Source of the DNA: Escherichia virus TH15
Length of the DNA stretch: 64,000 bases
Sequence record: MT446392.1
Reading direction: 5' to 3' (one strand)
Positions within the stretch are counted from its first letter, which is position 1. Every line of letters begins with the position of its first letter. Both the position numbers and the translations under genes were made by a program. Shown here piece after piece: positions 1 to 64,000 of the stretch. The notes under the pieces are model-generated. The model saw only the letters and a program-made list of their open reading frames with translations, ran no database searches and was not told the DNA's origin.

Positions 1-72
1 ACTGTTTGTTCTGGATTGTTGCTCAAGAACAGTACCATCCGATTTGAATAAGGCCTTATTGCTTTAAAATAT

Positions 73-798
73 GTGACTTATAATACCTCCATGAACTTAA
101 AACAATTTATTGAAGAAAATCTTTTAACTAAAAATCCGAATAGACTAAACGGAAATTTATTTAAAAATGATTTAGAATTTGCAAAGAAATTTTGGGAAAA
201 ACATCCCGAGGAAGCAAATGCCTTTAGAGCAGAAGCACTGGAATGTCAGGGAGGTAAAAGAGAACAACATCCGTATAACGAGGTCTGTTATCGTATTTTA
301 CATGATATAAAAGGGAAAGTCCTGTGTAAGTGTGGCAAGCCTGTTAATTATCATACATTCGCGACCGGTTACCATGAATTTTGTTCAGTTAAATGCCAGG
401 GTGGTGGGGTATTTGAGGAAAAACGTATTTGCTCCATGTGTGATATTAAGTATACGGCGACTAATAGAACTCAAAAATATTGTTCAGATTCTTGTTGTCA
501 AAAGGCAAGGGATGCCAAATTGCTGGACTTATCATACAGTCATTCTATAAAGATGAAAAGACGGGATGTTCTGAAGTTAATTGAGGATACTCCGTATTGT
601 GAAATTTGTAAAATAAAACTAACAAACAATTCGTCTTCTTTATCAAAAAGCACTTGGTTCAATGTTGACCATTGTCACTCGACTGGTAAAGTCCGTGGTA
701 TTTTATGTTCAAAATGCAACATAGGACTAGGAATGTTTAAAGACAATATTGCTTCATTAGAAACCGCGATAGAATACTTGAAACAAAGCAAGGAATAA
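73..798 (+). CDS. Free-standing HNH endonuclease (endonuclease VII-type HNH motif, several Cys clusters)
   Basis: C-terminal motif VDHCHSTGKVRGILCSKCNIGLG resembles the T4 endo VII HNH core; multiple CxxC pairs. Track start 73 is GTG; first ATG at 91 has no clear SD. Confidence 0.6.
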   Translation: MTYNTSMNLKQFIEENLLTKNPNRLNGNLFKNDLEFAKKFWEKHPEEANAFRAEALECQGGKREQHPYNEVCYRILHDIKGKVLCKCGKPVNYHTFATGYHEFCSVKCQGGGVFEEKRICSMCDIKYTATNRTQKYCSDSCCQKARDAKLLDLSYSHSIKMKRRDVLKLIEDTPYCEICKIKLTNNSSSLSKSTWFNVDHCHSTGKVRGILCSKCNIGLGMFKDNIASLETAIEYLKQSKE

Positions 799-804
799 TT
801 GATT

Positions 805-2637
805 ATGATTGAAAATAAAATTGAAATGCTTTCAGATAAAGACCATTGTTTGAAACGTCCGGGAATGTACATAGGAAGTGTTTCATATGAAGAATACGAA
901 AGATTTTTATTTGGTGAATATACTAAAGTATCTTATGTGGCGGGTGTATTAAAACTAGTTGATGAGATTATTGACAACTCGGTTGATGAAGCTATACGTA
1001 CAAATTTCAAATTTGCCAATAAAATTTCCGTTGATATTTCTTTGACTGATAACAAAGTTACTGTTGAAGATAATGGCCGTGGTATTCCACAAGCTGTTGT
1101 CGTAACCCCAGAAGGGGAAGAATTGCCTGGACCGGTGGCGGCATGGACGAAAACCAAAGCGGGTGGGAATTTCGGTGATGACAAAGAACGTGTGACCGGT
1201 GGCCAAAATGGTGTGGGTTCAAGTCTTACTAATATTTTTTCAATCCTTTTTACGGGGACCACATCTGACGGTAAAAATGAGCTTCGTGTAAGTTGTTCAA
1301 ATAACGCCGATAATGTATCATGGAAAACCAAACCGACCAAATCCAATGGCACCAAGGTTGAGTTTATTCCAGACTTTAGCCATTTTGAAATGAACAGTTT
1401 TGATAAAATTTATCTGGATATTACTCTTGACCGTCTGCAGACTCTTGCTGTTGTTTATCCTGATATTGAATTCAAATTCAATGGTAAAAAGGTACAAGGT
1501 CAGTTTAAAAAGTTTGCTAAACAATATGATGATGAAATCATTATCCAGGAACAAGATAATTGCTCAATTGCAATCGGTCGGTCACCTGACGGATTCAGAC
1601 ATCTGACTTACGTCAACAACATCCACACAAAAAATGGTGGTCACCATATTGAATGTGTTATGGATGAAATGTGTGATGTGTTAATCCCAGCAATTAAACG
1701 CAAGTATAAAATTGAAGTAACCAAAGCACGCGTTAAAGAATGTATTACATTGTTGATGTTTATTCGCAATATGAAAAATATGCGGTTTGATTCCCAGACT
1801 AAAGAGCGATTGACTTCTCCGGCTGGTGAAATTAAATCACATATCCAGGTTGATGGCAAAAAGTTGGCGGGCTCGCTGTTAAAAACAGAAGCTATTCTGA
1901 TGCCCATTATTGAAGCTGCATTGGCTCGTAAATTGGCCGCAGAGAAAGCTGCAGAGACTAAGGCGAATAAGAAAGCTTCGAAGGCCAAGGTACAGAAACA
2001 TATCAAGGCTAACGAATGGGGCAATGACAAGCTGGAAACGACTCTGTTCCTGACCGAAGGAGATTCTGCAACGGGGCCATTCATCAAGGTTCGTGACCGT
2101 GAATTGCAAGGCGCTTATCCGTTACGCGGTAAGTTCAAAAACACATGGGGTCTGAAAGCTATTGAAGTTATGAAAAACGCAGAAGCCTTTGATGTGTGTG
2201 CGATTACTGGATTAACGATTGGACAACCAGCCGAGAATATGAATTACCGAAATATCGCTATCATGACAGATGCAGATGTGGATGGTGTTGGTAGTATCTA
2301 TCCATCGTTATTGGCATTTTTCAGTAACTGGCCGGAGCTGTTCCATGAAGGACGTATTCGCTTTGTGAAAACTCCTGTTATTATTGCACAACTCAAAGAT
2401 AAACAAGAATGGTTCTATTCTCTCCCTGATTATGAAGAAGCTAAGGATAAACTTCCAAAGCATACCATCAGATATATCAAGGGACTGGGTTCTCTGGAAG
2501 ATTCCGAGTACAAACGAGTATTACTCGAACCAGTATTCGAAGTTGTTCAATTACCTGACAACTGGAAAGAACTGTTCGAAATGCTTTTCGGTAAAGAACC
2601 GAAGCTGCGCAAAGATTGGATGAATGCGACGCTATAA
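805..2637 (+). CDS. 39: DNA topoisomerase II large subunit (gp39), uninterrupted
   Basis: N-terminus MIENKIEMLSDKDHCLKRPGMYIGS matches T4 gp39; GyrB-like motifs throughout; AGGA SD upstream. Track start 799 is TTG, trimmed to ATG 805. Confidence 0.9.
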   Translation: MIENKIEMLSDKDHCLKRPGMYIGSVSYEEYERFLFGEYTKVSYVAGVLKLVDEIIDNSVDEAIRTNFKFANKISVDISLTDNKVTVEDNGRGIPQAVVVTPEGEELPGPVAAWTKTKAGGNFGDDKERVTGGQNGVGSSLTNIFSILFTGTTSDGKNELRVSCSNNADNVSWKTKPTKSNGTKVEFIPDFSHFEMNSFDKIYLDITLDRLQTLAVVYPDIEFKFNGKKVQGQFKKFAKQYDDEIIIQEQDNCSIAIGRSPDGFRHLTYVNNIHTKNGGHHIECVMDEMCDVLIPAIKRKYKIEVTKARVKECITLLMFIRNMKNMRFDSQTKERLTSPAGEIKSHIQVDGKKLAGSLLKTEAILMPIIEAALARKLAAEKAAETKANKKASKAKVQKHIKANEWGNDKLETTLFLTEGDSATGPFIKVRDRELQGAYPLRGKFKNTWGLKAIEVMKNAEAFDVCAITGLTIGQPAENMNYRNIAIMTDADVDGVGSIYPSLLAFFSNWPELFHEGRIRFVKTPVIIAQLKDKQEWFYSLPDYEEAKDKLPKHTIRYIKGLGSLEDSEYKRVLLEPVFEVVQLPDNWKELFEMLFGKEPKLRKDWMNATL

Positions 2638-2679
2638 ATAGATGTGGGAGAATATTCTCCCGTCTTATAGGAGAAGTCC

Positions 2680-2832
2680 ATGAAAAAGTGGTGGGTTACG
2701 TTGTCAAATGGCGAATACGGTTATCTGTGGGCCGATACTAAACCCTTGTTTGCATCCTTTGTCACCATTATGTGTGAGACCTGGGATGGTGAATACTATA
2801 CCGCATATGGGCAAGTCTATAAAGTTGAGTAA
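2680..2832 (+). CDS. Small hypothetical protein (50 aa, Trp-rich)
   Basis: ATG preceded by AGGAG; flanked upstream by a perfect 16-nt palindrome and downstream by an intrinsic terminator. Confidence 0.3.
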   Translation: MKKWWVTLSNGEYGYLWADTKPLFASFVTIMCETWDGEYYTAYGQVYKVE

Positions 2833-2834
2833 CC

Positions 2835-2859
2835 AAAGGACCTTCGGGTCCTTTTTTAT
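2835..2859 (+). terminator. Intrinsic terminator (UUCG tetraloop hairpin plus T-run)
   Basis: aaaggaccttcgggtccttttttatt. Confidence 0.7.
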
Positions 2860-2907
2860 TATGTACAGGCCACAAAAATTGTGTTAAGATGTCCTTGAGG
2901 TGAAAAT

Positions 2908-3207
2908 ATGATTATGTCTGACGGAAGTTTAGTTAATCTGCAGAATGTCGCGCGATGCATTATGGAAGCTGGTCTGAGGAAGGTACAGGAGCTCCCAGAT
3001 AGCGACAGGAAGCGAAGTTACTTGTTGGCTGTAAGAACATCAGCCATGAGCATAAAGGATGGTCAGAAGGTCCCAGAGGAGCGAATTGAAGCACTCCTTG
3101 CATTGATATACCATGACCAAGAACATAAAGCTACCATGCGTAGTATGAGAAAAATATTGCAGGAGATTGGAAATGACGAACTTCAAAGTGAATCTGGAAC
3201 TGTTTGA
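2908..3207 (+). CDS. Hypothetical early protein
   Basis: ORF with GAGG SD; positional analogue of T4 rIIA.1-region ORFs. Confidence 0.4.
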   Translation: MIMSDGSLVNLQNVARCIMEAGLRKVQELPDSDRKRSYLLAVRTSAMSIKDGQKVPEERIEALLALIYHDQEHKATMRSMRKILQEIGNDELQSESGTV

Positions 3208-3376
3208 CAAGGTTGTCCATAAAGAATACCGTGTTATCCAACGATTTTTTGATATAAGAGAAGCTGAAGAGTTTAAAGAACGCTTCAAAGAAATCCGTAT
3301 TAAAATAGCTTCAGACACCGCAACAAAGGATGAACTTCTTGAAGTTGCAGACTTATTCAAACGTAATATAAAGTGA
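3173..3376 (+). CDS. Hypothetical protein (67 aa)
   Basis: ATG at 3173 with AGGAG SD 7 nt upstream (track start 3167 is TTG); overlaps previous ORF. Confidence 0.35.
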   Translation: MTNFKVNLELFDKVVHKEYRVIQRFFDIREAEEFKERFKEIRIKIASDTATKDELLEVADLFKRNIK

Positions 3377-3383
3377 GAAAAAC

Positions 3384-5618
3384 ATGATTTTAGAAACTGA
3401 AAAAGAAACAATCCTTGGTAATGGTGCCAAGGCATCAGCATTCACAATCCAGGCATCTCCAAAGGTGTTTAAGATTCTGACCAGCGACCTTTACACAAAT
3501 AAGGTGCGTGCAGTTGTTCGTGAGCTGATTACCAATATGATTGATGCTCATATGCTCAATGGCTGTCAGGATAAATTCATTGTTCAAGCTCCTGGTGAAC
3601 TGGACCCACGCTTTGTGTGTCGTGACTTTGGCCCAGGTATGAGTGATTTCCAGATTCGTGGTGATGAAAATACCCCAGGTCTGTATAACAGTTTCTTTGC
3701 ATCATCCAAGGCTGAATCCAATGATTTTATTGGTGGCTTTGGTCTGGGTTCTAAATCTCCGTTCAGTTATACAGAGACGTTTAGCCTGATTTCGTATCAT
3801 GATGGTCAAGTTAATGGTTATGTCGCTTATATGGATGGTGATGGTCCACAGATTAAGCCAACCTTTAGCGAACCAATGAAACCTGGCGACCGCACAGGGA
3901 TTGAAGTTGTTGTCCCGGTTGATAGTAATGATTTTGGTAAGTTCCGCCACGAGATTGCATATATCATGCGCCCATTTGCTGGACTGGCTGAAGTACAAGG
4001 CGTAGGCGAAATTAATTATTTCCCGGAATTTGATGATTATTATGCTCCAGAGCGTATTAATTATAGCAGCCCAGAACGTTATGGTCTTTATGCAATTTAC
4101 GGTGGAATTGTTTATCCAATTGCCGACGGTTATACAAAGAAAACCTGGATGACTGCCAAAAATGATGTTGTCTTTATTAAGTTCCCGATGGGTTCGTTGG
4201 ATATTGCGCCTTCTCGCGAAGCATTATCACTGGATAAACGTACGGTCGCAAATATCGTTGAACGTATTGAATCCCTTGATAAGAAAGTCATGGAAGATGA
4301 TTGTAAGAAATGGCAGGAATCAGAATGTATCCGCCACACGTATCGCGAATTACAGAGTCTGAGTTATGAAGCTCGTAATTTTCTGAAAGCTCGTAATGCT
4401 GAAACGAAATTTACGAAATCGCAATTGACCTTTAACCAGATGTATGAAATGTTCGAGCTGGACAAAGACCTTATTAATGCCGGGGTTGTCTATGATATCT
4501 ATAGCACTACCCGTCTGAAACGTCTGCGTAACTCAAGCTCGAACACGAATACTGCAAGCCTGACGAGCATGTTTGGTATTCAGAATAATACCTTGAACAT
4601 TGTTATTGACGATGCTAAAGGGCGAATTGCGATGATTCGGGGCATCAGTTCAATGCTGTATGACACCAGCGCGAAAGCCAAAAAGCTCAAAGCATCTGGT
4701 AAAGTCCCGACTGTACAAGGTAGTAGCCTATTGTTCGTTGACCCAACCAGCGAAATTCAAACACGTCTGATGGTTCAACTCCAGGAACGATTTAAAGGCG
4801 ATACAGTTAATATCTATCGTACGTCTGAACTGACTGCCCTTGTAAAAGATTGGATTCCGGTTGCGGACCCGAAAGAGCGTGTTAAGTCAAAGACTCCATC
4901 GGTGATTCGTTGGACTAAAACTAATGGTCGCTGGCAGGCTGTTGAAGAATTTACATGTGCAGCTGATGCAGAGGAAATCGATGGTTATGCTGTATTCATT
5001 AACCGCAGTAGCATTTCCCCGTTGAATCAGGATTATGGCGTCACGAACTTCGGGACCCAGACATTGTGCAAACTGGCGAATCTACTGGAAATCAATGAAT
5101 TCTGCGTTATTCGTCCACAGCTTCAGAAAAAGGTTACTAAGCTGGCGCAGTGTGATTGTTTGATTGAAGCTGCAGTCAATCGTTATGTGGAATTGATTGA
5201 TGCGGTTGATGCGGACCAGTACATTGCCGCTTCAAGCCGTTCGCGTTATTATATTCCTATCCTGTCTGAATATGCAGAACTGAATTTTATGTTCAAGTAT
5301 TTTTATGCAAAAGACGTTCAGAAAGATGTGAATACTGACTATGCCGAACTAATGCAGTTCAATAAGTTCTTTTCTTATAACGCATATAACAGCGGAACGG
5401 TTGACAAGACCATGCAGGAAACTCTGGTCCTTTGTAATAAGATTTATGACGACCTGACCAAAAACGCTTCAGTAACAAGCGATAAAATGGTTTTTGAATT
5501 TGAAAAGAATCACCCGATTGTTTCACACTTTTTATATAATCGTAACGCTATGTCAACTGAACAAGTACAGAACGTTGCTCAAATCATGAAGGCCGTGGAA
5601 GCGGCCAATAAGGAATAA
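3384..5618 (+). CDS. rIIA: rIIA membrane-associated protein (lysis-inhibition / Rex exclusion target)
   Basis: 744 aa versus T4 725 aa; position between 39 and rIIB matches T4 synteny. Confidence 0.85.
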   Translation: MILETEKETILGNGAKASAFTIQASPKVFKILTSDLYTNKVRAVVRELITNMIDAHMLNGCQDKFIVQAPGELDPRFVCRDFGPGMSDFQIRGDENTPGLYNSFFASSKAESNDFIGGFGLGSKSPFSYTETFSLISYHDGQVNGYVAYMDGDGPQIKPTFSEPMKPGDRTGIEVVVPVDSNDFGKFRHEIAYIMRPFAGLAEVQGVGEINYFPEFDDYYAPERINYSSPERYGLYAIYGGIVYPIADGYTKKTWMTAKNDVVFIKFPMGSLDIAPSREALSLDKRTVANIVERIESLDKKVMEDDCKKWQESECIRHTYRELQSLSYEARNFLKARNAETKFTKSQLTFNQMYEMFELDKDLINAGVVYDIYSTTRLKRLRNSSSNTNTASLTSMFGIQNNTLNIVIDDAKGRIAMIRGISSMLYDTSAKAKKLKASGKVPTVQGSSLLFVDPTSEIQTRLMVQLQERFKGDTVNIYRTSELTALVKDWIPVADPKERVKSKTPSVIRWTKTNGRWQAVEEFTCAADAEEIDGYAVFINRSSISPLNQDYGVTNFGTQTLCKLANLLEINEFCVIRPQLQKKVTKLAQCDCLIEAAVNRYVELIDAVDADQYIAASSRSRYYIPILSEYAELNFMFKYFYAKDVQKDVNTDYAELMQFNKFFSYNAYNSGTVDKTMQETLVLCNKIYDDLTKNASVTSDKMVFEFEKNHPIVSHFLYNRNAMSTEQVQNVAQIMKAVEAANKE

Positions 5619-5619
5619 T

Positions 5620-6594
5620 ATGTTTAATATCAAATGTATGTCTAAAGCCGAACAAGCTGATGTGGTCCAGATGTATTCAACGGGCAATTATACCCAGCCT
5701 GAATTGGCAGAATATTTTGCTGTGTCCGTTGACACCATTCGCCGCGTTTTGAAAAATGATAAAGAATCAAAATTAGCTAAAACCATTTCTGCATCACTGA
5801 AAGCAGCTGTTGGTGTGGCGATTAATGCTCCGGTGACAGTAACGGTTGAAGTTCCGGTTGTTGAAGATACAATCGGTGGAAGCCGCCCGGAAATCGTATG
5901 GAACGCATCGAGTAAATTCGTTTCCATCACTGAAGGCCGTACAGTCTGGAACGCAACAAAAGACCATAAACACTTTGATGATATTATTCAGGCATTGATT
6001 GAATTCCGTTATGAAGATGCTATTGAGTATATCTCAATCAAAGCCGCAGTGCAAAAATATGTGAAAGGTGATGTGCGTATCGAAGGCGGTAGTTTGTTCT
6101 ACCAGGGAATTGAACTGCGCTCTGGTCTGGTTACTCGTATCATCGATTCAATGCAAAATGGCGAAGACTTTGAATTCTATCTGCCATTCCTTGAGAATCT
6201 CCTTGAGAACCCGAGCGAGAAAGCCGTACAGCGTTTGTTTGACTTCCTGGTTGCGAATGATATCGAAATCACCGAAGACGGTCATTTCATCGCCTGGAAA
6301 ATGGTTCGTTCAACCTACAAAGATTGTCACTCAAACACATTCGACAACAGTCCTGGTCAATATGTTAAAATGCCACGCTCTCGTGTGAATGACAATGACG
6401 AACAGACCTGTTCAACCGGGCTGCACGTTTGTTCTAAAGGTTATATCGGAAGTGGTTTTGGTCATGGTGATGGGCGCATCGTATCCTGTAAAGTTCACCC
6501 GCGTGATGTTGTAAGCATCCCGGTGGATTATAACGATTCCAAAATGAGGGTTTGTGGTTACCTGGTTCTTGACGATGTAACTGAACAATTCTAA
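5620..6594 (+). CDS. rIIB: rIIB protein
   Basis: N-terminus MFNIKCMSKAEQADVVQMYSTGNYTQPELAE and C-terminal HPRDVVSIPVDYNDSKMR closely match remembered T4 rIIB. Confidence 0.85.
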   Translation: MFNIKCMSKAEQADVVQMYSTGNYTQPELAEYFAVSVDTIRRVLKNDKESKLAKTISASLKAAVGVAINAPVTVTVEVPVVEDTIGGSRPEIVWNASSKFVSITEGRTVWNATKDHKHFDDIIQALIEFRYEDAIEYISIKAAVQKYVKGDVRIEGGSLFYQGIELRSGLVTRIIDSMQNGEDFEFYLPFLENLLENPSEKAVQRLFDFLVANDIEITEDGHFIAWKMVRSTYKDCHSNTFDNSPGQYVKMPRSRVNDNDEQTCSTGLHVCSKGYIGSGFGHGDGRIVSCKVHPRDVVSIPVDYNDSKMRVCGYLVLDDVTEQF

Positions 6595-6627
6595 ATTAAT
6601 CGGGGCTTCGGCCCCTAATGAGGCTTT

Positions 6628-6825
6628 ATGTTAGGTTTCCAAGCACGTGTAGTTGAAGAATATGACCAACTGGTCCTAAAAATCAATGCTCTTGAAGAGT
6701 TTATTAAAGGTGGTATTTTTGAAACTCTTGATATCCGTCAACAAGGGTTACTGATTGCACAGCTGGATGCGATGGGTGCTTATGCTCATTGTTTAGCAGT
6801 TCGTATTTCTTATTTTGGTGAATAA
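6628..6825 (+). CDS. Hypothetical protein
   Basis: ORF with GAGG SD, directly after a GC hairpin downstream of rIIB. Confidence 0.3.
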   Translation: MLGFQARVVEEYDQLVLKINALEEFIKGGIFETLDIRQQGLLIAQLDAMGAYAHCLAVRISYFGE

Positions 6826-6828
6826 ATT

Positions 6829-7098
6829 ATGATTAAGCATTTCAATGTGTCAGACCGTGACATCAAAGTTTCAAATCTCCGGGGTCATCATTATGCAGGA
6901 ACAGTTTACTGTGGTAAGCTCATCAAGCATGAAGGTGATGTTCACTATGGCTGGTTGGAATGTGATGAAGTAGTTGTTGGGGAATTTCCTGACCCAGATT
7001 CTGATACATTTGATGCTAATGACCGTTTGTACTATGGCGAGCTTCATATCCGAGGAATCGTCGGTATCGATGAGGTTCAAGATGATTCAGAAGAGTAA
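6829..7098 (+). CDS. Hypothetical protein (acidic C-terminus)
   Basis: ORF of 89 aa, tightly packed after the previous ORF. Confidence 0.4.
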   Translation: MIKHFNVSDRDIKVSNLRGHHYAGTVYCGKLIKHEGDVHYGWLECDEVVVGEFPDPDSDTFDANDRLYYGELHIRGIVGIDEVQDDSEE

Positions 7099-7675
7099 AA
7101 CATGGGAGCATCTGAAAAAGATGCCCTCCTTTCTTTATACAAAGGAAGACTTAACACCCGAATCCATGCAAAAGATTGTAGACACTGCCAGGTATTCATT
7201 GCGTAAAGACCCAGCCCAGGACCGCGAGCAAGTCATGCAAAGATGTATGGTGGCTACAATGGCCGAACAAGCTATTGCCAAATGGACCTCCGGTTTCTTA
7301 TGTGGCGGCGATGAAGATTACAATAACCCGTTCTCTTTTGCATTCGATGTAGTCTCCCAGGAAGGGGTAAGAATCGAAGTTAAGACTCACCAATCTGGCT
7401 CCAAATGGATATCCGTGCATACTGGTCACCAGGGCGATTATCCACGTGGTTACGGAGTTAATCTTGGGCCCTTTATGCAACACAAGCTTGCTGACCTTAT
7501 GATTATGTTTAATGTAAAAGAGACTATCAAAGGTTATAGATTTAAACCAAAATTCCTTGCTGGACCTGGTGCTTTCGTTCCTGAGTCTGGACTTGTGCAG
7601 AAGTCACAAGGGGATGGCTGGTACCTCCGTTCTTGTTCAGAAGAAAAATTTCCCTATCACCGGTTTACAAGCTGA
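7082..7675 (+). CDS. Hypothetical protein; positional candidate for denB (endonuclease IV)
   Basis: About 197 aa from the internal ATG with GAGG SD; lies between rIIB and ndd where T4 carries denB (185 aa). Identity not verified by sequence. Confidence 0.4.
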   Translation: MIQKSKTWEHLKKMPSFLYTKEDLTPESMQKIVDTARYSLRKDPAQDREQVMQRCMVATMAEQAIAKWTSGFLCGGDEDYNNPFSFAFDVVSQEGVRIEVKTHQSGSKWISVHTGHQGDYPRGYGVNLGPFMQHKLADLMIMFNVKETIKGYRFKPKFLAGPGAFVPESGLVQKSQGDGWYLRSCSEEKFPYHRFTS

Positions 7676-7720
7676 ACCAACTGTGTAATAATGTCCTCAT
7701 ACCAACAAATGAGGACATTA
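7663..7720 (+). promoter_or_regulatory. Putative early promoter plus 12-bp SD-sequestering hairpin upstream of the ORF at 7723
   Basis: GTTTAC 7663-7668; AT-rich -10 near 7686-7691; perfect stem 7689-7700 / 7709-7720 containing GAGGA. Confidence 0.45.
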
Positions 7721-7722
7721 TC

Positions 7723-7998
7723 ATGGAACACGTTACTACTCATCACATCAAACAAATTCTTATTCAAGCACTCAAAAACAACAACATCAATTTTCCAACC
7801 CATGAAATTTTTGATGTGGTATTCAACGAAGTCCAGGGCCAAGTTGCATATTATGACGTTATCGTTTATCTTTCAGAATTTGAAGTCTACCACTTGACTG
7901 AAATCGCCTTCTATCTCTATCGCGGAACAGCAGATTTTACTGGGGTCGTGAATGCAGTTGGTGCATATAAAGAAGTTAAAGAACAAATGCACAATTAA
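7723..7998 (+). CDS. Hypothetical early protein
   Basis: ATG 3 nt after a 12-bp perfect hairpin that contains the GAGGA SD; track start 7633 is upstream of the predicted promoter. Confidence 0.45.
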   Translation: MEHVTTHHIKQILIQALKNNNINFPTHEIFDVVFNEVQGQVAYYDVIVYLSEFEVYHLTEIAFYLYRGTADFTGVVNAVGAYKEVKEQMHN

Positions 7999-8000
7999 TC

Positions 8001-8056
8001 AAAAAGTAGTGTACATCAGTATGGAGTCTATGTATAATGATTCCATACTGAGTTAC
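8001..8056 (+). promoter_or_regulatory. Early promoter cassette copy 1 (TGTACA -35, 17-nt spacer, TATAAT -10, conserved leader gattccatactgagttac)
   Basis: -35 at 8010-8015, -10 at 8033-8038; 9-bp inverted repeat (8018-8026 / 8042-8050) encloses the -10. Confidence 0.6.
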
Positions 8057-8072
8057 CAAACTGGAGAATAAA

Positions 8073-8228
8073 ATGAAACCTGCTCAATATGCAATGACTT
8101 TATACCTTGAAGTTAATGGCGATATTACTGAATTTTTTAAATTAATGCAACAGCGTGGTAAAAGTTTTGCAGTTACCGAGCGTCAATTTTACGCTTGCCG
8201 TAAAAATACATACAATCGTTACGCGTGA
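8073..8228 (+). CDS. Small hypothetical protein (51 aa)
   Basis: First ATG downstream of promoter cassette copy 1, with GGAG SD. Confidence 0.3.
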   Translation: MKPAQYAMTLYLEVNGDITEFFKLMQQRGKSFAVTERQFYACRKNTYNRYA

Positions 8229-8238
8229 GGAAAACAGA

Positions 8239-8505
8239 ATGGATATTAAATTATACTACGCCAAACACAAAGTTACAGGTATGGTTGTTGCCGCTATGTA
8301 TGATGCGTCAGGCGATGGTGATGATGTTACTACAGAATTGTCTCTTTCTGAATGTAAATTTCTTCGCCCGCTAGTTGCATCAAAGTGTGATTTAGAAAAG
8401 CTTATTGATGGAAAACTGGATAATGTTGATGGCATAGATATTCTTTATGACCTTCGCACTGCATTGCACAGGGGTCTGATTGAAATAAAAGAGGTGATAT
8501 TTTGA
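8239..8505 (+). CDS. Hypothetical protein (88 aa)
   Basis: Internal ATG with GAGGA SD; track start 8155 is probably not used. Confidence 0.4.
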   Translation: MDIKLYYAKHKVTGMVVAAMYDASGDGDDVTTELSLSECKFLRPLVASKCDLEKLIDGKLDNVDGIDILYDLRTALHRGLIEIKEVIF

Positions 8506-8596
8506 GCAGCAAAACCTGGTGCCTTATCTGGATGCTGTGTATCCCAGTAATTTGCGTTTGTTTTAGTTTATTATTAATGAAACTTGCATAAAAGAG

Positions 8597-8642
8597 TGTA
8601 CATCTCCAGTGGTTGTAGTATAATGAACCTATCAACTACTGG
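8597..8642 (+). promoter_or_regulatory. Early promoter with a hairpin whose 3' arm covers the SD
   Basis: TGTACA 8597-8602, TATAAT 8619-8624; inverted repeat ctccagt (8604-8610) / actggag (8636-8642) spans the -10 and the GGAG SD. Confidence 0.5.
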
Positions 8643-8650
8643 AGATGATT

Positions 8651-8767
8651 ATGAAAAAGTTACTTAAAGCCATTTGGAACATGTTTGTACTGTTTGTTGT
8701 CCTGAGCATTTTCCCAATTGTTTTTATGATTGACCATGTACGTGTTTACTTTAACTATTTCTTTTGA
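8651..8767 (+). CDS. Small hydrophobic peptide (38 aa, one predicted TM segment)
   Basis: ATG follows an early promoter and GGAG; hydrophobic core FVLFVVLSIFPIVFMI. Confidence 0.3.
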   Translation: MKKLLKAIWNMFVLFVVLSIFPIVFMIDHVRVYFNYFF

Positions 8768-8777
8768 GGAAAATATT

Positions 8778-8900
8778 ATGCGGTATAGTTCAAACTTTCA
8801 GAAATCCAATCGTCGCTTTGACTTTATGTTCAAGTTTATTGTGGCGATGATTATCCTGATTTTCATTGGTGCTATTGCAATGATTGGTTTCCAGGTCTAG
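8778..8900 (+). CDS. Small hydrophobic peptide (40 aa, one predicted TM segment)
   Basis: GAGGA SD; hydrophobic core FIVAMIILIFIGAIAMIGF. Confidence 0.3.
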   Translation: MRYSSNFQKSNRRFDFMFKFIVAMIILIFIGAIAMIGFQV

Positions 8901-8980
8901 ATTGCTGCTGAAGTGTTCACGCAAATCCAGGATAATGGTCTGAAGTCTGTTGTTGACGTAATTTGGAATGGAGCTAAGCA

Positions 8981-9226
8981 ATGAAACTTTTTAAAGACAT
9001 TGTAGTTGGTGAAAAATTTGTCCTTGGTAATGGTCAACAATTGATTCGCATTTCACCTTTGATGGATAACAGCGAGCGTCCTGTGCGCACTGAAAACTGT
9101 TTGGATTATCCTTTTTATCAGAAGCGTTTTGCAATTGAAAATAATACTGAGTGCTTCACAGTTGATGAACTGATGGAATCATCAGAAGAAGTTGACTTGT
9201 GGGATGGCGCGGTAGACCCTGAATAA
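8981..9226 (+). CDS. Hypothetical protein
   Basis: ORF with GGAG SD in the ndd-proximal hyperplastic region. Confidence 0.45.
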   Translation: MKLFKDIVVGEKFVLGNGQQLIRISPLMDNSERPVRTENCLDYPFYQKRFAIENNTECFTVDELMESSEEVDLWDGAVDPE

Positions 9227-9242
9227 AATTGAGGAAATCATT

Positions 9243-9587
9243 ATGTCTAAAGTCTTTTTTGGTAATCGCAACATTATGTTCTTTAAACAAATTAGCGTAT
9301 CAGAAGCATTTGATTTAAGTTATTCAGGTGGCACAAAAGTTGTTCACCTTAAAAATTTGATGTCTGCAGAATTTGCGTTCTATCAGGACCCTGAAACTGG
9401 TTTCTATAAATTTATTAAATTCCGTATGACTATGGACCGTGATTATCGCGATGTTTATTATACAAGTTATGAAAGTGTTGTGAATGCAATTCGTGAAGCT
9501 TATGGATTGGATTCATTGTCTCTTGACCGCCTGTATAATGCAAGCCTTTATACTTCTGGATTTATTTTAGAACAGCTACAAAAATAG
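9243..9587 (+). CDS. Hypothetical protein
   Basis: ORF with GAGGA SD. Confidence 0.45.
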   Translation: MSKVFFGNRNIMFFKQISVSEAFDLSYSGGTKVVHLKNLMSAEFAFYQDPETGFYKFIKFRMTMDRDYRDVYYTSYESVVNAIREAYGLDSLSLDRLYNASLYTSGFILEQLQK

Positions 9588-9630
9588 TATACAAACTCTT
9601 GGGGTCAGAGTATAATGACCCCACTGGAGC
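9588..9630 (+). promoter_or_regulatory. Early promoter (TATACA -35 / TATAAT -10) with flanking inverted repeat
   Basis: -10 at 9611-9616 flanked by ggggtca / tgacccc. Confidence 0.45.
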
Positions 9631-9660
9631 ACAAAACTTTAACTTACTGAGGAAATTAAT

Positions 9661-10110
9661 ATGACTACTTACATGACTCGTCGTGACGTACTGAATGCTG
9701 GCGCTACCACTATTGCTTACATCCATAATGGTAATTATGTTGCGGGGCGTCCAACTAAAGAAGCTATCACCCAACCAGGTTTTTATTTCGTGGTCAAAGG
9801 TGAAGGCGAATCACGTATTGTTGCCGCACGTTTTTATGTTGGTAACCAACGTTCACAACAAGGGTTTGACACTGTATTAAGTCACATCCGCAAACAGCGT
9901 TCTCAACTGTCTCGCACAATGGCGAACAATGGGGTTATCTATGAAGTCCTGTTTGTCCCGGTTTCTAAAATGAAACCTCTGACAACTGGTTATGGTAAAG
10001 GTCAAATTGCGATGGCGTTCACTCGCTCGCATAGTTCTGATTGTCAGACCCTTTCAGAAATGAATCGCATGCTTGCTGATAACTTTAAATTCATTCTGCA
10101 GAGCTATTAA
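9661..10110 (+). CDS. ndd: Nucleoid disruption protein Ndd
   Basis: 149 aa; motifs [39 protein letters not shown] and C-terminal [12 protein letters not shown] match remembered T4 Ndd. Confidence 0.8.
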
Positions 10111-10199
10111 TATGAGTAATTTCCATAACGAACATGTGATGCAATGGCATCGTCATAATCTTAAATTAACTGGCGTCTTTGGACGCCCTTGAGGAAAAT

Positions 10200-10367
10200 A
10201 TGACATCAGTCTTTTCATTCATTTATCTAGTGGCGGTCATTGTTTTAGTAACTCTTTTTGTCGCAGGTGTCTTCATCCCGCCTATGTGGTTTGTTTATTT
10301 CTTGTGTGGATGGTTTGTACTGGATGCCTTAGTTAAATTTATGGTTTCCGCGGTGAGCAATGATTAA
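10200..10367 (+). CDS. Small membrane protein (55 aa; ac/stp-region analogue)
   Basis: ATG with GAGGA SD (track start 10179 is TTG); two hydrophobic segments. Confidence 0.35.
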   Translation: MTSVFSFIYLVAVIVLVTLFVAGVFIPPMWFVYFLCGWFVLDALVKFMVSAVSND

Positions 10368-10450
10368 GAAAATCTTGGGCTACTCGTTAGCCCTTGCTGC
10401 CTTATTGGTGGCGCTGTATTATGGAATTGTGTTTGCATTAGTGCAGGTTG

Positions 10451-10475
10451 TGCTTTTTATTTCTGATGCTATAAT
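10451..10475 (+). promoter_or_regulatory. Middle promoter (MotA box TGCTTT plus TATAAT) for gene 52
   Basis: TGCTTTTTA at 10451-10459, TATAAT at 10470-10475; T4 gene 52 is also middle-transcribed. Confidence 0.5.
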
Positions 10476-10504
10476 GGCAGTACATTCACTGATATGGTAA
10501 AAAT

Positions 10505-11836
10505 ATGCAACTGAATAAACGTGATTTAAAAGACATTATTGACGTGGAAGCATTGTCATATGCTATCTACACTGTGGAAGGTCGTGCCATTCCAAACATG
10601 ATTGATGGTTTTAAACCAGTTCACAGATTTGTTATGGCGAGAGCATTAGACCTGGCTCGTGGTGATAAAAATAAATTCCATAAGGTTGCATCCATCGCAG
10701 GTGGCGTAGCTGATTATGGTTATCACCATGGTGAAGCATCAGCTGAAGAAGCAACTTCTGGTTTGGTCGCAACATATAAAAATGAATACCCTATGTTTGA
10801 TGGGCAAGGTAACTTTGGTTCCAGAATGGTGCCAGAAGCATCATCAGCTCGTTATGTATTCGCAAGGGTTTCAAAGAACTTTTACAACTTGTTTAAGGAT
10901 ACAGAATATGCTCCGGTCCATCCTGATGAAGAACATAAGCCTCCTGCTTTTTATCTTCCTGTTATTCCTACTGTATTACTTAACGCCACTTCTGGGATTG
11001 CTGTTGGCTTCGCTACTGATATTCTTCCTCATTCGTTCCAGGACGTCAAGGAAGCTGTTAAAGCTATCGTGGAAGGTCGTGAGCCGGTTGCTCCGAAAGT
11101 AAAATATCCAGAATTCCGTGGTGAAGTTGTTGAGCTGGAAGAGCCTGGTAAGTATGAGCTTCATGGCACGTACAAAATGACTTCCAGAACTCAAATGGAA
11201 ATTACTGAAATTCCAGTCCAATGGAACCTGGAAAAGTATACAAGTAAAATCCTGGACCCGCTGGAAGAGAAAGGTTTTATCACCTGGAAAGATAACTGCG
11301 GCGAACATGGTTTTGGGTTTAAGATTAAATTCCGTAAAGAATACAAGCTGGACGGCACTGAAGAAGAGAATCATGAGAAAATCATGAAAGACTTTGGTCT
11401 GATTGAAAAGCTCTCCCAGAACTTAACAGTGCTTAATCACAAAGGTAAACTGGCTGAATACACCAACACGCTTGACTTGATTCGCGATTTCGTTGATGTC
11501 CGTAAGACTTATGTCCAAGTGCGAATTGACAGTAAGATTAAAGAAACTGAAGCAGCATTTAAACTGGCCCGAGCGAAAGTTTTCTTTATTAAAGAAGTTA
11601 TTGATGGCAAGGTTGTTATCCAGGGTAAACCTCGTAAGAAGTTGATTGAGGAGCTCCAGGCAAGCGAAATATATGGCGATTATGCAGAGAAGTTAGTGGC
11701 GATGAACATCTACCATATGACCTCTGACGAAGCCAAGAAGCTTGCAGACGAAGCAAAGGCTAAGAAAGCTGAGCATGAGTACTGGAAGGCAACTGATGTT
11801 AAAACTGAATACCTTAATGACTTGGAGGCTCTATGA
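10505..11836 (+). CDS. 52: DNA topoisomerase II medium subunit (gp52, GyrA-like)
   Basis: 443 aa versus T4 442 aa; N-terminus with the active-site tyrosine region (SYAIYTVEGRAIPNMIDGFKPVHRFVM). Confidence 0.9.
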   Translation: MQLNKRDLKDIIDVEALSYAIYTVEGRAIPNMIDGFKPVHRFVMARALDLARGDKNKFHKVASIAGGVADYGYHHGEASAEEATSGLVATYKNEYPMFDGQGNFGSRMVPEASSARYVFARVSKNFYNLFKDTEYAPVHPDEEHKPPAFYLPVIPTVLLNATSGIAVGFATDILPHSFQDVKEAVKAIVEGREPVAPKVKYPEFRGEVVELEEPGKYELHGTYKMTSRTQMEITEIPVQWNLEKYTSKILDPLEEKGFITWKDNCGEHGFGFKIKFRKEYKLDGTEEENHEKIMKDFGLIEKLSQNLTVLNHKGKLAEYTNTLDLIRDFVDVRKTYVQVRIDSKIKETEAAFKLARAKVFFIKEVIDGKVVIQGKPRKKLIEELQASEIYGDYAEKLVAMNIYHMTSDEAKKLADEAKAKKAEHEYWKATDVKTEYLNDLEAL

Positions 11837-11927
11837 GCATAGAAAATGAATACGCAGTGATTTGTGCTGCTGTAGTTGGCCTGTTGATTGCCTGGGTTAT
11901 TGGCAAAGTGATTGATTCTTAAAAACT

Positions 11928-11951
11928 AGGACCCTTCGGGGTCCTTTTTTA
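11928..11951 (+). terminator. Intrinsic terminator downstream of gene 52
   Basis: aggacccttcggggtcctttttt. Confidence 0.7.
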
Positions 11952-11955
11952 TTTT

Positions 11956-12011
11956 AAAAAGTAGTGTACAAGTCCCTTGACCTGATGCATAATGATTCCA
12001 TACTGAGTTAC
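11956..12011 (+). promoter_or_regulatory. Early promoter cassette copy 2 (terminator-proximal)
   Basis: -35 TGTACA 11965-11970, -10 CATAAT 11988-11993, same 18-nt leader as the other copies. Confidence 0.6.
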
Positions 12012-12039
12012 CAAATGAATCAAACTACGGGAGAATAAA

Positions 12040-12255
12040 ATGTTTACTGCACAACAGAATGAAGGTCAAGAATACATCAACGCTAAATTCAAATCTAACA
12101 AAGAAGCTTGCTATTACTACTTTGACATGTTCAAACTGGCGAATTCTAAAGAAGAACGTAAACAAGCGATTGATGTTATTGTTTCTACTTCCCATATGAA
12201 GCGTACTGTGGTACAATCATATGCATCCAATTACATGAAATCTATTAAGGGATAA
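12040..12255 (+). CDS. Hypothetical early protein
   Basis: First ORF after promoter cassette copy 2; GGGAGA SD. Confidence 0.45.
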   Translation: MFTAQQNEGQEYINAKFKSNKEACYYYFDMFKLANSKEERKQAIDVIVSTSHMKRTVVQSYASNYMKSIKG

Positions 12256-12257
12256 TT

Positions 12258-12866
12258 ATGAACAAGTTAAATTATATCGTTAAATGCTCCCAGAACGCTC
12301 TACACGAGACTGATGTCAATGCTCTGGTGTTTGTATACAAAAACAACTTTGTTCGTCCTGAGGTTGTTTTAGACCAGCAGAACACATCAATTGATAGCGT
12401 ACAGACATTGTTGAATAACAACTATGTTGAAGCTTCTGGTGATGGTTTGATGATTACAGAAAAGGGTGTTGACCTTATTCTGGATGCAGCTGAACTTTGG
12501 GCAAATGAAAATAATCCTGACCTTCTGGAAGTAAAGAAGACAAGAACAAAACGCGGTGTGACTGATGAAATGGAAGCGACTGCAGAATATATCAAAGAGC
12601 AATTGTTGTCCATTGGTATTGACTTTAAGAGCATTTCAGAAGACCGCAGTAATTTGATTGTGAAGTTCAAGCGTGTCAAGACATTAAAACAGATTGATGT
12701 GCGCCGCGATGGTCAGATTCGTGTGCATGCGTATAATACTGAACAAAAGATAGTAAAACAGTTTACAGACGTGGGATTTAGTGTTAAAGTAGGTGGATTG
12801 AATACCTACATTGACAATCATATGTCAACTGAAAACATTCAACATGTTATTAACATCTTAAAGTGA
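12258..12866 (+). CDS. motA: Middle-transcription activator MotA
   Basis: 202 aa; segments EASGDGLMITEKG and ELWANENNPDLL parallel remembered T4 MotA; position between 52 and asiA. Confidence 0.8.
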   Translation: MNKLNYIVKCSQNALHETDVNALVFVYKNNFVRPEVVLDQQNTSIDSVQTLLNNNYVEASGDGLMITEKGVDLILDAAELWANENNPDLLEVKKTRTKRGVTDEMEATAEYIKEQLLSIGIDFKSISEDRSNLIVKFKRVKTLKQIDVRRDGQIRVHAYNTEQKIVKQFTDVGFSVKVGGLNTYIDNHMSTENIQHVINILK

Positions 12867-12873
12867 GGAAATT

Positions 12874-13206
12874 ATGAATAAGCTGAATATTGTTAATGAA
12901 TTGCGCGCTTGTGTAGAACCTACTCAAGAGGGTTGGGATGTTTGGTATCATGGCGCTTATCTTGGAACTATTATCAAGGTCAAAGCTGGTCAATATCTTA
13001 TCCATCGCCAAGATGATGCAGCAGCTCCGTTTGGTGTTCGCAAGAACTTCATGGCGGCAATTGGTGCCTTTGTTCCAGCAGCATATGAAGTCTATAAAGC
13101 TGACTACAAAGAATACCAGGAATCACAACCAGTTATTCGCTCAATTGGTGTTAATAAAGCTCAACAGAAAAGTCTGTGGCAACGTGTTAAAGGTTGGTTC
13201 AAATGA
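12874..13206 (+). CDS. Hypothetical protein
   Basis: ORF with GAGGA SD in the motA-asiA interval. Confidence 0.45.
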   Translation: MNKLNIVNELRACVEPTQEGWDVWYHGAYLGTIIKVKAGQYLIHRQDDAAAPFGVRKNFMAAIGAFVPAAYEVYKADYKEYQESQPVIRSIGVNKAQQKSLWQRVKGWFK

Positions 13207-13541
13207 TTCCTATGGAGCTAAACTGGGATGGCGAAGGCCATTCCCTTAAATTGATTGAAGAACAACGTAACGCTTGGGATGAGCGCTGCGCCCTGGTGAA
13301 TGGTATTAAGGTAATTTATAACCTTCATCTCCAGATTGATAATGTTTCTCTTGAGTTTGGTATGCAGTTATCACGTTTTCTTGAGATTATTACTATAGAA
13401 AAAGTATCTATAACTTCGTTTGGTGTATGCCAAACAGTTGATATCAAATTGACTTCTTCTGACAAAGGCGAGCTGATTGGTATTGGTGATAAAATTCATG
13501 AATTCGTGAAATATAATGGTTATAAGGTGATTATTAAATGA
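13203..13541 (+). CDS. Hypothetical protein
   Basis: ATG overlapping the previous stop (ATGA); track start 13194 is TTG. Confidence 0.4.
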
Positions 13542-14026
13542 ATCCATTAAAAGGTAAAGAATTATCCTTTAAAGACCGTATGGCCTTGTTAGATAAAGCT
13601 CTTTCTCGGGAGACTCCTGAAAGTCTCGCTGCTAAATTACAGGCATACGGTGATTACACCGAATATTCTGAACAAGATGTTCTAAAAGAAGTCCCAGAAA
13701 TCTGTTGGCAGATTGCTCATTGGAACAATAATGAAAAATATCAGCGACGGATTGTATGTGCAGCTAACCGCTTTAAGCTAAAAGATGGTGGGACTCTGGT
13801 TATTCCTGGAGCCAGACATTATTCAAAAGATATGGCAGAAGTGCTTGACCAGGTAAGTGATAAACTTGTGTCAGACCATGTTTGTGGTGATAATCAAGGA
13901 TTCATTGACCAGTACAGCAATTACTGGACTCGCGAAGAAGCAATGATTATTGCGACTTATGCAAATCAGGTGCGTATTGAACGGGGTGGTAGTGAGAAAG
14001 AACTTTATTCAGAGGACCTTTACTAA
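13538..14026 (+). CDS. Hypothetical protein
   Basis: 162-aa ORF, translationally coupled to its neighbours. Confidence 0.45.
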
Positions 14027-14304
14027 TGAACCTTAAACAACTCCAAATTGATGCGATTGAAAACCATATTAATCATATCAAACGTCTGAATACTATGATG
14101 GAAGAAAACTGGGGAACTTATGTCAACCAACCTGGTTGGGATGCTTTGGACCATGAATATATAAAGGATATTAGTGATAACACGTATAGAGTTAGAGAAG
14201 GCCTGAAGCCGTTCCTGCGTGATATGTATATCGCAACAAATAAAGCAATTATTAATTATCTTGAATACAAATTAAGGGAATTGCATGAACAACCTGGTAG
14301 CTAA
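14026..14304 (+). CDS. Hypothetical protein (92 aa)
   Basis: ORF overlapping the previous stop (TAATG). Same size as T4 Arn but no sequence evidence, so not assigned. Confidence 0.45.
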   Translation: MNLKQLQIDAIENHINHIKRLNTMMEENWGTYVNQPGWDALDHEYIKDISDNTYRVREGLKPFLRDMYIATNKAIINYLEYKLRELHEQPGS

Positions 14305-14616
14305 GCACGATTTCAATAAGGCGTCTGTCCATAAGGACAAGAAGAAAAACTTTAAAGAATCCAATCGCAAACAGAAACATAAGGGTAAAGGCTATGAGTC
14401 ATAACTTAGAGAACACCGTTACTGGTCAGCGTACACGCGAGCAAGCTTGCTTTGAGGAATTCCTTGGAGCTGATTTTAAGTTCCAGGAACCAATTGAAGA
14501 TATGTATCAGACATATGTTGTACAGATGGAAAATCATGTGTACAACCCCGAAGAATAATAGTACAATATCCTTACTGAATAATTGAATGTCTTATTGAAT
14601 ACTTGAGTAAAATAAA

Positions 14617-14892
14617 ATGACTAAATTTGAAATCGTTTCTGAAATTGTTACCGTTACTTCAATTTTGATTAAAACCGACCGGGAAGATATTACGATGAAG
14701 CGTGATGTGTTTATCGCGTTTTTGAATGAGTTGGGATTGAGGAATGAGAATGGGAATGAGTTAAACAATGTATCGTTTAACAAGTTGTTTAAAAGTTTAT
14801 CTGAAGATGAAATTGAACAAATCATTGAACAATTTAACGAAGGATTCGAAGATATACACCGATATCTGATGATGTATACCTCCGGATTCTAA
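14617..14892 (+). CDS. asiA: Anti-sigma70 factor AsiA
   Basis: 91 aa; EIVTVTSILIK, FIAFLNELG and FNEGFEDIHRYLMMYT match remembered T4 AsiA. Confidence 0.85.
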   Translation: MTKFEIVSEIVTVTSILIKTDREDITMKRDVFIAFLNELGLRNENGNELNNVSFNKLFKSLSEDEIEQIIEQFNEGFEDIHRYLMMYTSGF

Positions 14893-15542
14893 CGTGTACG
14901 CCCGAGCGTACGACCTGCTTGTCCACACATAGCAGAAAGTCTATCAAAACCAAGGTCTGGTTTCTGAACGTACCAATACAAAGAAACTGTACCTGCGTAA
15001 ACGTTCTCTAGATTAAAGAATGGGCAGCTGAACATATATGCGAAGCTGCTTTTTTTCTTTGTTGGTAAGAATACAAATTCATTACTGGATTCAAAATAAT
15101 TACCATTAACCCCCGCCAAATATTCCGCTGAAGTCTTATCTATTGGAAACCCACCCAAATTTTTCTCGTCAACTGTATCAGGCAATCTCCCTTCGTATCC
15201 AACCATATCCACAAAGTAATTAAGGTTAGTTGGTCTGAAGGAATAAATGGCTGTAAAGTCAGCTCCACTTGATGAATGGACTATCTGGATTTGCTCGATA
15301 GCTGCAATTTTAAATCTGTTGTCCTGGTCTTGCCTTATCATTTCAGTGTACGAGGCATATGAAGCATCCCTGTATGCATCTAAAATTGCATCACCTTTAT
15401 ACCAGATTACCGCCATTAAAAATAATAGAACAATAACTAGTACCCGGGAAAAGACAACTTTCCCGGTCGCATTATCTTTAAAAATTCTATCAAGAAGTCC
15501 AAAAAGTAGGTCGGGGATTGAGATTCCTACTTTTGGTTCCAT
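14889..15542 (-). CDS. t: Holin T
   Basis: 217 aa; DLLFGLLDRIFKDNATGKV, SGADFTAIYSFRPTNLNYFVD and YMFSCPFFNLENVYAGT match remembered T4 holin. Confidence 0.9.
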   Translation of the reverse strand: MEPKVGISIPDLLFGLLDRIFKDNATGKVVFSRVLVIVLLFLMAVIWYKGDAILDAYRDASYASYTEMIRQDQDNRFKIAAIEQIQIVHSSSGADFTAIYSFRPTNLNYFVDMVGYEGRLPDTVDEKNLGGFPIDKTSAEYLAGVNGNYFESSNEFVFLPTKKKSSFAYMFSCPFFNLENVYAGTVSLYWYVQKPDLGFDRLSAMCGQAGRTLGRTR

Positions 15543-15560
15543 ACTTTTCTCCTTTAAAGA

Positions 15561-15568
15561 TATTTATA
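15561..15568 (-). promoter_or_regulatory. Late promoter TATAAATA for holin t
   Basis: Minus-strand TATAAATA 18 nt upstream of the t start, followed by AGGAG. Confidence 0.55.
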
Positions 15569-15579
15569 GCGCAAAAGTA

Positions 15580-16380
15580 TTATAGCCATGGTCCATAGAT
15601 AGTACCTGTTGCTCCCCACATCGGGGATGACACTGCAACAGCTGCACCAGAACCGCCGCCGTCACCTCTTTTAAGGACAGAACCACCGTCGGACCATGCG
15701 TTTTGACCTGCGCCGCCAGCATCACCACCTCGTCCTGAGTGGGCGTTACCGTAATCATATCCGCCACCTGGGCTTTCATAAGAAGCGCCACCGCCAGAAG
15801 AACCGCCCCCACCGCCGGGGCCGAATGGTCTTCCGCCGCCGCCGCCAATATCCTGCCAGTTGGCACCAGAGTGTACTCGATAGGCAATGCCGCCACCGCC
15901 ACCGCCGCCACCGCAGATAACACCATAGTTCCAAATACGGAGTCTATGTCCTATATGGTTAACAATACAATCACCACCCCATTGCCCGTTGCCGTCACCG
16001 CCGGAGTGTGTCCAACCACCTTGCCCACCGCGTCCCCACATGTGAACTCCACCATGAATATTCAAAGTAACATATTCGTTAGGAGTATCTCCATTCATAA
16101 AGAATAACGGAACATCACGGGTATAAGATACTAAATCACCTGTGATATTAAACACTATAGGAGCACCACCGGCTTCAAAACAACGGTCACGGAACCATTG
16201 ACCATTAAAGTTATGGTCAGCTCCAAGCGTATGAATAATCTCACGAGAACGACCCGCGAATTGTGACATCCATGAAGGGTTTCCTAAACGAAGTTCCCTC
16301 GAAGCGGCCGACATCCATCTTTGCCCGGTTTCAGCGACGGCTGAAGTCCCAATCCAACCAGGAATTCCTACTACTGCCAT
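15580..16380 (-). CDS. 38: Tail-fibre adhesin gp38 (T2/S16-type, glycine-rich receptor-binding domain)
   Basis: 266 aa directly downstream of gene 37; repeated poly-Gly blocks separated by short variable segments. Confidence 0.75.
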
Positions 16381-16391
16381 ATAAACCTCCA

Positions 16392-16415
16392 GGGCCCGAA
16401 GGCCCTTTTATTATT
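16392..16415 (+). terminator. Plus-strand-oriented intrinsic terminator inside the minus-strand late operon (between 37 and 38)
   Basis: gggcccgaaggccc followed by ttttattatttt on the plus strand; the opposite strand lacks a U-run. Confidence 0.5.
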
Positions 16416-19400
16416 TTATCAATGATTTAATTAATGCTTTCAATTCAGCAATTTCAGATTTCAATTCCTTGATTTCGTCAGTATGCTCGTTGATAGTAGC
16501 AGTATTTAAACCGATAATACCGTTATAGTTTAAACGAAGTAAGCCGGTCTCTTTATCTTCAGAAACAAGTTCAGGCAATATTTCTTGAACTTCTTGAGCA
16601 ATTAAACCTGCAGATGGTTTAACTTCGTCTGTAACAGAGTTTTTAAGCAGATAAGTATAACCACCTAAGAGTTTAGATTTCTCTTGAGCGTTATCGATAA
16701 GCTTAATTTCCGACTTACAACGAATATCAGAACGGATATAAACGTCGTTAACGTCGATATTATCACGAACATACATACCAGCGTTAACGTTAAGGGCGAC
16801 GTTGCCGAATGTCTGAGCAAGCCCAGCACGGAAACTGAATACACCTTGGCCATTAGCATACGCGTTGAAAATACCGTCTGCTTCCCATACCAATCCAGTG
16901 TCGTTATCACCAATAACAATACAAGGGCCCGTCCATACCGGGTCACCGCCACCTGCTGATACTCTGTTGCTCTTAAGTAGGCTAGGGGCATAAAAAGTAC
17001 CGTTACTGTGGAATTCATAGATGGCTTGTGGGTCTGAACCGTTTTCCTGGTTGCCTACACGGATAATACCTTGTGCCCATGTATTAGTGATACGGCGCAT
17101 ACCAAAATCTACACCAGATACATAACCTTCATTAGTAATACCAGATCTTCCTTTAATAATAGGATAATAACTATCATTACCGACATTACCAAAATCCACA
17201 AACACAGGAGCTTCTTGACGCCATTGGTTTATCCAATCGCCAGCCTGGTGCGCAGCCCATTGCGAACCCTTTATATAAAGACGGTCCCTATTAAAATAAA
17301 AAGTATCCGACCCTTGAGGAGCTAAAGCAATTTCCCCACTATTATGAATATTAACGCCTGAATTGGTTCTGAAACTATAAAACGATAGAGCATTATCGGC
17401 GCCACCATTACCTACATACCAGTTATCAACGCCTGCTTTTTGTCCTTTCACATAACCAGATTCGGTTGCAGCACTGTTAATAACAATAGCATCCGAGTTG
17501 GCATTAATAGTTAAGCGACCAGTCATCGTATCGCCTTCTTTAGCCACACGGGAGGCAATAGCATCGCGAATATTTGTAGTGTCTCCTGCTGAAGTGAACG
17601 TTTTCCAGATATCAGAGAAGATGTTACCATTTTTAGCAATAGTAGCTTCGCCGCCCCCAACTTGCACGTTATCCGGGAAGTTAACTGTACCATCAGCATT
17701 AAATCTTGAGGTATGGGCTTGTGAACCATCTTCTTTCAAATGATGTAAAACAAATGTACCTGAATTAATTTCAGTACCCAAAGACCAGACAGCTTTACCA
17801 TTTAAAAACTTCTGTTTAACAATAGGATAATATTTGCTTACAGCATCATCATCAATTTCCTGGAAAATAGGAGCAGCTTGTGAATACTGAATATCATAAC
17901 CACCAGCACCCGCACCGTGTCCACCAAATTTAATAAAACCATTTTCAGCAAAAGTTGTATGGCTCAAATCCAGGTCCGGAATAACCACCTTACCGGTATC
18001 TAAAGCCAAACTAAACGGGCGAAGTGGACCGATGTCCCCAGTTTTACCTTCACCAAAGGCGGTAGGAATAATATGAAGACTTCCTTCTGAACGACGGAAA
18101 ATAGCGGCGTAATCGTCGTTCCAAATTCTAAGAGCATTGACCGCATTACCAGCAATAGTGCCGGAGACGTTAACTTCCTGACCGACATTTATACTTTCGT
18201 TTACGCCCAAAGTTCCATTTAAATGACTTTGAATAGCACCTGAAGACAGACGTTGATAATATTGAATCCAGCTAGTTGCATCAGATATTTCCATTACGTT
18301 TTTACGGTCGCCATCAACATTAGTAAAGGTATTACCCCAAACGGCGATAGTCATATTATCAACTGAACTACTTCCTGTAGTATTTCCTCTAAACATTAGT
18401 GTAGAAGCATTGTTGCGGCCGTCGATATTAACCGAACCGCCGATAACATTAATATCACCTGGGGTAACTAACAACCCACCAGCGGTGTTAACGTTTGTAG
18501 TGCCTTTACCACGGAAATAGTGGTGATAATTACCACCTTGATAATATCCTAAAAGGGTTTGACCGTCGCCGTATGCGTTATTATCGTGGTAGGTAACTAC
18601 AGTTGCCAGGGCATAGTTTTCTGCCGGTGGCGTTGTCATAAGAACCCCATCTGGAGAATATCCCATTACCATTTTTCTAAGGCTTTGGGTTTCTTCTGGG
18701 CCATAGATGAAAGTTCTTATGCCGTTGTTTACTGTATGGAAATATCCATCTTGGTGCCATTTTAAGCCTGTATCATTATCACCAAGGGCAATTGAAGCTG
18801 TTCCTAATTCGGAATATCCTTTAGGACCGTGTGGAAGACCTACAGAAACAGAATGACCCGCTTTCAACCCACCAGACCAAGTAAACGACCAAAGATATGC
18901 CTCTAATCCGTCGCCAGCATACCAGGTTATCCCATCATTGTCTTTAACCTCATGGAATATGCCAGCGCCTACAGCATTTCTCATAACACGAAGATGGTTA
19001 ATTGCTGTTTCGCTTTCGGTTAAAGGAGCATTATCAGCCATTGAATAGATGTCATAATCACCCGCCTTCTTGCCGTTGGTAATAACTTTATCGGTCAGAA
19101 TTTGTGGCGAAGAAATAGATTTCCACGCTGATACCTCAGGAGCTGTGAAAAGACCATTACCTGAAAACGCGTAAGTGCTTTCACTTCCTGCAGCGTAATC
19201 TTGGACGCGAATATTAACTACTTGATTGGTAAGACCTGCATTATTTGGCGAAAAGATAATACCGCGTTCTCGGTCATCGCCATCAAAGAAACGAAGGTGA
19301 GAAGTTGAGGCGCTCTTAGAAATCAGTTCGCCGCCTTCAGTCATTATCTGACCTGCAGCAATAATATCGCGAGTTACACGAGCAATTCCGGTTAAATTAA

Positions 19401-19656
19401 AATTACCTGTCTGAGTGAAGGTGCCATTGAGGGTATAATCGCCCGTTTGGTTGTAATTGCCTTTATGGATAACGTTACCATCAATATTGCCACCCTTAGC
19501 AAAACCAAGGTCAATAATAGCTCCGGTATCATCCTTTGTGAATAACAAGCGGTCTTTCAAGTTAATTGCGAGTTCACCTTCAGCCAATACAGTTGGGGTT
19601 GGGCGGACACCAGCAATTTTACTTCTTTTAAATTGTATTTGTTTTAAAGTAGCCAT
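16411..19656 (-). CDS. 37: Long tail fibre distal subunit gp37 with C-terminal intramolecular-chaperone-like domain
   Basis: 1081 aa, position between 36 and 38; C-terminus DIRCKSEIKLI...GLIAQEVQEILPELV plus coiled coil resembles S74-type auto-cleaving chaperone domains. Confidence 0.85.
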   Translation of the reverse strand: MATLKQIQFKRSKIAGVRPTPTVLAEGELAINLKDRLLFTKDDTGAIIDLGFAKGGNIDGNVIHKGNYNQTGDYTLNGTFTQTGNFNLTGIARVTRDIIAAGQIMTEGGELISKSASTSHLRFFDGDDRERGIIFSPNNAGLTNQVVNIRVQDYAAGSESTYAFSGNGLFTAPEVSAWKSISSPQILTDKVITNGKKAGDYDIYSMADNAPLTESETAINHLRVMRNAVGAGIFHEVKDNDGITWYAGDGLEAYLWSFTWSGGLKAGHSVSVGLPHGPKGYSELGTASIALGDNDTGLKWHQDGYFHTVNNGIRTFIYGPEETQSLRKMVMGYSPDGVLMTTPPAENYALATVVTYHDNNAYGDGQTLLGYYQGGNYHHYFRGKGTTNVNTAGGLLVTPGDINVIGGSVNIDGRNNASTLMFRGNTTGSSSVDNMTIAVWGNTFTNVDGDRKNVMEISDATSWIQYYQRLSSGAIQSHLNGTLGVNESINVGQEVNVSGTIAGNAVNALRIWNDDYAAIFRRSEGSLHIIPTAFGEGKTGDIGPLRPFSLALDTGKVVIPDLDLSHTTFAENGFIKFGGHGAGAGGYDIQYSQAAPIFQEIDDDAVSKYYPIVKQKFLNGKAVWSLGTEINSGTFVLHHLKEDGSQAHTSRFNADGTVNFPDNVQVGGGEATIAKNGNIFSDIWKTFTSAGDTTNIRDAIASRVAKEGDTMTGRLTINANSDAIVINSAATESGYVKGQKAGVDNWYVGNGGADNALSFYSFRTNSGVNIHNSGEIALAPQGSDTFYFNRDRLYIKGSQWAAHQAGDWINQWRQEAPVFVDFGNVGNDSYYPIIKGRSGITNEGYVSGVDFGMRRITNTWAQGIIRVGNQENGSDPQAIYEFHSNGTFYAPSLLKSNRVSAGGGDPVWTGPCIVIGDNDTGLVWEADGIFNAYANGQGVFSFRAGLAQTFGNVALNVNAGMYVRDNIDVNDVYIRSDIRCKSEIKLIDNAQEKSKLLGGYTYLLKNSVTDEVKPSAGLIAQEVQEILPELVSEDKETGLLRLNYNGIIGLNTATINEHTDEIKELKSEIAELKALIKSLIK

Positions 19657-19664
19657 AATGCCTC

Positions 19665-20312
19665 TTAATAATATCCAAAGTCTTGTACGGAGTCTTTAAG
19701 AACGATTTGGTCAAAACGAGGCACGTGAGCCGGGTCTGATGCAGGGTTCCTAGAGAAAAAATTGGGCGCTGACAAGTTTCCTGTCATTGATTGTAATGTA
19801 CTATTATTTAGTTCTACCTGTTGCTGGTTAGTTACATTACCAAGACCAACTTGAGCTTTCGACGGAGTGTTCCCTGGGGAAAATACACGACCCGAATCAT
19901 CATAAACTTGACGAGCCAGCGTATCACCCATAACAGTAAAACGTTTTGCTCCTGTTGTTGTATCGGGGTCAAAAATAATAAATGGTGTTCCTACTTCAGT
20001 TTCAAATCCAAACGGACCTTTTATACGGAATGAAGCCGTAAACGGTGCACCACCAGTTCTTGCTCCCAACTTAATTCCATAACCATTTGAATCGTTAAAT
20101 GTCAGACCTTGTTCGAAATATACGTTTGCTTTATAATTACCACCAAGAGCCTTTGAAACGAAATCGTTATCTACTGCCTGTGGCTTATTATATTCGGAAT
20201 AAATTTTATAAGTTTTGTAATATACATCATTACTAACTGGTGTTAAAGGGAAATTACCCTGATGCCAAAGGACTGAACCTCCAGCGGTTGAACCTAATTT
20301 TAAATCAGCCAT
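19665..20312 (-). CDS. 36: Long tail fibre distal connector gp36
   Basis: 215 aa versus T4 221 aa; synteny between 35 and 37; late promoter upstream. Confidence 0.75.
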   Translation of the reverse strand: MADLKLGSTAGGSVLWHQGNFPLTPVSNDVYYKTYKIYSEYNKPQAVDNDFVSKALGGNYKANVYFEQGLTFNDSNGYGIKLGARTGGAPFTASFRIKGPFGFETEVGTPFIIFDPDTTTGAKRFTVMGDTLARQVYDDSGRVFSPGNTPSKAQVGLGNVTNQQQVELNNSTLQSMTGNLSAPNFFSRNPASDPAHVPRFDQIVLKDSVQDFGYY

Positions 20313-20348
20313 TTCAAATCCTCTTCGGTCAGCTTATTCATTATTCAA

Positions 20349-20356
20349 TATTTATA
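20349..20356 (-). promoter_or_regulatory. Late promoter TATAAATA for genes 36-37
   Basis: Minus-strand TATAAATA immediately after the gene 35 terminator. Confidence 0.55.
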
Positions 20357-20382
20357 ACGAAAAAAGGACCCGAAGGTCCTTA
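20357..20382 (-). terminator. Intrinsic terminator downstream of gene 35
   Basis: Minus-strand reading: aggaccttcgggtccttttttcg. Confidence 0.65.
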
Positions 20383-21510
20383 TTGTTTTTCTCGAAGTTC
20401 GGCTGCATAAATCTTGCCTGCACGTGGAGCTTGTGCATCCGGGAATGTTACAATTGTATTGCCTGTATTTGTTGCATCGTTTGCATATGACATCCTTATG
20501 CCGTTGACACCAAATTCAGCTGGTTTGAAAGCAGAGTCACCTCTAGTTATCTCACCAATAACAATATTACGTATTGACCCAGTTCCGGTAGCTACAGTCC
20601 TTGATGTTACTACTGTAAAACCATCGGCACCTGCTGGAATCTCGACATATCTTTCAAAACTCGCCCATGCACCAGCTGGAACGTTTGTTGCAATATCGAT
20701 GTTTGTATTTGATATAGGAGAAGTGCTAGGGCTTTTAAAGAATCGAACCGAAGTCCTTACAGTCCCGGCAGCTTTCAGAGCAGCATCAAATGACATCTGA
20801 AACTTCAAGTAAAGCACATCCAAAGGCAAAAGGTTGTAGCCAGCCATAGGAGTCACCAGGTCCTCTCTAGGGAACCTTTTAATTGTGGTTGGTGTTCCAT
20901 CACCTGTTGATGAATACGTGCTCTCGTCTTCCGTTATGCGCACAGGATAGCCTGTTGCTCCTATATCACTAAAGGTATCATAAACAACTTCTAATGGGGT
21001 GGATACATCTTCAACAAATTTGCCATCGTTATATTTTACATGCTCGGAGACGATTACATTTCGACCAGAGATATAGAATGCCGAGTAAGATGTGTCAACT
21101 TTGTCGATTAACCATTTCTCAGGGAATGCTTTTGACCCCTTTAATCGCATCCAGTCAATTAATGTCTGTGAAGCATTTAGCTTACCGGAAGAAATAAATG
21201 CAATTAATCTTCCGGCTGGAACAGATTCCACAAAGGTAATTAATGCCTGACTGATTGCATCGTGTGTGCTGGTTAATGAATAGTTTTTCGTGTTAACAAT
21301 TTTATTCGTAGTTGTATCAATTTCCAATAGAGTCAGACCATTACCGAAGGTAGTTGGCCCGATTCGTTCGTCTTGAAATTTGATATACGATTTCACCGTG
21401 GAAAGAGTACAGCTCCCTGCTATACTCATTTTAAATTTAACGGCATTATTTTCTGATATAACTGGCGTTTGGACATATCCTTGTCCAAACTCTGCCATAA
21501 ATTTTTCCAT
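20380..21510 (-). CDS. 35: Long tail fibre hinge protein gp35
   Basis: 376 aa versus T4 372 aa; synteny. Confidence 0.75.
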   Translation of the reverse strand: MEKFMAEFGQGYVQTPVISENNAVKFKMSIAGSCTLSTVKSYIKFQDERIGPTTFGNGLTLLEIDTTTNKIVNTKNYSLTSTHDAISQALITFVESVPAGRLIAFISSGKLNASQTLIDWMRLKGSKAFPEKWLIDKVDTSYSAFYISGRNVIVSEHVKYNDGKFVEDVSTPLEVVYDTFSDIGATGYPVRITEDESTYSSTGDGTPTTIKRFPREDLVTPMAGYNLLPLDVLYLKFQMSFDAALKAAGTVRTSVRFFKSPSTSPISNTNIDIATNVPAGAWASFERYVEIPAGADGFTVVTSRTVATGTGSIRNIVIGEITRGDSAFKPAEFGVNGIRMSYANDATNTGNTIVTFPDAQAPRAGKIYAAELREKQ

Positions 21511-21518
21511 ATTACCTC

Positions 21519-24500
21519 TTATTCAACCCATTCAAACTTAACGGATTTAGTGGTCGGGTCTGGGATGATACGCACGTTACCGATACGTAACCAATCAAGA
21601 ATGGTCAAGTTCCCCATTGTTGTGTTGTCAGCCGGTAATGCACCAACATCCTCTGCAGACGGAGGGTTATCCGCGGTGTAAACCATTGCGAAAGTCGTCC
21701 AGGCTGATTTATTTTTCTGCCATGTGCGAGTATAACGAATAGTACCACCGTTTAATCCAGTAGGATAGCAAACCCAATCTTGATAGCATGAATCCAGCGT
21801 ATTACCAAACTGAGTTAATGTACCAGGATATTTAATTTGTTTATCACGAACCGAATAGTCAAACCAAGTACCACGTAATTTCTGCCCAGACGTACCAAGA
21901 ACTTCATCGCCGAAAGAACCATCATCCAAACGATAACGAATAGCAGGAGAAGCAAAAGTTCCGTTTTCAGTTAACCAACCAGAGGCATTCCAAACTTCAT
22001 CAGTCACCCCAGCAGGTTTGGTTTGAACTGTATCAATGTTTACCTGACGTTTTAACTTCATTGTCCAATAACCAGGGAACTGACTGTAAGTCGGTTCATC
22101 ATTAATATCAACAGACCAGAAGCCAACAGTATCAGCAGTTGGGGCTTGTGCGATAAGACTTGGTTTCGTACCGAATACACGGACCGGAGCATTCACACGG
22201 AGCACACCAGACATTGTATCGCCCGCTTGGTTAACAAAGTTTCTATCAACAATCTCAACAGCGTTTTTCTCGGTCAGGACTTTAAATGCACCGCCACCAT
22301 TTGCTATGATATTACCAGCATCAAGAGTTTTGAGCACCAAATTCTGCGAGTTATCACCCAGGGCCAGAGTTGCACCAGAAGCTTCACCGGTCGTGGTTGC
22401 AATAGTACGACCGTTTAGAACGTAATTATTTTTGGCTTGAACATCGTTTCCGGCACTAAGGTTGTTCAATACAGCAACATTACCCGAGGCGGTGTTTAAT
22501 GTCAATACGTTAGTCGTATCACCAATAGTCATTGTCGTTCCGGTGGAAGGAGCAGTGATTTTCCACTTGTTGGTTCCATTAACAACATTCACAGTTCCGA
22601 ACGTCGAAGTGTCAGCCGTTACATCAGTAAACACTGCAGTGCTCGTTGATACAACCGGAGCAGAGATATTTGTCTGTTTGGTGAGAGTTAACACACCTTC
22701 AACAGTCTGAGCAATATCACGACGAATAAACTGGGTCGAGTCGAGACTATCAAGTTTTTCGGCATTAACAGCCATCGCATTTATCGGTAAGAAGTTTTGC
22801 AATACGCGGTTTAATTCATAAGGCGAAACTGCATAGCCAGATTTTACATAGTTAACCAGTTTACTTGGGTCTGGGGTATATGCACCATTCTCATATGTAA
22901 ATCCTGCACCAGTCGTTGTAGTTGCGGCCGAAGTAGCTGTACCAGAAGATAAACGAACAAATCCACGCAGTGTTTCAGATGCTTCCCAAGTTGTTTCTGT
23001 TTGTGCAATATATTTCAGCGCAGACGGACTGATGGCCAGGACTTTCGATGTACCGGCAGTTGCTTCTGCATTTGTCGCGATACGAACAATACCTTCGGCA
23101 TTTTCAGTGGCTTTTTTCGACATCAATTTAAGCGGAGTAACGATTGTTTTATCGTCAGTACCGGTATTAACTTCGCCCTGAGTTGCTAATCTTGCTGTAC
23201 CACGTTGAGTCTCATTTGCTTCAAGAATATTCAGGTTATAATGGTCCCAGAGCGTCCCTGTTTCTACTAAACCACTTAATGCATTAACAGAAGTACGAGC
23301 AGTATTATTAAATCTAGTTTTAACTTTTAATGGAGTTGAGATACGAGTATCATCAGTTCCAGTATCAAATTCTGATTGCGTAGCAATCTCGGCTATGCCG
23401 GTTAACGTTTCTGATGCTTTACGGTCATTTAACGTTTTAGGAGTCACGGCTCTGGTATAATCGGTTCCTGCATTTGTTTCTGTCTGAGTAGCAATTTCGA
23501 TTAAACCGATACGGGAATCAAGAGCTGTTTTACGATGCAACATCTCCGGAGTAACAACAGCGTTTGACCAGCCAGCTTGCGATGTACCTGCAATTACTTC
23601 ACTTTCAACGGCCAGAATAACTGCGCCCTGCTGAGTGTAAGTAGCTTTGTATTGGTCAAGAGCTTTCGGAGAAATTACCAGATTAGTGGTATTCTTATTA
23701 TAAACGTTTGTACCATTTAATTCACGCGAAGTAGCTGGAGTTGCACCAGTGGTCGGGACGTAAGTCACGATACCGGACAGCGATTCTGAGCCCTGACGCG
23801 CTTGCAGTTTCTTTGGAGTGATAATTGTGGTATCATCTACACCTGCATCAGTTTCTTGCTGTGTGGCGAGTTCTGCGAGCCCACGTCTCGTTTCTGTTGC
23901 CGTACGTTCATTGAGTTTTTTCGGAGAAATAATTACATCATCAACAAATGCAAAATCACTGTTCTGATTTACTTGGGCAGTTGTTGCGATTCTGGCAATG
24001 CCTCGTTGGTTTTCTTTAGCAACACGGTTAGCCAAAGTCTGAGGAGTAATTGCTAATTCTTTTTCTGGGTTATTTTCATGGTCAACGTTTGCCTGAGTCT
24101 GGTTTGCCAGAGCAATAACACCAAGACGAGCACGCGTGGAATCATTTAATGAGTCAACTCGCTCAACAGTCGGAACGTTTTGAGCAACAACCCAATAACT
24201 TGTTCCAGACAATTTATCTTCTGCATAAGACAATTCAATAACTGGAGTATAACTGATGTTACCATTAAAGGTCAATGAATCAACCAATACCCAAGTTGAA
24301 TCTGGTGGATACTCGGAGCGTTTAGGAAATTGCAACAATTTAATGTCAGATGCAATCTTATCACCAGCAGCAGCTCTTATATTAACAGTCTGTGATTTGC
24401 GGAGATAGTTCAGTGCAATTTTAACAATGTCACCTTGCAAAACATCCGTTGGCAAATCGATATTAATCGTCGCTGGAGTTGAGTTATCTTCACCAAATAC

Positions 24501-25475
24501 AATGACACTTTCGTTCGGTAAAAGTTTAACGTTATCACGAATAACGCGAAGACGAGTTTTAAAATCACCGTCCCAAACATACCAGAGTTTTTCGGCGGCA
24601 TTATAAACAAAGAAGCCATCGCCCGTGGTGCGGAATTCCATTTGATGCTGTCCAGCTTTACCAAGACTAGAACTGGAGTCAAAGGTTTCAACCATCAGGT
24701 GGAATGTTGGCCCCAGGCCATCGATATCAACAGATTTGACAATATCGCCCTGGTTTGCATACTTAGGAAGAATGAAAGTAATCGGTGCACCAGTTGTATA
24801 ACGACGCATAATAAAGTCGCCGGCTTGTGCATGGAAACGACCAGTTGATGGTTCTACTCTGATGCCACGTTCTTCGTTGCCAGCTTCCCAAAATTGCCAT
24901 AAGCGGTTTGAAAAGATAAGCATGTTATAAGAGAACGGTTTGGTAATTAAAACTTCTGAATACTGATTACCAAAACGAACAATCTTTTGGTTACCGCCGC
25001 CTGGTACGTTGCTTGACTGCACTTTAATTTCGTTGTAACCAACATTGCCGCCGATATCTTTAATAACGATGGTATCGCCATCGACCGGGTTTGTAGGCAA
25101 TGTAAATGTGGTAAAGCTTGCAGCAGAGTCAACTGCGATAAATTCACCCGAATTAAGCTGACGAGTCGGAGATGCAACAGTTTCCCATTTAGGGTCAGTA
25201 CGAGTTGCTAACCAATACTGAGGGGTAAATGCTCCTGCTGGAGCATCAATATCACGTTGAGCAACCCAAATACGGTTATCATTAATAACTGCGAAGTTCT
25301 TTTTGTATCCACGCGTTGCATCATATTGTTGAACTGTGTTTTCTTCTATAAAGAAATCTACGTTAACGCCGTCTGACAAAACTGAGTAATCAGCTTTCGC
25401 GACATTAATGACTTTCTCACCAGCGGCATCGAGACCGGATGTTGCTCTGAATGCTGGTTTTAAAATATCGGCCAT
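21519..25475 (-). CDS. 34: Long tail fibre proximal subunit gp34
   Basis: 1318 aa versus T4 1289 aa; repetitive beta-rich sequence; late promoter upstream; adjacent to rnh as in T4. Confidence 0.85.
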   Translation of the reverse strand: MADILKPAFRATSGLDAAGEKVINVAKADYSVLSDGVNVDFFIEENTVQQYDATRGYKKNFAVINDNRIWVAQRDIDAPAGAFTPQYWLATRTDPKWETVASPTRQLNSGEFIAVDSAASFTTFTLPTNPVDGDTIVIKDIGGNVGYNEIKVQSSNVPGGGNQKIVRFGNQYSEVLITKPFSYNMLIFSNRLWQFWEAGNEERGIRVEPSTGRFHAQAGDFIMRRYTTGAPITFILPKYANQGDIVKSVDIDGLGPTFHLMVETFDSSSSLGKAGQHQMEFRTTGDGFFVYNAAEKLWYVWDGDFKTRLRVIRDNVKLLPNESVIVFGEDNSTPATINIDLPTDVLQGDIVKIALNYLRKSQTVNIRAAAGDKIASDIKLLQFPKRSEYPPDSTWVLVDSLTFNGNISYTPVIELSYAEDKLSGTSYWVVAQNVPTVERVDSLNDSTRARLGVIALANQTQANVDHENNPEKELAITPQTLANRVAKENQRGIARIATTAQVNQNSDFAFVDDVIISPKKLNERTATETRRGLAELATQQETDAGVDDTTIITPKKLQARQGSESLSGIVTYVPTTGATPATSRELNGTNVYNKNTTNLVISPKALDQYKATYTQQGAVILAVESEVIAGTSQAGWSNAVVTPEMLHRKTALDSRIGLIEIATQTETNAGTDYTRAVTPKTLNDRKASETLTGIAEIATQSEFDTGTDDTRISTPLKVKTRFNNTARTSVNALSGLVETGTLWDHYNLNILEANETQRGTARLATQGEVNTGTDDKTIVTPLKLMSKKATENAEGIVRIATNAEATAGTSKVLAISPSALKYIAQTETTWEASETLRGFVRLSSGTATSAATTTTGAGFTYENGAYTPDPSKLVNYVKSGYAVSPYELNRVLQNFLPINAMAVNAEKLDSLDSTQFIRRDIAQTVEGVLTLTKQTNISAPVVSTSTAVFTDVTADTSTFGTVNVVNGTNKWKITAPSTGTTMTIGDTTNVLTLNTASGNVAVLNNLSAGNDVQAKNNYVLNGRTIATTTGEASGATLALGDNSQNLVLKTLDAGNIIANGGGAFKVLTEKNAVEIVDRNFVNQAGDTMSGVLRVNAPVRVFGTKPSLIAQAPTADTVGFWSVDINDEPTYSQFPGYWTMKLKRQVNIDTVQTKPAGVTDEVWNASGWLTENGTFASPAIRYRLDDGSFGDEVLGTSGQKLRGTWFDYSVRDKQIKYPGTLTQFGNTLDSCYQDWVCYPTGLNGGTIRYTRTWQKNKSAWTTFAMVYTADNPPSAEDVGALPADNTTMGNLTILDWLRIGNVRIIPDPTTKSVKFEWVE

Positions 25476-25506
25476 GTGCTTTATCCTTATTGATTTGGTA
25501 TATGTG

Positions 25507-25514
25507 TATTTATA
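25507..25514 (-). promoter_or_regulatory. Late promoter TATAAATA for gene 34
   Basis: Minus-strand TATAAATA about 32 nt upstream of the gene 34 ATG. Confidence 0.55.
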
Positions 25515-25571
25515 TTGCTTTAAAATTTTTATGCTAATATAATTGAGTTAACTACTTGTACAGAGGTACAT

Positions 25572-26516
25572 ATGAATTTAGATTTCTTACTCCCTGAAGA
25601 AGACCGTCAAAAAGAAGGTTTTCAGTTACTCGATTTTAGTCAGCTCATCATGGCTGCAGCCTTCCAGGAATTCGGCAAAGACGCTGGTTATCCAAAGGTA
25701 ACAACCGCAATGACCCGGCACCTGGTTCTGAACTCCATCAGAAAAAATATTGTGCAGTTCAAGAAGCTCGGTTATACGATTCCAATTATTTGTGTTGATA
25801 ACTCGAAGAATGGTTATTGGCGTCGAACAAAATCTTATTATTATAAGAAAAACCGTGCGAAAGCTCGTGAAGAGTCCCAATTCGATTGGGAAGGTCTACA
25901 TGCTGCCATGCACATCATCATTGATGAAATGGAAAAATACATGCCTTACATCTTGATGAATATGGATAAAGTTGAGGCAGACGACCATATTGCAGTCTTA
26001 ACGAAGTTGCTCACCGGTCTCGGACATCCGGTTATGATTGTTTCTTCGGATGGTGACTTTACCCAGTTGCATAAATTCCCTGGGGTAAAACAATGGTCCC
26101 CGATGCAGAAAAAATATGTAAAAACAAAATCTGGCGATGCTCTTATGGATTGCGTAACAAAAGTTGTTAAAGGCGACAAAAAAGATAACGTGTCAAGCAT
26201 CAAAGTTCGTGGTGATTTTTATTACACTCACGAAGAAGGTGAACGTACTCCACCGACCCGTGCTGCTGAACTTGAGCAAATTGCACTCAACTATTACGAC
26301 CACGATGTTTTGAAAACGCTTTTAACGGAAGAGCAATATAATAGATTCTGTGAAAACCAATTGCTGATTGATATGGACTTTATCCCAACGGAAATATCCG
26401 CTTCAATCTTAGAACGATATAATAACTACGTTATTCCAGCAAAAAGTAAAGTTTATCCTTACTTTGTTAAGTCTGGTCTGTCTAAACTAACTGCAAATAT
26501 TGCTGAATTTTATTAA
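25572..26516 (+). CDS. rnh: RNase H (5'-3' exonuclease / FEN family)
   Basis: 314 aa versus T4 305 aa; N-terminal LLDFSQLIMAAAFQ and acidic metal-binding motifs; AGAGG SD. Confidence 0.85.
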   Translation: MNLDFLLPEEDRQKEGFQLLDFSQLIMAAAFQEFGKDAGYPKVTTAMTRHLVLNSIRKNIVQFKKLGYTIPIICVDNSKNGYWRRTKSYYYKKNRAKAREESQFDWEGLHAAMHIIIDEMEKYMPYILMNMDKVEADDHIAVLTKLLTGLGHPVMIVSSDGDFTQLHKFPGVKQWSPMQKKYVKTKSGDALMDCVTKVVKGDKKDNVSSIKVRGDFYYTHEEGERTPPTRAAELEQIALNYYDHDVLKTLLTEEQYNRFCENQLLIDMDFIPTEISASILERYNNYVIPAKSKVYPYFVKSGLSKLTANIAEFY

Positions 26517-26524
26517 GGTATATT

Positions 26525-26794
26525 ATGAAAGAGAAAAAAGTGAAAGTTGAATTTTGTCCTGATACCCACGGCGCTGAACTGGCCAAGCTGATTAAAGCTG
26601 CTTCCGATACTAAATTAAAAATGGAAGCATACGCGGACGAAATTAAAGACCTTAAAGATAAGGCAAAAACTGAATTAGGTGTTGACGGCAAGATGTTCAA
26701 TACGCAGCTCGGCCTGTATCATAAAGGCACTCGTGAACGTTTTGAAGATGAAAAAACCGAAGCTGTGGAGCTCTATGATGTCCTCTTTAGTTAA
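26525..26794 (+). CDS. dsbA: dsDNA-binding protein DsbA (late transcription enhancer)
   Basis: 89 aa, same size as T4 DsbA, located between rnh and gene 33. Confidence 0.6.
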   Translation: MKEKKVKVEFCPDTHGAELAKLIKAASDTKLKMEAYADEIKDLKDKAKTELGVDGKMFNTQLGLYHKGTRERFEDEKTEAVELYDVLFS

Positions 26795-27068
26795 TTTCGA
26801 TACACAGAAAACTGAATCGCCTTCCGGGGCGATTAGTAAACAGCAAAACGGGCTTGATATTGAAGCCATGGTTGAGTCAACTGAAATGTCTTATCTGGAA
26901 GCTACGACTGCCTGGTTGGAAGAACGTGGTGTTCCTGAGGGTAATTTTGCTCGATATATCCCGGCAGGAATCATTGATAAGATTATGAATGAAGCATATG
27001 ATGATAACCTGCTTCGTCCGAGTATGTCTCGTACACAGAAAACTAATACGCTGGACTTTTTGTTATGA
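26775..27068 (+). CDS. 33: Late-promoter transcription co-activator gp33
   Basis: Internal ATG with GGAG SD; C-terminus EATTAWLEERGVPEGNFARYIPAGIIDKIMNEAYDDNLLRPS...KTNTLDFLL matches remembered T4 gp33. Confidence 0.8.
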   Translation: MMSSLVNFDTQKTESPSGAISKQQNGLDIEAMVESTEMSYLEATTAWLEERGVPEGNFARYIPAGIIDKIMNEAYDDNLLRPSMSRTQKTNTLDFLL

Positions 27069-27718
27069 TTACGATTCGCATGCCTCCAAATAACAACCGA
27101 TACATAAATGGTAAATCAGTATATCAACTGTACTTATCCATCAAACAGCATTTTTCGGGTCGTTATGATATTATCAAATATAACTGGACCATGCGAATCT
27201 CCGATAGTGCTTATCAAAAACGTCGTGACAAGTATTTTTTCGAAAAGCTTAGCGATAAGTACACTCTCAAAGAATTAACGTTAATATTCATGTCAAACCT
27301 GGTCGCGAACCAGGATGCATGGATAGGTGATATAAGTGATGCCGATGCTCTTATATTTTATAGGGAATACATCGGCAGACTTAAAAGAATTAAACAAGTA
27401 TACGAAGATGATATAAAGAACATCTATTACTTCAGTAAGAAAGTCGAAGTCAAATCGCTTCAAGAGATTTTCGAGTATAATACTAAAGTGAACACAAGTT
27501 ATATTTTCAAACTTCTCCAATCAAATGTTATTTCATTTGAAACGTTTTGTTTGCTTGATTCATTTTTAGACATTATAAATAAACATGATGAACAGACTAA
27601 CGACTTGGTTTGGGAAAAGTATTCGACCAAACTAACTGCCTATAAGAAAATCTTAAATATAGATTCTCTTGAAGCTCGTAAATTGTTCATCGAGACCGTT
27701 AAAGGGTGTAAGTTTTGA
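27065..27718 (+). CDS. 59: Helicase loader gp59
   Basis: 217 aa as in T4; DKYFFEKLSDKYTLKELTLIFMSNLVANQDAWIGDISDADALIFYREYIGRLK is near-identical to remembered T4 gp59. Confidence 0.9.
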   Translation: MITIRMPPNNNRYINGKSVYQLYLSIKQHFSGRYDIIKYNWTMRISDSAYQKRRDKYFFEKLSDKYTLKELTLIFMSNLVANQDAWIGDISDADALIFYREYIGRLKRIKQVYEDDIKNIYYFSKKVEVKSLQEIFEYNTKVNTSYIFKLLQSNVISFETFCLLDSFLDIINKHDEQTNDLVWEKYSTKLTAYKKILNIDSLEARKLFIETVKGCKF

Positions 27719-28386
27719 ATGTTGTATATTGGTTTACATTTGAAACTCGTCTGAAAAATAAAACGCCTCCTTATTTTTACATTGGGTCAAAGCATAATTG
27801 TGCTTTTGAAAATGGTGTTATAATTGATTTGAAATACACGTCAAGAAGAGAATATTGGTCCTCCTGTGAGCAACCTGATTTTCTTGAAGCTATTCAACTC
27901 GAAAAGCCGACAGTCAAAATACTTGATGTCTGCGAAGATGTTTTGGACGAGGAAGAGTGGTACCACGCCCATTATAATATACCAAAATCCCCGCTATTCT
28001 TTAATAAAGCAACGGCTCGTGGTGTATTCGGTGGTGCTGGTGAACGTGCTCCAAGATATGGAATGAAAAATTCCGCACATACAAATAAATGCATTTCGGA
28101 AGCACAAAAAGATGTTCCAAAAAGTATGGAGCATAAGAAATCAATTTCTGAAGGCCTAAATCGCTTTTATGAAAAAGATGATAAAATAAATAACATCAGA
28201 GGTAATGAAGTGATAAAAACTCTTAGTGATTCTGCTAAGCGTCGTTACTCAAACCCTGATAATATTCATCCCAAAGGGTTTAAAGGTAAAAAATTACCAA
28301 GAGTTATTTGTGATTTATGTGGATATGAAACATCTATAAATCATTTAAAACGTCATCGTGATAAATGCGCTTTAAATAAAAAGTAA
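27715..28386 (+). CDS. GIY-YIG homing endonuclease (segG-like, free-standing) with NUMOD-like repeats and C-terminal zinc finger
   Basis: N-terminal VYWFTF...YFYIGSK (GIY-YIG); repeated (I/L)SEAQK-type helices; CDLCGYETSINHLKRHRDKC. Sits between 59 and 32 as T4 segG does. Only in-frame start is TTG. Confidence 0.7.
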   Translation: MNVVYWFTFETRLKNKTPPYFYIGSKHNCAFENGVIIDLKYTSRREYWSSCEQPDFLEAIQLEKPTVKILDVCEDVLDEEEWYHAHYNIPKSPLFFNKATARGVFGGAGERAPRYGMKNSAHTNKCISEAQKDVPKSMEHKKSISEGLNRFYEKDDKINNIRGNEVIKTLSDSAKRRYSNPDNIHPKGFKGKKLPRVICDLCGYETSINHLKRHRDKCALNKK

Positions 28387-28444
28387 TATAATTAATACGT
28401 AATCAAAACAACTGTTAAAAATCAAATAATCTAAGGAAAATCAT

Positions 28445-29356
28445 ATGTCTATGTTTAAACGTCGTAACCCAGCTGACCTCGCCGCTTCCCTGAATGCACT
28501 TAAAGGTGGTTCTGGTTTCTCTTCTGACGATAAAAAAGAATGGAAACTGAAAGATACTGATGGCGTCGGCTCTGCGGTTATTCGTTTCCTGCCTTCCAAG
28601 AATGAAGAAAATCCATCTCCGTTCATCAAGCTCGTTAACCACGGCTTTAAAAATGGCGGTCAATGGTATATTGAAAACTGTACTTCCACTCACGGCGATT
28701 ATGAAAACTGCCCTGTGTGTGCGTACATGAATAAGAATGACCTGTACAACACAAACGAATCCGAATATCGTAAACTGAAGCGTAATACTTCTTACTGGGC
28801 TAACATCCTGGTCATTAAAGACCCTGCTGTTCCGTCTAACGAAGGTCAAGTATTCAAATATCGCTTCGGCAAGAAAATCATGGACAAAATCAACCAGATG
28901 GTTGAAGTCGATGTTGACATGGGCGAAACAGCTATTGACGTAACTTGTCCTTTTGAAGGTGCAAACTTTGTACTGAAATCTAAACTGGTTTCCGGTTATA
29001 AAAACTACGATGATTCCAAATTCATGAACCAGTCCGAAATCGCTGGTATCAATGATGAAGCATTCCAGAAAAAACTTTGGGACGAAATGTCTGACCTGAA
29101 TGAATTGCTGGTGTTTAAATCCCTTGAAGAGAATCAGAAGAAATTCTCTAAAGTAATGGGTACGGCTGCTCTCGGCGGTGCTGCTTCTAAAGCTGCTGCA
29201 CAAGCTGATAAACTGGGCGCTGACCTGGACGATTTTGATAAAGATATGGAAGATTTCACTTCCAGTAAACCTGCTAAGTCTGAACGCACTGCGACTGCTC
29301 CAAGCACTCCAGAGCCTTCTGATGATGGTCTTGACGACCTTCTGGCTGGCCTTTAA
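28445..29356 (+). CDS. 32: ssDNA-binding protein gp32
   Basis: 303 aa; [24 protein letters not shown], zinc-site region [10 protein letters not shown], and acidic C-terminus ending DDLLAGL match T4 gp32. Confidence 0.95.
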
Positions 29357-29360
29357 TATA

Positions 29361-29390
29361 AGGGGACCTTCGGGTCCCTTTTTTATTTTC
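29361..29390 (+). terminator. Intrinsic terminator downstream of gene 32
   Basis: aggggaccttcgggtcccttttttatttt. Confidence 0.8.
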
Positions 29391-29446
29391 AAAAAGTAGT
29401 GTACAAGTCCTTTGAGCTAAGGCATAATGATTCCATACTGAGTTAC
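29391..29446 (+). promoter_or_regulatory. Early promoter cassette copy 3 (after the gene 32 terminator)
   Basis: aaaaagtagtgtacaagtcc...gcataatgattccatactgagttac; -35 29400-29405, -10 29423-29428. Confidence 0.6.
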
Positions 29447-29471
29447 ACGATAAACAACCGAGGAAATTAAA

Positions 29472-29843
29472 ATGATGGAAACTGGTAAATTTTATACATT
29501 AGACCCTGCTGCCAAAAAACAATTCATCGCTGGTAGTCCTGATGACAATTCGCGCATGGTCAAGCTGATGGGACAACATGGCAGTTCCTTCAAAGTCCTG
29601 GATATGTGCTATATTGATGGCGATTATTTTGTCGAAAAAGTTGAAATGAAAGATGGCACCATCCTTGATAGTATGGATGGTGCTGATGAGTACTTTGAAC
29701 TCGCTGAGTGGGAATTCCGTCACTTCCTGGAAGTGGATGAAGCTCCAGCTCCTGTTGTTGACACGCAAACCATTCATGTGCAAGTCAATCACAAAAATGC
29801 TGCTGAAGTCATTGCCCTGATTAAAGCTACCTTTGGAATTTAA
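29472..29843 (+). CDS. Hypothetical early protein (paralog family member A)
   Basis: GKFYTLDPAAKKQFIAG and DEYFELAEWEF shared with the ORFs at 30166 and 43181; own promoter cassette upstream. Confidence 0.5.
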   Translation: MMETGKFYTLDPAAKKQFIAGSPDDNSRMVKLMGQHGSSFKVLDMCYIDGDYFVEKVEMKDGTILDSMDGADEYFELAEWEFRHFLEVDEAPAPVVDTQTIHVQVNHKNAAEVIALIKATFGI

Positions 29844-30106
29844 TATGACTAAAGATGATTTCCTGGATGCAGTAGAAAAAGCCAGCGAACAGTTTGAAGT
29901 GATGGGTGTACGTGTCCATAAAGACCGAAATTACGGACTTGATGTTCAAACGTATTCTCTATGGCTTGTAGGGCGAGCATAGTCTTGTAACCACTTTAGT
30001 TATGGGTGTAGATACTTATCCTTTGTTAGTCAAGTTCAGAAGTCTGGAAAAAGCTACTAAAGAAATGACCAAACTTGGTAAATGGCTCGACAAAATTTAA
30101 AAAGTT

Positions 30107-30135
30107 GTTTACAATATCTTTAAACATGATATTAT
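30107..30135 (+). promoter_or_regulatory. Early promoter (GTTTAC -35, 17-nt spacer, TATTAT -10)
   Basis: Matches the T4 early-promoter -35 consensus; followed by the agacctatcaa leader also seen at 30562. Confidence 0.55.
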
Positions 30136-30165
30136 AGACCTATCAAAACAAATGAGGAAATTAAA

Positions 30166-30528
30166 ATGGAAATCGGCAAAAAATATGAGTTCAATCCACA
30201 TCGTATTAAATCTTTCATTGATATTAGTTCATCAAATGCTAATATGGTCGACATCATCCAAGAAAATGGCGGTTGGTTTGAAGTTAAATCAATATCAAGT
30301 GCAGACGGTTATGATTATGTAACCGAAGTCATTTTTGCTAATGGCACAATCTATAATGATGATGGTATGGGTGACGAGTATTTTGAACTTAGTGAAGAAG
30401 AGTTTTATTGCTTCCGCGAATACTCCAGTTATACAAAAACACCTTCAGGAGCGGTTTCTATTAATTGTGTTGTAGATGCTAATAACGTTGACCAAATCAT
30501 TGAACTTCTACAAAAAGCTTTCAAATAG
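30166..30528 (+). CDS. Hypothetical early protein (paralog family member B)
   Basis: GKKYEFNP...DEYFELSEEEF and C-terminal IIELLQKAF parallel the ORF at 29472; own GTTTAC/TATTAT promoter. Confidence 0.5.
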   Translation: MEIGKKYEFNPHRIKSFIDISSSNANMVDIIQENGGWFEVKSISSADGYDYVTEVIFANGTIYNDDGMGDEYFELSEEEFYCFREYSSYTKTPSGAVSINCVVDANNVDQIIELLQKAFK

Positions 30529-30530
30529 CA

Positions 30531-30561
30531 GTTTACAAAGGGTCTATGGTTGAGATATTAT
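30531..30561 (+). promoter_or_regulatory. Early promoter (GTTTAC / TATTAT) with inverted repeat ggtctat / atagacc
   Basis: Sequence gtttacaaagggtctatggttgagatattatagacc. Confidence 0.5.
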
Positions 30562-30590
30562 AGACCTATCAATTACATGAGGAAAATAAA

Positions 30591-30818
30591 ATGGCTAAAG
30601 TTAATATTGATATCGTTGATTTTGAATACACTTATGAAGTTATCCGTAATCGTTATCCTTCTTTGAGTATGACTTACATCAAAGATACCCAATTCTTTAG
30701 TATCCAAATTGAAATCCAAGGTCCTCTTGAAGACCTGACTCGTTTTATGGCTGACGAGTATTGTGATGGTATGCATGCTGAAGATGCTGAATTTTATATG
30801 GGCTTAATCCAAAAATAA
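30591..30818 (+). CDS. Hypothetical early protein
   Basis: ORF with GAGGA SD and its own early promoter. Confidence 0.45.
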
Positions 30819-30820
30819 AT

Positions 30821-30851
30821 GTTTACAACAGGGCTATGGTAGTGATACTAT
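30821..30851 (+). promoter_or_regulatory. Early promoter (GTTTAC / TACTAT) with inverted repeat ggctat / atagcc
   Basis: Sequence gtttacaacagggctatggtagtgatactatagcc. Confidence 0.5.
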
Positions 30852-30877
30852 AGCCTTACCAACTTGAGGAGAATAAA

Positions 30878-31117
30878 ATGAAATTAAAACGTGAGAGCAT
30901 CAAAGATTCAGAAGTTAAAGGTAAATGGTACTTCACAATCCAGGGTAACAATCCTGAAGCTCTGGAAAAAGCAGAAGAAACTTTGTGTGCAATGGGTTGG
31001 AAAGATGAGTGTGATGGTTGTCCTCTTTATGAAGATGGTAGCTCATCTGGTTTCTGGATTCACCACTCTGATGTTGACCAATTTAAAGCTGACTGGAAAA
31101 TCGCTAAGAAAGCGTGA
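30878..31117 (+). CDS. Hypothetical early protein
   Basis: ORF with GAGGAG SD and its own early promoter. Confidence 0.45.
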   Translation: MKLKRESIKDSEVKGKWYFTIQGNNPEALEKAEETLCAMGWKDECDGCPLYEDGSSSGFWIHHSDVDQFKADWKIAKKA

Positions 31118-31127
31118 GGAAAATATA

Positions 31128-32903
<1,776 letters not shown>

Positions 32904-32904
<1 letters not shown>

Positions 32905-33107
32905 TGAATATTCGTATAGTAAACAATAGATACGGCACCCGTGAGGTGCTGTTTGAAAAAATGAATATAAGTCTCGATGAACTGCCTAAAGAGAAAACAA
33001 CGATTTTTGTTCAGGGTAAAGAACTTTATGTTATGCGTGTGATTAAATCATATGAATATCACGATTTAACCCAGCACCAGTCTATCTGGTTTATTGTCGA
33101 GGTCTAA
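32904..33107 (+). CDS. Hypothetical protein
   Basis: 67-aa ORF coupled to the td stop. Confidence 0.35.
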
Positions 33108-33168
33108 TGAAAATTCAAATTGCCGGTATTTTATTTCTGGTCGTAATGGTCGGACTTAACTTCCTACT

Positions 33169-33468
33169 ATGAAAGCCTGTCGGGTTGTTAACAAATATCA
33201 ATCCGACTTTGATGTGAATATTCAACGGGGTACCATGTGGGGAAACCCATATAAAGATGGTACCCGAGAAGAAAACATAAAGAACTTTAAAGAATATTTC
33301 ATATCAAAGATTAAATCGGGTGAAATCAAAAGAGAACACCTTGAAACCCTACGCGGAATGCGATTGGCCTGTACATGCAAACCAAAAGCATGCCATGGCG
33401 ATGTTATCGCCCTGGTCGTTAACAAACTTTTCAAAGATACCTTTTCGCTCGAGGATTTGGGAGCATAA
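33169..33468 (+). CDS. Small conserved protein with CTC...CHGD motif (possibly DUF4326-like)
   Basis: 99 aa; RVVN...GTMWGNPY...LACTCKPKACHGDVIALV pattern recalled from DUF4326-type proteins; assignment from memory only. Confidence 0.45.
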   Translation: MKACRVVNKYQSDFDVNIQRGTMWGNPYKDGTREENIKNFKEYFISKIKSGEIKREHLETLRGMRLACTCKPKACHGDVIALVVNKLFKDTFSLEDLGA

Positions 33469-33527
33469 ATACGATTCCGCTTCAGGGCACTGTGATATAA
33501 TTATTTAAAATTTAATGAGAGGAAATT

Positions 33528-33773
33528 ATGAATTTACGATTTAAACGCCAGACTGGCGAAGTCATTTTTGAAATGCTGCAATTTACCGAACAGGATTTAC
33601 CGGCACCAAATTCTTATATCACTATTGACGGAATCAAATTTCTGGCCAAACGTCATGAACGTGTCTACTGTCATGATTCAGCCGGTGACGTCCAGTCATA
33701 TTTTGACATCACCATCCAGTCAGAAGAAGAATATAATGATGAAATGTCTTCGGAACTGCCAGAGTCAATTTAA
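33528..33773 (+). CDS. Hypothetical protein (acidic)
   Basis: ORF with GAGAGG SD. Confidence 0.45.
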   Translation: MNLRFKRQTGEVIFEMLQFTEQDLPAPNSYITIDGIKFLAKRHERVYCHDSAGDVQSYFDITIQSEEEYNDEMSSELPESI

Positions 33774-33806
33774 GGTTCCCAACCCTTTTGAACTATAGAG
33801 GAAAAC

Positions 33807-36062
33807 ATGCAAGTACAAAAAAGTAGTGGTGTCTCTCAAGATTTTGATGGCCAGAAAATTATTAAAGTTCTTTCCTGGTCATGTGAAGGAACTAATATCG
33901 ACCCGTATGAATTATACGAAACAATCAAACCACATCTGCGCGATGGTATGACTACCCGCGATATTCAGACGGTTATCATCAAAGTGTCTGCTGGGCTTAT
34001 TTCGGTCGAAGAACCGGATTATCAATATGTTGCAGCGAAGGCTACGATGTTTGCTCTGCGTAAAGATGTTTATGGGCAATTCGAGCCACGTTCTTTTATT
34101 GACCAGATTTCTTATTGTGTTAATGAAGGCAAATATGACCCGGAACTGTTGTCAAGCTACTCCGCCGAAGAGATTACTTATCTGGAATCTCGTATCAAGC
34201 ACGAACGCGATTTTGACCTGACTTATGCAGGCGCGATGCAGTTGAAAGAGAAATACCTGGTTAAAGATAAAACCACTGGTAAAATCTACGAGACTCCACA
34301 ATTCGCTATCATGGCTATCGGCATGGCACTGTACCAGGATGAACCAACGGACCGTCTGAAGCACATTTGCCGTTTTTATGATGCAGTATCCACAAGACAG
34401 GTTTCGTTGCCCACACCTATCATGGCGGGCGCCAGAACACCCACCAGGCAGTTCAGTTCCTGCGTGGTTATCGAAGCTGCAGACTCCCTGAAGTCAATCA
34501 ATAAGACTGCCAATTCAATCATCGAATATATCAGTAAGCGTGCGGGTATCGGCATCAACGTTGGTATGATTCGTGCTGAAGGTTCGAAAATCGGTATGGG
34601 TGAAGTTCGTCATACTGGTGTTATTCCGTTCTGGAAACATTTCCAAACGGCTGTTAAATCCTGTTCACAAGGTGGAATCCGTGGCGGCGCTGCTACTGCT
34701 TATTATCCTTTATGGCATTTGGAAGTTGAAAATTTACTCGTTCTGAAGAACAACAAGGGCGTTGAAGAAAACCGCATCAGACATATGGACTATGGTGTCC
34801 AGTTGAATAACATGATGATGGAACGTCTGGCTAAGAATGATTACATCACTCTGTTTAGTCCACATGAAGCTGGTGGTGAATTGTATTATTCATATTTTGA
34901 TAACCCGGATAAATTCCGCGAGTTATATGAAGCCTTAGAAAAAGACCCGACAGTTCGTAAGAAACGTATCAAAGCAAAAGACCTGTTCGAATTATTCATG
35001 ACCGAACGTTCCGGCACTGCCCGAGTTTATCCACAGTTCGTTGATAACGTGAATGACTATACTCCGTTCATCCGCGATAAGGCTCCGATTCGTCAATCAA
35101 ACCTTTGTTGTGAAATTGCAATCCCGACTACTGATGTAAACAGCGAAGATGCTGAAATCGGATTGTGCACATTGTCTGCATTTGTTCTGGATAGTTTTGA
35201 CTGGCAGGACCAAGATAAGATTAACGAGCTGGCTGAAGTTCAAGTTCGTGCTCTTGATAATCTGTTGGACTACCAAGGTTATCCGGTTAAAGAAGCTCTG
35301 AAAGCCAAAAAACGTCGCAACTTGGGCGTTGGTGTTACCAACTACGCTGCATGGCTGGCAAGCAATTTCGCTTCCTACGCCGATGCAAACGATTTAACCC
35401 ATGAATTATTTGAGAGATTACAATATGGCCTTATCCGAGCATCCATCAAGCTCGCCAAAGAAAAAGGACCTTGCGAATATTATTCAGACACTCGTTGGGC
35501 TCGAGGCGAATTACCTATCGACTGGTACAATAAAAAGATTGACCAAATCGCAGCTCCAAACTACGTTTGTGACTGGGCGCAGCTGCGGGAAGACCTGGTT
35601 GCACATGGCATCCGTAATAGCACCTTATCTGCGCTCATGCCTTGCGAGTCGAGCAGCCAAGTTTCAAATAGTACCAACGGTATCGAACCTCCGCGTGGTC
35701 CAGTAAGTATTAAGGAAAGTAAAGAAGGTTCCTTTAACCAGGTTGTTCCAAATATCGAGCATAATAAAGGATTGTACGATTACGCATGGGTACTGGCTAA
35801 ACAAGGTAATAAACCTTATCTGACTCAAGTCGCGATTATGTTGAAATGGATTTGTCAGTCAGCATCAGCAAACACTTATTATGACCCGCAGAATTATCCG
35901 AAAGGAAAAGTTCCGATGTCAGTTATGCTTGACGACTTGATGTACGGTTGGTATTATGGAATCAAGAATTTTTACTATCACAATACTCGTGATGGCTCGG
36001 GAACTGACGATTACGAATTGGAAATGCCAAAAGCTGATGATTGCTCGGCATGTAAACTGTAA
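33807..36062 (+). CDS. nrdA: Ribonucleotide reductase class Ia large subunit
   Basis: 751 aa versus T4 754 aa; ATP-cone N-terminus and catalytic-site motifs (NLCCEI, PCESSSQ). Confidence 0.95.
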   Translation: MQVQKSSGVSQDFDGQKIIKVLSWSCEGTNIDPYELYETIKPHLRDGMTTRDIQTVIIKVSAGLISVEEPDYQYVAAKATMFALRKDVYGQFEPRSFIDQISYCVNEGKYDPELLSSYSAEEITYLESRIKHERDFDLTYAGAMQLKEKYLVKDKTTGKIYETPQFAIMAIGMALYQDEPTDRLKHICRFYDAVSTRQVSLPTPIMAGARTPTRQFSSCVVIEAADSLKSINKTANSIIEYISKRAGIGINVGMIRAEGSKIGMGEVRHTGVIPFWKHFQTAVKSCSQGGIRGGAATAYYPLWHLEVENLLVLKNNKGVEENRIRHMDYGVQLNNMMMERLAKNDYITLFSPHEAGGELYYSYFDNPDKFRELYEALEKDPTVRKKRIKAKDLFELFMTERSGTARVYPQFVDNVNDYTPFIRDKAPIRQSNLCCEIAIPTTDVNSEDAEIGLCTLSAFVLDSFDWQDQDKINELAEVQVRALDNLLDYQGYPVKEALKAKKRRNLGVGVTNYAAWLASNFASYADANDLTHELFERLQYGLIRASIKLAKEKGPCEYYSDTRWARGELPIDWYNKKIDQIAAPNYVCDWAQLREDLVAHGIRNSTLSALMPCESSSQVSNSTNGIEPPRGPVSIKESKEGSFNQVVPNIEHNKGLYDYAWVLAKQGNKPYLTQVAIMLKWICQSASANTYYDPQNYPKGKVPMSVMLDDLMYGWYYGIKNFYYHNTRDGSGTDDYELEMPKADDCSACKL

Positions 36063-36790
36063 TGAATTATCAAAACATTTATAATAATTTAATATCCCGG
36101 GGTAAAACCCGGGAACCTTTAGCCGAATATAAAGAGATTCATCATATTATCCCAAGATGTATGGGTGGTACTGATGAAAAGACAAACCTTGTCGAGTTAA
36201 CAGCTCGAGAACATTTTATTGCTCATTTACTTTTATGCAAAATAAATCCCGGTCATTTTGGATTAGTCTCGGCCCTAACTTTAATGGCAACAGATAAAGC
36301 TGGAAATCGTATTAATAATAAATTGTATAGTTTCCATCGAAAGCTATTTGCCAAAGCAAATTCCGAATTCTTTAAGGAACACTGGAAAAATAACCCACAC
36401 CCCCGCGGTATGTTGGGTAAGCATCACAGTGAAGAATCTAAACAAATTGTAAGCGAAAAGAATAAGTTAGCTGTTCCATCTACAGAAATTTATCAATTTA
36501 CTCTCGATGGTGAATTTGTTGAAAAATTTAGGTCATTACAAGAGGCGGCGAGGACTGTAAATGGAAACGCGTCAAACATCAAGTATTGTGCAAGTGGAAA
36601 ATTTCAATATGCGTATGGATTTAGATGGTCATATTCGCTTCAACCCACATTTGATAAAATAACTCCACGACAATATAAAGGTGCCCGTGGTAAAATCTGT
36701 ATTAATGACGGGTTTACAAATAAATTAATTGAATCCTCTGAAATTATCCCCGATGGATGGGTCAGAGGAAGGATAAAGGTTAATAAATGA
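36062..36790 (+). CDS. HNH homing endonuclease (mobE-like, free-standing between nrdA and nrdB)
   Basis: HHIIPRCMGGTDEKTNLVELTAREHFIAH HNH motif near the N-terminus; C-terminal DNA-binding-type repeats; same location as T4 mobE. Confidence 0.7.
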   Translation: MNYQNIYNNLISRGKTREPLAEYKEIHHIIPRCMGGTDEKTNLVELTAREHFIAHLLLCKINPGHFGLVSALTLMATDKAGNRINNKLYSFHRKLFAKANSEFFKEHWKNNPHPRGMLGKHHSEESKQIVSEKNKLAVPSTEIYQFTLDGEFVEKFRSLQEAARTVNGNASNIKYCASGKFQYAYGFRWSYSLQPTFDKITPRQYKGARGKICINDGFTNKLIESSEIIPDGWVRGRIKVNK

Positions 36791-37965
36791 GTACAGTTTT
36801 TAACACCAAACAAGTCGATGTTTTGGAGGAGCCGATGTTCTTCGGTTCCGGATTGGGCATCGCCCGTTATGATATCCAACGTCATAAGGTATTTGAAGAA
36901 CTTACTGAAAAATCCCTCTCATTTTTCTGGCGGCCAGAGGAAGTCAACCTGATGATGGATGGAGCCCAATTTAATAAGCTTCCTGAACATCAACAAAATA
37001 TTTTTACCAACAACCTGAAATACCAATCACTTCTGGATAGTATCCAGGGTCGTGCTCCAGCTGCAGCATTAGCCGCATTAGTTTCCGACCCAAGTCTTGA
37101 TACATGGATTCAGACCTGGACATTCAGCGAGACAATTCACTCTCGTTCTTATACGCACATAATGCGAAATCTCTATACGGACCCGGCGAAGGTATTCGAC
37201 GAAATCCTGTTAGATGATGCAATTATGAAGCGCGCAGAATCTATCGGTCATTACTATGATGATGTTCTGAATAAAACTCGTCAATGGCAAAACCAGATTG
37301 CTTTTGTTGAACTGGCCAAAGAAACTCCCGAAGCGGACGAACGTTTGGAACGAGCTATCAAACAAGAAGCTATTGCCAAACGAGCATTGATGAAGTCTCT
37401 TTATCTCTGTCTGCACGTTATTAACGCCCTGGAAGCTATTCGTTTTTATGTATCTTTTGCTTGTACTTTCAACTTCCATAAAAACATGGAAATCATGGAA
37501 GGTAATGCGAAGATAATGAAGTTCATCGCCCGTGATGAACAGCTCCACCTTAAGGGGACCCAATATATTCTTCGTCAGTTGCAGACTGGCACCGACGGTG
37601 ACGAATGGGTTAAAATTGCTCAAGAATGTGAAGCAGAAGCCGCAGCTATTTTCATGGAAGTTAATCGCCAGGAAAAAGAATGGGCCGTGCATCTGTTTAA
37701 AGATGGTGGACTCCCTGGGCTGAGCGTCGAGATTCTTAACCGGTTCATCGATTACCTGACAGTTTCTCGTATGAAGCAATGCGGTCTCCCTTGTGAAATC
37801 GTGTTAGAATCTACTAAGCACCCGATTCCATGGATTCGCGAATATCTCAATTCTGATAATGTGCAATCAGCACCACAAGAAGTTGAGTTGTCCGCTTACC
37901 TGGTAGCCCAGATTGACAATGACGTCGATGAGAATGTTCTTGCTGGTTTCCGTAAATATCTATAA
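36787..37965 (+). CDS. nrdB: Ribonucleotide reductase small subunit, intron-less
   Basis: 392 aa versus T4 388 aa; di-iron ligand motifs (E..H) and conserved C-terminus. Confidence 0.95.
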   Translation: MSTVFNTKQVDVLEEPMFFGSGLGIARYDIQRHKVFEELTEKSLSFFWRPEEVNLMMDGAQFNKLPEHQQNIFTNNLKYQSLLDSIQGRAPAAALAALVSDPSLDTWIQTWTFSETIHSRSYTHIMRNLYTDPAKVFDEILLDDAIMKRAESIGHYYDDVLNKTRQWQNQIAFVELAKETPEADERLERAIKQEAIAKRALMKSLYLCLHVINALEAIRFYVSFACTFNFHKNMEIMEGNAKIMKFIARDEQLHLKGTQYILRQLQTGTDGDEWVKIAQECEAEAAAIFMEVNRQEKEWAVHLFKDGGLPGLSVEILNRFIDYLTVSRMKQCGLPCEIVLESTKHPIPWIREYLNSDNVQSAPQEVELSAYLVAQIDNDVDENVLAGFRKYL

Positions 37966-37967
37966 GG

Positions 37968-37988
37968 AAAGGGCTTCGGCCCTTTTTG
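37968..37988 (+). terminator. Intrinsic terminator downstream of nrdB
   Basis: aagggcttcggccctttttg. Confidence 0.65.
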
Positions 37989-37991
37989 TCT

Positions 37992-38402
37992 ATGAAACAA
38001 ATCGCTGACGAATACAGTTTTATAAAATATGCGGAGTTAGAGTTAGTCGATGGTAAAATCCCTATCCTTACTCTCGCAAACAAGAAAAATGTTATCTACG
38101 CTATTTCAGTTGACGACGAACTAGTGTATATTGGTAAGACGAACAACCTGAAGAAGCGAATCAATTATTACCGGACTGCAATCAATCGTATAGAACAAAC
38201 GAGTGATTCAAACAAATCCCGGATGATACATGAAGCTTTACAAGAAGGCAAAAAGGTGGTATTCTATGCACGACAATGTTTCAATCTGTCAATGACCAAT
38301 GAACTTGGTACGATGTCAGTCGAAACGATGTCTCTGGAAGAGCCGATGTTCATCAAGCTTTTTAATCCCCCGTGGAATTACCAACATAAGGTGAAGAAAT
38401 GA
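37992..38402 (+). CDS. denA: Endonuclease II (GIY-YIG)
   Basis: IADEYSFIKYAELEL, VIYAISVDDELVYIGKTNNLKKRINYYRTAINR and FYARQCFNLSMTNELGT are near-identical to remembered T4 DenA. Track start 37986 is TTG. Confidence 0.9.
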   Translation: MKQIADEYSFIKYAELELVDGKIPILTLANKKNVIYAISVDDELVYIGKTNNLKKRINYYRTAINRIEQTSDSNKSRMIHEALQEGKKVVFYARQCFNLSMTNELGTMSVETMSLEEPMFIKLFNPPWNYQHKVKK

Positions 38403-39535
38403 TTGAATTATATGATAACTTAATGAAGCTTTGCGCTGAATCCGATAAAGGTAAGTTTTTCTATACGGATTTTGTTTCTCCATTTGAAACTAAGTTCCGC
38501 ATCTTTAGCTATAACTATGCTTCCTATAGCGATTGGCTCCTTGATGATGCATTAGAGTGCCGCGGCATTATGTTTGAAATGGATGCAGATGGCCCAGTTC
38601 GTATTGCAGCTCGTCCTATGGAAAAGTTCTTTAACTTGGGCGAAAATCCGTTGACCATGGATATCAATATGGATGAAGTTGCGCTGGTCATGACCAAGGC
38701 TGATGGCTCTCTTGTCTCCACTTATATGGACCAGACCAACATTGCCTTTAAATCAAAGGGGTCAATCAAAAGCTCCCAGGCAGCAGAAGCACTACAGGTA
38801 TTCAAACAAGAACACCGTATAGCTTTCCGTGAGCGCGTAACTGAAATTACTGAAGCTGGTTATACATGCAATATGGAATATGTTGCACCAACCAACCGCA
38901 TTGTTTTGCCTTACCAGGAACGTGACCTGATTTTACTGAACGTTCGCCATAATGAAACTGGTGAATATATCCCTTATCAGGATTTGTTTAAAGATGCCGC
39001 GCTTCGCCCATTCCTGGTTGAAGCATATGACCCGGCTACAATTGAAAACGTCCGTGATATGAAAGAGATTGAAGGCTTTGTCTATGAGCTGGCTGACGGT
39101 CGCAAATTTAAAGTTAAGACAGAATGGTATTGTGCTTTACACCATACCAAGGATTCTGTTAACAATAACCAGCGTCTTTTTGAAGTTGTTGTTGCAGGCG
39201 GTGCAGATGATGTTATTGCCATGTTTACTGGCGATGATTATGCTCGTGAAAAAGTTAATGCCTTTACCATTGCACATCTGGATTATCTGTCCAATACCCT
39301 GGGACTGTTGCTTGATGCCCAGAAACAGTTGGCGGGAAAAGACCGACGCGAGTTTGCGATTAAAGGTCAAGAGTTGTGTAAACCATATCCGGGTTTGTTC
39401 TCCGTATTAATGAACACCTATCAACGTCCCCAGGAAACAGAGCAAACCATCGCTCAAATCAATAATGTTTTCCTTAAAAATCATAAACTTTACATCCCGG
39501 TGGACTACCAAGCGGATGTAATCCTGCCTGAATAA
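38399..39535 (+). CDS. 63: RNA ligase 1 (T4 gene 63 product)
   Basis: 378 aa versus T4 374 aa; FRIFSYNYASYSDWLLDDALECRGIMFEMD, lysine-nucleotidyl motif TKADGSLVSTYMD. Confidence 0.9.
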   Translation: MIELYDNLMKLCAESDKGKFFYTDFVSPFETKFRIFSYNYASYSDWLLDDALECRGIMFEMDADGPVRIAARPMEKFFNLGENPLTMDINMDEVALVMTKADGSLVSTYMDQTNIAFKSKGSIKSSQAAEALQVFKQEHRIAFRERVTEITEAGYTCNMEYVAPTNRIVLPYQERDLILLNVRHNETGEYIPYQDLFKDAALRPFLVEAYDPATIENVRDMKEIEGFVYELADGRKFKVKTEWYCALHHTKDSVNNNQRLFEVVVAGGADDVIAMFTGDDYAREKVNAFTIAHLDYLSNTLGLLLDAQKQLAGKDRREFAIKGQELCKPYPGLFSVLMNTYQRPQETEQTIAQINNVFLKNHKLYIPVDYQADVILPE

Positions 39536-39545
39536 TAAAAAGGGG

Positions 39546-39574
39546 TGTACAAGCCCCTTCTTTCTATACATAAT
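39546..39574 (+). promoter_or_regulatory. Early promoter whose -35 (TGTACA) lies in the loop of the preceding terminator hairpin
   Basis: Hairpin ggggtgtacaagcccc; CATAAT at 39569-39574 with 17-nt spacer. Confidence 0.5.
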
Positions 39575-39605
39575 GGTTCCATCAACTACTGATGAGGACC
39601 AAACC

Positions 39606-39839
39606 ATGTTAAACTTAATTACAAATGACAGAGTTACAAAGGCATATGGTGACAGAAATGATGGAATCTATGTCTACAAGGGAGACCGCCGGATTGGTTT
39701 CATTACTGACCTGAAGGCCAAATTGTTAAAAGAACTGAAAGACCAAACAGGTGATTCTGGGTTTAGAGCAAGAGCTAAAAAGAAAGATGAGCGCCTGGGT
39801 GCAAACTCTTTTGGTCCTAGAGGTTATAACCGCTATTGA
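39606..39839 (+). CDS. Small protein paralogous to the N-terminal segment of the downstream alc-position protein
   Basis: 77 aa; shares YGDRxDGIYVYKG...GF(I/L)TDL(K/R)xKL with the ORF at 39850; GAGGA SD; preceded by a promoter. Confidence 0.4.
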   Translation: MLNLITNDRVTKAYGDRNDGIYVYKGDRRIGFITDLKAKLLKELKDQTGDSGFRARAKKKDERLGANSFGPRGYNRY

Positions 39840-39849
39840 GGAAAATATT

Positions 39850-40353
39850 ATGAATATGCAACTGATTTCAAATGATATGATTGTTGATGTATATGGTGAC
39901 CGCCATGACGGAATCTATGTTTATAAGGGTTCCAAAAATGTTGGGTTCCTTACTGACTTAAGAAAGAAACTGGCGTCTGATAATAAGTTGAAGACCAAAC
40001 AGAAGGAATATCGCAATAAGAAATCAGAAGAGCGGAAAGAAGCCCTTCATGAATCTGTTCCAGAAATGGTTGACTTCTTAAAGAACCATTTGGTTAAATA
40101 TGATGCAGAAGTGTTCATCAATCAGACCCAACCTAATGTGCATATCAATGGATGTGTTTGTTATGTTGTGGTTGAACCCCTGACACTTCAACACCGCCTG
40201 GGAATTAAACACCCAGTGTTAACCCAGGATGATATGGCGGATGAAGTTGGTAATCAGTTCCGCATTTCAGCATCTGACAGTACAAATCACATCCTCCTGA
40301 ATGGTTTATCCCAGGATGATATTGTTGAGGTAATCATCAAGTTATGCAAATAA
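39850..40353 (+). CDS. alc: Alc-position protein (candidate host-transcription terminator Alc)
   Basis: Exactly 167 aa like T4 Alc and located directly after RNA ligase 1 as in T4; sequence identity not verified from memory. Confidence 0.55.
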   Translation: MNMQLISNDMIVDVYGDRHDGIYVYKGSKNVGFLTDLRKKLASDNKLKTKQKEYRNKKSEERKEALHESVPEMVDFLKNHLVKYDAEVFINQTQPNVHINGCVCYVVVEPLTLQHRLGIKHPVLTQDDMADEVGNQFRISASDSTNHILLNGLSQDDIVEVIIKLCK

Positions 40354-40697
40354 GTAATCTAACTGCAGGGCTTATGCTCGCCCTGGTAGTAACTGCTGGT
40401 AGTGGTTTCTATCTAAAAGCAAAAGTGGATAATCTCAAGACAGAGGTGGCTGCGGTCACCAAAGTTGCAGAAGATAACGCGAAAAATCTACAATCAATAA
40501 AAGACCAGGTTAATCAAATTAATCTCCTTGACCAGGAGCGCCAGGAATATGTTGAACTTCTGCAAAAGGAAAATGATAAACTTCGTGCAGACGCAAAACG
40601 TGCTAAGGTTGTGGCGGCTAAGCCTAAATTAGTTGAAAAACAGATTAATCAGTCCTTTGATAAGTTTGCCCAGGACTTCCAGGAGCTCACCAAATGA
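40344..40697 (+). CDS. i-spanin (Rz-like, pseT.3 analogue)
   Basis: N-terminal TM helix followed by a long charged coiled-coil; overlaps the following lipoprotein gene. Confidence 0.6.
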   Translation: MQISNLTAGLMLALVVTAGSGFYLKAKVDNLKTEVAAVTKVAEDNAKNLQSIKDQVNQINLLDQERQEYVELLQKENDKLRADAKRAKVVAAKPKLVEKQINQSFDKFAQDFQELTK

Positions 40698-40984
40698 TGA
40701 AATCTATCATGGCAGTATGTTTGGCTATTGGACTTGTTTCATGCGCCCAGAAGCCTGTTGTGGAGCCCACAATTCAAGTTCATCCTAATTGGCCACAGAC
40801 ATTAATGGAATACCGTCAGCAATGGGAAGTGAAGGTAATTGACGGTCAACCATGGGTTGGTATGCCTTTTGAAGCATCGCAAGAATTCCGGATTTGGATG
40901 AATGATGTAAAAAGGTATGTACATGACCAAAAAGGTATGTTATGTTATTATCGTTCTGAACTAAAAGAGGAGCGTTGCAAATGA
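40694..40984 (+). CDS. o-spanin outer-membrane lipoprotein (Rz1-like, pseT.2 analogue)
   Basis: Signal peptide with lipobox LVSC; small Cys-containing periplasmic domain. Confidence 0.6.
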   Translation: MMKSIMAVCLAIGLVSCAQKPVVEPTIQVHPNWPQTLMEYRQQWEVKVIDGQPWVGMPFEASQEFRIWMNDVKRYVHDQKGMLCYYRSELKEERCK

Positions 40985-41088
40985 TAGAGACCTGTAGCCT
41001 TGGTTGGGATATTGTTAGATTTGGTGCATTCTGTTTTTGTTTTGGGATTGCGGCCACTTTATGTGTTCAAGGTCTTTTTGGAAAGTAG

Positions 41089-41117
41089 TGTACAAACTCA
41101 TGGGAGCAGAGTATAAT
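41089..41117 (+). promoter_or_regulatory. Early promoter (TGTACA / TATAAT) with inverted repeat ggagc / gctcc around the -10
   Basis: 17-nt spacer; drives the ORF at 41149 and pseT. Confidence 0.5.
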
Positions 41118-41148
41118 GCTCCTACGGATAATAATTGAGGAAATAATT

Positions 41149-42364
<1,216 letters not shown>

Positions 42365-42365
<1 letters not shown>

Positions 42366-42565
42366 TGAACAATATCGAAAAGATTTTTCGCAAGATTGAA
42401 GAAATTGAAAAAGGTTATGAATACTTTTTCAGCGTATGGCCGCTAACTGATGGACGTATCGGTCTGGATGTGATGGACTATCAAGATGAAGACAAGGTTG
42501 ATGGCGGTATCTTTACCTCCGCCACGGCCCTCCTGGACTTCCTGGAAGAGCATTATGTACGATAA
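42365..42565 (+). CDS. Hypothetical protein
   Basis: ORF coupled to the pseT stop. Confidence 0.4.
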
Positions 42566-42770
42566 ACACGATGAAATTAAAGAGGAAGCATACGGCTTCC
42601 TTAACAAACTAGCTGGGCAAGGAATGTCACCTGCCCTGATTAATGAACTGGTAAAAATTCGTAATGATATGAACACAAGATATAAAGGTGAATATCATGT
42701 AGAGTTTGCACCGCTGGTCGAAATCACCGACCGATTCGTTGTTGATGTTCGGGTTCACACCGTTCATTAA
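42555..42770 (+). CDS. Hypothetical protein
   Basis: Internal ATG overlapping the previous ORF end. Confidence 0.35.
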   Translation: MYDKHDEIKEEAYGFLNKLAGQGMSPALINELVKIRNDMNTRYKGEYHVEFAPLVEITDRFVVDVRVHTVH

Positions 42771-42841
42771 CGCTTTAAAAATTTTATGTTATAATGGGTC
42801 TAGGTCCTTTGGATAACCCCAATAACTAAGCGAGAAAAGAA

Positions 42842-43120
42842 ATGTTTCCTACATATTCTGAAATTGTTAAAGTAGTTTTTAGTCAGATTGTATCTGACTA
42901 TCTATACGAAAGCGTCGACGTGTCGACTGAACTAAAAGTGCACGGTCGTTTGTCTGCTATTCTGGAAATCATGTTCCCGGATGCAGTTGATGCAATCACT
43001 GTTCAACTCACGCCTGGTGCGGCATTTGCAATTGTTCCATTTAAAATCGATAACCACATTTTGGCTATTTCATGCAAAATGGACTTCCAGAAACAAACGG
43101 TAGTTGTCGAAGCAATTTAA
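42842..43120 (+). CDS. Hypothetical protein
   Basis: ORF downstream of a middle-type promoter. Confidence 0.4.
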   Translation: MFPTYSEIVKVVFSQIVSDYLYESVDVSTELKVHGRLSAILEIMFPDAVDAITVQLTPGAAFAIVPFKIDNHILAISCKMDFQKQTVVVEAI

Positions 43121-43122
43121 GT

Positions 43123-43151
43123 GTTTACTTTCACCATGGATGGTGTATAAT
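43123..43151 (+). promoter_or_regulatory. Early promoter (GTTTAC / TATAAT, 17-nt spacer) with palindromic spacer caccatggatggtg
   Basis: Consensus -35 and -10 hexamers upstream of the ORF at 43181. Confidence 0.55.
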
Positions 43152-43180
43152 GAATTTCATCAACACATGAGGAAAACAAA

Positions 43181-43723
43181 ATGAGTAATTTCTTTGAAGA
43201 AGGTAAGTTTTACAAATTTGTATCTGAAAATGCCAAAAAACAGTTTGTCGCTGGTGGATGGGCAGCTAATTACCAAATTGCTAGATACATCGGTATGACT
43301 CCGTTTGAAGTTAAGATTGTCCCTGATAATATTAGCGGCGGAAGAAAGGTTTGTGAGATTCGTTTGATTGATGAAAATAATTTTGTGGATTTGGCAAAAA
43401 TATCTGATGCACAAAACAGACATCATGGAGCAATATTTGTTTCCAATGGTCCTTTGTCAGATGAATTTGAATATTTCATCCAGGTAGAAGTTGGTATTAA
43501 GCCAGAAGTTGAGCCTGTACCAGCGAAACTTGCATCAGTTTGGAAATTGCTTGTGGTTAAAAATGGCAAGATTGAGATTAACTCTCGTCATACGTCAAAA
43601 GAATACGCGGAAGACGAAGCAGAGCGGCTGTTAAACCGTGGTACTGCAGAAGATTGCTATATTATCAAGGGCGATATCACAAAAGCTTCTATCGTTAAAC
43701 AAGTAAAACAGGAGACAATCTGA
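43181..43723 (+). CDS. Hypothetical early protein (paralog family member C, extended)
   Basis: N-terminal GKFYKFVSENAKKQFVAG and DEFEYFIQVE resemble the ORFs at 29472 and 30166; own promoter with GAGGA SD. Confidence 0.5.
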   Translation: MSNFFEEGKFYKFVSENAKKQFVAGGWAANYQIARYIGMTPFEVKIVPDNISGGRKVCEIRLIDENNFVDLAKISDAQNRHHGAIFVSNGPLSDEFEYFIQVEVGIKPEVEPVPAKLASVWKLLVVKNGKIEINSRHTSKEYAEDEAERLLNRGTAEDCYIIKGDITKASIVKQVKQETI

Positions 43724-43956
43724 TGCTTAGCGAAACCCCAATTACTGTTGAAGAGTTTCACGAAAAAGTGAAGGCATTTGCTCAAGCGATGATTAACCAC
43801 GTATCACAGCGATTTCCTGATGCGACTCTGAAAGTTATTCAGGAATCTGCACGCAGTTTTATGATTGTCATTAATCCAAAAGATGGTGACCAGTTTACTC
43901 AATTGAAATTGGGTTCTGACGGTCTGGTTGAAGCACAGCGAGTGTACATTCAATGA
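43723..43956 (+). CDS. Hypothetical protein
   Basis: Translationally coupled ORF. Confidence 0.4.
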   Translation: MLSETPITVEEFHEKVKAFAQAMINHVSQRFPDATLKVIQESARSFMIVINPKDGDQFTQLKLGSDGLVEAQRVYIQ

Positions 43957-44288
43957 TGAATTTGATGGATATTTTCCAGGAAGCACTTAAAAATGATTTA
44001 GGTGACCATCGTAAGTTGGACCCGGAGACAACTGCATTTATCAAAGTAACGCTTGCAAATGATGCTCTGTTTAAAAGTATTCACCCAAGTAATTATGATG
44101 CGGTTGTTATTACAGAAGCTCCTGTAGAAATTGGTGAGCGAATGTTTGGGGTGATTTTTGATGATAAGAAAAAACGCTTCAGTGATGGTGATAGTATAAT
44201 TACAACACATGTTAAGAGCATTACTAAATTGCGACATGAATTATATCGTGTTGAAACTATTAAAACCAATTATCTCGTGGTGATGTAA
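43953..44288 (+). CDS. Hypothetical protein
   Basis: Translationally coupled ORF. Confidence 0.4.
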   Translation: MMNLMDIFQEALKNDLGDHRKLDPETTAFIKVTLANDALFKSIHPSNYDAVVITEAPVEIGERMFGVIFDDKKKRFSDGDSIITTHVKSITKLRHELYRVETIKTNYLVVM

Positions 44289-44870
44289 ATGAAACCAACT
44301 ACTGTTCTGCAAATCGCGTACCTTGTATCTCAAGAATCAAAATGCTGCTCCTGGAAAGTGGGAGCTGTTATTGAAAAGAATGGACGCATTATTTCTACAG
44401 GGTATAATGGTTCCCCTGCGGGTGGGGTCAACTGTTGCGAGCATGCGGAAGAGCAAGGTTGGTTACTGAATAAACCTAAACCTGTTCTCGTCCCCGGCCA
44501 CAAGCCAGAATGTGTGAGATTCAGTAAGGTTGACCGTTTTGTATTGGCGAAAGCCCATCGCGAAGAACATTCTGCATGGTCAAAGAACAATGAAATCCAC
44601 GCAGAACTTAATGCAATTTTGTTTGCGGCAAGGATGGGGTCGTCAATTGAGGGAGCGACTATGTACGTGACGCTTTCTCCTTGTCCTGATTGCGCAAAGG
44701 CAATTTCGCAATCAGGAATCAAGAAATTGGTTTACTGTGAAACGTATGACAAGAATATTCCTGGTTGGGATGATATCCTGAAGAATGCAGGAATTGAGGT
44801 GTTCAATGTGCCTAAGCGTAGTCTAGACAAATTGAACTGGGAAAACATTAACGAATTTTGTGGTGAATAA
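44289..44870 (+). CDS. cd: dCMP deaminase
   Basis: 193 aa as in T4; zinc-binding motifs HAE...E and SPCPDCAK. Confidence 0.9.
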   Translation: MKPTTVLQIAYLVSQESKCCSWKVGAVIEKNGRIISTGYNGSPAGGVNCCEHAEEQGWLLNKPKPVLVPGHKPECVRFSKVDRFVLAKAHREEHSAWSKNNEIHAELNAILFAARMGSSIEGATMYVTLSPCPDCAKAISQSGIKKLVYCETYDKNIPGWDDILKNAGIEVFNVPKRSLDKLNWENINEFCGE

Positions 44871-45103
44871 TGAAATTTCGATTAGTTAAGTTTTCAGGTC
44901 TGAACTCAAAAGGCGAAAGCTTAGTAGCCTATTCAGTAGAATACAAAAAGTACTTTTTCTCTCGCTGGAAATCGTACTATAAATCCGAGTGGGTTCGCCC
45001 CGAAATGAACTATAAAACGGTGCCTATTCTTGAAAATTGTCATAGCCTATTAAGAGCTCTAAAAGAGCGTAATGCAACAACCATTAAAACTGTTTTGGAA
45101 TAA
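44870..45103 (+). CDS. Hypothetical protein
   Basis: Translationally coupled ORF. Confidence 0.4.
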   Translation: MKFRLVKFSGLNSKGESLVAYSVEYKKYFFSRWKSYYKSEWVRPEMNYKTVPILENCHSLLRALKERNATTIKTVLE

Positions 45104-45105
45104 TT

Positions 45106-45405
45106 ATGATTTTAACTGAACAAGAAACAATTCGTCTCCGTGAAAAAGTCAAGACTATCTTGTCTGTTGGCTTTCACGAAGTTCTGTTTGAAAAAGCAGA
45201 TGGCAGCATCCGTCGTATGACTTGTACTCGCGACCTGGACCTGCTGCCGTATAAAGAAATCCAGGCCCCTGGGCCAGAAGCTAGTAAAGAACCGGTTAGC
45301 TATATCCGGGTATTTGATACCAAGCTTAATGAGTGGCGTTCATTTTGTTTCAATAAATTGGTTTCTGTGAATGGATTACAGACCGAGACTCTGCTCGTCC
45401 TTTAA
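45106..45405 (+). CDS. Hypothetical protein
   Basis: 99-aa ORF. Confidence 0.45.
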   Translation: MILTEQETIRLREKVKTILSVGFHEVLFEKADGSIRRMTCTRDLDLLPYKEIQAPGPEASKEPVSYIRVFDTKLNEWRSFCFNKLVSVNGLQTETLLVL

Positions 45406-45436
45406 TGCTTCAAACAACGCGTGTTATTATTAATAC

Positions 45437-45784
45437 ATGACCAAACAACATGGATTAAATATGGAATTACCAATTAAAGCAGTAGGTGAATATATTATTT
45501 TGGTTTCTGAGCCAAAGCAAGCTGGCGATGAAGAAACTACGGCATCAGGTATCGTTATCGGAAAACTCCATCAGGGTGAAATCCCAGAGATGTGTGAAGT
45601 ATTTTCGATTGGTCAAGATGTTCCTGAAGGCTTCTGTGAAGTAGGCGATTTGACTCCTCTTCCGGTTGGCAAGATTGCAAACGTTCCACATCCTCTGGTT
45701 GCTCTGGGGCTTAAGCAGGCTAAAGAAGTTAAGCAGAAATTTGTGACCTGCCATTATAAAGCTGTTCCTTGTCTTTATAAGTAA
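45437..45784 (+). CDS. 31: Co-chaperonin gp31 (GroES-like)
   Basis: [21 protein letters not shown] and C-terminus [51 protein letters not shown] near-identical to T4 gp31. Alternative start at 45461. Confidence 0.9.
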
Positions 45785-45941
45785 AATTAGCGTTATAAAT
45801 AATAATATGGATTGGCTGCCGGACCAGTTAGTTAACCGGAGAATCCTAAACGGTGGACTACAACTGAGAGACTTGCCGAAAGGAAGTGAAATTCAGAAGA
45901 ACGTGTCCACCAAATATTCACCTCATATTGAGGCTTCTAAA

Positions 45942-46196
45942 ATGTCTTTAAACAAACAATTACAACACGCTCTTGAACTGCAACGCACTGCATGGAATAA
46001 CGGTCACGAAAACTATGGCGCATCTATTGATGTTGAAGCCGAAGCACTGGAAATTCTGCAGTATTTCAAACATCTTAACCCGGTACAAACCGACCTTCGC
46101 GCTGTACTCGAAGCTAAAGATGAATTGAAATATGCTAAGCCGCTGGCATCTGCTGCGCGTAAAGCTGTTCGACATTTTGTCGTTACTCTGAAGTAA
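45942..46196 (+). CDS. rIII: Lysis-inhibition accessory protein rIII
   Basis: Internal ATG with GAGG SD; LQRTAWNNGHENYGASIDVEAEALEIL and C-terminus KYAKPLASAARKAVRHFVVTLK match remembered T4 rIII. Confidence 0.8.
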   Translation: MSLNKQLQHALELQRTAWNNGHENYGASIDVEAEALEILQYFKHLNPVQTDLRAVLEAKDELKYAKPLASAARKAVRHFVVTLK

Positions 46197-46594
46197 GTTT
46201 TAGGTGATTCGCTACCTTAAGTGCGGCTAGAAAATCGAGGAGCCGTCGAACTGTCTGATTAATGATTTGCGAATCATTATAGTTTTAAGACCCCGGCAGT
46301 TTTACGGTGTACCTCTTGAATGTTATTTTATAGCGGCAAGTGCATGCTACCCCGAGGTGATGGCCAATCGGGAGTACGCCTCAAGGCCTATATATCCATC
46401 AGTATATATCTTATCCTCGAGTAATCGGACCCGGAACCTTTAAGCTAACGGTGTGCAACAGATAAGAGCTATAAAGTATGATGGCGAGGTTTATGGTTAT
46501 CCTGCCGTTAAATATCCGAAACCTAATGTTCCCTTCGAGGGCTTGCGCAGGCAATGTCAATAAGTCCTGCATTCTATTTTAAAGAGAATTTAAT
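46197..46594 (+). other. ORF-free, relatively GC-rich structured intergenic region (candidate non-coding RNA or leader)
   Basis: About 400 nt with stops in all frames; several local inverted repeats (for example aatgatt-tgcg-aatcatt at 46261-46278, cccttcgaggg near 46540). Confidence 0.35.
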
Positions 46595-46756
46595 ATGGCT
46601 AAGAAAGAAGTTAAAGTTGTTGATGGCTCCTCCAAACGCGCTGGTTACAAGCGTGCGTCCAACAAGCGAATCAATCAGGTGGCTGATAAACTTCAGGCTC
46701 GTGCTCGTGCGGTATTGCGTGCCGATGCAGCTTGCTTTGGTAAGCCGAAAGCGTAA
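46595..46756 (+). CDS. Small basic protein (53 aa)
   Basis: ATG ORF rich in K/R/A, ending directly at a strong intrinsic terminator; codon usage typical of highly expressed genes (cgt, gct, aaa). Confidence 0.35.
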   Translation: MAKKEVKVVDGSSKRAGYKRASNKRINQVADKLQARARAVLRADAACFGKPKA

Positions 46757-46760
46757 GTTC

Positions 46761-46790
46761 AGGGACTCTTCGGAGTCCCTTTTTTTTATT
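46761..46790 (+). terminator. Intrinsic terminator downstream of the small basic ORF
   Basis: agggactcttcggagtccct followed by eight T. Confidence 0.8.
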
Positions 46791-46793
46791 TTC

Positions 46794-46849
46794 ATAAAAG
46801 AGTGTACAACAGGATTTGCCCAGTGCATAATGATTCCATACTGAGTTAC
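46794..46849 (+). promoter_or_regulatory. Early promoter cassette copy 4
   Basis: -35 TGTACA 46803-46808, -10 CATAAT 46826-46831, identical leader 46832-46849. Confidence 0.6.
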
Positions 46850-46872
46850 ACAATAAAACACTGGAGAATAAA

Positions 46873-47241
46873 ATGAAAATCAATCTTAACTCATACATCA
46901 AAGGCAAAGACCACGACGGTTACAAAGCCATTGAAACTAAAGAGATGCAATGGCACTTGTATAAAGAACAGTTTGAATTTGTTGGTTGCATGACTCCTGA
47001 AGGTCCTTCTGATGACTTCTCTTGGAAAATTATGGTAACAAACTTTTTTACTGGTGATACCTACGAACTGAAAACTTTGATTTTGGGTAAGATTCGTTGT
47101 AAGACCTATGAAGATGAAGAAACTGGTTATTCTGAAGATGTTACATGGTATCAAAATGGTCGCACTACTGCTGATGATTTGATTGAAAAAATGAAAGCTA
47201 ATGGTGAATTAAATTTAGATAATTGGATTAAAGTCGCATAA
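46873..47241 (+). CDS. Hypothetical early protein
   Basis: First ORF after promoter cassette copy 4; GGAG SD. Confidence 0.45.
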   Translation: MKINLNSYIKGKDHDGYKAIETKEMQWHLYKEQFEFVGCMTPEGPSDDFSWKIMVTNFFTGDTYELKTLILGKIRCKTYEDEETGYSEDVTWYQNGRTTADDLIEKMKANGELNLDNWIKVA

Positions 47242-47245
47242 AACA

Positions 47246-47274
47246 GTTTACTTTGGTACAGGTTATGATATTAT
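47246..47274 (+). promoter_or_regulatory. Early promoter (GTTTAC / TATTAT) with inverted repeat ggtacaggt / acctgtacc
   Basis: 17-nt spacer; hairpin arms flank the -10. Confidence 0.55.
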
Positions 47275-47312
47275 AGACCTGTACCAACAAATGAAAACAA
47301 CTGGAGAATAAA

Positions 47313-47678
47313 ATGAACTACATCAACTTTGAACGCAAATATGTTTCCAACTGCATCCCAGGTTCTTCTGAAGTTATTTGCTTGTGGAAACATCAAAACG
47401 GTTCAGTGTGTGAAATTGAACAATATATGACTCCTAACTACGTTTATATGCGATTTGAAAATGGTATCACTCTTTCAATTACTAAGGAAGGTTCCAACTT
47501 TAAAATCGCATTAGATGATGATTTCCGTGAACGTGATTTAGGGACTCATCCTTGCTGGAATGGTGTTAATCGCAAGCTCCTGGTTAAAACTTGGATTCGT
47601 CACATCCTGAGCAGCAAAGTAAAACCTGAACACCTGGAAGCAATCTTTGATGTAGTTCTTAATGAATTTGATATCTAA
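47313..47678 (+). CDS. Hypothetical early protein
   Basis: Own GTTTAC/TATTAT promoter; GGAG SD. Confidence 0.45.
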   Translation: MNYINFERKYVSNCIPGSSEVICLWKHQNGSVCEIEQYMTPNYVYMRFENGITLSITKEGSNFKIALDDDFRERDLGTHPCWNGVNRKLLVKTWIRHILSSKVKPEHLEAIFDVVLNEFDI

Positions 47679-47715
47679 TCTTAAATGGGGCGAAAGCCCC
47701 CTTGAGGAAAATACT

Positions 47716-48003
47716 ATGTTTATGACTACTTACTTTGATACACGTAAAAATTTCTGTGAAGTTGTTTTCTCTAAAGCTGGTCCAGGTGTACCTGCTGATA
47801 AGCAACCAACTAAAGAATCTATTAAAAACTATGTGGATATAGTTTGCCCGGTAGAATTTCGTACTGTTAATGGACGTGATACCCTGGCAATCACCAAGCT
47901 CAACCATGATATCAATATCGACTCAAGTGTTGCCCGTGAAGTCAATACCTCTGATATTAATGGCGGTAATGTTAAATCACACGGTTTCCAGATGAGGTTT
48001 TAA
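47716..48003 (+). CDS. Hypothetical protein
   Basis: ATG with GAGGA SD just after a GC hairpin. Confidence 0.4.
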   Translation: MFMTTYFDTRKNFCEVVFSKAGPGVPADKQPTKESIKNYVDIVCPVEFRTVNGRDTLAITKLNHDINIDSSVAREVNTSDINGGNVKSHGFQMRF

Positions 48004-48197
48004 TGCAACTATTCTTATCACAAACAGTTCAGTTAAAAGGTGTGGGTATTCCTGGAATGATTTCAAAGGTCCTGCCTGCGTTTAAATTAGACAATACCCA
48101 AATTAAAGAAGCATATGCAGTCTTGTGGGTTGACGGAACTGAAGACGTTCGCATGGGTGGTGAGTTGTCTGTAATCAAATGTTTAAAGCGAGGATAA
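48003..48197 (+). CDS. Hypothetical protein
   Basis: Coupled ORF (TAATG). Confidence 0.35.
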   Translation: MQLFLSQTVQLKGVGIPGMISKVLPAFKLDNTQIKEAYAVLWVDGTEDVRMGGELSVIKCLKRG

Positions 48198-48198
48198 T

Positions 48199-48411
48199 AT
48201 GTTTAAGAAACTGATTCAGAAAATTTTGGGAACAGAAATGGTTGAAGTGACTTATCGCGTGACTGACGTAAGTCCATGGGCCCGAAATACTGAACCATAT
48301 ACTAAAACAATTAAAATGCTGAAATCTGACGGCGGATTATCTATTAAAGACCGTCTACCTGGTTATGGTCATTGGGCTGATGTAGATATTATCAGTGTCA
48401 AAGATGTCTGA
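48199..48411 (+). CDS. Hypothetical protein
   Basis: ORF with GAGGA SD. Confidence 0.35.
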   Translation: MFKKLIQKILGTEMVEVTYRVTDVSPWARNTEPYTKTIKMLKSDGGLSIKDRLPGYGHWADVDIISVKDV

Positions 48412-48862
48412 GTTAGAAATCAGAAGTAATTTTCCGTGGCCATCATGTGCATTAAGCAACTTTGCTAAATGGCCTTTTGTTATGGAGGGTATCCAGTTTG
48501 GAGGTCTTGAAGGCTTCTTACAAGGGTGCAAGGTGAGAAATCATGAACAACAAAAACGTATATTTGGGATGTCCGGATTGGCCGCCCAGCAAAGTGGAAG
48601 AGCTTATGCAAGAGCTGCGGACCGTGGGACGCTTTTCTGGCTTGGAATTCCCTTTTCAAGATACTCTGCAGCATGGAAAGAGTTGTATACAAATGCATAT
48701 TTTGAAGCAGCGCTCCAGAACCAAGGATTCCGCGATGCGTTACAATCCACAAAAGGCAAAGTTTTAAAGCATTCGATGGCGAGTCACCTTACTGTTCATG
48801 ATACAATATTGACTGAACAAGAATTTATTGACATACTTAACCAATTGAGAGATGCATTATGA
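48404..48862 (+). CDS. NADAR-like (YbiA/DUF1768-like) protein, candidate ADP-ribose-processing enzyme
   Basis: SNFAKWP followed by E-x-F-x-Q-x-x-K resembles the NADAR signature recalled from E. coli YbiA (FSNFAAWP ... SEHYFQAQK). Track start 48395 is GTG. Confidence 0.5.
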   Translation: MSELEIRSNFPWPSCALSNFAKWPFVMEGIQFGGLEGFLQGCKVRNHEQQKRIFGMSGLAAQQSGRAYARAADRGTLFWLGIPFSRYSAAWKELYTNAYFEAALQNQGFRDALQSTKGKVLKHSMASHLTVHDTILTEQEFIDILNQLRDAL

Positions 48863-49683
48863 AACCCGTTATTTTAACAGATATTGATGGCGTATGTTTG
48901 TCATGGCAGTCTGGCTTGCCTTATTTCGCTCAAAAATATAATTTACCCCTGGAACACATCCTTAAGATGATTCAGGATGAAAAATTTGTGACCCCTGGTA
49001 AACTCTTCAATTGTGATGAAGAGTTGGGCGCGCAGTTGATTGAAAAATATAACTGTTCGGACTTTATTCGCTATTTGTCTCCTTATGCGGATGCATTAAG
49101 GGTTATTAATAACATCAAAGAGCAATATGATTTTGTGGCTGTAACAGCCCTGGGTGATTCTATTGATGCTCGCCTGAATCGTCAATTCAACCTGAATGCT
49201 TTGTTCCCTGGGGCATTTAAAGAAGTGATGATGTGTGGTCATACAGCCTCTAAAGAGGAGTTATTTCAGAAGGCAAAAGACAAATATAATGTCATTTGTT
49301 ATATTGATGACCTTGCGCACCATTGCGACCATGCGAGTGAAATTCTTGAGGTTCCGGTTTATTGGATGGCCCGCGGTGAACGTGATGCTATTCCTAAAAC
49401 AGCTTCCAAAGTTTTTAATTGGGACGATGTTGCCGGACAGCTTAAACTGAAACACAAAGATGAACCGGTCAAACCAGAATTCACCCCAGATGAACTCCGT
49501 AAACTGGAAGAGCTGTTTCGTGAAACTCGCCGTCTTCAACAACAAATGCAACAAGGCTGGCAGCCAGGTCAACAATGGACTCCTGGATATAATCCAGCAT
49601 ATCCATATCAATATGGTCAGCGCGTAGGTACTGGCATTGAATACTGGTACAATCAACCAACTGGTGGACAAGGGGGTAATTGA
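48859..49683 (+). CDS. HAD-superfamily phosphatase / nucleotidase-like protein with Q/G/Y-rich C-terminal tail
   Basis: N-terminal ILTDIDGV (HAD motif I); C-terminal 45 aa low complexity (QQQMQQGWQPGQQWTPGYNPAYPYQYGQ...GGQGGN). Confidence 0.55.
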   Translation: MKPVILTDIDGVCLSWQSGLPYFAQKYNLPLEHILKMIQDEKFVTPGKLFNCDEELGAQLIEKYNCSDFIRYLSPYADALRVINNIKEQYDFVAVTALGDSIDARLNRQFNLNALFPGAFKEVMMCGHTASKEELFQKAKDKYNVICYIDDLAHHCDHASEILEVPVYWMARGERDAIPKTASKVFNWDDVAGQLKLKHKDEPVKPEFTPDELRKLEELFRETRRLQQQMQQGWQPGQQWTPGYNPAYPYQYGQRVGTGIEYWYNQPTGGQGGN

Positions 49684-49961
49684 TGTTTGTCGTTCATACT
49701 ATTTCAGACCGTGGTCCTGTCACCACAATGGATTACGGTCATGTTAACCAGTTTATTCGTCATGTGAATCATAATTACTCGTTTGATATTAATCCGGCAA
49801 AAGATAATCCCGTTTGGCGTGAATGTGTTGAGCAAGGATTTATCTATGTTCACTTCATGACTAAAATGAAACCAGATGGTGCCACGAAATTTGTGTTCAC
49901 TTATCATAAGCGTCTGGATTTGCTTTTGGAAGACGTGGCATATAATAGAGCCAACGACTAA
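49680..49961 (+). CDS. Hypothetical protein
   Basis: Coupled ORF upstream of the ligase gene. Confidence 0.4.
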   Translation: MMFVVHTISDRGPVTTMDYGHVNQFIRHVNHNYSFDINPAKDNPVWRECVEQGFIYVHFMTKMKPDGATKFVFTYHKRLDLLLEDVAYNRAND

Positions 49962-49971
49962 GAGGTGATTA

Positions 49972-51504
49972 ATGATTTTAGATATTTTAAATGAAATTGC
50001 TGCAACCGATTCTACGAAAGAGAAACAAGCTATCCTGGAATCGTATTCTGAAAATGAAACGCTTAAACGTGTGTATCGTTTGACATATTCCAAAGGTATT
50101 CAGTTTTATATCAAGAAATGGCCAAAACCTGGGACAACGACTCAAAGCTTTGGCATGTTGAATATAAGTGATATGCTTGACTTTATCGAATTCACATTAG
50201 CACCTCGTAAATTAACAGGTAATGCTGCAATCGAGGAATTATCGGGTTATATTGCTGATGGTAAAAAAGCAGATGTTGAAGTCCTGCGCCGTGTGATGAT
50301 GCGTGACCTGGAATGTGGTGCATCCGTATCGATTGCGAATAAAGTTTGGAAAGGCTTAATTCCTGAACAACCGCAGATGCTCGCTTCTTCCTATGATGAA
50401 GCTGGTATTGCCAAGAACATTAAGTTCCCGGCCTTTGCGCAATTGAAAGCCGACGGCGCTCGGTGCTTTGCAGAAGTTCGTGGCGATGAGTTGGATGATG
50501 TTCGATTGTTATCCCGAGCCGGTAACGAATACCTCAAGCTTGACCTTCTTAAAAAGGAATTGATTGAAGCCACCCGTGAAGCGCGTGAGAGACATCCTGA
50601 GGGCGTTTTGATTGATGGCGAGTTAGTATATCATGAACAGAAAACAGTTGCCCAGGATGATGGTTTGGCCTTTCTTTTTGACGATACAGAGCAAGCCGAG
50701 ACTCAAATTGAATCTGCGGAATCTCGTACTAAGTCAAACGGTCTAGCGAACAAATCATTAAAAGGAACTATCACTGCGGTTGAAGCAGCTGGCATGAAAT
50801 TCCAGGTCTGGGATTATGTTCCGTTGATTGAAGTGTATTCAGATGTTAAAATTCTTAACCCTCTGAAATATGATGTGCGGTTCGCGGTATTAGAGAAGAT
50901 GATTGCAGATAACGTGGTGCTTCATGGCTACGACCGTATGATTCTGATTGAAAACCACGTGGTTAATAACCTCGAAGAAGCCAAAGCCATCTATAAGAAA
51001 TATATTGCTTTAAAGCTCGAAGGTATTATTCTTAAAAACACTGCAGCTCCTTGGGAAAACAAGCGCTCTAAGAATATGTACAAGTTCAAAGAAGTTATTG
51101 ACATCGCTTTGGAAATTATCGGATTCTATGAGCACGAGAAAGACCCAAATAAAATTGGTGGTGTTGTGCTTCAATCTTCTTGCGGTAAAATTGTTACCAA
51201 TTGTGGGTCAGGCTTCAAAGATACAACACAAGTCAAAGACCCGAAGACTAAGAAATGGACTATTATCCCAATTGATGAGCGTCATGAAATGGACCGCGAA
51301 GCTCTTATGATTAAGGCTTGCAAAGGTGAATTAGTTGGAATGATTGCTGATTGTGAATGTAATGGTTGGTTAACTTCTGAAACTCGTAAAGATAATACTG
51401 TTAAACTGTTTCTTCCGATTATCAAAGGGTTCAGATTCGATAAAGATAAGGCAGATACTTTCGAAGAAGTATTTGGCGACTGGTCACAGACGGGGTTAAA
51501 ATAA
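49972..51504 (+). CDS. 30: ATP-dependent DNA ligase
   Basis: 510 aa; long stretches identical to remembered T4 ligase, including adenylation lysine motif QLKADGARCFAEVRGDELDDVRLLSRAGNEYL. Confidence 0.95.
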   Translation: MILDILNEIAATDSTKEKQAILESYSENETLKRVYRLTYSKGIQFYIKKWPKPGTTTQSFGMLNISDMLDFIEFTLAPRKLTGNAAIEELSGYIADGKKADVEVLRRVMMRDLECGASVSIANKVWKGLIPEQPQMLASSYDEAGIAKNIKFPAFAQLKADGARCFAEVRGDELDDVRLLSRAGNEYLKLDLLKKELIEATREARERHPEGVLIDGELVYHEQKTVAQDDGLAFLFDDTEQAETQIESAESRTKSNGLANKSLKGTITAVEAAGMKFQVWDYVPLIEVYSDVKILNPLKYDVRFAVLEKMIADNVVLHGYDRMILIENHVVNNLEEAKAIYKKYIALKLEGIILKNTAAPWENKRSKNMYKFKEVIDIALEIIGFYEHEKDPNKIGGVVLQSSCGKIVTNCGSGFKDTTQVKDPKTKKWTIIPIDERHEMDREALMIKACKGELVGMIADCECNGWLTSETRKDNTVKLFLPIIKGFRFDKDKADTFEEVFGDWSQTGLK

Positions 51505-51507
51505 CAA

Positions 51508-51528
51508 AAGGGCTTCGGCCCTTTTTTA
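51508..51528 (+). terminator. Intrinsic terminator downstream of DNA ligase
   Basis: aaagggcttcggcccttttttag. Confidence 0.75.
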
Positions 51529-51529
51529 G

Positions 51530-51537
51530 TATAAATA
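51530..51537 (+). promoter_or_regulatory. Late promoter TATAAATA for alt
   Basis: TATAAATA directly after the ligase terminator, 25 nt upstream of the alt ATG. Confidence 0.6.
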
Positions 51538-51562
51538 CATCATATTTTATAAGGAACCTATT

Positions 51563-53614
51563 ATGTCTGAACAATTAAATGAACTCTTTGACAAATATAT
51601 CGAAACCTTCGGTTATCCTGTCATTAATATGAATCCAAAATACAAGGTCCCACAGGTTTGGCAATTCGGTGTTCCTGGGACCAATTCTCTTATGGCCCGT
51701 TTGATGCAATTCACGGGCAAAGAAACAGTTAAACAATATAAACGTGGTGATGCAATTGCCGAGGTATTCCTGCTCTCCGGGACTTCACACGGTCATGCTG
51801 TTCCTCTGAAGGGTGGCCTAGGTGAAAAACCTCTTGATGCGATTAACCTGATTTTTACCACAGTCTGGGAAAGTATCAAACTAGGCAAACCTGATGTAGT
51901 CTTGTTCCGTTTCCCCTCCAAAAAGATGAAAGGTCAAGAGCAAGCTGTTATTCGTATTATGAATCGACTGATTCAAATGAAAACTTCCGGGCGTTATCAT
52001 GTTCTTCCGAATGCATCTGGTCTCGGTAAAAAGAACGCTTATGTAATTATGTACAAAAAGGGTGTTGACCTACTGTCGGTTGATGGTATGCCTCCAGTCC
52101 CTGAGAAATATCAAAAAGTCACAACAAAAGTTGGCGACGTATTCACCAATAAAGATAACGGTGCACAAGTCTCCAAACAAGAAATCGCAGCCGAAGTTCT
52201 GATTGATGCCGCAAACAAAAAGACCGATGCTTCTGTTGCACAGAAAACTAAAATCAGTCGCCGAGCTATTGCACAAGCCCAGTATGCACCAAATGAGAAT
52301 GTCCCAGAAGGTTGGGATGAAATTGATGCAGAAGCTGCTAAATTTAGTCGACCTGCGACTGCTGAATTAATTGATGATGCCGAAGAACTGGAAATTTTTG
52401 TTCGACCTTCTGAAACGAATACTATGGCACGTATGCGCGCAGCAGATATGGCTATGCGAGCAAATGGTGTTTGGAAAGAAGAAATTCGTGTTGAAGACAC
52501 TGACCCAATTTTTAACCGTATGCACCGTGAACTTAAACGTGCTCCAGTCGGCAGTATGAAGCAGATGCAGATTTTTGCCGAATCATGTGCAGAAATTCTT
52601 AACCTTCGTAAAGCTGCATTTATCGAAAGAAAAATGAATGATGCTCCCCCTAACCTGGATGCAGCCACTTATGCAGCCACGCTCTGGGAAGAAGAATACA
52701 CAAGCGCCATTCGTGTTGCAGTTAAAGACTTTGCCGAAGAAGCATCAGAAAATACTCTTAATTTCACAGCAGGGTATACTGACAACCGTTTCCATTATGG
52801 CCAGCGAGAAGCAATTGCAGATTATTGTGGAGCAAACTATGTCGATATTAATAATTATTTGATGGGTAATTATTATGAAGAAGATGCTGAATTCCTAAAT
52901 CTGGACAGAGTTGTCGAAACAATTAAGGAATTGGATTCGGCCTTTGAAATTGGACATAAGTTGCCACCCGATACAACTCTTTGGCGTGGTCAATATTTAA
53001 ATGTTCCTACATTTAATAAAATTAAGCAATCGAAATTATTTTATTTCAGGAACTATGTATCAACGTCGTTTAAACCGATTATCTTTGGTGGCTGGGTGGC
53101 GAACGTTGCTATGGCCGCAGTTCATCAGGACTATCGTGATGGGACATCTTTCCAGGCTGATGACGAAATTGTTTTACCAAATATTCCGGGTGCAAACCCA
53201 GATAACGCAATGATTCATGTTGGTTGGAAAATTTCTGGGGCGGACTTAATTAACGTAATTGTTCCCGGCGAATTGTCAGGAAACCCGACCGAGCAAGAAG
53301 TTATTCTTCCTCGTGGAACTATAGTTAAGATTACAAAGATTACGGATGCGTCGTATCAAGGAAATGCGAACGTCAAAATGCTGGAAGCGGATATCCAGAC
53401 CACTGACCAACTGGATGAAAATGCAGTTATCTATGATGGTGATGTGTTGATGGAAACTGGCGAGCTTGTCGTTTATAAAGGCGAGGAACCAGAAGAATCT
53501 GTTGACTTCGCATCGTTTGCATCCTCCAGGGTGACGAAGAAAGTCAACCAAGGCCTTGGTATTCTTGCTAGTTGTATTAATTTGGAAAGTATTCCTCCTA
53601 AATTCCTTTCATAG
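51563..53614 (+). CDS. alt: ADP-ribosyltransferase Alt-like (virion-packaged ART)
   Basis: 683 aa versus T4 682 aa, adjacent to ligase as in T4; late promoter upstream; C-terminal ART-type R / STS / ExE motifs (FRNYVSTSF, EQEVILPRG). Confidence 0.75.
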   Translation: MSEQLNELFDKYIETFGYPVINMNPKYKVPQVWQFGVPGTNSLMARLMQFTGKETVKQYKRGDAIAEVFLLSGTSHGHAVPLKGGLGEKPLDAINLIFTTVWESIKLGKPDVVLFRFPSKKMKGQEQAVIRIMNRLIQMKTSGRYHVLPNASGLGKKNAYVIMYKKGVDLLSVDGMPPVPEKYQKVTTKVGDVFTNKDNGAQVSKQEIAAEVLIDAANKKTDASVAQKTKISRRAIAQAQYAPNENVPEGWDEIDAEAAKFSRPATAELIDDAEELEIFVRPSETNTMARMRAADMAMRANGVWKEEIRVEDTDPIFNRMHRELKRAPVGSMKQMQIFAESCAEILNLRKAAFIERKMNDAPPNLDAATYAATLWEEEYTSAIRVAVKDFAEEASENTLNFTAGYTDNRFHYGQREAIADYCGANYVDINNYLMGNYYEEDAEFLNLDRVVETIKELDSAFEIGHKLPPDTTLWRGQYLNVPTFNKIKQSKLFYFRNYVSTSFKPIIFGGWVANVAMAAVHQDYRDGTSFQADDEIVLPNIPGANPDNAMIHVGWKISGADLINVIVPGELSGNPTEQEVILPRGTIVKITKITDASYQGNANVKMLEADIQTTDQLDENAVIYDGDVLMETGELVVYKGEEPEESVDFASFASSRVTKKVNQGLGILASCINLESIPPKFLS

Positions 53615-53616
53615 GG

Positions 53617-53646
53617 GTTTACAAGCACAAGGAAGTGCGATACAAT
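53617..53646 (+). promoter_or_regulatory. Early promoter (GTTTAC / TACAAT)
   Basis: 18-nt spacer; upstream of the ORF at 53678. Confidence 0.45.
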
Positions 53647-53677
53647 GTTCATATCAATTGTACATGAGGAAAACAAA

Positions 53678-53968
53678 ATGAAATCATCTTTTCGCTTTAA
53701 TGGTCAGGAACTGGTAGTTGAGAATGTTATCCCAGCTTCAGAAGAGTTTGACAGCGCAGTGGGTAATGAATTACGCCGCGTGTTTGGTGAAGATAAGAAG
53801 TTTGACCTTCGCCCTGTTGAAAACTTTGTAAATTCTGAACAAACAGAAAATATTTTTAATGGTATAGTAACTGGGCAGCTTGAATCTGAAACGCCAATTG
53901 CGATTACAGTCTTTGTTAAGAAAGAAGCTGTAATGACTGTAGCAGGTTTCATTTCATTCCGCAAATAA
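53678..53968 (+). CDS. Hypothetical protein
   Basis: ORF with GAGGA SD ending at a bidirectional terminator. Confidence 0.45.
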   Translation: MKSSFRFNGQELVVENVIPASEEFDSAVGNELRRVFGEDKKFDLRPVENFVNSEQTENIFNGIVTGQLESETPIAITVFVKKEAVMTVAGFISFRK

Positions 53969-53998
53969 AAAAGGGACCTTCGGGTCCCTTTCTTTTTA
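53966..53998. terminator. Bidirectional intrinsic terminator between convergent plus-strand ORF and gene 54
   Basis: aaaaagggaccttcgggtccctttcttttt: hairpin flanked by A-run and T-run. Confidence 0.75.
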
Positions 53999-54955
53999 TA
54001 ATATACGTTGACTTCCACCAGAGACTGCTCTCCCAGAACCAGTGAACGTATTGTACAGACTTGTTAATCCAGATTGGGCACCAGACAGGCGACTCAATTT
54101 GGCAACTTCTGCGTTCAAGTTGTTATCTGAACTAATACCAGATACACCCTTAATAACCTTATCTTCCAACCATTCTAATGCAGCATTTCTTCCCACCGCC
54201 CCAGTTGACATAACGCGATAAGCAAAAGTCACATCAAATGTAGCTATCTGATTATCCCCTTCATAGCTCAATTCAGGCGCAGATACACTTACAGGAACAC
54301 AACCAGTTAACATAACAACCGTGTGTGGCAATCCATTACGTGAGTGAAGGTTGACCTGAATATCTGCTTCAACATCTTCAGGCAAAGCTCTTAGCTGGGT
54401 AACTGGGTCCTGTACAGAGTTAACCCAATCGTTAAATGCTCTGAAGTTCCCTGCCTCTGAATCCATTCTAAAGCTTAATACCAACGGAGAATATTCTCTC
54501 CCTGTTATCTTGATATTTGGTGCGTTATGGTTAAGGTCCATTTCGTAGTTCAATGTGTTGTCCGGAAGCTTAACGGAGTGAACTAATAGCCCGGCCGTTG
54601 GATAAGCCATATTAAAGAAATCAAGCAGGTAAGTACCAACCTCAAATTCCCCTAATAATGATTGCACAACACGGTTACTCATTGCCCCAATAAGATATTT
54701 GCTTATACCGGATTTACGAATAAGCTTTTGAGTTCCTGCAGTAACAAGAGTTGTTATTCCCTGGGTTAAGTCGCCTTGTGTTAAACCAAACCAATCCGAG
54801 TTAACAGGAAGGTTGCTGAATAATGCACCACCGAACTGGTCCAGAAGATTCTGGGATTTAGAGGAAGGCGCGGTCGCGAAGACCACGCTAAAAAGGTTAT
54901 TCCTCTGCAAGTCGATATTAATCGCTTGTGTTTGAAATTCTTGTAAAGTAAACAT
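53996..54955 (-). CDS. 54: Baseplate tail-tube initiator gp54
   Basis: 319 aa versus T4 320 aa; position downstream of gene 48. Confidence 0.85.
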   Translation of the reverse strand: MFTLQEFQTQAINIDLQRNNLFSVVFATAPSSKSQNLLDQFGGALFSNLPVNSDWFGLTQGDLTQGITTLVTAGTQKLIRKSGISKYLIGAMSNRVVQSLLGEFEVGTYLLDFFNMAYPTAGLLVHSVKLPDNTLNYEMDLNHNAPNIKITGREYSPLVLSFRMDSEAGNFRAFNDWVNSVQDPVTQLRALPEDVEADIQVNLHSRNGLPHTVVMLTGCVPVSVSAPELSYEGDNQIATFDVTFAYRVMSTGAVGRNAALEWLEDKVIKGVSGISSDNNLNAEVAKLSRLSGAQSGLTSLYNTFTGSGRAVSGGSQRIL

Positions 54956-56049
54956 TAGAAACCTTCCGCATATAATGAGCCACGGTTAAGCGTAATGATT
55001 TCACGGAAAGTGATTTCAAGTACAAAAGTCGATGGCAGGTTAGGAGCAATAGCTAATCCACCGAAATGACCATCCGGAGATTTATCGAATCTTATGCTCT
55101 GAATCTGACATGGCCCAAATAGCTCACCACGGCCATCGTATGAGCTTGTATCACCAAAGTTACGGATATACCAGATAGTAGGGTTAGAGACCACCAGAAC
55201 GTTCGTTAAGAAGCTTGTTATCTCTTCACCGAGCAACTTACCGTCAAAGTTATCGATTGCTTCCTTTTTGAAGGTGGATTTATACCACGTATCGATTTTA
55301 TCTTTCAGCTCGGAAGCAAACGAACTTTTACCGGTTTCCCCATATGAGTAATAGTTAAAAATCTCGTATATCTTCACTATCTGGATTAAGTCTTGCGCGC
55401 TACGTGGAGTCATTTCCCATGTGTAAACTTTTGTCCTGTTATCCGGACCAGCATACATGCTTCTTGCCGTTGTGTAAATCTGTTCGCCATGGTCGGCCAT
55501 TACACCGTTTGTAACTGATTCGAGTGCGCCAAAAACTGCAGTCGATGCGATGTTACTAAGAATACCAGTAGCTGAGCCGCCGCCTTTCGTAATAAGAGAT
55601 TCGCCAACATCATTGAATCGATGCGATACGGATTCTACATCAGACTTCGAACGAGGCAACAGGATATTTGCAACAGCGTTCGAATCAAAACTTTTACCTG
55701 TTGAACCGGAACCGGTTAATTTTGATTTAGCAAAAGATGTTAAACTTTTAACCGGGTTAAATGAAGCACCATTGGAAACTTTCTTTAATGAAGTCAATTG
55801 GCTTGACCGGTCTGAGCGTAATTCCGGAGATGTTCTTGAACTGAAATTGTATGCCGTGAATAACAGACCATTTTTATAAAGGTCATTAACTCGCATATCA
55901 TCTGAAGAATCATTACCGGAAGCTCGTTCTGCTGGATATTGTGCCACAATAGTAGCTTGAGTCTGGGCAGCTTTTGACTGCCCAGCGGAGGTCTTAGAAC
56001 CTCCGTTAAATAAACCCGCAATATCTAAATCGAGTTCTTTTACTTTCAT
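54955..56049 (-). CDS. 48: Baseplate tail-tube cap gp48
   Basis: 364 aa as in T4; synteny 29-48-54. Confidence 0.85.
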   Translation of the reverse strand: MKVKELDLDIAGLFNGGSKTSAGQSKAAQTQATIVAQYPAERASGNDSSDDMRVNDLYKNGLLFTAYNFSSRTSPELRSDRSSQLTSLKKVSNGASFNPVKSLTSFAKSKLTGSGSTGKSFDSNAVANILLPRSKSDVESVSHRFNDVGESLITKGGGSATGILSNIASTAVFGALESVTNGVMADHGEQIYTTARSMYAGPDNRTKVYTWEMTPRSAQDLIQIVKIYEIFNYYSYGETGKSSFASELKDKIDTWYKSTFKKEAIDNFDGKLLGEEITSFLTNVLVVSNPTIWYIRNFGDTSSYDGRGELFGPCQIQSIRFDKSPDGHFGGLAIAPNLPSTFVLEITFREIITLNRGSLYAEGF

Positions 56050-56057
56050 GTTATTCC

Positions 56058-57803
56058 TTAGTTAATTCTCGTGGCCTGTCTCATGCCAGGGGCAGGGGTT
56101 GAACTTTGAGGAGGCATATTGTATTGCGTCCTGGAAGTCTTCTGAATATTATTGACTGTGTTAATTTGGGCCTGAGCCGGTGCATCCTTGTATTTATTTT
56201 CTTTGGCCTTCATACCTTCGTCAACCTTCGCAGCTTGTTGTGCGTCCGGAGAAGTCTTAACATCTGGCGGTTTAACTTTCGGTTCGTCTTTGAACTTCTC
56301 AAGAGACTTATCGAGTTTTTCCAACAGGGCGCGCATATTCAGGTCTTTCGGAGCTCCACCTTTTGCCATAGCAGGGTCAGCTAATTGTTTTTCAATGTTA
56401 GCTCTCATTTCCAGCGCATTCTTTTTATCGGTTGCGTCTGGCTTCATTAGGTTGTCGGCAGTTTGGGTCAAACGAATAATATCAGCCTGCGCTTTGTCAC
56501 GCTTCTTGAAATAGTCCAGACGTTCTTCTTCCGGAAGGTCTCTGAAGCTTGTGTCAATACCACCCGCGCGAAGCTGGTCAGCTTGTTCCTTGGTAAGGTT
56601 ACCATATTTTTCGGCTTGATTAATTAGTTCAGGTTTATCCTTATACTTCTTATTCATCTTCTCTGCAGCTTCCATTGCTTCGGCCGAACGTTTGTCATGA
56701 TATTTTGCTATCTTGGTTTGGTCTTCATCATCCAGAGTTGCCCCTGTATTTTGCTGATAAGACATCAAAGCTGAGGCCTCCACATTATCTGCTAAATCGC
56801 CCATCCCAGGGATTTTACTTAAGATAGCCGAGATTAATTTTGAAATACCAAGCATAAGAAGTTGAGCCATATTCTTCGTTAAGTTAACCATCCCACGGAT
56901 AATAGCTTCTGCCAGCCCAAGCCAATTTCTTTCACTAAACATTGCTTCAGCATTCTTAGCCCAAGTCATTAATCCTTCGAGTAATGGCCCCCATTCTTTG
57001 AACTTATCATTAAATTCTTTCCAACCAGCTTCAAATTGCTTCATGAAATACTGGAAGTAAACTCGTATTGCATCGATGCCGAATACCAACAACAATAATC
57101 CGCCTATTAATTTAGCTGCTTCAGCTGCCGCAGTTATTGTGTATTTGAACAACATCCCTGAGATTCGGTCGGCTACAGAAACCGATGCCTTAAATCCTTT
57201 TTCGGTTATCTTCGAAAGAGTGTCAAGCTTATCGCCGAGAGACCAAGTATTAGTCTCTTTACCTTCTGCATCATTCTTTGGCTGCTCCGGTTCCGGTATG
57301 AAGTCTGCATCTGGCTTTTGTTCTTCGGGTGGTATAAGCGCTGGAACGCTCGCTGTGGGCTTATTCTCTTCAGGCTCTGGTAATGCATCCTCAACGGGTT
57401 TAAGGCTTTCAGAACCAGCCATAGGAGACGTGACGCCTATTTTACCGCTTATCATTGCGCTGAGTTTGTCGAGCTTATCCGAGAGAATATCCGTGAGGTT
57501 TTTAATCCCTTGTTGAGTCTTCTCGGTGGCTTCAGCCGTCAGTTCGACCCCAGCACTGATATCCTGGAGGACTCCATTATTGGTTTGGATATTCTCGATA
57601 ATCTGATTACCCTTATCCTCAATAGCTTCCGATACAAGTTCGGTCGCAGCCTGAGTATTTGTAAGAGTCGTATTCAGATTCGATAGTTCATCATTCTGTT
57701 CAGCAGAGAGGGCTTCCGCCCTCCTTTGTGGTGCTAATTCTTCGATAAGCTTTTTATTCGGTCCACCGCGTCTGAAGCTCGTTTGTTCGGAGTTCTTATT
57801 CAT
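56058..57803 (-). CDS. 29: Tail tape-measure / baseplate hub protein gp29
   Basis: 581 aa versus T4 590 aa; extended alpha-helical repeats with a central hydrophobic segment. Confidence 0.8.
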   Translation of the reverse strand: MNKNSEQTSFRRGGPNKKLIEELAPQRRAEALSAEQNDELSNLNTTLTNTQAATELVSEAIEDKGNQIIENIQTNNGVLQDISAGVELTAEATEKTQQGIKNLTDILSDKLDKLSAMISGKIGVTSPMAGSESLKPVEDALPEPEENKPTASVPALIPPEEQKPDADFIPEPEQPKNDAEGKETNTWSLGDKLDTLSKITEKGFKASVSVADRISGMLFKYTITAAAEAAKLIGGLLLLVFGIDAIRVYFQYFMKQFEAGWKEFNDKFKEWGPLLEGLMTWAKNAEAMFSERNWLGLAEAIIRGMVNLTKNMAQLLMLGISKLISAILSKIPGMGDLADNVEASALMSYQQNTGATLDDEDQTKIAKYHDKRSAEAMEAAEKMNKKYKDKPELINQAEKYGNLTKEQADQLRAGGIDTSFRDLPEEERLDYFKKRDKAQADIIRLTQTADNLMKPDATDKKNALEMRANIEKQLADPAMAKGGAPKDLNMRALLEKLDKSLEKFKDEPKVKPPDVKTSPDAQQAAKVDEGMKAKENKYKDAPAQAQINTVNNIQKTSRTQYNMPPQSSTPAPGMRQATRIN

Positions 57804-58356
57804 TTAGGAGTTCCATTATTTTCAGTAACCCCTTAACAGGACCATTCGGGCCCGGGATTGCTAATGTGCTTGTGATATCGTCTGCCCACTTAGCAACAAA
57901 AGCAGGCATATCCAGAAAGTCTGGAACATCTTCCCCGAGATAAAGAGTCTCCAGAAGATTGTCAACTGGTCCGAATTCTTCATACGGTTTATTCGAGCGG
58001 AATTTAAATGTCTTTCCTTGATAAGAGAATTCAAGACGCTGGCAGATATAAACATCATCCAGCTTATATGTAAATCCATTAATCTCGCGTTTGTCTTTTA
58101 GCTTACCATTGAATTCCAGAAGATGTAAGGATACAAAGTCGGATTCGGCTGCTGTAAGATTAGGGAATATCGATTGCATAACCTTTCTTAATGCAGCGTA
58201 AGGGTTGGCCTCGTTTTTAATCAGATTGTGATGCTTGAGTCCAAGCTTAGGAACGTGAATCTCTTTATCACCCAGCTGTATTTTCTTCGTCGGCAGAATC
58301 AGTTTTAAGTTCATTTTTAACCTTCGGTGGTTCTTCAACTTCGATAGGCTTACCAT
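57796..58356 (-). CDS. 28: Baseplate hub distal subunit gp28
   Basis: Synteny between 27 and 29; likely true start at internal Met (about 58314), giving about 172 aa versus T4 177 aa. Confidence 0.7.
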
Positions 58357-59437
58357 TGGTAAACATATAGAGGTTTGTAATTGATGTATTGTTACTCACT
58401 TCATGAATAACTTCGTCTACGTAAAAATCATATTTGAATTGGTTCTTAGGGTCAAAGAAATTTATCTTATCACCCGGGGTTAATTCAAAGTTCCCGTACG
58501 TTTTGCAATGTGCGTAACCGTCATACTGAGACATGGTTATTAATCGTTGTGCTTCCTCGAAACCATTTCGGTACGTGTAATCCGAATAGCCTCCGGAACG
58601 AGATACCAGAATACTGTTTTGACCTTCCCCAAAAGTTATTCTGGTTGCATTCTTGTCAAGGAATGAATGTGCATACACGGTTGCGTTTTCGTATGGTTTT
58701 CTTGTGTGTTGGTTTGCCTTTGTTAACCATTCAAAATCGAAGGCTAACGGAGCATCGAGGTTTTGCACGAATTGGCCAATCAATCGAGGTTCACCCACCA
58801 CAAAATTAATTGGCTCTTGGGCGGTTAACCATTCATAATCCTGGATACTTATGCCATCGATATCTTCCCATACAAAAACAAATTTATCGGTTTCTACGGC
58901 CAGGCCAACTTCCCTTATGAATTCCATATATTGGTTCATCGAATCACACCATGGAACATTAGGAGCATAAACGTTTATGCCGTTTATCGGAGGAGCAAGT
59001 AATGGTCGGTCCTGATAAATTACCCCGGTCATTTCGACTAATGTTTCTTGTACACTCGGGTAAAACATACGACTAAATTTCAGGTCTTCAATTTCGTGAA
59101 TCGGCGCCAGTTGAATTGTAATTATGTTATCACCCTTTGAATCCACAGAAACCGCAAAGTGCTTGCTTCCGTATATCCTGGATTGGGTTCGGTCAGAGTT
59201 GGCATTCTTAACAGAAATCTGAATAATTTGTTCACCATTCATTTTTGTATGTAAATTCTTTGTGTCGTAGAATTGCAACAGCCCTTCGTTTCTTCCATAA
59301 AGGGAATCACGCATGGTTAACGTTGTAAATGTTGCAGCCAGTTCTACAAAACGGTGTTCAAGCCAGGCATCATAATCTTCATAAAGGCGTATGCTGATAT
59401 TAGGAAAGCCTTCGCGCTGCATAGATTTAGCTGTCAT
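58268..59437 (-). CDS. 27: Baseplate hub protein gp27
   Basis: 389 aa versus T4 391 aa; synteny. Confidence 0.85.
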
Positions 59438-60186
59438 TTCTTCAAGTCCTTCTCAACTAACGATAAAGCGATACCTCGCTCGATAGGAATCATGTGCATG
59501 ATGCTATCCAGTGAATATTGATTCTTTACCAGCAAGTGGTTAATTTGATAAAATACAAAGACTTCATCCGGGTTAAGGATAAGCTTAAAGACATCAATCA
59601 AGTCTGTATATTCGGTTTTGTGCTTTTCGCAACAACCATATGTAAATGGAAGATAAATCGAGTGCATTTTCTTAAGGAGCTCTTCGAGACTCTCTATATC
59701 AATTGCATCGATAACTTGCATCTTCGTTTCTTCAGGAAGGTCTTCCCAATTGTACTTTTGTTCTGAGTCTTCGACAGTCTGGATGGTGTTTAGAACAAGC
59801 TCCGACTTATCTTTATATTCCACTTCAGGGAACTTAAATTGTATTTTTATCCCTGCGGTTTCCATCGTTGGATTTATCAATGGACCTTGACTCATGTTAA
59901 ACAAAGTCTGCTTTGTCTTTTTACATTTTTGACATTCGAACGCTACCGGGACTTTTGTCTTGCCGATAGAGGAAGTGAATACCTTCAGGAATATGTAAGG
60001 TCTCCATGCTTTCGGATACTCTCCAAAATAATCTTCTAACAGTTCGTCTAATAATTGTTTTTGTTCTTCGACGGGTTTGTTGTTCATGTCGTTTCGCACA
60101 AGCAGTAAATCACGGTAATCAGCGACTGTAAACGGTTTGAAACGATGAACTCCGTCTGGCATTTCACATCTTACGATATTGGCCAT
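59434..60186 (-). CDS. 51: Baseplate hub assembly catalyst gp51
   Basis: 250 aa versus T4 249 aa; first gene of the minus-strand hub operon, with a late promoter immediately upstream. Confidence 0.8.
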
Positions 60187-60210
60187 AGAATCCCCTTTTA
60201 TCTTTATTGA

Positions 60211-60222
60211 TATTTATAAATA
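60211..60222. promoter_or_regulatory. Overlapping divergent late promoters (TATTTATAAATA) for gene 51 (minus) and gene 26 (plus)
   Basis: The 12-mer reads TATAAATA on both strands, offset by 4 nt. Confidence 0.6.
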
Positions 60223-60239
60223 CAGTAAAGGAGCAAATT

Positions 60240-60863
60240 ATGACTTATGAATTTATTGTCCAAATTAAAAATAAAACTATAAATTGTAGGGCTTTTACCT
60301 TGCGCGAATATAAAGATTTGCTTCAGGCAAAATTAGAAAAGCGTATGGAACCTGCAATAATTGAACTGCTTAATAAATGCACTGATGCTAAAGGGTTAAA
60401 CAAACAGGAAGCCGAGCTGCTTCTTATTAATCTCTGGGCAAATAGTCTCGGAGCTGTCAACGTCGAGCATACATGGGTATGTGAGTGTGGAAAGGAACAA
60501 GATATTCCGGTAACGATTAGCCGTGCGAGCATCGTGGACGAGTCTGAAGTTATTCGTGATTTTGGGTCGTTTAAAATTAAATTCCGTTATCCTGGACTGT
60601 TTGAAGACGGTGATAAAGGAAAAATGATTGCTTGTTGCATTGAATATATTATCACGGAAGGTGGCGAGCGCATCGTGGTTGATGACTTAAATGAAGCCGA
60701 AATCGAGGACCTGTACAACGCAATTACCCTCGATGATATCAATGCACTAACGGAAGAACTTCTCAAGCCACAGGTCCAAATGGCTATTCCTATCTCTTGT
60801 GAGTGTGGAGCGCATTCTGTCCATGTAATTAAGGGGCTTAAAGAATTCTTTAAGTTTATGTAA
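60240..60863 (+). CDS. 26: Baseplate hub subunit gp26
   Basis: 207 aa versus T4 208 aa; ATG with AGGAG SD downstream of a late promoter; track start 60207 is TTG upstream of the promoter. Confidence 0.8.
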   Translation: MTYEFIVQIKNKTINCRAFTLREYKDLLQAKLEKRMEPAIIELLNKCTDAKGLNKQEAELLLINLWANSLGAVNVEHTWVCECGKEQDIPVTISRASIVDESEVIRDFGSFKIKFRYPGLFEDGDKGKMIACCIEYIITEGGERIVVDDLNEAEIEDLYNAITLDDINALTEELLKPQVQMAIPISCECGAHSVHVIKGLKEFFKFM

Positions 60864-61253
60864 ATGAATATAAACAAAATGTATAGCGATGTGTCTCCTG
60901 ACTTGTCAATGAGTTGGGATAAAGACGTTGCTAAAGTAACTGGTGCAAGGTCTGTTAAGAACAGTCTTCTGGGAATAATCACCACAAGAAAAGGGTCAAG
61001 GCCTTTTATGCCTGAATTTGGATGTGATATAAGTAATCAGCTTTTTGAGAATATCACTCCATTAATCACAGATACCATTAAACGCAACATCGTCTCCGCT
61101 GTGCGGAACTTCGAACCAAGGATAAGCAATTTGCAGGTTGCAGTTGTCCCTATGTATGATGATAACTCCATCATCGTAACGGTTCAGTTCAGCATTGTTG
61201 ATGACCCTGACACCCTCGAACAAATCAGGATTCAGTTAAGTCAAAACGGTTAA
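60864..61253 (+). CDS. 25: Baseplate wedge protein gp25 (GPW/gp25 lysozyme-like fold)
   Basis: 129 aa versus T4 132 aa; conserved ITTRKGSRPFMPEFGCDI segment; between 26 and uvsY. Confidence 0.85.
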   Translation: MNINKMYSDVSPDLSMSWDKDVAKVTGARSVKNSLLGIITTRKGSRPFMPEFGCDISNQLFENITPLITDTIKRNIVSAVRNFEPRISNLQVAVVPMYDDNSIIVTVQFSIVDDPDTLEQIRIQLSQNG

Positions 61254-61278
61254 TGCTTTAATTTTATGGCTGTATAAT
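61252..61278 (+). promoter_or_regulatory. Middle promoter (MotA box aaTGCTTTA plus TATAAT) for uvsY
   Basis: MotA box 61252-61260, -10 61273-61278, 12-nt spacing. Confidence 0.6.
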
Positions 61279-61306
61279 GGTTCTAGACCCTTACATTGGA
61301 TACATT

Positions 61307-61741
61307 ATGAAAACAGAGATTGAATATAAGTTGGAAGTATTTCAGGATGAGTTGGATGCAGATTTAAAAATTGATGGTACACAAATTCAATATGAAACAC
61401 AAAACAACGTTTTGTTGCATAGCAAATGGTTGAGATTGTATACCAACTGCAAGAAAGAAATAATGCGTCTTGAGATTCAGAAGAAAACTGCACTGAAAAA
61501 ACGACTAGACCATTATACAGGAAGGGGTGACCCAGGGGAAGAAGTATGCATGGATGTGTACGAGAAGTCAGAATTGAAAACAGTCATGGCCGCAGATTCA
61601 AGCGTGCTTAAGATTGATACTTCAATTCAATATTGGGCACTGCTCCAGGACTTCTGTAGCGCTGCATTAGATGGTGTTAAGTCGCGAAGTTTCGCACTTA
61701 AACATATGTTAGAAATAAGACAATTCGAGGCAGGTAAATGA
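61307..61741 (+). CDS. uvsY: Recombination mediator UvsY
   Basis: LHSKWLRLYTNCKKEIMRLEIQKKTALKKRLDHYTGRGD and C-terminal ALKHMLEIRQFEAGK match remembered T4 UvsY; middle promoter upstream. Confidence 0.9.
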   Translation: MKTEIEYKLEVFQDELDADLKIDGTQIQYETQNNVLLHSKWLRLYTNCKKEIMRLEIQKKTALKKRLDHYTGRGDPGEEVCMDVYEKSELKTVMAADSSVLKIDTSIQYWALLQDFCSAALDGVKSRSFALKHMLEIRQFEAGK

Positions 61742-62099
61742 TTGGTTGTCGTAAAGCAAATATTAGAAAACCATTAAAACCTTCTGAAGAGAAGATGCGT
61801 AAATTTCAACAGTTTATTAATGCCGCATTAAAGAAGCACTAAATAGATATGTAAGTTTAACTGAGGAGACAATCATGTCAGATAAGATTTGTGTTGTCTG
61901 TAAAACTCCAATCGATTCTGCATTGGTTGTGGATACAGACCAAGGTCCGGTGCATCCGGGCGCCTGTTATAATTATGTTCAGAGTTTGCCAGTTACGGAA
62001 AATACAGAAGAGCAACTGAACGAGACCCAACTTTTAATTTAGCTAGTGTTGTTAACCATTTTGGTTTTGCCCCTTCCTTTTTGGTTGGGGCCTTTTTAT

Positions 62100-62327
62100 T
62101 TAGAAATCTTCGTCTTCTTCGTCGTCCATATCCTCAAGCTCGGCACGTTTACCTGCTAGAGCATCGCGAACACTGATATCATCGGAATCTTTCAATTCAG
62201 CTTCTTTGCTGCGCTTTTTATAATAACTTTCCAGCTCCTTCAGACCGTCCATAGTCTGACAAGAACCTATCTTAGACATGAAGCTTTCAATTGTCGCTTC
62301 ATACATAATTTCTTCAAATGACTTCAT
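62100..62327 (-). CDS. UvsW.1-like small acidic protein
   Basis: 75 aa immediately downstream of uvsW, as T4 UvsW.1 (76 aa). Confidence 0.6.
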   Translation of the reverse strand: MKSFEEIMYEATIESFMSKIGSCQTMDGLKELESYYKKRSKEAELKDSDDISVRDALAGKRAELEDMDDEEDEDF

Positions 62328-63826
62328 TATATTTCCACCTGTTTAATGATATAATTGAATTTTTCGTCTGCATACCGCTGAATACGTTCTAATGCATGTT
62401 TCAGTGCAAAGTTCAAGTGAACATATTTCTTTTTAGCGTTTGCTGTTTTAGGTTTGACCCCCATGTCGTCCACGATGTCCCACACGTTTGCGGTCGATTT
62501 GGATTCATGTTTTCGAAGTACACGACCAATTGTCTGGAGTACAATTACCTTTGACTTGACCGGGTGAGCGAAAATAATATGATGGAGGTTTTTAACGGAA
62601 ATCCCCGTCGAGAATACACCATATGAAGCTACAACGATAATTCCCTTTCCATTCTCTGCCATGACCTTTAATGCGTTACGTGTTTCTGTATCAACTTCCC
62701 CGGAAACATAATACACTTTCTCATGACCTGCTTCCTTAAGCATTTCAAACATCGATTTACCGTGCTCGATATTCTTAAACATCAAAAAGACGTTTTCATC
62801 TTTTTTAGCAAGCTTGAGCGCAAGGTTTGTTACCCATTTATTTCGGCGTGTAGCTTTTGTAATTACCTTGATTTCATCTTGGTAAGATTTGCCTTTCATT
62901 TTAACGGTGAATTCATCAGGGTAACGAAGGAAAATACTATTTATCTTAAGGTCAGTAACTTGGCCTTCATCCATTAATTGGGATGTGGATACTGGTTTAA
63001 AGATATCACCAAACAGACCCATATATTGCATAAGGTTTGCTTTGCCGTCACGGAGAGAACCAGAGAGACCAAATTTAAACATACAATTAGTCAGGCCTTC
63101 GATAACAGTCGAAATGGATTTACCAGTAGCCATATGGCATTCATCATTCATAAACTGACCGAACTGTGAAAACCATTCTTTAGGTTGTTTTACTGCCGTC
63201 TGATAAGTAGACACATAAATCATTGCATCCGAATCACGTTTAGTTCCGGAACGGATACCGAGACAAGCTTCTCGAGGGAACAATCTATAATCAACAAAGT
63301 CATTAATCATCTGGTCAACGAGCGCAGTTGTAGGTACAAGGATAAGAACCTTGCCTTCATAGTTCTCAAGATAATATCGCGCCAGAAGCGCCTGGATGAG
63401 GCTTTTACCTGCAGACGTAGGTAAGTTCAATATTTTTCTTCTGTTGACCAGACCGTCGTATACGGCGTCTGTTTGGTACCAATGGGGAGTAATCTTGGTA
63501 TGGCCTGAATAGATTTCTTTTGACTCGACCCATTTATCAAAATCCGCACGAGAGATTTCCTCTTTCTCGGTGATTTGAGGGTCAATCCAAAATGAATAAC
63601 CAAACTGGTCAGCGAATTTTTTAATCTGGTTAACTAAGCCGTACGGTAATTTACGGTTATAATCCAGGAGACGGATACGTCCGTCCCAAACTCCCGCTTT
63701 GAATTTAGGGTTAAACCGATAGTTTTCGGCTTCAAAACTGAAATAGTCACGGAGTTCATAGAAGATACTATCTTCACATTCAACATGTACATGACTAAAA
63801 TTTAAAAAGTTGATTTTGATATCCAT
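62327..63826 (-). CDS. uvsW: DNA/RNA helicase UvsW (SF2)
   Basis: About 499 aa versus T4 about 503 aa; helicase motifs (Walker A LPTSAGKS, DEAH-type MNDECH); start chosen at the Met downstream of a minus-strand late promoter. Confidence 0.9.
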   Translation of the reverse strand: MDIKINFLNFSHVHVECEDSIFYELRDYFSFEAENYRFNPKFKAGVWDGRIRLLDYNRKLPYGLVNQIKKFADQFGYSFWIDPQITEKEEISRADFDKWVESKEIYSGHTKITPHWYQTDAVYDGLVNRRKILNLPTSAGKSLIQALLARYYLENYEGKVLILVPTTALVDQMINDFVDYRLFPREACLGIRSGTKRDSDAMIYVSTYQTAVKQPKEWFSQFGQFMNDECHMATGKSISTVIEGLTNCMFKFGLSGSLRDGKANLMQYMGLFGDIFKPVSTSQLMDEGQVTDLKINSIFLRYPDEFTVKMKGKSYQDEIKVITKATRRNKWVTNLALKLAKKDENVFLMFKNIEHGKSMFEMLKEAGHEKVYYVSGEVDTETRNALKVMAENGKGIIVVASYGVFSTGISVKNLHHIIFAHPVKSKVIVLQTIGRVLRKHESKSTANVWDIVDDMGVKPKTANAKKKYVHLNFALKHALERIQRYADEKFNYIIKQVEI

Positions 63827-63854
63827 GATGATTCCAAGGTAATAAATATATCTA

Positions 63855-63862
63855 TATTTATA
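63855..63862 (-). promoter_or_regulatory. Late promoter TATAAATA for uvsW
   Basis: Minus-strand TATAAATA about 29 nt upstream of the uvsW ATG. Confidence 0.5.
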
Positions 63863-63880
63863 CAATAACCGAGGTTCATT

Positions 63881-64000
63881 ATGATTGATAAGAACTATAT
63901 TGAGGAAATTCGTGTCCTCGAGAAAAAAGAAGCCAAAGAAAAATTAGCTGAATATGCATCATCGCTTGGTGTTGATGTTAAGAAAACAAAAACTTTCGAT
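63881..64000 (+). CDS. Hypothetical protein, 5' fragment (runs off the window)
   Basis: ATG with GAGG SD; ORF continues past the window end. Confidence 0.3.
   Translation, partial: MIDKNYIEEIRVLEKKEAKEKLAEYASSLGVDVKKTKTFD

Follow-up and report, generated by a model that had tools for sequence, protein, structure and literature searches.

How can genes for selfish nucleases occupy sites between essential phage genes and yet be expressed at a low level, with the gene downstream of them still expressed? Among T4-like phages, free-standing homing endonucleases drive marker exclusion and make genomes mosaic. The DNA analysed here (the window) comprises 64,000 nucleotides of Escherichia virus TH15 (MT446392.1), a Gaprivervirus of the VR7/VR26/RZ group. 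Between its essential genes lie three free-standing genes for homing endonucleases (HEGs); a sequence-only reading had proposed three such genes, and all three open reading frames (ORFs) were found where it had placed them.

These HEGs are the only insertions longer than 600 nt relative to the HEG-poor genome UPEC01, and no other large insertion emerged from that comparison. ORF 6974–7675, considered as a further HEG, is DenB. Most close relatives lack any given one of the three genes, and no database genome was found with the same combination. Comparison with relatives thus reveals clear presence/absence polymorphism at all three sites, the point on which the sequence-only reading had proposed that it be judged.

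In our view, each HEG probably lies just 5′ of its likely target (gene 39, gene 32 and nrdB), in an arrangement that yields little nuclease while the essential downstream gene is still expressed. The atypical start signals are kept across lineages, and diverged tracts in neighbouring genes accompany two of the three HEGs, namely about 1.1 kb of gene 39 in one case, and the 3′ end of nrdA with the 5′ end of nrdB in the other. The published view of T4 HEGs is that weak initiation limits nuclease expression (PMC2988022); by analogy, the window HEGs would match this view. Weak translation by design is a well-known feature of HEGs in T4-like phages, and the three genes are new members of known families, with a regulatory logic that has already been reviewed for T4. 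The promoters discussed below are motif matches from which we infer activity; translational coupling, cleavage targets and current mobility are likewise presumptive.

The nuclease gene upstream of gene 39

The first HEG (91–798, + strand; 235 aa) lies upstream of gene 39 and encodes an Endo VII-motif nuclease of the DHHRN/F-CphI type (Pfam PF02945). An N-terminal Cys-rich region is followed by a C-terminal ββα-Me nuclease domain. The longer ORF, 73–798, matches Pfam Endonuclease_7 (PF02945) with E = 4.8e-18 over residues 161–237 of 241. The DHHRN-family signature (CX2-4C...D-H-x-H...R...CX2C-N) is present, and the motif is complete (CEIC..(19 aa)..DHCH..KVRG..CSKCN, residues 170–210 of the 235-aa protein).

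The Pfam match, together with the label ‘endonuclease VII’ in public records, would suit a structure-specific resolvase or repair nuclease, that is, a second gp49-like enzyme and no homing endonuclease. This is very improbable. The catalytic motif comes at the C-terminus, after a Cys-rich region of 160 aa, as in the F-CphI/Hpy99I endonuclease clade (PMC6083498); the best relative in the PDB is Hpy99I (E = 1.2e-8), whereas T4 Endo VII matches weakly (E = 0.35); and the gene is missing from most close relatives and is linked to a foreign tract in gene 39. VR7 gp6, regarded as a probable free-standing homing endonuclease and placed in the endonuclease clade (PMC6083498), occupies the same genomic site and is 49% identical to the window nuclease. 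Only VR26 and RZ carry the HEG at ≥94% identity, the VR7 allele being 49% identical, and it is missing from UPEC01 and YenP8. Within the family, ω is 0.06–0.35, indicating purifying selection. The patchy distribution and the linked 1.1-kb foreign tract point, indirectly, to a homing endonuclease, which would cut the HEG-less allele at a specific site and whose gene would show super-Mendelian inheritance.

The tract itself lies in the likely target gene. Gene 39 (805–2637, + strand; Pfam), for the large subunit of topoisomerase II, is unsplit, with an ORF of 612 aa. From nt 799 to about 1900, the window is 65–70% identical to UPEC01, YenP8 and VR7, and 97–99% identical to the HEG-containing RZ and VR26; after about 1900, identity recovers to 91–95%, and this downstream part of gene 39 is 90–97% identical to all relatives compared. 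Relative to HEG-less genomes, nt 1–1100 of gene 39 are 69% identical. A motif scan also found a middle-promoter-like element within the 3′-terminal part of the nuclease ORF (748–775, + strand; ATTGCTTCA, N13, TAGAAT). It is kept in seven of seven alleles examined, including those with proteins only 47–49% identical, and is predicted to drive gene 39. This second MotA-type promoter, with a Shine–Dalgarno (SD) sequence inside or after the 3′ end of the HEG, would restore gene 39 expression.

A start codon at the predicted transcription start site

For this gene, the sequence-only reading had offered either a GTG start or an ATG without SD. GTG73 is the first possible start of ORF 73–798; ATG91 is preceded by ACCTCC, without SD. 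Orthologues begin at the equivalent of ATG91, and on this comparison ATG91, not GTG73, is the conserved start, the GTG73 extension being unlikely. Of the two options, the second is thus the better supported.

It could still be argued that a 241-aa nuclease is made from GTG73 on read-through transcripts from early promoters, with the position of ATG91 a relic of insertion. GTG73 is in frame, with no stop in between, and the upstream terminator is crippled in the window; against this, GTG73 sits in the promoter spacer without SD, and L011 and L019 have GAG there, with no alternative start 5′ of their ATG. The homologue P0022 has been called at 241 aa, but its extension stems from a different upstream context; similarly, the VR26 annotation begins at a still earlier ATG, which is missing in the window (AATAAG). 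The ATG was chosen by the annotators of RZ and VR7 and by most gene calls. Translation from GTG73 is, therefore, distinctly improbable.

A start at ATG91 bears a particular relation to the promoter. The motif scan places a MotA-type middle promoter, the homologue of T4 P39, at 58–84 (+ strand), with the MotA box ATTGCTTTA at 58–66, a 12-nt spacer and the −10 box TATAAT at 79–84. T4 P39 has the same layout, and its start site has been mapped at 5349, the seventh nucleotide after the −10 box (PMC2988021, Table 1). ATG91 begins 7 nt after the −10 box, at the +1 position mapped in T4, and the predicted +1 of the window promoter is A91. The promoter is identical in the HEG-less UPEC01 and YenP8, where it lies 5′ of the gene 39 5′UTR; the HEG appears to have inserted exactly at the transcription start of this MotA-dependent promoter. 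Four lineages show the arrangement of MotA box, N12–13, −10 box, N6 and ATG; the six nucleotides before the ATG differ among them (ACCTCC, ATTCCC, ATTTCC and TCTTTT). Diverged alleles are 84–96% identical over the A-rich first 45 nt of the ORF, against 53–68% over nt 46–450.

With the AUG beginning at the T4 +1 base, transcription from the middle promoter would yield leaderless mRNAs (5′-AUGAAC...), and the first HEG seems to start exactly at the first mRNA base. Leaderless mRNAs are translated weakly. On read-through early transcripts, the AUG would lie behind ACCUCC without SD; in the window, the terminator hairpin 5′ of P39 has lost 8 nt, so that more of these transcripts, with an internal AUG, are to be expected.

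A stricter version would have the AUG as the 5′-terminal triplet of the MotA-promoter transcript, with leaderless mRNA as the sole source of the nuclease, a low yield restricted to the middle period, no translation of read-through transcripts, and this geometry retained by four or more diverged lineages of T4-like phages. We hold it tentatively, with slightly less than even confidence. The exact +1 may lie one or two bases away, in which case there would be a leader of 1–2 nt or the AUG would be lost. In the literature, no earlier description was found of an AUG that coincides with +1 in a MotA-dependent promoter, and nothing relevant on leaderless mRNA and phage homing endonucleases. If the leaderless reading is true, it represents a mode of control absent from the listed T4 HEG mechanisms, an addition to the ways in which selfish HEGs stay at low expression, and a natural example, from a T4-like phage, of leaderless translation.

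The SegG-type gene between genes 59 and 32

The second HEG (27715–28386, + strand; 223 aa) is a SegG-type GIY-YIG gene, located between gene 59, which encodes the helicase loader (27065–27718, + strand; Pfam), and gene 32, which encodes the ssDNA-binding protein (28445–29356, + strand). Sequence profiles of the SegG family gave no link to I-TevI in the PDB, and a fold search was needed; it identified a GIY-YIG fold. The Tyr of GIY, the Tyr-x-Gly of YIG, and the Glu and Asn are conserved. The gene had been described as segG-like, which is apt for its position and for its N-terminal catalytic domain, 54% identical to T4 SegG over 115 aa (E = 4e-41), but not for its C-terminal domain. The latter consists of helical repeats and a terminal zinc finger, with a weak 23-aa match between the finger and T4 nrdB.1 (E = 0.013). 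Where T4 SegG has an Arg (KQKRF) that is possibly the equivalent of I-TevI R27, the window has Asp (D55); this column holds R, D or L in 18 homologues. The catalytic domain of D55-type proteins has ω of 0.12–0.15, indicating purifying selection; for the SegG-type family, ω is 0.06–0.44.

The 59/32 site is found in three states: about 20 Gaprivervirus genomes have it empty, VR7 and the window carry type A, and SP18, RZ and others carry type B. The VR7 copy is frameshifted to 182 aa. The last codons of gene 59 read ..VKGCKF* in genomes with the HEG and ..VKNCQITLQAL* in those without.

The TTG start and the gene 59 stop codon overlap as TTGA. This TTG had been claimed as the only start available, and indeed there is no upstream alternative, and TTG recurs in other lineages; the overlap with the gene 59 stop (UUGA) occurs in three, and a fourth has AUGA at the same position. 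SegG-type protein would be made by termination–reinitiation at the UUG on the gene 59 UGA, aided by a weak GGGUG 6–7 nt upstream. Other arrangements were considered and rejected. Fusion of gp59 to SegG by frameshifting at AAG-TTT-TGA would, with a +1 slip on the T run, meet a stop after nine codons, and a −1 slip would need tRNA-Phe to re-pair with GUU. The putative late promoter TATAAATA (27574–81) is found in HEG-less relatives and is degenerate in VR7 and RZ, and is therefore no conserved feature of the HEG. A hairpin sequestering the ribosome-binding site at the segG start folds no better than shuffled sequence (z = −0.6).

Expression of gene 32 may again depend on an embedded element. A middle-promoter-like element was read from the sequence at 28367–28392 (+ strand; GCGCTTTA, N12, TATAAT), with its MotA-like box within the final codons of the segG-like ORF; in genomes without the HEG, the end of gene 59 carries CGCTTCA, N12 and an identical TATAAT. 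The T4 precedent (PMC2988022) suggests that this element acts as a gene 32 promoter. The first ~60 nt of gene 32 are slightly diverged, at 83–88% identity to the HEG-less P8 and UPEC01 and to the type-B RZ. By analogy with T4 SegG (PMC2988022, Table 1), gene 32 is the likely target.

The MobE-type gene between nrdA and nrdB

The third HEG (36062–36790, + strand; 242 aa) encodes a MobE-type protein with HNH and NUMOD1 domains. Pfam HNH falls below its cut-off (18.5 vs 21.4 bits) and NUMOD1 above; the protein matches phrog_655 with E = 4e-59. In the N-terminal domain, EIHHIIPRCMGGTDEKTNLVELTAREH represents the HNH motif (HH..N..H) and matches T4 MobE in an alignment without gaps in register, residue by residue. 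Identity to T4 MobE is 56% over the first 105 aa (the N-terminal half), and the full-length protein is 72–73% identical to MobE of other Tequatroviruses. RZ and YenP8 carry the gene; VR7 and UPEC01 do not.

A mobE-like HNH gene between nrdA and nrdB had been predicted correctly, with a real ATGA overlap, but this overlap (36787–90) joins the mobE stop to the nrdB start and does not concern the mobE start. That start is an ordinary ATG overlapping the nrdA stop (TAATGA), to which it is presumably coupled. From 33 nt into the ORF, there is a GC-rich hairpin (36095–36114, + strand; fold z = −2.9). T4 mobE has a hairpin at the same place with a different stem, and both are followed by AACCUUUA; the T4 hairpin is, by experiment, a terminator that ends most transcripts (PMC2790892). 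The MobE-type gene would thus be limited by an AUG on the nrdA stop (UAAUGA) and then by the hairpin, if this acts as in T4. In the 3′ region of mobE, a candidate nrdB middle promoter was read from the sequence at 36633–36660 (+ strand; ATTCGCTTCA, N12, TAAAAT), by analogy with T4 (PMC2790892); its MotA box is deviant.

As the sequence-only reading had stated, td and nrdB are intron-less. Both nrdB (36787–37965, + strand; Pfam; 392 aa) and the thymidylate synthase gene td (32044–32904, + strand; 286 aa; Pfam profile positions 1–266 of 266) are contiguous, full-length and span their Pfam profiles. They are intron-less also in VR7, RZ, YenP8 and UPEC01, and no Rfam family, and hence no group I intron, was found at gathering thresholds in all 64 kb.

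The last ~450 nt of nrdA are diverged, and nt 21–140 of nrdB (36807–36926) are diverged from all relatives. The latter region covers the equivalent of the mapped T2 MobE nick site (PMC2790892): codons 42–43 are AAA TCC here and AAG CAA in relatives, and 7 of 30 nt around the site differ. By analogy, the MobE-type HEG may nick nrdB of mobE-less phages. This picture is somewhat complicated by RZ and YenP8, which carry mobE and yet have a nick-site region identical to that of mobE-less relatives; the T4/T2 immunity or target model may therefore not transfer directly.

Active elements or remnants

Could the three genes be decaying or domesticated remnants, no longer homing and kept for the promoters and ribosome sites of the genes downstream, with the weak starts a sign of decay? 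Embedded promoters would select against deletion (PMC2988022), the VR7 segG-type copy is frameshifted to 182 aa, D55 stands in place of the T4 SegG Arg, and RZ and YenP8 carry mobE without polymorphism at the nick site. All three window ORFs are, however, intact; the DHHRN and HNH residues and the GIY-YIG Tyr, Glu and Asn are all conserved; and ω is well below 1, including in the D55-type SegG catalytic domain (0.12–0.15). The start geometry is conserved across lineages and is not random, and a distribution that is patchy and accompanied by linked foreign tracts speaks for recent transfer. Decay is, on balance, unlikely.

The window is thus a clean natural example of three occupied HEG sites, two of them still flanked by foreign tracts, as expected from co-conversion. 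Comparison makes two uncertain starts well supported, namely the UUG on the gene 59 stop and the SD-less AUG at promoter +1, and these assignments are useful for annotating Gaprivervirus-type phages.

Comparison with known systems

The window nuclease upstream of gene 39 has the C-terminal CX2C..DH(x)H..R..CX2C-N motif in common with the F-CphI/DHHRN family (Fang et al. 2018, PMC6083498), and Hpy99I, its nearest solved relative, belongs to the same ‘endonuclease clade’ as F-CphI. The N-terminal region of the window protein is larger and Cys-rich, and whereas F-CphI is a cyanophage enzyme whose gene adjoins a psbA intron, the window gene lies 5′ of gene 39, with no intron. In T4, the HNH gene mobA lies between genes 39 and 60, with gene 39 as predicted target and a predicted GUG start (PMC2988022). 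Both genes are free-standing, tied to the gene for the topoisomerase large subunit, and have a non-canonical predicted start; mobA, however, encodes a nuclease of another family, is located 3′ and not 5′ of gene 39, and splits gene 39.

T4 SegG (gp32.1; Liu et al. 2003, cited in PMC2988022) shares the 59/32 insertion site with the window gene, and in both cases elements of the gene 32 promoter lie at or within the 3′ end. The T4 gene starts with an AUG one nucleotide after the gene 59 stop, whereas the window UUG overlaps that stop. The C-terminal DNA-binding halves are unrelated, and the target sequence may therefore differ. T4 MobE (Wilson & Edgell 2009, PMC2790892) has the same nrdA/nrdB insertion site and UAAUGA overlap as the window gene. 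The T4 reference annotation stops mobE at 141 aa, with a continuation in a different frame named nrdB.1, while the C-terminal half of the window protein has NUMOD1; and, in contrast to T4, the window has no nrdB intron for MobE to carry along in trans.

Genomic setting

The first 20 kb of the window are 91-93% identical to Gaprivervirus phages (UPEC01, TH40, VR26, RZ and others), and the records of the relatives examined carry the taxonomy Straboviridae, Tevenvirinae, Gaprivervirus. The plus strand of the window corresponds to the T4 minus strand, and the gene order is T4-like: 39, rIIA, rIIB, ..., 52, ..., t, 38-34, rnh, dsbA, 33, 59, 32, frd, td, nrdA and nrdB. The three homing-type endonuclease ORFs that the sequence-only reading had placed in this region are all present where it put them. 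In a BLAST comparison with ~68 kb of UPEC01, these homing endonuclease genes (HEGs) are the only window-specific insertions longer than 600 nt. As had also been claimed, td and nrdB are intron-less, both being contiguous and full-length; no Rfam family reaches its gathering threshold in the whole 64 kb.

Two further differences set the window apart from UPEC01. The frd.x-type small genes at 29460-30812 form two ~650-nt blocks whose order is reversed (29460-30114 matches UPEC01 86338-86988; 30147-30812 matches UPEC01 85619-86284). Between uvsW.1 and uvsW, UPEC01 (L017, 22585-23184) carries a ~680-nt insertion in a segE-like position, annotated 'group I intron endonuclease', which is missing at window 62331-62347; this is thus a further polymorphic HEG site, empty in the window.

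The nuclease gene upstream of gene 39

ORF 73-798 encodes a C-terminal Endonuclease_7 domain (E=4.8e-18) and the full CX2C..DHCH..R..CX2C-N signature. This signature defines the DHHRN (F-CphI) family of homing endonucleases, of which the homologous VR7 gp6 has been named a probable free-standing member (Fang et al. 2018, PMC6083498). Among proteins of solved structure, the restriction enzyme Hpy99I is closest (E=1.2e-8), whereas T4 Endo VII gives only a marginal match. Copies at least 94% identical occur only in VR26 and RZ; the VR7 allele is 49% identical, and the nuclease is not present in UPEC01 or YenP8.

Either a GTG or an ATG lacking a Shine-Dalgarno (SD) sequence had been proposed as the start, and both descriptions are accurate: GTG73 is the first possible start, and ATG91 is preceded by ACCTCC, without an SD. 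In HEG-less genomes, the intergenic region comprises a terminator hairpin (GGCCTTCGGGCC and a run of T), the MotA box TTGCTTTA, 12 nt, TATAAT, ACCTCCAT, and the SD-bearing leader of gene 39. In T4, too, gene 39 is preceded by this hairpin, MotA box, N12 and TATAAT. Genomes with and without the HEG are identical through ACCTCCAT; the nuclease ORF continues directly from there, so that the left junction creates its ATG, with 6 nt separating it from the -10 hexamer (79-84 in the window). The same arrangement of MotA box, N12-13, -10, N6 and ATG is found in three more metagenomic lineages, with nucleases 47-74% identical. Across the lineages, the 6-nt spacers are constant in length and variable in sequence, and in two of them (L011 and L019) the ATG is preceded by no alternative start codon. 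Conservation within the ORF is uneven: nt 1-45 are 84-96% identical between alleles, and in diverged alleles identity is 53-68% over nt 46-450 and 61-78% over the 3' remainder.

The transcription start of the T4 gene 39 middle promoter, P39, is at 5349 (PMC2988021 Table 1), which falls on the 7th nt past the -10; the corresponding nucleotide of the window is A91. From this alignment we infer that the middle-promoter transcript would start at the nuclease AUG itself, giving a leaderless mRNA, and GTG73 would then lie 5' of the transcribed region. Every allele also has a second MotA-type motif (ATTGCTTCA, N13, TAGAAT; 748-775 in the window) within the final 50 nt of the ORF, and the gene 39 SD (AAGGA) is found downstream of the nuclease stop. 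This motif would give gene 39 a replacement promoter, an 'embedded promoter' layout of the kind reviewed for T4 HEGs (PMC2988022).

The upstream terminator is altered in the window. At 47-60, 8 nt are missing from the hairpin, so that AAGGCCTT is directly followed by ATT, in place of the intact AAGGCCTTCGGGCCTTTTT of T4, VR26, RZ, VR7, UPEC01 and YenP8. Direct repeats (GGCCTT) flank the deletion, which takes away the 3' arm; in the window phage, more transcripts would therefore be expected to read through into the nuclease gene and gene 39. Separately, the ACCUCC just 5' of the P39 start (window 85-90; 1535-1560 in L004, a HEG-less comparison genome) is able to base-pair with the SD (GAGG) of gene 39 on HEG-less read-through transcripts, which suggests that the SD may be sequestered on the long transcripts of such genomes. 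In HEG-carrying genomes, the same ACCUCC immediately precedes the nuclease AUG.

Over its first ~1.1 kb, gene 39 of the window shares only 69% identity with the HEG-less allele and 97-99% with RZ and VR26; beyond this stretch, identity is 90-97% among all genomes. In VR7, which has the other nuclease allele, gene 39 is still of the native type. A foreign 5' portion of gene 39 thus accompanies the window-type nuclease. Such a tract is the expected remnant of co-conversion from a diverged donor, and points to a putative target inside gene 39. Between the window and RZ (L002), the tract (799-1900) is ~99% identical, most 60-nt windows being at 100%, and the adjoining nuclease gene (91-798) is only ~88% identical, with a dS of 0.62; this disparity suggests that HEG-carrying alleles may have recombined with one another.

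The segG-type gene between genes 59 and 32

An in-frame TAA at 27709-11 leaves TTG as the only possible start of 27715-28386, and this codon overlaps the gene 59 TGA, in agreement with the sequence-only reading. The 59/32 site has three states in close relatives: empty (~20 genomes), type A (the window and VR7) and type B (SP18, RZ, TH22, TH55, UPEC07 and DK-13). The TTG is common to both types; TTGA over the gene 59 stop recurs in two diverged lineages (L022 and L023), and a third (L024) has ATGA at the equivalent position. In T4, by contrast, the segG ATG lies one nt after the gene 59 stop. The recurrence of this geometry across lineages favours the TTG as the genuine start, which would be used through termination-reinitiation. 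The insertion swaps out the last codons of gene 59, and at its other end the predicted gene 32 promoter has its -10 directly past the HEG stop and a MotA-like box within the last HEG codons.

The window copy is intact, unlike that of VR7 (gene 32.1; L006, 10923-11471), in which a 1-nt indel causes a frameshift and truncation to 182 aa, with loss of the C-terminal zinc finger. Codon 55 (27877-27879) encodes Asp, where T4 SegG has Arg (KQKRF); over 18 full-length homologues, this column holds Arg in nine, Asp in seven and Leu in two. The position is possibly equivalent to R27 of I-TevI. Despite the Asp, the catalytic domains of D-type proteins are under purifying selection (omega 0.12-0.15).

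The mobE-type gene between nrdA and nrdB

ORF 36062-36790 encodes an HNH protein with NUMOD1. The ATGA overlap attributed to it holds at the junction of the mobE stop with the nrdB ATG; at its own start, the ATG instead overlaps the nrdA stop as TAATGA. The gene is found in RZ and YenP8 and not in VR7 or UPEC01; in mobE-less genomes, nrdA and nrdB are separated by 38 nt that include an SD.

T4 MobE is 56% identical in the N-terminal half, while MobE of other Tequatroviruses is 72-73% identical over the whole protein. The T4 reference (L009, 4217-4917) annotates mobE as 141 aa, continuing in another frame as nrdB.1, and this C-terminal part is unrelated to the NUMOD1-bearing C-terminus of the window protein and many Tequatrovirus MobE proteins. 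The UAAUGA overlap is common to T4 and the window, as is a GC hairpin located ~33 nt inside the ORF with AACCUUUA after it; the stem sequences differ, but their position is the same. In T4, the overlap and hairpin limit mobE expression (PMC2790892, PMC2988022).

Identity to mobE-less relatives is 73-88% over the 3'-terminal ~450 nt of nrdA. In nrdB, nt 21-140 (36807-36926) show 77-82% identity to each of the four relatives compared, the mobE-carrying RZ and YenP8 among them; the tract has the amino-acid changes T8K, P9Q, A14E and Q43S, and shares several positions with T4. Codons 42-43, the region of the MobE nick site in T2 nrdB (PMC2790892), read AAA TCC in the window vs AAG CAA in relatives; RZ and YenP8 carry mobE without a change at this predicted site.

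Selection and allele combinations

Pairwise omega is 0.06-0.35 in the HNH family and 0.06-0.44 in the SegG-type family, values that point to functional proteins and not to debris. The three-allele combination of the window occurs in no database genome: VR26 carries the first HEG only and YenP8 mobE only, RZ has the first, mobE and a type B segG, and VR7 combines a type A segG with another allele of the first.

Comparison with known systems

All three HEGs belong to described families, and existing annotation labels their close relatives as putative or homing endonucleases. According to a 2010 review of T4, half of its free-standing endonuclease genes are without recognisable initiation regions, several overlap the upstream ORF, and a GUG start is predicted for mobA; these features have been read as negative regulation (PMC2988022). 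The suggestion that weak initiation limits expression of such nucleases in the window thus appears sound but not new. A literature search found no description of AUG-at-+1 geometry for such a nuclease gene; this geometry at the gene 39 nuclease, together with the comparative support for the UUG start of the segG-type gene, is what the present analysis adds.

Follow-up and report, generated by a model that had tools for sequence, protein, structure and literature searches.

The DNA analysed here is a stretch of 64,000 nucleotides from Escherichia virus TH15 (sequence record MT446392.1), hereafter the window, which carries near its beginning, on the + strand, a gene 39 coding for the large, GyrB/ParE-like subunit of topoisomerase II (positions 805-2637). 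This gene is flanked on its 5' side by a free-standing endonuclease gene and on its 3' side by a short palindrome, a small conserved ORF and a terminator-like hairpin. Its assignment draws on the ORF itself and on Pfam, PHROG, PDB and blastp matches. The ORF extends from ATG 805 to TAA 2635-2637, i.e., 610 codons with no internal stop, a run of sense codons expected by chance with a probability of about 2e-18 at the base composition of the window. A TTG codon is present in frame at 799, two codons 5' of this ATG. Since AAGGA at 790-794, 10 nt ahead of the ATG, is a plausible ribosome-binding site and since the N-terminus of the product (MIENKIEML) pairs in blastp with the one of T4 gp39 (MIKNEIKIL), we place the start of the gene at 805. 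With T4 gp39 and gp60 as tblastn queries, a single contiguous locus was retrieved in the 64-kb window (805-2232 plus 2230-2625) and no second copy of either was found there.

Regarding the protein, the GHKL ATPase domain is recognized by the Pfam model HATPase_c (36 bits for a cutoff of 26.4) and its motifs are intact, including the N-box (EIIDNSVDE, residues 54-62), DNGRGIP (89-95) and GGQNGVGSS (132-140), the latter two corresponding to the G1/G2 boxes. The DNA_gyraseB model scores 50.4 bits (cutoff 27) and the transducer has its QTK loop (QTK 331-333, within QTKERL 331-336). The Pfam Toprim model reaches only 17.2 bits, under its curated cutoff of 23.1; the Toprim region is nonetheless covered by its motifs (EGDSA, 418-422; DADVD, 489-493) and by full-length PHROG and PDB alignments, and TOPRIM_C scores 31.6 bits (cutoff 29), so that Toprim and C-terminal tail are found on the same polypeptide. 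Indeed, phrog_543 ("DNA topoisomerase II large subunit") spans residues 1-609 (E 9.8e-273), and the top PDB match, T6 gp39 (8ylu_C), aligns in one stretch, residues 1-607 to 1-604 (E 7e-302), while the engineered T4 gp39-gp60 fusion (8yo3_C) requires two stretches. The window also encodes a GyrA/ParC-like partner, a homologue of the cleavage subunit gp52 (10505-11836, + strand; 443-aa ORF; Pfam DNA_topoisoIV, E 4e-77). Gene 39 hence encodes a whole GyrB/ParE-like subunit, from GHKL ATPase and transducer to Toprim and C-terminal tail, as one polypeptide, and we infer that this subunit pairs with the gp52 homologue in a two-subunit phage type IIA topoisomerase of the T2/T6 type. From its likeness to the enzymes of T6 and T4, which have been assayed (PMC11461880), this enzyme is predicted to relax DNA in an ATP-dependent manner.

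A megablast search with positions 1-6000 of the window against 50,697 phage records identified vB_EcoM_RZ (95.3% identity) and vB_EcoM_VR26 (95.7%), two Gaprivervirus members of the Tevenvirinae, as the nearest relatives over 94-99% of the query, further members of the genus ranking after them. In VR26, the order of genes is 39.1, endonuclease VII, gene 39, three small ORFs including rIIA.1, and rIIA, and the gene 39 product (gp005, YP_009213842.1), annotated as DNA topoisomerase II large subunit, has 610 aa and 98.4% aa identity with the one of the window. That a continuous ORF of this kind could result from faulty annotation or assembly, or represent a pseudogene undergoing decay, is ruled out by this identical organisation in VR26 and in RZ (95% nucleotide identity over 60-1900), by the collinearity of T6 gp39 and of 1792 phage records with gene 39 and by the integrity of every catalytic motif; we found no point in support of such a reading, whose probability is practically nil.

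The sequence-only reading of this DNA had proposed that gene 39 covers the full subunit in a single uninterrupted ORF, with neither the gene 60 split nor the bypass element known from T4. We thus aligned its product with T4 gp39 and gp60, whose sequences were rebuilt from NC_000866. T4 gp39 1-473 aligns with residues 1-476 (70% identity) and T4 gp60 28-159 with residues 476-607 (71%), both by blastp; the two parts directly abut at residue 476, with no MobA gene between them, and the C-terminal region equivalent to gp60 is present. By blastp and multiple alignment, the 5' edge of the T4 MobA element, i.e., the 39/60 split point, corresponds to the Ala476-Glu477 codons (2230-2235, + strand), between nucleotides 2232 and 2233. 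The take-off codon of T4 gene 60, Gly46, corresponds in the alignment to Gly494 (GGT, 2284-2286), and the point where the 50-nt gap is inserted in T4 lies between nucleotides 2286 and 2287, immediately preceded by the Toprim DxDxD motif. In the window, Gly494 and Val495 (GTT) are contiguous at 2284-2289 (+ strand), with neither a GGA-UAG take-off nor a 50-nt coding gap. Likewise, there is no division into ORF1 and ORF2 near residues 466-473, where the ORF is continuous, and no frameshift. Neither the last 43 residues of T4 gp39 (474-516) nor the first 27 of gp60, tails which Manning & Atkins (bioRxiv 10.1101/2022.08.31.505936) named the CTE and the unique part of the NTE, have a match in the window by blastp or tblastn. 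These comparisons bear out the proposal on every point. In T4, the gene is interrupted within its Toprim domain by the MobA homing-endonuclease element, which also introduced the 50-nt bypass gap; in the lineage of the window, this element would never have become fixed in gene 39, and with a sequence passing uninterrupted through both T4 junctions, translation would be collinear and free of recoding.

An unsplit gene could also be a derived state rather than an ancestral one, if a MobA element had once split gene 39 and had later been excised. Such a hit-and-run history has a precedent in an Aeromonas phage clade (Manning & Atkins, bioRxiv 10.1101/2022.08.31.505936), and gene 39 of the present lineage appears to have undergone endonuclease-associated recombination at another part (see below). 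However, the genes with this history retain at the site an insertion homologous to CTE/NTE (Manning & Atkins, bioRxiv 10.1101/2022.08.31.505936), whereas in the window both T4 tails are without a match and the alignment of residues 470-505 with the unsplit gp39 of RB27 or with VR20 reveals no indel and not a single extra residue. Moreover, the 3' segment bearing the site is 91-96% identical among all Gaprivervirus genomes examined, all of which are unsplit. Such a scar is hence ruled out, and we consider the re-fusion history largely refuted and very improbable. In the window, the site corresponding to the T4-clade MobA target is identical at 42 of 57 nt to the parental site of RB27. Taking together the continuity of the ORF, its domain content, its collinear alignment to T6 gp39 and to the two T4 proteins and the absence of the cassette, we put at about 97% the probability that this Gaprivervirus-type T4-like coliphage has at 805-2637 a conventional, intact gene 39 in which the MobA element was never fixed; no observation speaks against this reading.

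It is well documented that such a gene is the norm in T4-like phages, and its finding here is not a discovery. A probe of 91 aa that covers the two T4 junctions (residues 440-530 of the window product) matched 1866 phage records, and the match is contiguous in 1792 of them (96%); it is broken in, among others, T4, Acinetobacter phage fHyAci03 and Shewanella phage Thanatos-1. Conversely, among 499 records (Tequatrovirus-level) with a match to the T4 mobA-gene 60 segment, only 41 have 80% or more of it, the remaining matches listed covering only the part 3' of the bypass (query 985-1320), inside continuous genes. This is in line with previous work in which the MobA element was mapped in six clades, having been inserted repeatedly into otherwise continuous genes, each clade having "parental" genomes 96-99% identical but devoid of the element (Manning & Atkins, bioRxiv 10.1101/2022.08.31.505936). 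The same authors credit Bonocora et al. 2011 with showing that MobA drives the cassette into T2, and a structural paper of 2024 treats the gp39 of T2 and T6 as the two-subunit norm (PMC11461880). Studies explaining the T4 39/60 split had thus taken the unsplit gene as their reference state (Bonocora et al. 2011, as cited by Manning & Atkins; the T6 structure of 2024).

The interpretation first given to this gene is therefore supported but already known. Retention of the ancestral state is consistent with the findings of Manning & Atkins (bioRxiv 10.1101/2022.08.31.505936), but with 96% of the records in this state it is the norm and not a special retention; besides, gene 39 is not evolutionarily untouched, as the 5' 60% of the gene is a foreign allele lying beside an endonuclease gene. 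Its presentation as a useful comparator for the origin of the T4 insertion was overstated: the protein is only about 70% identical to the one of T4, parental genomes with 96-99% identity to T4 are already available, and T2, T6 and RB27, which are far nearer T4, are better comparators that have already served as such. The present copy adds only a distant unsplit example at this level of identity, which matters little, and a nearly identical gene, the one of VR26, was already deposited and annotated.

Downstream of gene 39, the spacer before the next ORF contains a perfect 16-nt palindrome, GGGAGAATATTCTCCC (2646-2661), which is its own reverse complement and precedes an ORF beginning only after the gene 39 stop, at 2680, exactly as had been read from the sequence alone. 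It can form a hairpin of 6 bp with a 4-nt loop (about -10 kcal/mol) and is invariant in seven Gaprivervirus genomes, with flanks that vary. Within its 76-nt context, the fold has a z-score of -1.58, not significantly better than shuffled sequences, and no T-run follows it on the + strand; on both grounds we rejected it as a canonical terminator. It is probably an RNA-level element involved in stability, in processing or in tuning the translation of the next ORF. A repeat search with a minimum length of 10 returned no inverted repeat at 2500-2950; it missed the palindrome because the arms of the latter are only 8 nt long, whereas reading the letters directly and scanning for terminators both confirmed it. 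The ORF that follows (2680-2832, + strand) encodes a conserved 50-aa product (phrog_4369, E 3.9e-29) which is annotated in VR26, VR7 and VR20 and exists as two allele types. The terminator-like site of the region is located 3' of this ORF: a terminator scan identified at 2835-2854 (+ strand) a hairpin resembling an intrinsic terminator, with a UUCG loop (-11.5 kcal/mol), followed by the T-run TTTTTATT.

While the 3' part of gene 39 is typical of its genus, the 5' part is not. From 805 to about 1900 (+ strand), a segment encoding the ATPase and transducer (residues 1-365), the window is only about 69% identical overall to the allele of VR20, MN01, VR7 and phage 212 (56-77% per 100-nt bin), and is as far from this allele as from the Tequatrovirus RB27. 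From about 1900 to 2637, identity to the other Gaprivervirus alleles is 91-96%. The same contrast is observed at the protein level: residues 1-365 have 72% identity to VR20 and 84% to the Dhakavirus Bp7, and residues 366-610 are 97-99% identical to all Gaprivervirus proteins compared and 74% identical to Bp7. Identity to VR20 rises from 65% in bin 1801-1900 to 95% in bin 1901-2000, which puts the breakpoint within the stretch coding for an invariant linker, AILMPIIEAALARKLAAEKAAETKA (1891-1965, + strand), a peptide identical in T4. An allele of the window type at more than 95% is found in VR26 and RZ only, and outside these two we found no donor with more than 80% identity; the best full-length gene 39 matches in another genus, Dhakavirus Bp7 and IME281, reach about 77% nucleotide identity, while the P479 match covers 61% of the query at 79.5%. 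On these identity profiles, gene 39 is a chimera whose 5' 60%, approximately, is a foreign allele. As the site of the T4 MobA insertion sits in the 3' segment typical of Gaprivervirus, this mosaic leaves unaffected the conclusion that the gene is unsplit.

P479 exhibits a related but distinct pattern. Compared with VR20, its breakpoint is at the same place as that of the window. An extra internal breakpoint is found near nt 1480, beyond which P479 matches the window allele, the initial ~680 nt of its gene 39 being of a different allele. This double breakpoint suggests successive replacements.

The 5' neighbour of gene 39 is a free-standing ORF (73-798, + strand) encoding an EndoVII-type HNH endonuclease, as supported by Pfam Endonuclease_7 (E 4.8e-18) and by PHROG endonuclease VII families. 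Its true start is likely ATG 91 (235 aa) and its end lies 6 nt before the ATG of gene 39. The CxxC...DHCH...CxxCN motif is intact, as in a homing-type nuclease domain (His-Me/HNH). We considered whether this ORF could be a relocated MobA and rejected this possibility, since blastp detected no similarity to the intact MobA of phage PD112. The content of the slot between 39.1 and gene 39 varies considerably. The HNH ORF is carried by the window, VR26 and RZ, while VR7 has an HNH homologue of 49% identity, P479 a GIY-YIG-type ORF and MN01 an unrelated 134-aa ORF, and in VR20 and phage 212 the slot is empty; among close relatives, the HNH ORF is hence either present or absent at a fixed intergenic site. 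In Bp7 (Dhakavirus), TG1 (Tegunavirus) and Nispero (Jiaodavirus), a third endonuclease-like ORF, with 63% mutual identity, occupies the slot, which brings to three the unrelated endonuclease families at this position, across four genera. A literature search for earlier comment on the gene 39 locus of VR7 or VR26 returned nothing relevant.

The proximity of this endonuclease gene and of the divergent segment raises the possibility that gene 39, though continuous, had its 5' 1.1 kb imported together with the EndoVII-type HNH gene by homing-driven gene conversion. With VR26 used as a proxy for the window, the comparison with VR20 of the region from 39.1 to gene 39 argues for such an import: in 39.1, the 100 nt just 5' of the insertion are 98% identical, whereas 3' of the HNH ORF identity is 56-82% along some 1.1 kb of gene 39 before a return to 88-97%, so that the divergent block is one-sided, on the gene 39 side only. 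The window-type allele and the HNH gene co-occur in their sole other carriers, VR26 and RZ, and P479 combines a GIY-YIG gene in the slot with a differing allele and the same breakpoint relative to VR20. The diversity of unrelated endonuclease families occupying the slot and the affinity of the N-terminal part for Bp7, set against a C-terminus of Gaprivervirus type, point in the same direction. However, VR7 has an HNH homologue in the slot together with the common gene 39 allele (83-100% identical to VR20), and the presence of an endonuclease is therefore not always accompanied by allele replacement. Moreover, the genomes with the same arrangement are few (the window, VR26 and RZ), the search for a donor above 80% identity was negative, and ordinary homologous recombination during co-infection, with a crossover in the conserved linker, would give the same pattern. 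We thus put forward the homing-driven import as a tentative reading with somewhat less than an even chance of being correct. It is compatible with gene 39 being intact and qualifies the word "ancestral".

A further step, which we hold with a little less assurance still, is that the HNH ORF may constitute a mobile unit with the 5' ~1.1 kb of gene 39. The nuclease would cut the common Gaprivervirus allele of gene 39; repair would then copy in both the nuclease gene and an ATPase/transducer segment that is resistant and Dhakavirus-like, and conversion would resolve in the invariant linker-coding stretch. If this proved true, homing endonucleases would attack both ends of gene 39 in different T4-like lineages, MobA acting on the Toprim domain and three or more unrelated endonuclease families on the 5' end, and in P479 one endonuclease cassette would have overwritten another. 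The 5' end of gene 39 joins the recurrent landing sites of homing endonucleases in Tevenvirinae. The value of the locus, which is modest, lies there and in its being a clear case of a chimeric essential gene whose foreign half adjoins a free-standing endonuclease gene.

Compared with the free-standing seg/mob homing endonucleases of T4-like phages (Edgell et al., Virol J 2010, PMC2988022), the HNH ORF differs by being of the EndoVII type (PF02945), with no detectable similarity to MobA. Like them, it is promoter-less and located between conserved genes, its presence varies in close relatives and the adjoining gene segment is divergent. Regarding the subunit itself, T4 gp39 and gp60 are homologous to the gene 39 product over gp39 1-473 and gp60 28-159 (70-71%), with a DxDxD motif at a like position; the split, the 43-aa CTE, the 27-aa unique head of the NTE, mobA, the GGA-UAG take-off and the 50-nt gap belong to T4 and are absent from the window. 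With T2, T6 and RB27, the likeness extends to the organisation, as their gp39 is likewise one polypeptide with a gp52 partner (605 aa in RB27), about 72% identical to the gene 39 product, the T6 protein (PDB 8ylu) being collinear with it over residues 1-607. Finally, VR26 and RZ differ from the window by about 4-5% of DNA divergence, by a hairpin after gene 39.1 which is partly deleted in the window and, for VR26, by a long start of the HNH ORF which is closed there by a stop. Their neighbourhood is otherwise that of the window, with the EndoVII ORF, gene 39, the 50-aa ORF, a DUF7367 ORF, rIIA.1 and rIIA, and the three phages have in common a gene 39 of the same length (610 aa) with the same chimeric 5' allele.

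Gene 39 of the window (805-2637, + strand), which encodes the topoisomerase II large subunit, is chimeric, with segments 805-1900 and 1900-2637 differing markedly in their relationships. The 5' 1.1 kb (805-1900) shares only ~69% nucleotide and 72% amino-acid identity with the other Gaprivervirus alleles vs 84% amino-acid identity with Dhakavirus Bp7, while the 3' part (1900-2637) is 91-96% identical to Gaprivervirus at the nucleotide level and 97-99% at the protein level. The mosaic breakpoint falls within 1891-1965, a stretch coding for an invariant linker, and comparison of P479 with VR20 places a gene 39 breakpoint at the same position.

Regarding the region 3' of gene 39, positions 2646-2661 form a perfect palindrome, GGGAGAATATTCTCCC, which is unchanged across 7 Gaprivervirus genomes while its flanking bases differ. 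A canonical terminator was considered for this palindrome and rejected because it has no T-run. Further downstream, a 50-aa ORF (phrog_4369) and its 3' flank (2680-2900) occur as two allele types with ~69-73% nucleotide identity between them, one found in the window, VR26, MN01 and P479 and the other in VR20, VR7 and phage 212. This stretch is a second small mosaic patch, whose distribution does not track the gene 39 5' allele.

A DUF7367 ORF of 99 aa (2908-3207, +) follows, and the start of a 69-aa rIIA.1-like ORF (PF24210; 3167-3376, +) overlaps it by 41 nt, both preceding rIIA (3384-5618). In T4, by contrast, no DUF7367 gene is annotated at the corresponding position. Also downstream of gene 39 lie homologues of gp52 (DNA_topoisoIV; 10505-11836, +) and MotA (MotA_activ and MotCF; 12258-12866, +), a placement consistent with T4-like synteny, the standard map being read on the reverse strand.

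The slot separating genes 39.1 and 39 holds an EndoVII-type HNH endonuclease ORF (73-798, +), which stops 6 nt upstream of the gene 39 ATG. In VR26 (locus L002, 2040-2075), gene 39.1 is followed by the hairpin GGCCTTCGGGCC and a T-run, whereas in the window (40-70) this hairpin is partially deleted and reads AAGGCCTTATTGC. The VR26 endonuclease is annotated from a long ATG start that a TAA shuts in the window, leaving GTG 73 or ATG 91 as candidates, of which ATG 91 is the probable start.

VR26 and RZ also carry a copy of this ORF, and VR7 a 49% homologue; VR20 and phage 212 lack it; in P479 its place is taken by a GIY-YIG ORF, in MN01 by an unrelated one. A blastp comparison with the intact MobA of phage PD112, MobA being the HNH endonuclease of the element splitting T4 gene 39/60, found no similarity. 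Endonuclease-like ORFs, annotated as HNH or GIY-YIG and sharing ~63% mutual identity, lie directly upstream of gene 39 in Bp7 (L010, 1331-2011), TG1 (L011, 1328-2011) and Nispero (L012, 1327-2019). These phages belong to different Tevenvirinae genera, yet the ORF occupies one shared position; free-standing endonuclease genes therefore seem to have landed repeatedly at the 5' end of gene 39.

Follow-up and report, generated by a model that had tools for sequence, protein, structure and literature searches.

What occupies the DNA between rIIB and gene 52 in Escherichia virus TH15, and are the small hydrophobic reading frames seen there genuine genes that set this phage apart from T4? The window analysed is a 64-kb stretch of the TH15 record (MT446392.1), and its source phage is a VR7/VR25-like T-even coliphage (Gaprivervirus) with ~95 % DNA identity to its best matches. 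The interval is bounded by rIIB on the left (5620-6594) and gene 52 on the right (10505-11836). A first-pass annotation had counted about eleven small ORFs in it; our analysis gives 15 genes, all on the plus strand. With good confidence, the region is best explained as the Gaprivervirus (VR7/VR25-like) version of the classical non-essential rIIB–52 accessory region of T-even phages.

Gene content relative to T4 and to Gaprivervirus relatives

Genes were assigned using BLASTP against T4 proteins together with PHROG and Pfam family matches. Nine of the 15 have T4 counterparts at 44-85 % protein identity and keep the T4 order (DenB.1, DenB, Ndd.6, Ndd.4, Ndd.3/2a, Ndd.1, Ndd, Stp and gp52.1). The flanks, the orientation and the series of tiny hydrophobic proteins are likewise shared with the T4 interval, which carries denB.1, denB, ndd.6-ndd.1, ndd, stp, ac and 52.1; the earlier placing of ac and stp in this part of T4 is thus correct. 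The distance from rIIB to gene 52 is 3910 bp here as against 2760 bp in T4, and the additional 1150 bp are due to five soluble ORFan cassettes (6829-7098, 7723-7998, 8073-8228, 8239-8505 and 9243-9587). The description of the interval as expanded therefore holds, however the added DNA consists of genes for soluble proteins and not of membrane peptides. Similarly, the suggestion that its content differs from T4 is borne out by these ORFans, by the lack of ndd.5, ndd.2 and ac and by the presence of a phrog_9347 protein, but does not extend to the membrane peptides, which are mostly T4 orthologues.

The first of the soluble products is a DenB.1 homologue (6628-6825, 65 aa; 52 % identity to T4 DenB.1, E-value 1e-20; Pfam crAss001_48, 68 bits; phrog_774), followed by a DUF7418 protein (6829-7098, 89 aa; PF24193, 115 bits; phrog_2237) with no match in the T4 locus (L003). 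The latter gene is overlapped by 17 nt by that of endonuclease IV, DenB (7082-7675, 197 aa), which is 45 % identical to T4 DenB (E-value 3e-54), matches phrog_1360 (E-value 3e-80) and is annotated likewise in VR25. The next ORFan (7723-7998, 91 aa; phrog_17571, VR7 gp288) is found in Gaprivervirus loci only. A 51-aa cassette (8073-8228), with no match in PHROG, Pfam or NCBIfam, is present in UPEC01. VR25 lacks it through a deletion that extends between two start codons, that of the cassette itself and that of the following gene (8239-8505, 88 aa; phrog_2390, VR7 gp287). Further downstream lie an orthologue of Ndd.1 (8981-9226, 81 aa, soluble; 51 % identity to T4, E-value 2e-19; phrog_2183), a 114-aa protein that is not in the T4 interval (9243-9587; phrog_10053, VR7 gp283) and the nucleoid disruption protein Ndd (9661-10110, 149 aa; 62 % identity to T4; PF06591, 231 bits).

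Across the Gaprivervirus records vB_EcoM_VR25, VR7, VR20, VR26, UPEC01 and SP18 the interval DNA is 92-95 % identical (over 89-96 % of its length for VR25, VR7 and UPEC01, whose records annotate the same interval genes), and all genes of the window are annotated in at least one of them. The rIIB–52 accessory cluster of T4-type phages is already known, as are classical T4 mutants, such as sa-delta-9 and rII-delta-DD2, in which it is deleted. What is new here is minor, namely an amber truncation of the DUF7248 gene and the missing ac.

Hydrophobic mini-proteins and the truncated DUF7248 gene

The small single- or double-helix membrane peptides reported earlier are indeed present as four hydrophobic ORFs (8651-8767, 8778-8900, 10200-10367 and 10360-10500). 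All four come with a Shine-Dalgarno sequence, contain a strongly hydrophobic 19-residue stretch (Kyte-Doolittle means 2.4-3.0) and match phage protein families, with E-values of 1e-7 to 1e-24. A fifth hydrophobic mini-gene, at 8502-8591 and overlooked in the first-pass annotation, encodes a single-helix, Cys-rich Ndd.6-like peptide of 29 aa (T4 Ndd.6 46 % identity, E-value 2e-10; phrog_8851, E-value 2e-15). Its TTG start overlaps the preceding stop codon, its dN/dS against relatives is 0.04-0.38, and it is annotated in VR25 and UPEC01. The orthologue of Ndd.4 (8651-8767, 38 aa; 61 % identity to T4, E-value 2e-16; phrog_3098, E-value 2e-23; dN/dS ~0.1-0.2) has relatives in 594 phage records and consists of one transmembrane helix behind a Lys-rich N-terminus, from which an N-in topology is predicted. 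At the far end, the very hydrophobic gp52.1 orthologue (10360-10500, 46 aa) shares 8 nt with the gene before it and is 85 % identical to its T4 counterpart (E-value 9e-28; Pfam DUF7396, 70 bits; dN/dS 0.10-0.20).

Lengths of just 29-55 codons, the TTG start in one case and the ease with which T-rich DNA yields hydrophobic codons might suggest that these are untranslated chance frames in AT-rich intergenic DNA. This is extremely improbable given their conservation across genera, with many synonymous changes, their proper Shine-Dalgarno spacing, the tight packing with overlapping start and stop codons, and matches to the curated families DUF7396 and DUF7248. In Nei-Gojobori comparisons over 5-17 related loci, the mini-ORFs gave dN/dS of 0.04-0.25 for pairs of informative divergence, the same range as Ndd itself (0.11-0.18); the mini-ORFs therefore encode proteins, and a chance origin is effectively refuted by these ratios. 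Five tiny hydrophobic proteins (Ndd.6-like, Ndd.4, truncated DUF7248, phrog_9347 and gp52.1) are thus under purifying selection; they are real, conserved and already catalogued in close relatives. As three of the four ORFs flagged earlier have T4 orthologues (Ndd.4, the Ndd.3/2a family and gp52.1), joined by Ndd.6 as a further one, all in T4 order, the hydrophobic peptides constitute the conserved rather than the divergent part of the region.

The ORF at 8778-8900, although present and hydrophobic as described, is an incomplete gene. It comprises the first 40 codons (a basic N-terminus and a transmembrane helix) of a 68-codon DUF7248 frame of the Ndd.3/2a family, which is interrupted by a TAG (8898-8900) seen in the window only, the codon being TGG in VR25, UPEC01, VR20 and VR26. 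The remaining 27 codons (8901-8984, plus strand) continue in frame with no start codon of their own, and their product matches VR25 at 100 % identity and the C-terminus of T4 Ndd.2a at 58 % (E-value 1e-8). In the TH15 isolate the amber codon would remove the periplasmic tail of the protein. It is conceivable, though rather doubtful, that the TAG is a sequencing or assembly error, or is read as Gln in a supE propagation host, so that the full 68-aa protein is made. The change is a single G>A relative to four relatives, the downstream codons are undamaged, and the next base is A, a context that favours amber suppression. A recent mutation would, however, spare the downstream codons just as well, and no suppressor tRNA gene is encoded within the 64-kb window. 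Disruption of this gene is moreover tolerated, since the T4 reference has a 1-nt deletion in it that splits the frame into 'ndd.3' and 'ndd.2a'.

Stp and the position of ac

Directly after ndd, as in T4, lies stp (10112-10192), a gene that the first-pass annotation had missed. Its 26-aa product has the length of T4 Stp and matches it at 80 % identity (20 of 25 BLAST-aligned residues), with a Pfam PF08133 score of 55 bits (cutoff 25) and an E-value of 2e-19 to phrog_6763. The last residue is P in place of Q, and the peptide carries the changes F12W, Y13H and N15H, all within the N-terminal 18 residues, which are reported to be almost invariant and to be where loss-of-function mutations lie (PMC3014915). 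This allele, of putative activity, is the minority variant, occurring in 39 of the 604 phage records with Stp. T4 Stp is an inhibitor of type Ic restriction (EcoprrI, EcoR124I) that also activates the PrrC anticodon nuclease; only Stp has an established function. The hydrophobic peptides had earlier been likened to Stp; the data give this no support, as Stp is itself encoded here and is hydrophilic (GRAVY -0.87).

Where T4 has ac, the window encodes a 55-aa protein of phrog_9347 (10200-10367; VR7 gp281) with two predicted helices, a conserved G-V-W/F-x-P turn and relatives in 48 phage records. Like T4 Ac, it is small, has a predicted membrane architecture of two helices and lies in the same place, its last codons running into the start codon of 52.1. 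An identification as Ac was nevertheless rejected, with an E-value of 0.067 to T4 Ac, an hhalign probability of 0.3 % and different PHROGs, the Ac proteins of T4 and UPEC01 falling in phrog_2501. UPEC01 carries, instead of the phrog_9347 gene, this T4-type Ac and, between ndd and stp, an extra hydrophobic cassette of 57 aa. The two proteins being unrelated in sequence and their genes lying side by side in two JS98-like loci (L010 and L011), the window lacks Ac. E. coli that expresses Ac is sensitised to acriflavine, and AcrAB-TolC has been proposed as its target (bioRxiv 10.1101/2025.06.30.662393, 2025 preprint). The phrog_9347 protein could then be a non-homologous functional replacement that blocks AcrAB-TolC-type efflux or raises dye uptake. 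Besides the shared position, predicted two-helix hairpin and 52.1 overlap, its size is close (55 aa vs 51 aa) and most genomes examined carry either gene and not both. We consider such a replacement quite unlikely, as sequence and profile similarity are lacking and the presence of both genes in the JS98-like loci argues for distinct functions.

Promoter/stem-loop cassettes and possible roles of the region

Directly 3' of the rIIB stop, a GGGGC-UUCG-GCCCC hairpin (6602-6615, plus strand; -11 kcal/mol) has a stable tetraloop of the C(UUCG)G type and no T-run; T4 has a weaker GGC-UUCG-GCC at the same place. Between the gene blocks there are four predicted sigma-70 early-type promoters on the plus strand, each embedded in a stem-loop. 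The first (7664-7721) reads TTTACA-17-AATAAT, and its perfect 13-bp stem (7688-7700/7709-7721; -20.2 kcal/mol, z -5.3) spans the -10 box and the Shine-Dalgarno of the next gene. In the second (8010-8056; TGTACA-17-TATAAT), a cassette that is also conserved in VR25 and UPEC01, the -10 box lies within a 13-bp hairpin (-22.5 kcal/mol, z -4.3). The third (8597-8647) has TGTACA-16-TATAAT inside a 15-bp stem (8601-8615/8633-8647; -25.5 kcal/mol, z -5.5), the 3' arm of which holds the GGAG Shine-Dalgarno of ndd.4; T4 also has an early-type promoter at this position. In the fourth (9588-9625; TATACA-17-TATAAT), upstream of ndd, a GGGGTCA/TGACCCC stem surrounds the -10 box (-19.5 kcal/mol, z -2.9). Promoter-like matches show no excess in the interval (14 vs 12.4 +/- 3.7 in shuffled sequence), and what singles out the four sites is not their count but their strand, their location between genes, the A-rich sequence upstream and the hairpins that accompany them.

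Two of the four stems extend over the downstream ribosome-binding site as well, resembling RNA-hairpin translational control in T4, of which gene e, soc and I-TevI are classical examples. Read-through transcripts of ndd.4 (8651) and of the ORFan at 7723 may have this site sequestered by the stem, and only transcripts from the cassettes' own promoters, free of the 5' arm, would be translated well. This coverage is a departure from T4-type PeSLs (Arbiol et al. 2010; Comeau et al. 2014), which the cassettes, of putative promoter/terminator activity, otherwise resemble: intergenic sigma-70-like promoters near the consensus TTTACW-N17-TAYWAT (PMC2839356; PMC4122927), A-rich upstream sequence, a stem-loop over the -10 box and a position upstream of variable ORFans. 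PeSL shuffling is the published mechanism for the rIIB–52 region, illustrated by an ndd.4/.5 swap between T4 and PST (PMC4122927).

The literature and database entries searched gave no function for Ndd.4, Ndd.6, DUF7248, phrog_9347 or gp52.1, only 'products unknown'. By analogy with Stp and EcoprrI/PrrC, these mini-proteins could be defence-related effectors, either inhibiting membrane-associated immunity or restriction components of the host or being detected by them. They lie next to genes with a proven part in host interaction (Stp, and rIIA/B, which counter RexAB), their combinatorial presence and absence among close relatives is typical of arms-race genes, and the DUF7248 gene is disrupted independently in T4 and TH15. 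We regard this as unlikely, however, because the hydrophilic Stp is unrelated to the mini-proteins, because Ndd.4 (~600 records), Ndd.6 and gp52.1 are widely conserved under strong purifying selection and not fast-evolving, and because no literature link was found between the mini-proteins and any defence system. The earlier suggestion of an association with restriction or anticodon-nuclease components likewise found no evidence.

We propose instead, purely by analogy, that the mini-proteins are membrane modulators. At 30-55 residues with one or two helices they are, like the bacterial regulator AcrZ, which binds AcrB, too small for catalysis; the likeness would be one of function, there being no sequence relationship. 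Small membrane proteins of this class typically work by binding larger membrane proteins (PMC12648545). The T4 sa-delta-9 deletion, which removes 52.1, ac, stp, ndd, ndd.1-6 and denB, still allows ~50 % of normal progeny, but phospholipid (phosphatidylglycerol) synthesis is no longer stimulated after infection (PMC6071114). The four PeSL-type promoters would drive transcription of the interval's genes during the first minutes of infection, and the mini-proteins would insert into the inner membrane, with N-in topology predicted by the positive-inside rule for Ndd.4, DUF7248 and gp52.1. There they may bind larger membrane proteins of the host and in this way modulate its envelope functions in an accessory role, with permeability or efflux and phospholipid synthesis as candidate targets, perhaps along with membrane-linked defences, while recombination at the PeSLs would shuffle the cassettes and give rise to their combinatorial presence and absence among relatives.

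Gene content of the rIIB-52 interval

In a DNA search, the interval 6595-10504 matched 280 phage records, the best matches being Escherichia phages vB_EcoM_VR25, VR7 and UPEC01 (95% identity over 95-96% of the query), all of which are classified in Straboviridae, Tevenvirinae, genus Gaprivervirus. Since the flanking genes are rIIA (3384-5618) and rIIB (5620-6594) on one side and gp52, a topoisomerase subunit (10505-11836), on the other, the region is the T-even rIIB-52 interval, and these flanks together with the three best matches bear out the locus proposed in the first-pass annotation. The count of about eleven small ORFs made there was, however, too low. An inventory built from the ORF list, inspection of starts and Shine-Dalgarno sequences and the VR25 and UPEC01 annotations gave 15 genes between rIIB and 52, all on the plus strand. 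Beginning at the rIIB end, they include DenB.1 (6628-6825; 52% identical to T4; Pfam crAss001_48), a DUF7418 protein (6829-7098; Pfam PF24193), DenB (7082-7675; 45% identical to T4), an ORFan assigned to phrog_17571 (7723-7998), a 51-aa ORFan for which PHROG, Pfam and NCBIfam all returned no match (8073-8228) and a soluble protein of phrog_2390 (8239-8505). Further downstream are Ndd.1 (8981-9226; 51% identical to T4), a soluble protein of phrog_10053 (9243-9587) and Ndd (9661-10110; 62% identical to T4; Pfam Phage_T4_Ndd). The other six are Stp and the hydrophobic mini-proteins.

The interval measures 3910 bp as compared to 2760 bp in T4, where it carries denB.1, denB, ndd.6, ndd.5, ndd.4, ndd.3, ndd.2a, ndd.2, ndd.1, ndd, stp, ac and 52.1. 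The earlier description of an expanded interval with membrane peptides is therefore correct as far as length is concerned; the excess, however, consists of five soluble ORFan cassettes, whereas the membrane peptides form a conserved backbone common to the window and T4. The gene cluster is real and already catalogued: for each of its genes an annotation exists in one or more close relatives, and the majority fall into PHROG or Pfam families.

Outside the rIIB-52 interval, at 15580-16380, the GC content rises locally to 0.51-0.56 from about 0.40 in the rest of the window, and this peak coincides with a minus-strand ORF of 266 aa that is rich in glycine. From its translation we take this ORF to be a gp38-type tail-fibre adhesin, its neighbours presumably being holin t (217 aa, 14889-15542) and gp37 (1081 aa, 16411-19656). 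The peak looks like an effect of glycine codon composition and not like foreign DNA.

Hydrophobic mini-proteins and the occupant of the ac position

The coordinates of the four hydrophobic ORFs singled out at first reading were confirmed (8651-8767, 8778-8900, 10200-10367 and 10360-10500), with 19-residue Kyte-Doolittle maxima of 2.4-3.0. A fifth hydrophobic mini-gene (8502-8591) and stp were absent from that first list. For comparison, 15 related loci around Ndd homologues were taken from IMG/VR and, with VR25, UPEC01 and T4, used for a presence/absence matrix and Nei-Gojobori dN/dS estimates. Against relatives, dN/dS was 0.04-0.38 for the Ndd.6-like protein, 0.08-0.22 for Ndd.4, 0.03-0.20 for gp52.1, 0-0.36 for Stp and 0.23-0.59 for the phrog_9347 protein, where the upper values come from saturated pairs or pairs with at most three changes; Ndd itself gave 0.11-0.18 at comparable divergence. 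In a collection of 50,697 phage records, relatives were found in 594 records for Ndd.4, 604 for Stp, 460 for T4 Ac and 48 for phrog_9347. Chance ORFs are excluded for the mini-ORFs by these dN/dS values and record counts.

Three of the mini-proteins correspond to T4 proteins. Ndd.4 (8651-8767) matches phrog_3098 (E 2e-23) and is 61% identical to T4 Ndd.4, and has a single transmembrane helix (top 19-residue Kyte-Doolittle mean 2.43), its gene being placed by synteny between an early promoter and the DUF7248 gene. The product of 10360-10500 is gp52.1 (85% identical to T4; DUF7396 at 69.9 bits against a cutoff of 27; phrog_3595), whose gene ends 4 nt upstream of the gene 52 start codon. The mini-gene at 8502-8591 encodes an Ndd.6-like protein (phrog_8851, E 2e-15; 46% identical to T4 Ndd.6) from a TTG start that is also annotated in VR25 and UPEC01, and is located after the block downstream of denB and before the ndd.4 promoter. 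No meaningful NCBIfam match was obtained for any of the small proteins, and Pfam returned only DUFs for the membrane proteins. In the Yersinia phage records PP693301.1 and MH809535.1, the label 'naphthalene 1,2-dioxygenase' is wrongly given to small genes located at the Ndd.4 and DUF7248 matches.

The two-helix protein encoded at 10200-10367 occupies the position of T4 ac, but its similarity to T4 Ac is not significant (BLASTP E 0.067). Ac of T4 and its UPEC01 counterpart, an Ac-like protein, are members of phrog_2501, whereas the product of 10200-10367 falls into phrog_9347; profile-profile comparison of the latter with Ac using hhalign gave a probability of 0.3%, and tblastn with T4 Ac or UPEC01 Ac over the window found nothing. 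The possibility that 10200-10367 is an allele of ac, sole occupant of the slot between stp and 52.1, was rejected because two JS98-like loci carry an Ac-type and a phrog_9347-type gene in tandem (L010, 4166-4622; L011, 5038-5494), which makes them separate genes. On the strength of this and the difference in family, the window lacks Ac. A search of the phrog_9347 protein against 5.8 billion proteins gave three near-identical clusters only, with no annotated or bacterial relatives among them.

Among the relatives the stretch from ndd to 52.1 is combinatorial, with an optional phrog_5941 cassette (57 aa, two-helix) before stp, and an optional Ac and an optional phrog_9347 gene after it. The phrog_5941 cassette was seen between ndd and stp in UPEC01 (L002), the JS98-like L010 and a further locus, L018; in another, L007, it lies between ndd and the phrog_9347 gene, and no stp ORF was found in that locus. 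Descent of phrog_9347, Ac, the 57-aa cassette and gp52.1 from one another as diverged paralogues was considered and rejected, all profile-profile probabilities being below 1%. From the differing cassette layouts it follows that unrelated mini membrane proteins combine variously at this place.

Expressed Ac renders E. coli acriflavine-sensitive, for which interference with AcrAB-TolC was proposed by the authors (bioRxiv 10.1101/2025.06.30.662393; also cited in PMC13250531). The window phage would accordingly be predicted to be naturally acriflavine-resistant, unless phrog_9347 stands in for Ac.

Stp and the truncated DUF7248 gene

The stp gene (10112-10192) has 26 codons, starts 2 nt past the ndd stop and encodes a hydrophilic product (GRAVY -0.87) which is 80% identical to T4 Stp and matches PF08133 at 55.3 bits (cutoff 25) and phrog_6763 at E 2e-19. 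The role of Stp in inhibition of type Ic restriction and activation of PrrC is established. Its N-terminal 18 residues are reported to be almost invariant, and loss-of-function mutations map there (PMC3014915). Over these residues the window protein is identical to T4 at 15 of 18 positions, the differences being F12W, Y13H and N15H. Since the window allele occurs in 39 phage records (about 440 for the T4 allele), it appears to be a maintained variant, and it may behave differently towards EcoprrI/PrrC. The W12/H13/H15 combination could represent an escape form, in which anti-restriction is kept and activation of PrrC avoided. The first-pass annotation had linked the hydrophobic peptides to restriction or anticodon-nuclease components; no support was found for this, and the real actor of the pathway is Stp, a separate and hydrophilic protein.

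Some further observations concern stp. A hairpin, GGCGTC-TTTG-GACGCC (10172-10187), lies within its last codons, just 5' of the Shine-Dalgarno sequence that serves the following gene. The UPEC01 record (L002, 5157-5315) contains an annotation error, in that Stp forms the C-terminal part of a 52-aa ORF whose start codon was placed upstream. Stp-like frames of 25-26 residues were also seen in NC_048181.1 (Raoultella phage RP180, 43056-43130, 76% identity) and NC_047848.1 (Shigella phage Sf12, 45894-45965, 54% identity), which from their size (45-48 kb) and names are presumably T1-like siphophages outside the T4 group.

As for 8778-8900, an ORF is indeed present at these coordinates, but the single-TM peptide reported for it at first reading is the truncated product of a 68-codon gene. 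In VR25, UPEC01, VR20 and VR26 the DUF7248 protein (Pfam PF23906, phrog_2401) has 68 residues, with a basic N-terminus followed by a single transmembrane helix and a C-terminal tail of 27 residues, and the stop codon overlaps the ndd.1 start codon. Codon 41 (8898-8900) is TAG in the window and TGG in all four of these phages, so that 40 residues are encoded, matching profile positions 1-35 of 63. The 27 codons 3' of the TAG remain in frame with unchanged protein sequence, and the 68-aa conceptual product obtained by reading through it scores 88.4 bits against PF23906 (cutoff 27) and E 5e-25 against phrog_2401. If translated as written, the window phage is predicted to make a DUF7248 protein without the periplasmic tail.

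Programmed readthrough or recoding was weighed for this codon, which is directly followed by A. It was rejected as unsupported because all relatives simply have TGG; a suppressor tRNA able to read TAG was also sought, but the search detected no tRNA genes in the 64-kb window. The 207-nt gene has no 100% match in any phage record (best VR20, 99.0%, with TGG) and IMG/VR likewise gave no exact match to the TAG context, for which reason the TAG appears to be private to this isolate, or else an error. The change may have arisen recently, may be suppressed in a supE host, or may be a sequencing error.

Disruption of this gene is also seen in T4, where a single DUF7248 gene has been broken into 'ndd.3' (26 aa) and 'ndd.2a' (40 aa) (T4 NC_000866, locus L003, 4933-5129). 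The split is caused by a 1-nt deletion in codon 2, the T4 reference reading ATGAACGT as against ATGAA[G/A]CGT in five close relatives, in which (comparison L012-L017) the frame of 64 codons is intact and encodes a 64-aa protein. Considered with the TAG in the window, the T4 deletion indicates that DUF7248 has been disrupted independently at least twice. Two such knockouts could mean that carrying the periplasmic tail is disadvantageous on certain hosts, for instance by triggering a defence.

Promoter/stem-loop cassettes and possible roles of the mini-proteins

Four intergenic, plus-strand, near-consensus sigma-70 sites were located at 7664-7692, 8010-8038, 8597-8624 and 9588-9616, each agreeing with the consensus at 10 of 12 positions and each accompanied by an A-rich stretch upstream and by a stable hairpin that overlaps the -10 box (-19.5 to -25.5 kcal/mol; z -2.9 to -5.5 against shuffles). 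The number of promoter-like matches in the interval is not above the shuffle expectation, so the four promoters were identified by context and not by statistics. A promoter-early stem-loop (PeSL) cassette is defined in the literature (PMC2839356), and a promoter consensus for T4/PST (TTTACW-N17-TAYWAT) as well as PeSL-mediated exchange of ndd.4/.5 in the rIIB-52 region have been reported (PMC4122927). With an intergenic sigma-70-like promoter and a stable stem-loop overlapping or adjoining it in each case, the four putative cassettes fit the published definition. Terminator-like matches on the plus strand lie inside coding sequence, and no convincing intrinsic terminator was found among them. 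A tetraloop hairpin, GGGGC(UUCG)GCCCC, is present directly after the rIIB stop (6602-6615) and is not followed by a T-run; T4 has a weaker hairpin in the corresponding position, as well as one of CUUCGG type after denB.1.

Two of the stems hold a Shine-Dalgarno sequence in their 3' arm, namely 7688-7721 before the 7723 ORFan and 8601-8647 before ndd.4. Read-through RNA would sequester these Shine-Dalgarno sequences, whereas RNA started at the cassette's own promoter would leave them free. Because the stems include the downstream Shine-Dalgarno sequence, translation of both genes may depend on which promoter made the transcript.

A possible association of PeSL cassettes with indel boundaries was mapped for the 51-aa cassette (8073-8228), which the window shares with UPEC01 and which is deleted from VR25 (L001, 2361-2438). 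The VR25 deletion runs exactly from the start codon of the 51-aa ORFan to the next start codon, right after the second PeSL. At the equivalent place T4 has a promoter and a similar Shine-Dalgarno/ATG scar, together with a mini-ORF of 8 codons ahead of ndd.6.

Encoded in an early-gene region that can be dispensed with in the laboratory, the mini-proteins are hydrophobic, conserved and under selection. In T4, sa-delta-9 removes 52.1, ac, stp, ndd, ndd.1-6 and denB; the yield falls to about half of normal and the post-infection stimulation of phospholipid (phosphatidylglycerol) synthesis is abolished, the products of ndd.1-6 being described as unknown (PMC6071114). Full-text literature on ndd.1-ndd.6, 52.1 and the T4 small membrane proteins gave functional data only from Kutter et al. 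2018, the reviews on Stp and the 2025 Ac preprint, with nothing on Ndd.4, Ndd.6, DUF7248, phrog_9347 or gp52.1. Expression of the mini-proteins would be driven by the PeSL promoters during the first minutes of infection, followed by insertion into the inner membrane, with an N-in topology predicted for Ndd.4, DUF7248 and gp52.1 from their basic N-termini. Being too small for catalysis, they would probably bind larger host membrane proteins involved in permeability or efflux, lipid synthesis and possibly membrane-linked immunity.

A bolder proposal is that PeSL shuffling has made rIIB-52 an arsenal of membrane mini-proteins from seven or more families unrelated to one another (Ndd.6, Ndd.5, Ndd.4, DUF7248, the 57-aa phrog_5941 cassette, Ac, phrog_9347 and gp52.1), each acting on a different host inner-membrane machine, examples of which would be efflux pumps, enzymes of phospholipid synthesis and defence sensors bound to the membrane. 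Taken jointly with the ideas of a DUF7248 tail liability and an escape form of Stp, we regard this proposal as rather improbable.

The decades-old question of the roles of the T-even mini-proteins, and of which one underlies the phosphatidylglycerol loss in sa-delta-9, is not advanced by the window. The only points seen nowhere else are the apparently private amber codon in DUF7248, the recognition of T4 ndd.3/ndd.2a as one split gene and the finding that the gene at the ac position is not ac. The value of the analysis is mainly corrective, as a guide to annotating the rIIB-52 region: Stp is present, Ac is absent and an unrelated protein occupies its position, 8778-8900 represents a DUF7248 gene in truncated form, and T4 'ndd.3' and 'ndd.2a' are one gene.

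Follow-up and report, generated by a model that had tools for sequence, protein, structure and literature searches.

Three small genes of a T4-like coliphage are preceded by predicted early promoters in which a segment of the promoter and the gene's own Shine-Dalgarno (SD) region form the two arms of one hairpin. From folding models of the RNAs, we consider it probable that these three hairpins block the SD in transcripts that read through from upstream, and that transcripts begun at the gene's own promoter are left free for translation. The window, by which we mean the whole stretch of DNA analysed, comprises 64,000 nucleotides of Escherichia virus TH15 (MT446392.1); it is of the Gaprivervirus type, and its denB-ndd region is 93-96% identical to that of Gaprivervirus-type phages. 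The three genes are ORF7723, the homologue of T4 ndd.4 at 8651 (ORF8651) and ORF39606. The hairpins noticed in the original prediction are real, and relatives retain their stems through compensatory base changes.

Under this model, the parts of an early promoter that are least needed for recognition (the spacer, or the -10 box with the discriminator) would supply one arm of an inverted repeat, with the SD region of the gene as the other. An RNA arriving from upstream would contain both arms and fold locally, with loops of 5-10 nt, into a helix of 11-18 bp that buries the SD, whereas an RNA begun at the embedded promoter would start at or past the end of the 5' arm and keep its SD open. Each of the three genes would then owe its translation entirely to its own early promoter, and because such promoters are shut off minutes into infection, early or middle RNA reading through from upstream could not sustain synthesis. 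The outcome would be a short immediate-early burst.

Early promoters and their hairpins

We predicted 15 sigma70-type early promoters in the window, all on the + strand and each followed 15-50 nt downstream by an SD and ATG. They fit the pattern G-T[G/T]TAC[A/T]-N15-18-TAnnnT, which can also be given with a spacing of 16-18 bp and a -10 of the form TAtAAT, and this is close to the PST/T4 consensus TTTACW-N17-TAYWAT. Start sites were set by consensus, 7 nt after the -10. Inverted repeats flank the -10 in seven of the 15 promoters; one further stem surrounds a -35, and two short ones lie in spacers. The promoters and hairpins discussed here are listed in Table 1.

Table 1. Predicted promoters, hairpins and genes in the window, in order of position
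Feature	Position	Strand	Description
Early promoter P7663	7663..7692	+	G-TTTACA, -35 at 7664-7669; 17-bp spacer; TG-extended -10 AATAAT 7687-7692
Hairpin A	7688..7721	+	5' arm 7688-7700; loop 7701-7708; 3' arm 7709-7721
ORF7723	7723..7998	+	91 aa; Gaprivervirus-restricted gene
P8009, promoter of ORF8073	8009..8051	+	GTGTACA-17-TATAAT; -10 at 8033-8038
Early promoter P8596	8596..8624	+	GTGTACA; 16-bp spacer; TATAAT 8619-8624
Hairpin B	8601..8647	+	5' arm 8601-8618; -10 in loop; 3' arm 8629-8647
ndd.4 homologue	8651..8767	+	38 aa; hydrophobic; predicted inner-membrane peptide
Early promoter of ndd	9587..9623	+	-10-flanking stem 9600-9607/9616-9623; SD not sequestered
Early promoter	30531..30567	+	-10-flanking stem 30540-30550/30557-30567; SD free
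Early promoter	30821..30857	+	Stem 30830-30841/30846-30857 overlaps -10; SD free
Composite promoter P39545	39540..39601	+	-10 CATAAT 39569-39574; two stems
Early promoter	41088..41124	+	-10-flanking stem 41101-41108/41117-41124; SD free
Early promoter	47246..47287	+	-10-flanking stem 47253-47267/47272-47287; SD free

These stems are in excess over chance and are biased toward the sense strand. Six of the 12 promoters tested have the -10 surrounded by a Watson-Crick stem of 6 bp or more, against a mean of 0.67 in shuffled sequences (maximum 4 in 1000 shuffles), and the summed minimum free energy (MFE) of these 12 promoters is -143 kcal/mol, against -58 +/- 8 kcal/mol in shuffles. In all seven -10-flanking stems, folding favours the sense strand over the antisense strand (12 G.U pairs versus 2).

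Predicted burial of the SD at three genes

Hairpin A lies between P7663 and ORF7723. The perfect 12-bp stem that had been described at 7689-7720, holding the SD GAGGA, is exactly as reported and reaches 13 bp if the pair A7688-T7721 is counted. Its 5' arm overlaps the -10 and discriminator of P7663, whose predicted start is ~A7699, and the SD (7711-7715) falls inside the 3' arm. The MFE is -20.2 kcal/mol (z = -5.1), and none of 200 shuffles was equally stable. The -35 of P7663 falls within the last denB codons; that it lies inside coding sequence and that the -10 is imperfect (AATAAT) are points we count against the main reading.

At the ndd.4 homologue, an inverted repeat over the -10 and the SD GGAG had been placed at 8604-8642. 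The repeat exists, but its extent differs: it runs from 8601 to 8647 with 18 pairs and one bulge, and the former end at 8642 would split the SD (8641-8644). The 5' arm of this hairpin B is the spacer of P8596, and the 3' arm takes in the entire 5' leader of the RNA predicted to start at ~A8631, SD included (MFE -25.5 kcal/mol, z = -5.8). An orthologous promoter is found in VR7, in JS98-like phages and in T4.

The third case was absent from the original list. P39545 carries a terminator-like stem around its -35 (39540-39546/39553-39559), followed by a T-rich tail, and then a second hairpin (39574-39584/39590-39601) that buries the SD GAGGA (39594-39598) of ORF39606; the predicted start is ~A39581.

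The three predicted starts thus lie at or after the ends of the 5' arms, and we compared the long, read-through RNA with the short RNA begun at the embedded promoter. Opening the SD costs 12-15 kcal/mol in the read-through RNA and 2.7 kcal/mol in the short RNA at ORF7723, 13.9 versus 1.6 kcal/mol at ndd.4, and 8.1 versus 1.4 kcal/mol at ORF39606 (long-RNA z = -2.9), all as equilibrium values for naked RNA, an outcome open to change by ribosomes, protein S1, helicases or RegB. The three short RNAs are unstructured (z ~0.2-0.5). Among all 71 SD+ATG sites in the window, these three genes rank as the top three by SD burial, with ORF7723 (15.4 kcal/mol) and ORF8651 (14.5 kcal/mol) the most buried and a median of 2.7 kcal/mol. 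The original proposal, that a local transcript lacks the 5' arm and a read-through transcript folds over the SD, accordingly stands in silico at ORF7723 and ORF8651 and fails for the other repeats it had named. Start sites, the effect on translation and its timing at the three genes are predictions of this model.

Translational coupling, in which a ribosome terminating upstream would open the helices, appears unlikely from the positions of the upstream stop codons, which precede the base of the helix by 11-13 nt (7673-7675 against a base at 7688, and 8589-8591 against 8601).

Conservation in relatives and in T4

Homologues of ORF7723 are confined to one genus, where they share more than 94% identity and have almost no divergence (in phage fDHCT2, a C-to-T change in hairpin A gives a G.U pair), and covariation was therefore taken from other T4-like phages, in which homologous cassettes with clearer -10 boxes (TGTGnTATGAT) lie upstream of denV. 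Across 14 homologous cassettes of this 7689 type, 7 of the 11 predicted pairs show compensatory changes on both sides, and the pair-preserving one-sided changes all give G.U.

Four lineages (Gaprivervirus, JS98-like phages, T4 and a fourth) retain the pairing between promoter spacer and SD at ndd.4, with arms that differ between them in both sequence and register. Since the register of the 5' arm varies by lineage, there is no single consensus structure to score, and each lineage was scored separately. Shuffled spacers attained the observed value in 0 of 500 trials for Gaprivervirus, JS98-like phages and T4 alike, and in 4 of 500 for the fourth lineage. Covariation within lineages is thin: one group (8 sequences) has a single compensatory pair, G-C to U-A, the other has G.U changes only, and changes to G.U within lineages number several. 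The spacer-shuffle control is valid for P8596 in the window and for T4. It does not suit P7663 or P39545, whose spacers contain no 5' arm; the arm there covers the -10 or follows it.

In T4, the gene's own SD is sequestered only in the read-through RNA at 6 of the 24 early promoters examined, where spacer shuffles lead us to expect 0.18. These are the promoters of ndd.4, nrdC.8, regB, motB.2 and denV, with e.8 as a weaker case; ndd.4 and nrdC.8 have one cassette in common. Relatives preserve this design in sequences that differ: upstream of regB it occurs in three lineages, and upstream of denV it is present in most of ~35 distinct relatives. The T4 regB promoter is described as an ordinary early promoter, off after 2-3 minutes (PMC3014915). 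We count against the main reading that T4 denV RNA is reported to resist RegB for a reason of sequence and not of structure (PMC1702504).

We tentatively extend the model beyond the window: it is possible, though we hold it with somewhat less than even confidence, that roughly a fifth to a quarter of the early promoters in T4 and its relatives are 'self-licensing' cassettes whose spacer or discriminator encodes an anti-SD. In such cassettes only the own-promoter RNA may be translatable, and possibly RegB-sensitive, while the read-through RNA may be silent.

Other explanations for the stems

The published view of comparable elements would make the stems terminators or attenuators that curb upstream transcription and insulate the cassettes, with burial of the SD as an incidental effect. 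In a lacZ assay, the drop in expression caused by one RB49 stem-loop was similar to that caused by rrnB T1, and that role was proposed for the whole class (Arbiol et al. 2010, PMC2839356). Canonical terminators, in which a GC-rich stem, in many cases capped by a UUCG loop, leads into a U-tract, do occur just upstream of or around the -35 of three promoters in the window (29360-29381, 46761-46780 and 39540-39559; two of them immediately upstream), and jumbo relatives place AAAGGG-loop-CCCTTTTT stems in the interval from the -35 to the -10. However, no U-tract follows any -10-flanking or SD-containing stem in the window, where the 8-nt tails hold 1-4 T (for example TCATGGAA, GATTATGA and CTGGAGCA), and the terminator scans do not flag these stems. 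As intrinsic (Rho-independent) terminators we reject them on sequence, given the missing U-tract and the use of textbook terminators elsewhere in the same genome. A terminator role also leaves unexplained why the 3' arm is the SD and why the pairing has been re-created in different registers across lineages. We regard this explanation as unlikely.

Slightly less likely still is that the helix masks a nuclease target, shielding the GGAG of read-through RNA from RegB or other RNases, so that own-promoter RNA would be cleaved and long RNA spared, with selection acting on decay and not primarily on ribosome access. RegB cleaves early mRNAs at GGAG, and a site held in secondary structure is protected; T4 regB, nrdC.8 and motB.2 carry the promoter-SD helix and are RegB substrates; and five perfect RegB consensus sites (GGAGAAUAAAA) act as SDs in the window. 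The cassette family of ndd and motB has a GGAG 2 nt after the stem, paired with an invariant CTC, and the GGAG of T4 motB RNA, a model RegB substrate, may or may not be the one of this family. Against these points, the SDs at 7711 (GAGGA) and 8641 (GGAGAUGAUUA) fit the 11-nt RegB consensus poorly, and any regB gene of this phage would lie outside the window. As a buried SD would be untranslatable regardless of RegB, masking would add to translational blocking by the hairpins and not replace it.

A role at the level of DNA, in which the repeats serve in single-stranded or cruciform form as hot spots of recombination or template switching and the RNA effects are by-products, is improbable. Promoter and leader modules are indeed mobile: the same ones precede unrelated genes, as with the 7689-type cassette before denV, the T4 cassette serving two genes, and the leader 'gattccatactgagttac' that P8009, P29399 and P46802 have in common, and Arbiol et al. 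detected the mini-circles between elements on which this model draws (PMC2839356). Yet the pair-preserving one-sided changes are almost always sense-strand G.U pairs, which are A.C mismatches on the other strand, and the seven stems all fold better as sense RNA. Recombination needs shared sequence, not self-complementarity or an SD as one arm. Such a role would in any case be compatible with one in RNA and does not exclude it.

That the stems are processing signals, at which RNase III or another double-strand-specific nuclease would cut the cistrons of polycistronic early RNA apart, as happens with T7 early RNA, is very improbable: hairpin B does place 18 pairs with one bulge between cistrons, but most stems, at 7-13 bp, fall below the usual length of RNase III substrates, and a search of the whole window against Rfam 15 at the gathering score gave no family match. 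A review of post-transcriptional control in T4 (PMC3014915) does not mention such cleavage.

Relation to known phage elements

The hairpins of the window are promoter-early stem-loops (PeSLs) of T4-type phages, a known class that the original prediction had not recognised. Like PeSLs, they combine a predicted sigma70-like early promoter, following an AT-rich tract, with a stable stem-loop in or next to it, at a position that varies, overlap with the -10 being among the two most frequent. They are intergenic, lie a short way upstream of the SD and ATG of small genes, and cluster in hyperplastic regions such as denB-ndd, the region chosen for illustration in Fig. 6A of Comeau et al. 2014 (PMC4122927). 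Modules are common to several loci, G-T stem pairs were noted by the authors of the PeSL work as well, and cassettes are exchanged between close relatives; the gene after P8009 is ORF8073 here, one encoding MDIKLYYAKH in VR7 and another ORF in VR26. In published work PeSLs figure as terminator or attenuator and recombination cassettes (PMC2839356, PMC4122927), in phages that did not include Gaprivervirus, and the words translation, ribosome and sequestration are absent from the 2010 paper (PMC2839356). The -10 and SD stems of the window differ in lacking U-tracts, and in a subset the gene's own SD is the 3' arm. From canonical terminators, with which they share an intergenic place relative to the early promoter and would share the insulation of a downstream cassette, they differ also in enclosing the -10 and/or the SD.

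Hairpins that sequester a ribosome-binding site and carry an internal promoter are an established mechanism at T4 e, soc, 49 and I-TevI (PMC3014915), and the original comparison with gene e and I-TevI holds for the mechanism but not for the timing. Both in those genes and in the model for the window, a helix encloses the SD and/or AUG of transcripts from upstream, and a promoter inside or after the 5' arm yields a shorter, translated RNA without this arm. Their promoters, however, are late and gp55-dependent (TATAAATA) and delay translation to late infection, whereas the early promoters of the window would confine it to the first minutes, the opposite timing; no late promoter TATAAATA was found at the 7723, 8651 and 39606 sites. 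The 5' arm here is also the promoter's own spacer or its -10 and discriminator. By analogy, then, the window elements would work like this family without being strict members of it, and the novelty would seem to lie in the use of early instead of late promoters in the same logic. In the searchable literature, which leaves out older subscription-journal papers on T4 and makes priority uncertain, we found no SD sequestration embedded in early promoters.

At Aeh1 mobE and T4 segB, free-standing homing endonuclease genes, a local helix likewise sequesters the SD of a small and possibly harmful gene (PMC3014915). The window genes differ in not being endonucleases by Pfam. Among seven small ORFs of the region, ORF7723 included, the sole Pfam match is DUF7248 (ORF8778), a match that gives no reason for tight control of these genes.

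If the model is correct, a gene would be expressed for as long as its own promoter is active and no longer, regardless of transcription entering from upstream. T4 serves as the reference for the timing of phage gene expression, and the abrupt stop in synthesis of many early proteins is not fully understood. Extended to T4, the design would amount to an unremarked, conserved layer of immediate-early control on T4 regB, denV, motB.2, nrdC.8 and ndd.4, and would explain why tightly controlled products such as RegB are made in bursts. Spacers doubling as anti-SD sequences would insulate densely packed small early genes one by one with no extra sequence, and a part of the conserved PeSL stem-loops would gain a translational function beyond the published roles in termination and recombination. 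For synthetic operons it would offer a compact rule in which translation is licensed by the transcript's point of origin.

Stems that leave the SD free

The SD is sequestered at only 3 of the 15 promoters in the window, which leaves most of the -10-flanking stems unaccounted for by its burial. The four repeats that had been grouped with hairpins A and B as similar (9601-9623, 30541-30568, 41102-41124 and 47254-47283) all exist, at coordinates that shift by 1-4 nt (Table 1), but their SDs lie outside the helix and are equally open in long and short RNA. Two further stems had been missed. One flanks the -10 of P8009 (8016-8028/8039-8051, z = -5.2), with the SD of ORF8073 (8063-8066) outside it; the other overlaps the -10 of the promoter at 30821. 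Both SDs are likewise equally open in the two RNAs. Over the promoters other than those of ORF7723, ORF8651 and ORF39606 the contrast between long and short RNA is essentially nil (differences up to ~3 kcal/mol), which rules out SD sequestration as a property of all -10-flanking stems.

Stems that stop short of the SD are also selected sense-strand helices. In relatives, the stem at 30830 is kept through compensatory changes or with unrelated sequence. Most relatives of ORF41149 have no promoter at that position and are hence uninformative, and at ORF47313 the stem is conserved in sequence, with a covariation signal of almost nil. In the cassette family of the ndd promoter, where CTC(T)...GGAG pairing lengthens the helix, 3 of the 8 pairs show compensatory changes.

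Shine-Dalgarno accessibility in long and short transcripts

We computed the free energy of unpairing the Shine-Dalgarno (SD) sequence for a long transcript, beginning 60 nt upstream of the -35 element, and for a short transcript with its inferred start 7 nt after the -10. A large contrast between the two was observed only for the promoters of ORF7723, ORF39606 and the peptide gene at 8651, which is ndd.4, and their SDs are the three most buried among the window's 71 SD+ATG sites, for which the median cost is 2.7 kcal/mol. As read-through RNA, the regions of hairpin A (ORF7723) and hairpin B (ndd.4) fold at -20.2 kcal/mol (z = -5.1) and -25.5 kcal/mol (z = -5.8), and none of 200 shuffles of either was as stable, while the short RNAs of the three genes are unstructured (z about 0.2-0.5). 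Since the 5' arms are not part of the coding regions upstream, ribosomes translating the preceding gene should leave them paired.

Positions, SD opening energies and pairing arms of the promoter-embedded elements
Feature	Position	Strand	Description
Hairpin A	7688/7689-7700; 7709-7720/7721	+	5' arm; 3' arm; loop 7701-7708
SD of ORF7723	7711-7715	+	GAGGA in 3' arm of hairpin A; ATG 7723
Hairpin B	8601-8618; 8629-8647	+	5' arm; 3' arm; 18 pairs, one bulge
-10 and SD of ndd.4	8619-8624; 8641-8644	+	TATAAT in loop of hairpin B; GGAG; ATG 8651
Early promoters (-35 starts)	7663, 8009, 8596, 9587, 14538, 29399, 30107, 30531, 30821, 39545, 41088, 43123, 46802, 47246, 53617	+	
SD opening, ORF7723			computed: long 12-15 kcal/mol, short 2.7
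SD opening, ndd.4	8651		computed: long 13.9 kcal/mol, short 1.6
SD opening, ORF39606			computed: long 8.1 kcal/mol, short 1.4
ndd.4 arms, window and VR7			ATCTCCAGTGGTTG / CAACTACTGGAGAT
ndd.4 arms, JS98-like			ATCTCCATTAG / CTAATGGAGAT
ndd.4 arms, T4 and close relatives			TGTTCTTCCGTGG / CTATGGAGGAACA
ndd.4 arms, fourth lineage			TCCATT / AATGGA, plus outer helix

The original prediction held that promoter-embedded hairpins block the SD in read-through RNA only. Its first hairpin agrees in arms, SD and start codon, and its second exists but is longer than the 8604-8642 proposed. Four repeats that it considered similar (at 9601, 30541, 41102 and 47254) were all found within a few bases, together with two comparable stems that it did not list (8016-8051 and 30830-30857). 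The SD-sequestering mechanism is supported in silico for two of these six listed sites, ORF7723 and ndd.4, but not for the four similar ones, where the SD is about equally open in both RNAs, as it is at all other promoters of the window except that of ORF39606. By predicted energies the mechanism also fits an unlisted hairpin, at 39574-39601, which buries the SD of ORF39606.

Conservation of the promoter-SD pairing

In at least four lineages the spacer of the ndd.4 promoter is complementary to the SD, through arm sequences particular to each lineage and placed in different registers of the spacer. Shuffled spacers matched the SD burial in 0/500, 0/500, 0/500 and 4/500 cases, and within lineages there is a small but consistent signal: G-C becomes U-A once, and G.U arises several times. 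The ORF7723 cassette, TGTGnTAnnAT-GTCCTC...GAGGAC, is homologous to cassettes preceding denV in other T4-like phages; RNAalifold predicts the same 11-pair helix for 14 denV-type cassettes, with compensatory changes in seven pairs.

We applied the same pipeline to 109 kb of T4, and in six of 24 early promoter-gene pairs the SD is buried only in read-through RNA, compared with 0.18 per set (maximum 1) when spacers are shuffled. The difference between long and short RNA is at least 9 kcal/mol for ndd.4, nrdC.8, regB, motB.2 and denV, and weaker for e.8. Three lineages retain the pairing ahead of regB, with differing arm sequences, SD opening costing 8-15 kcal/mol in the long RNA and 0.1-0.3 in the short. 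Of about 35 distinct T4-like sequences, most have it upstream of denV, where the SD pairs either with the spacer or with the -10/discriminator. T4 regB and denV thus share this conserved design. In jumbo relatives (345-378 kb) the denV SD is free and a terminator-type stem with a T-run lies between -35 and -10: the -35, TTGACT, is enclosed by a terminator hairpin, AAAGGG...CCCTTTTT, and TATAAT comes after it. This form matches the published nt-1/KVP40 type.

Stems flanking the -10 element

Scanning for G-T[G/T]TAC[A/T]-N15-18-TAnnnT followed by SD and ATG identified 15 early promoters, all on the plus strand, named here by their -35 starts. Stem arms flank the -10 in seven (P8009, P8596, P9587, P30531, P30821, P41088 and P47246). 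Of the 12 promoters tested first, six form a Watson-Crick stem of 6 bp or more around the -10, against a mean of 0.67 and a maximum of 4 in 1000 shuffles with spacer and downstream bases permuted. The summed minimum free energy is -143 kcal/mol versus -58 +/- 8 in shuffles. Textbook terminators just precede P29399 and P46802, and a stem resembling a terminator surrounds the -35 of P39545. The leader gattccatactgagttac follows the -10 of P8009, P29399 and P46802 (approximately 8039-8056, 29429-29446 and 46832-46849); only P8009 has a complementary spacer forming a stem with it, the other two being preceded by the canonical terminators instead.

A homologous cassette family, AACTCnTGGGnnCAGAG-TATAAT-GnnCCC, comprises 12 distinct sequences, among them the promoters of ndd and at 41088 in the window, that of T4 motB and those of several relatives. 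Three of its eight stem pairs show two-sided changes, 95.8% of cells are paired (58% at most in slid registers), and the covariation score is 0.49 versus 0.23 +/- 0.04 in shuffles (0/500). The stem upstream of ORF30878 homologues is preserved in one relative through two double compensatory changes, and is formed by unrelated sequences in others; in more distant phages there is a G/C stem with a T-run between -35 and -10. All seven -10-flanking stems fold better in sense than in antisense (G.U pairs 12 vs 2), and one-sided substitutions that preserve pairing are nearly always G.U on the sense strand. Covariation, sense-strand folding and G.U bias thus indicate structure in sense-strand RNA, which would be present only in transcripts reading through the promoter from upstream. 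These sequence comparisons identify the -10-flanking stems that stop short of the SD as selected helices of the sense-strand RNA, with no terminator tail; they may serve to attenuate or pause transcription, in processing, or to mask a RegB site close by.

RegB (a T4 endoribonuclease) cleaves the SD of its own mRNA, RNA structure protects from it, and its promoter is a typical early one, off after 2-3 minutes (PMC3014915). In ndd/motB-type cassettes (window 9624-9629; T4 motB) the stem is followed, 2 nt on, by a GGAG whose pairing with an invariant CTC immediately downstream of the -35 lengthens the helix. Read-through RNA would mask this GGAG; the GGAG of T4 motB RNA, the model RegB substrate, may be the same site. 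The sequence GGAGAATAAAA, which matches the published 11-nt RegB/S1 consensus GGAGRAYARAA, has five exact plus-strand copies (8063-8073, 12030-12040, 30868-30878, 46863-46873, 47303-47313; 0.39 expected by chance). In at least four, those at 8063, 30868, 46863 and 47303, the final base is the A of the start codon, and by this motif the early genes concerned resemble canonical targets of RegB.

Relation to known elements

Composite early promoter/stem-loop elements (PeSLs) were described first in RB49/phi1, then also in PST/T4 and nt-1/KVP40, with stem-loops in five positions, most commonly between -35 and -10 or overlapping the -10, and were interpreted as terminator/attenuators and recombination points (PMC2839356, PMC4122927). 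Translation, ribosomes and sequestration are mentioned nowhere in the 2010 paper (PMC2839356). That a helix with an internal promoter sequesters the ribosome-binding site is established at four T4 genes (e, soc, 49 and I-TevI), and related hairpins are known in I-TevII/III, mobE and segB (PMC3014915). The window elements are PeSLs, and those that bury an SD are a variant of both PeSLs and promoter-in-hairpin translational control. We found no description of early-promoter spacers as anti-SD elements in the searchable literature, which does not extend to older subscription papers.

Given the observed anatomy, energetic contrast, statistics and conservation, the PeSLs of ORF7723, ndd.4 and ORF39606 most likely work as originally predicted. 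Only transcripts initiated at a gene's own promoter would be translatable, ribosome initiation on read-through RNA being blocked, and expression would be insulated from read-through transcription and confined to the first minutes. In the documented cases of gene e and I-TevI the internal promoter is late (PMC3014915), whereas here it is early, so the consequence would mirror gene e in reverse. Readings as terminators, RegB masks or recombination points are compatible with SD sequestration.

Gene content of the region

Positions 7400-9800 are 93-96% identical to Escherichia phages UPEC01, VR7, VR20, VR25, VR26 and SP18. The gene order annotated in VR7 (Tevenvirinae, Gaprivervirus), rIIB - denB.1 - denB - ORF288c - ORF287c - ndd.4 - ndd.3 - ndd.1 - ndd - 52 - motA, places hairpins A and B in the denB-ndd "hyperplastic" region of a T4-like phage. 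Between rIIB and denB.1, VR7 has an HNH endonuclease gene (953-1444) that the window lacks (6594-6628), and close relatives differ in the gene downstream of P8009; both are cassette-level variation expected of such a region.

ORF7723 (7723-7998), the counterpart of VR7 ORF288c, is almost invariant and confined to Gaprivervirus. A Pfam search with it gave no matches; its homologue in EAWsc9 is labelled "MafI family immunity protein" in GenBank, and the VR7 annotation mentions a doubtful resemblance to an ORF of a Staphylococcus phage. In phage fDHCT2 (1501-1758) the unannotated homologue (82% identity, internal deletion) is seemingly disrupted, and the promoter and hairpin upstream are kept, a C-to-T change still pairing as G.U.

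A TTG-initiated ORF of 29 codons at 8502-8591, encoding the very hydrophobic peptide MSSKTWCLIWMLCIPVICVCFSLLLMKLA, occupies a 140-nt stretch unannotated in VR7 between ORF287c and ndd.4, and could be a genuine gene for a small membrane peptide. The annotated start of T4 ndd.4 (166636-166764; MEEQKMKK...) uses an ATG overlapping the SD GGAGG, whereas every homologue begins with MKK, from a start codon five codons further on that is properly spaced from the SD; five codons too many have probably been annotated in T4.
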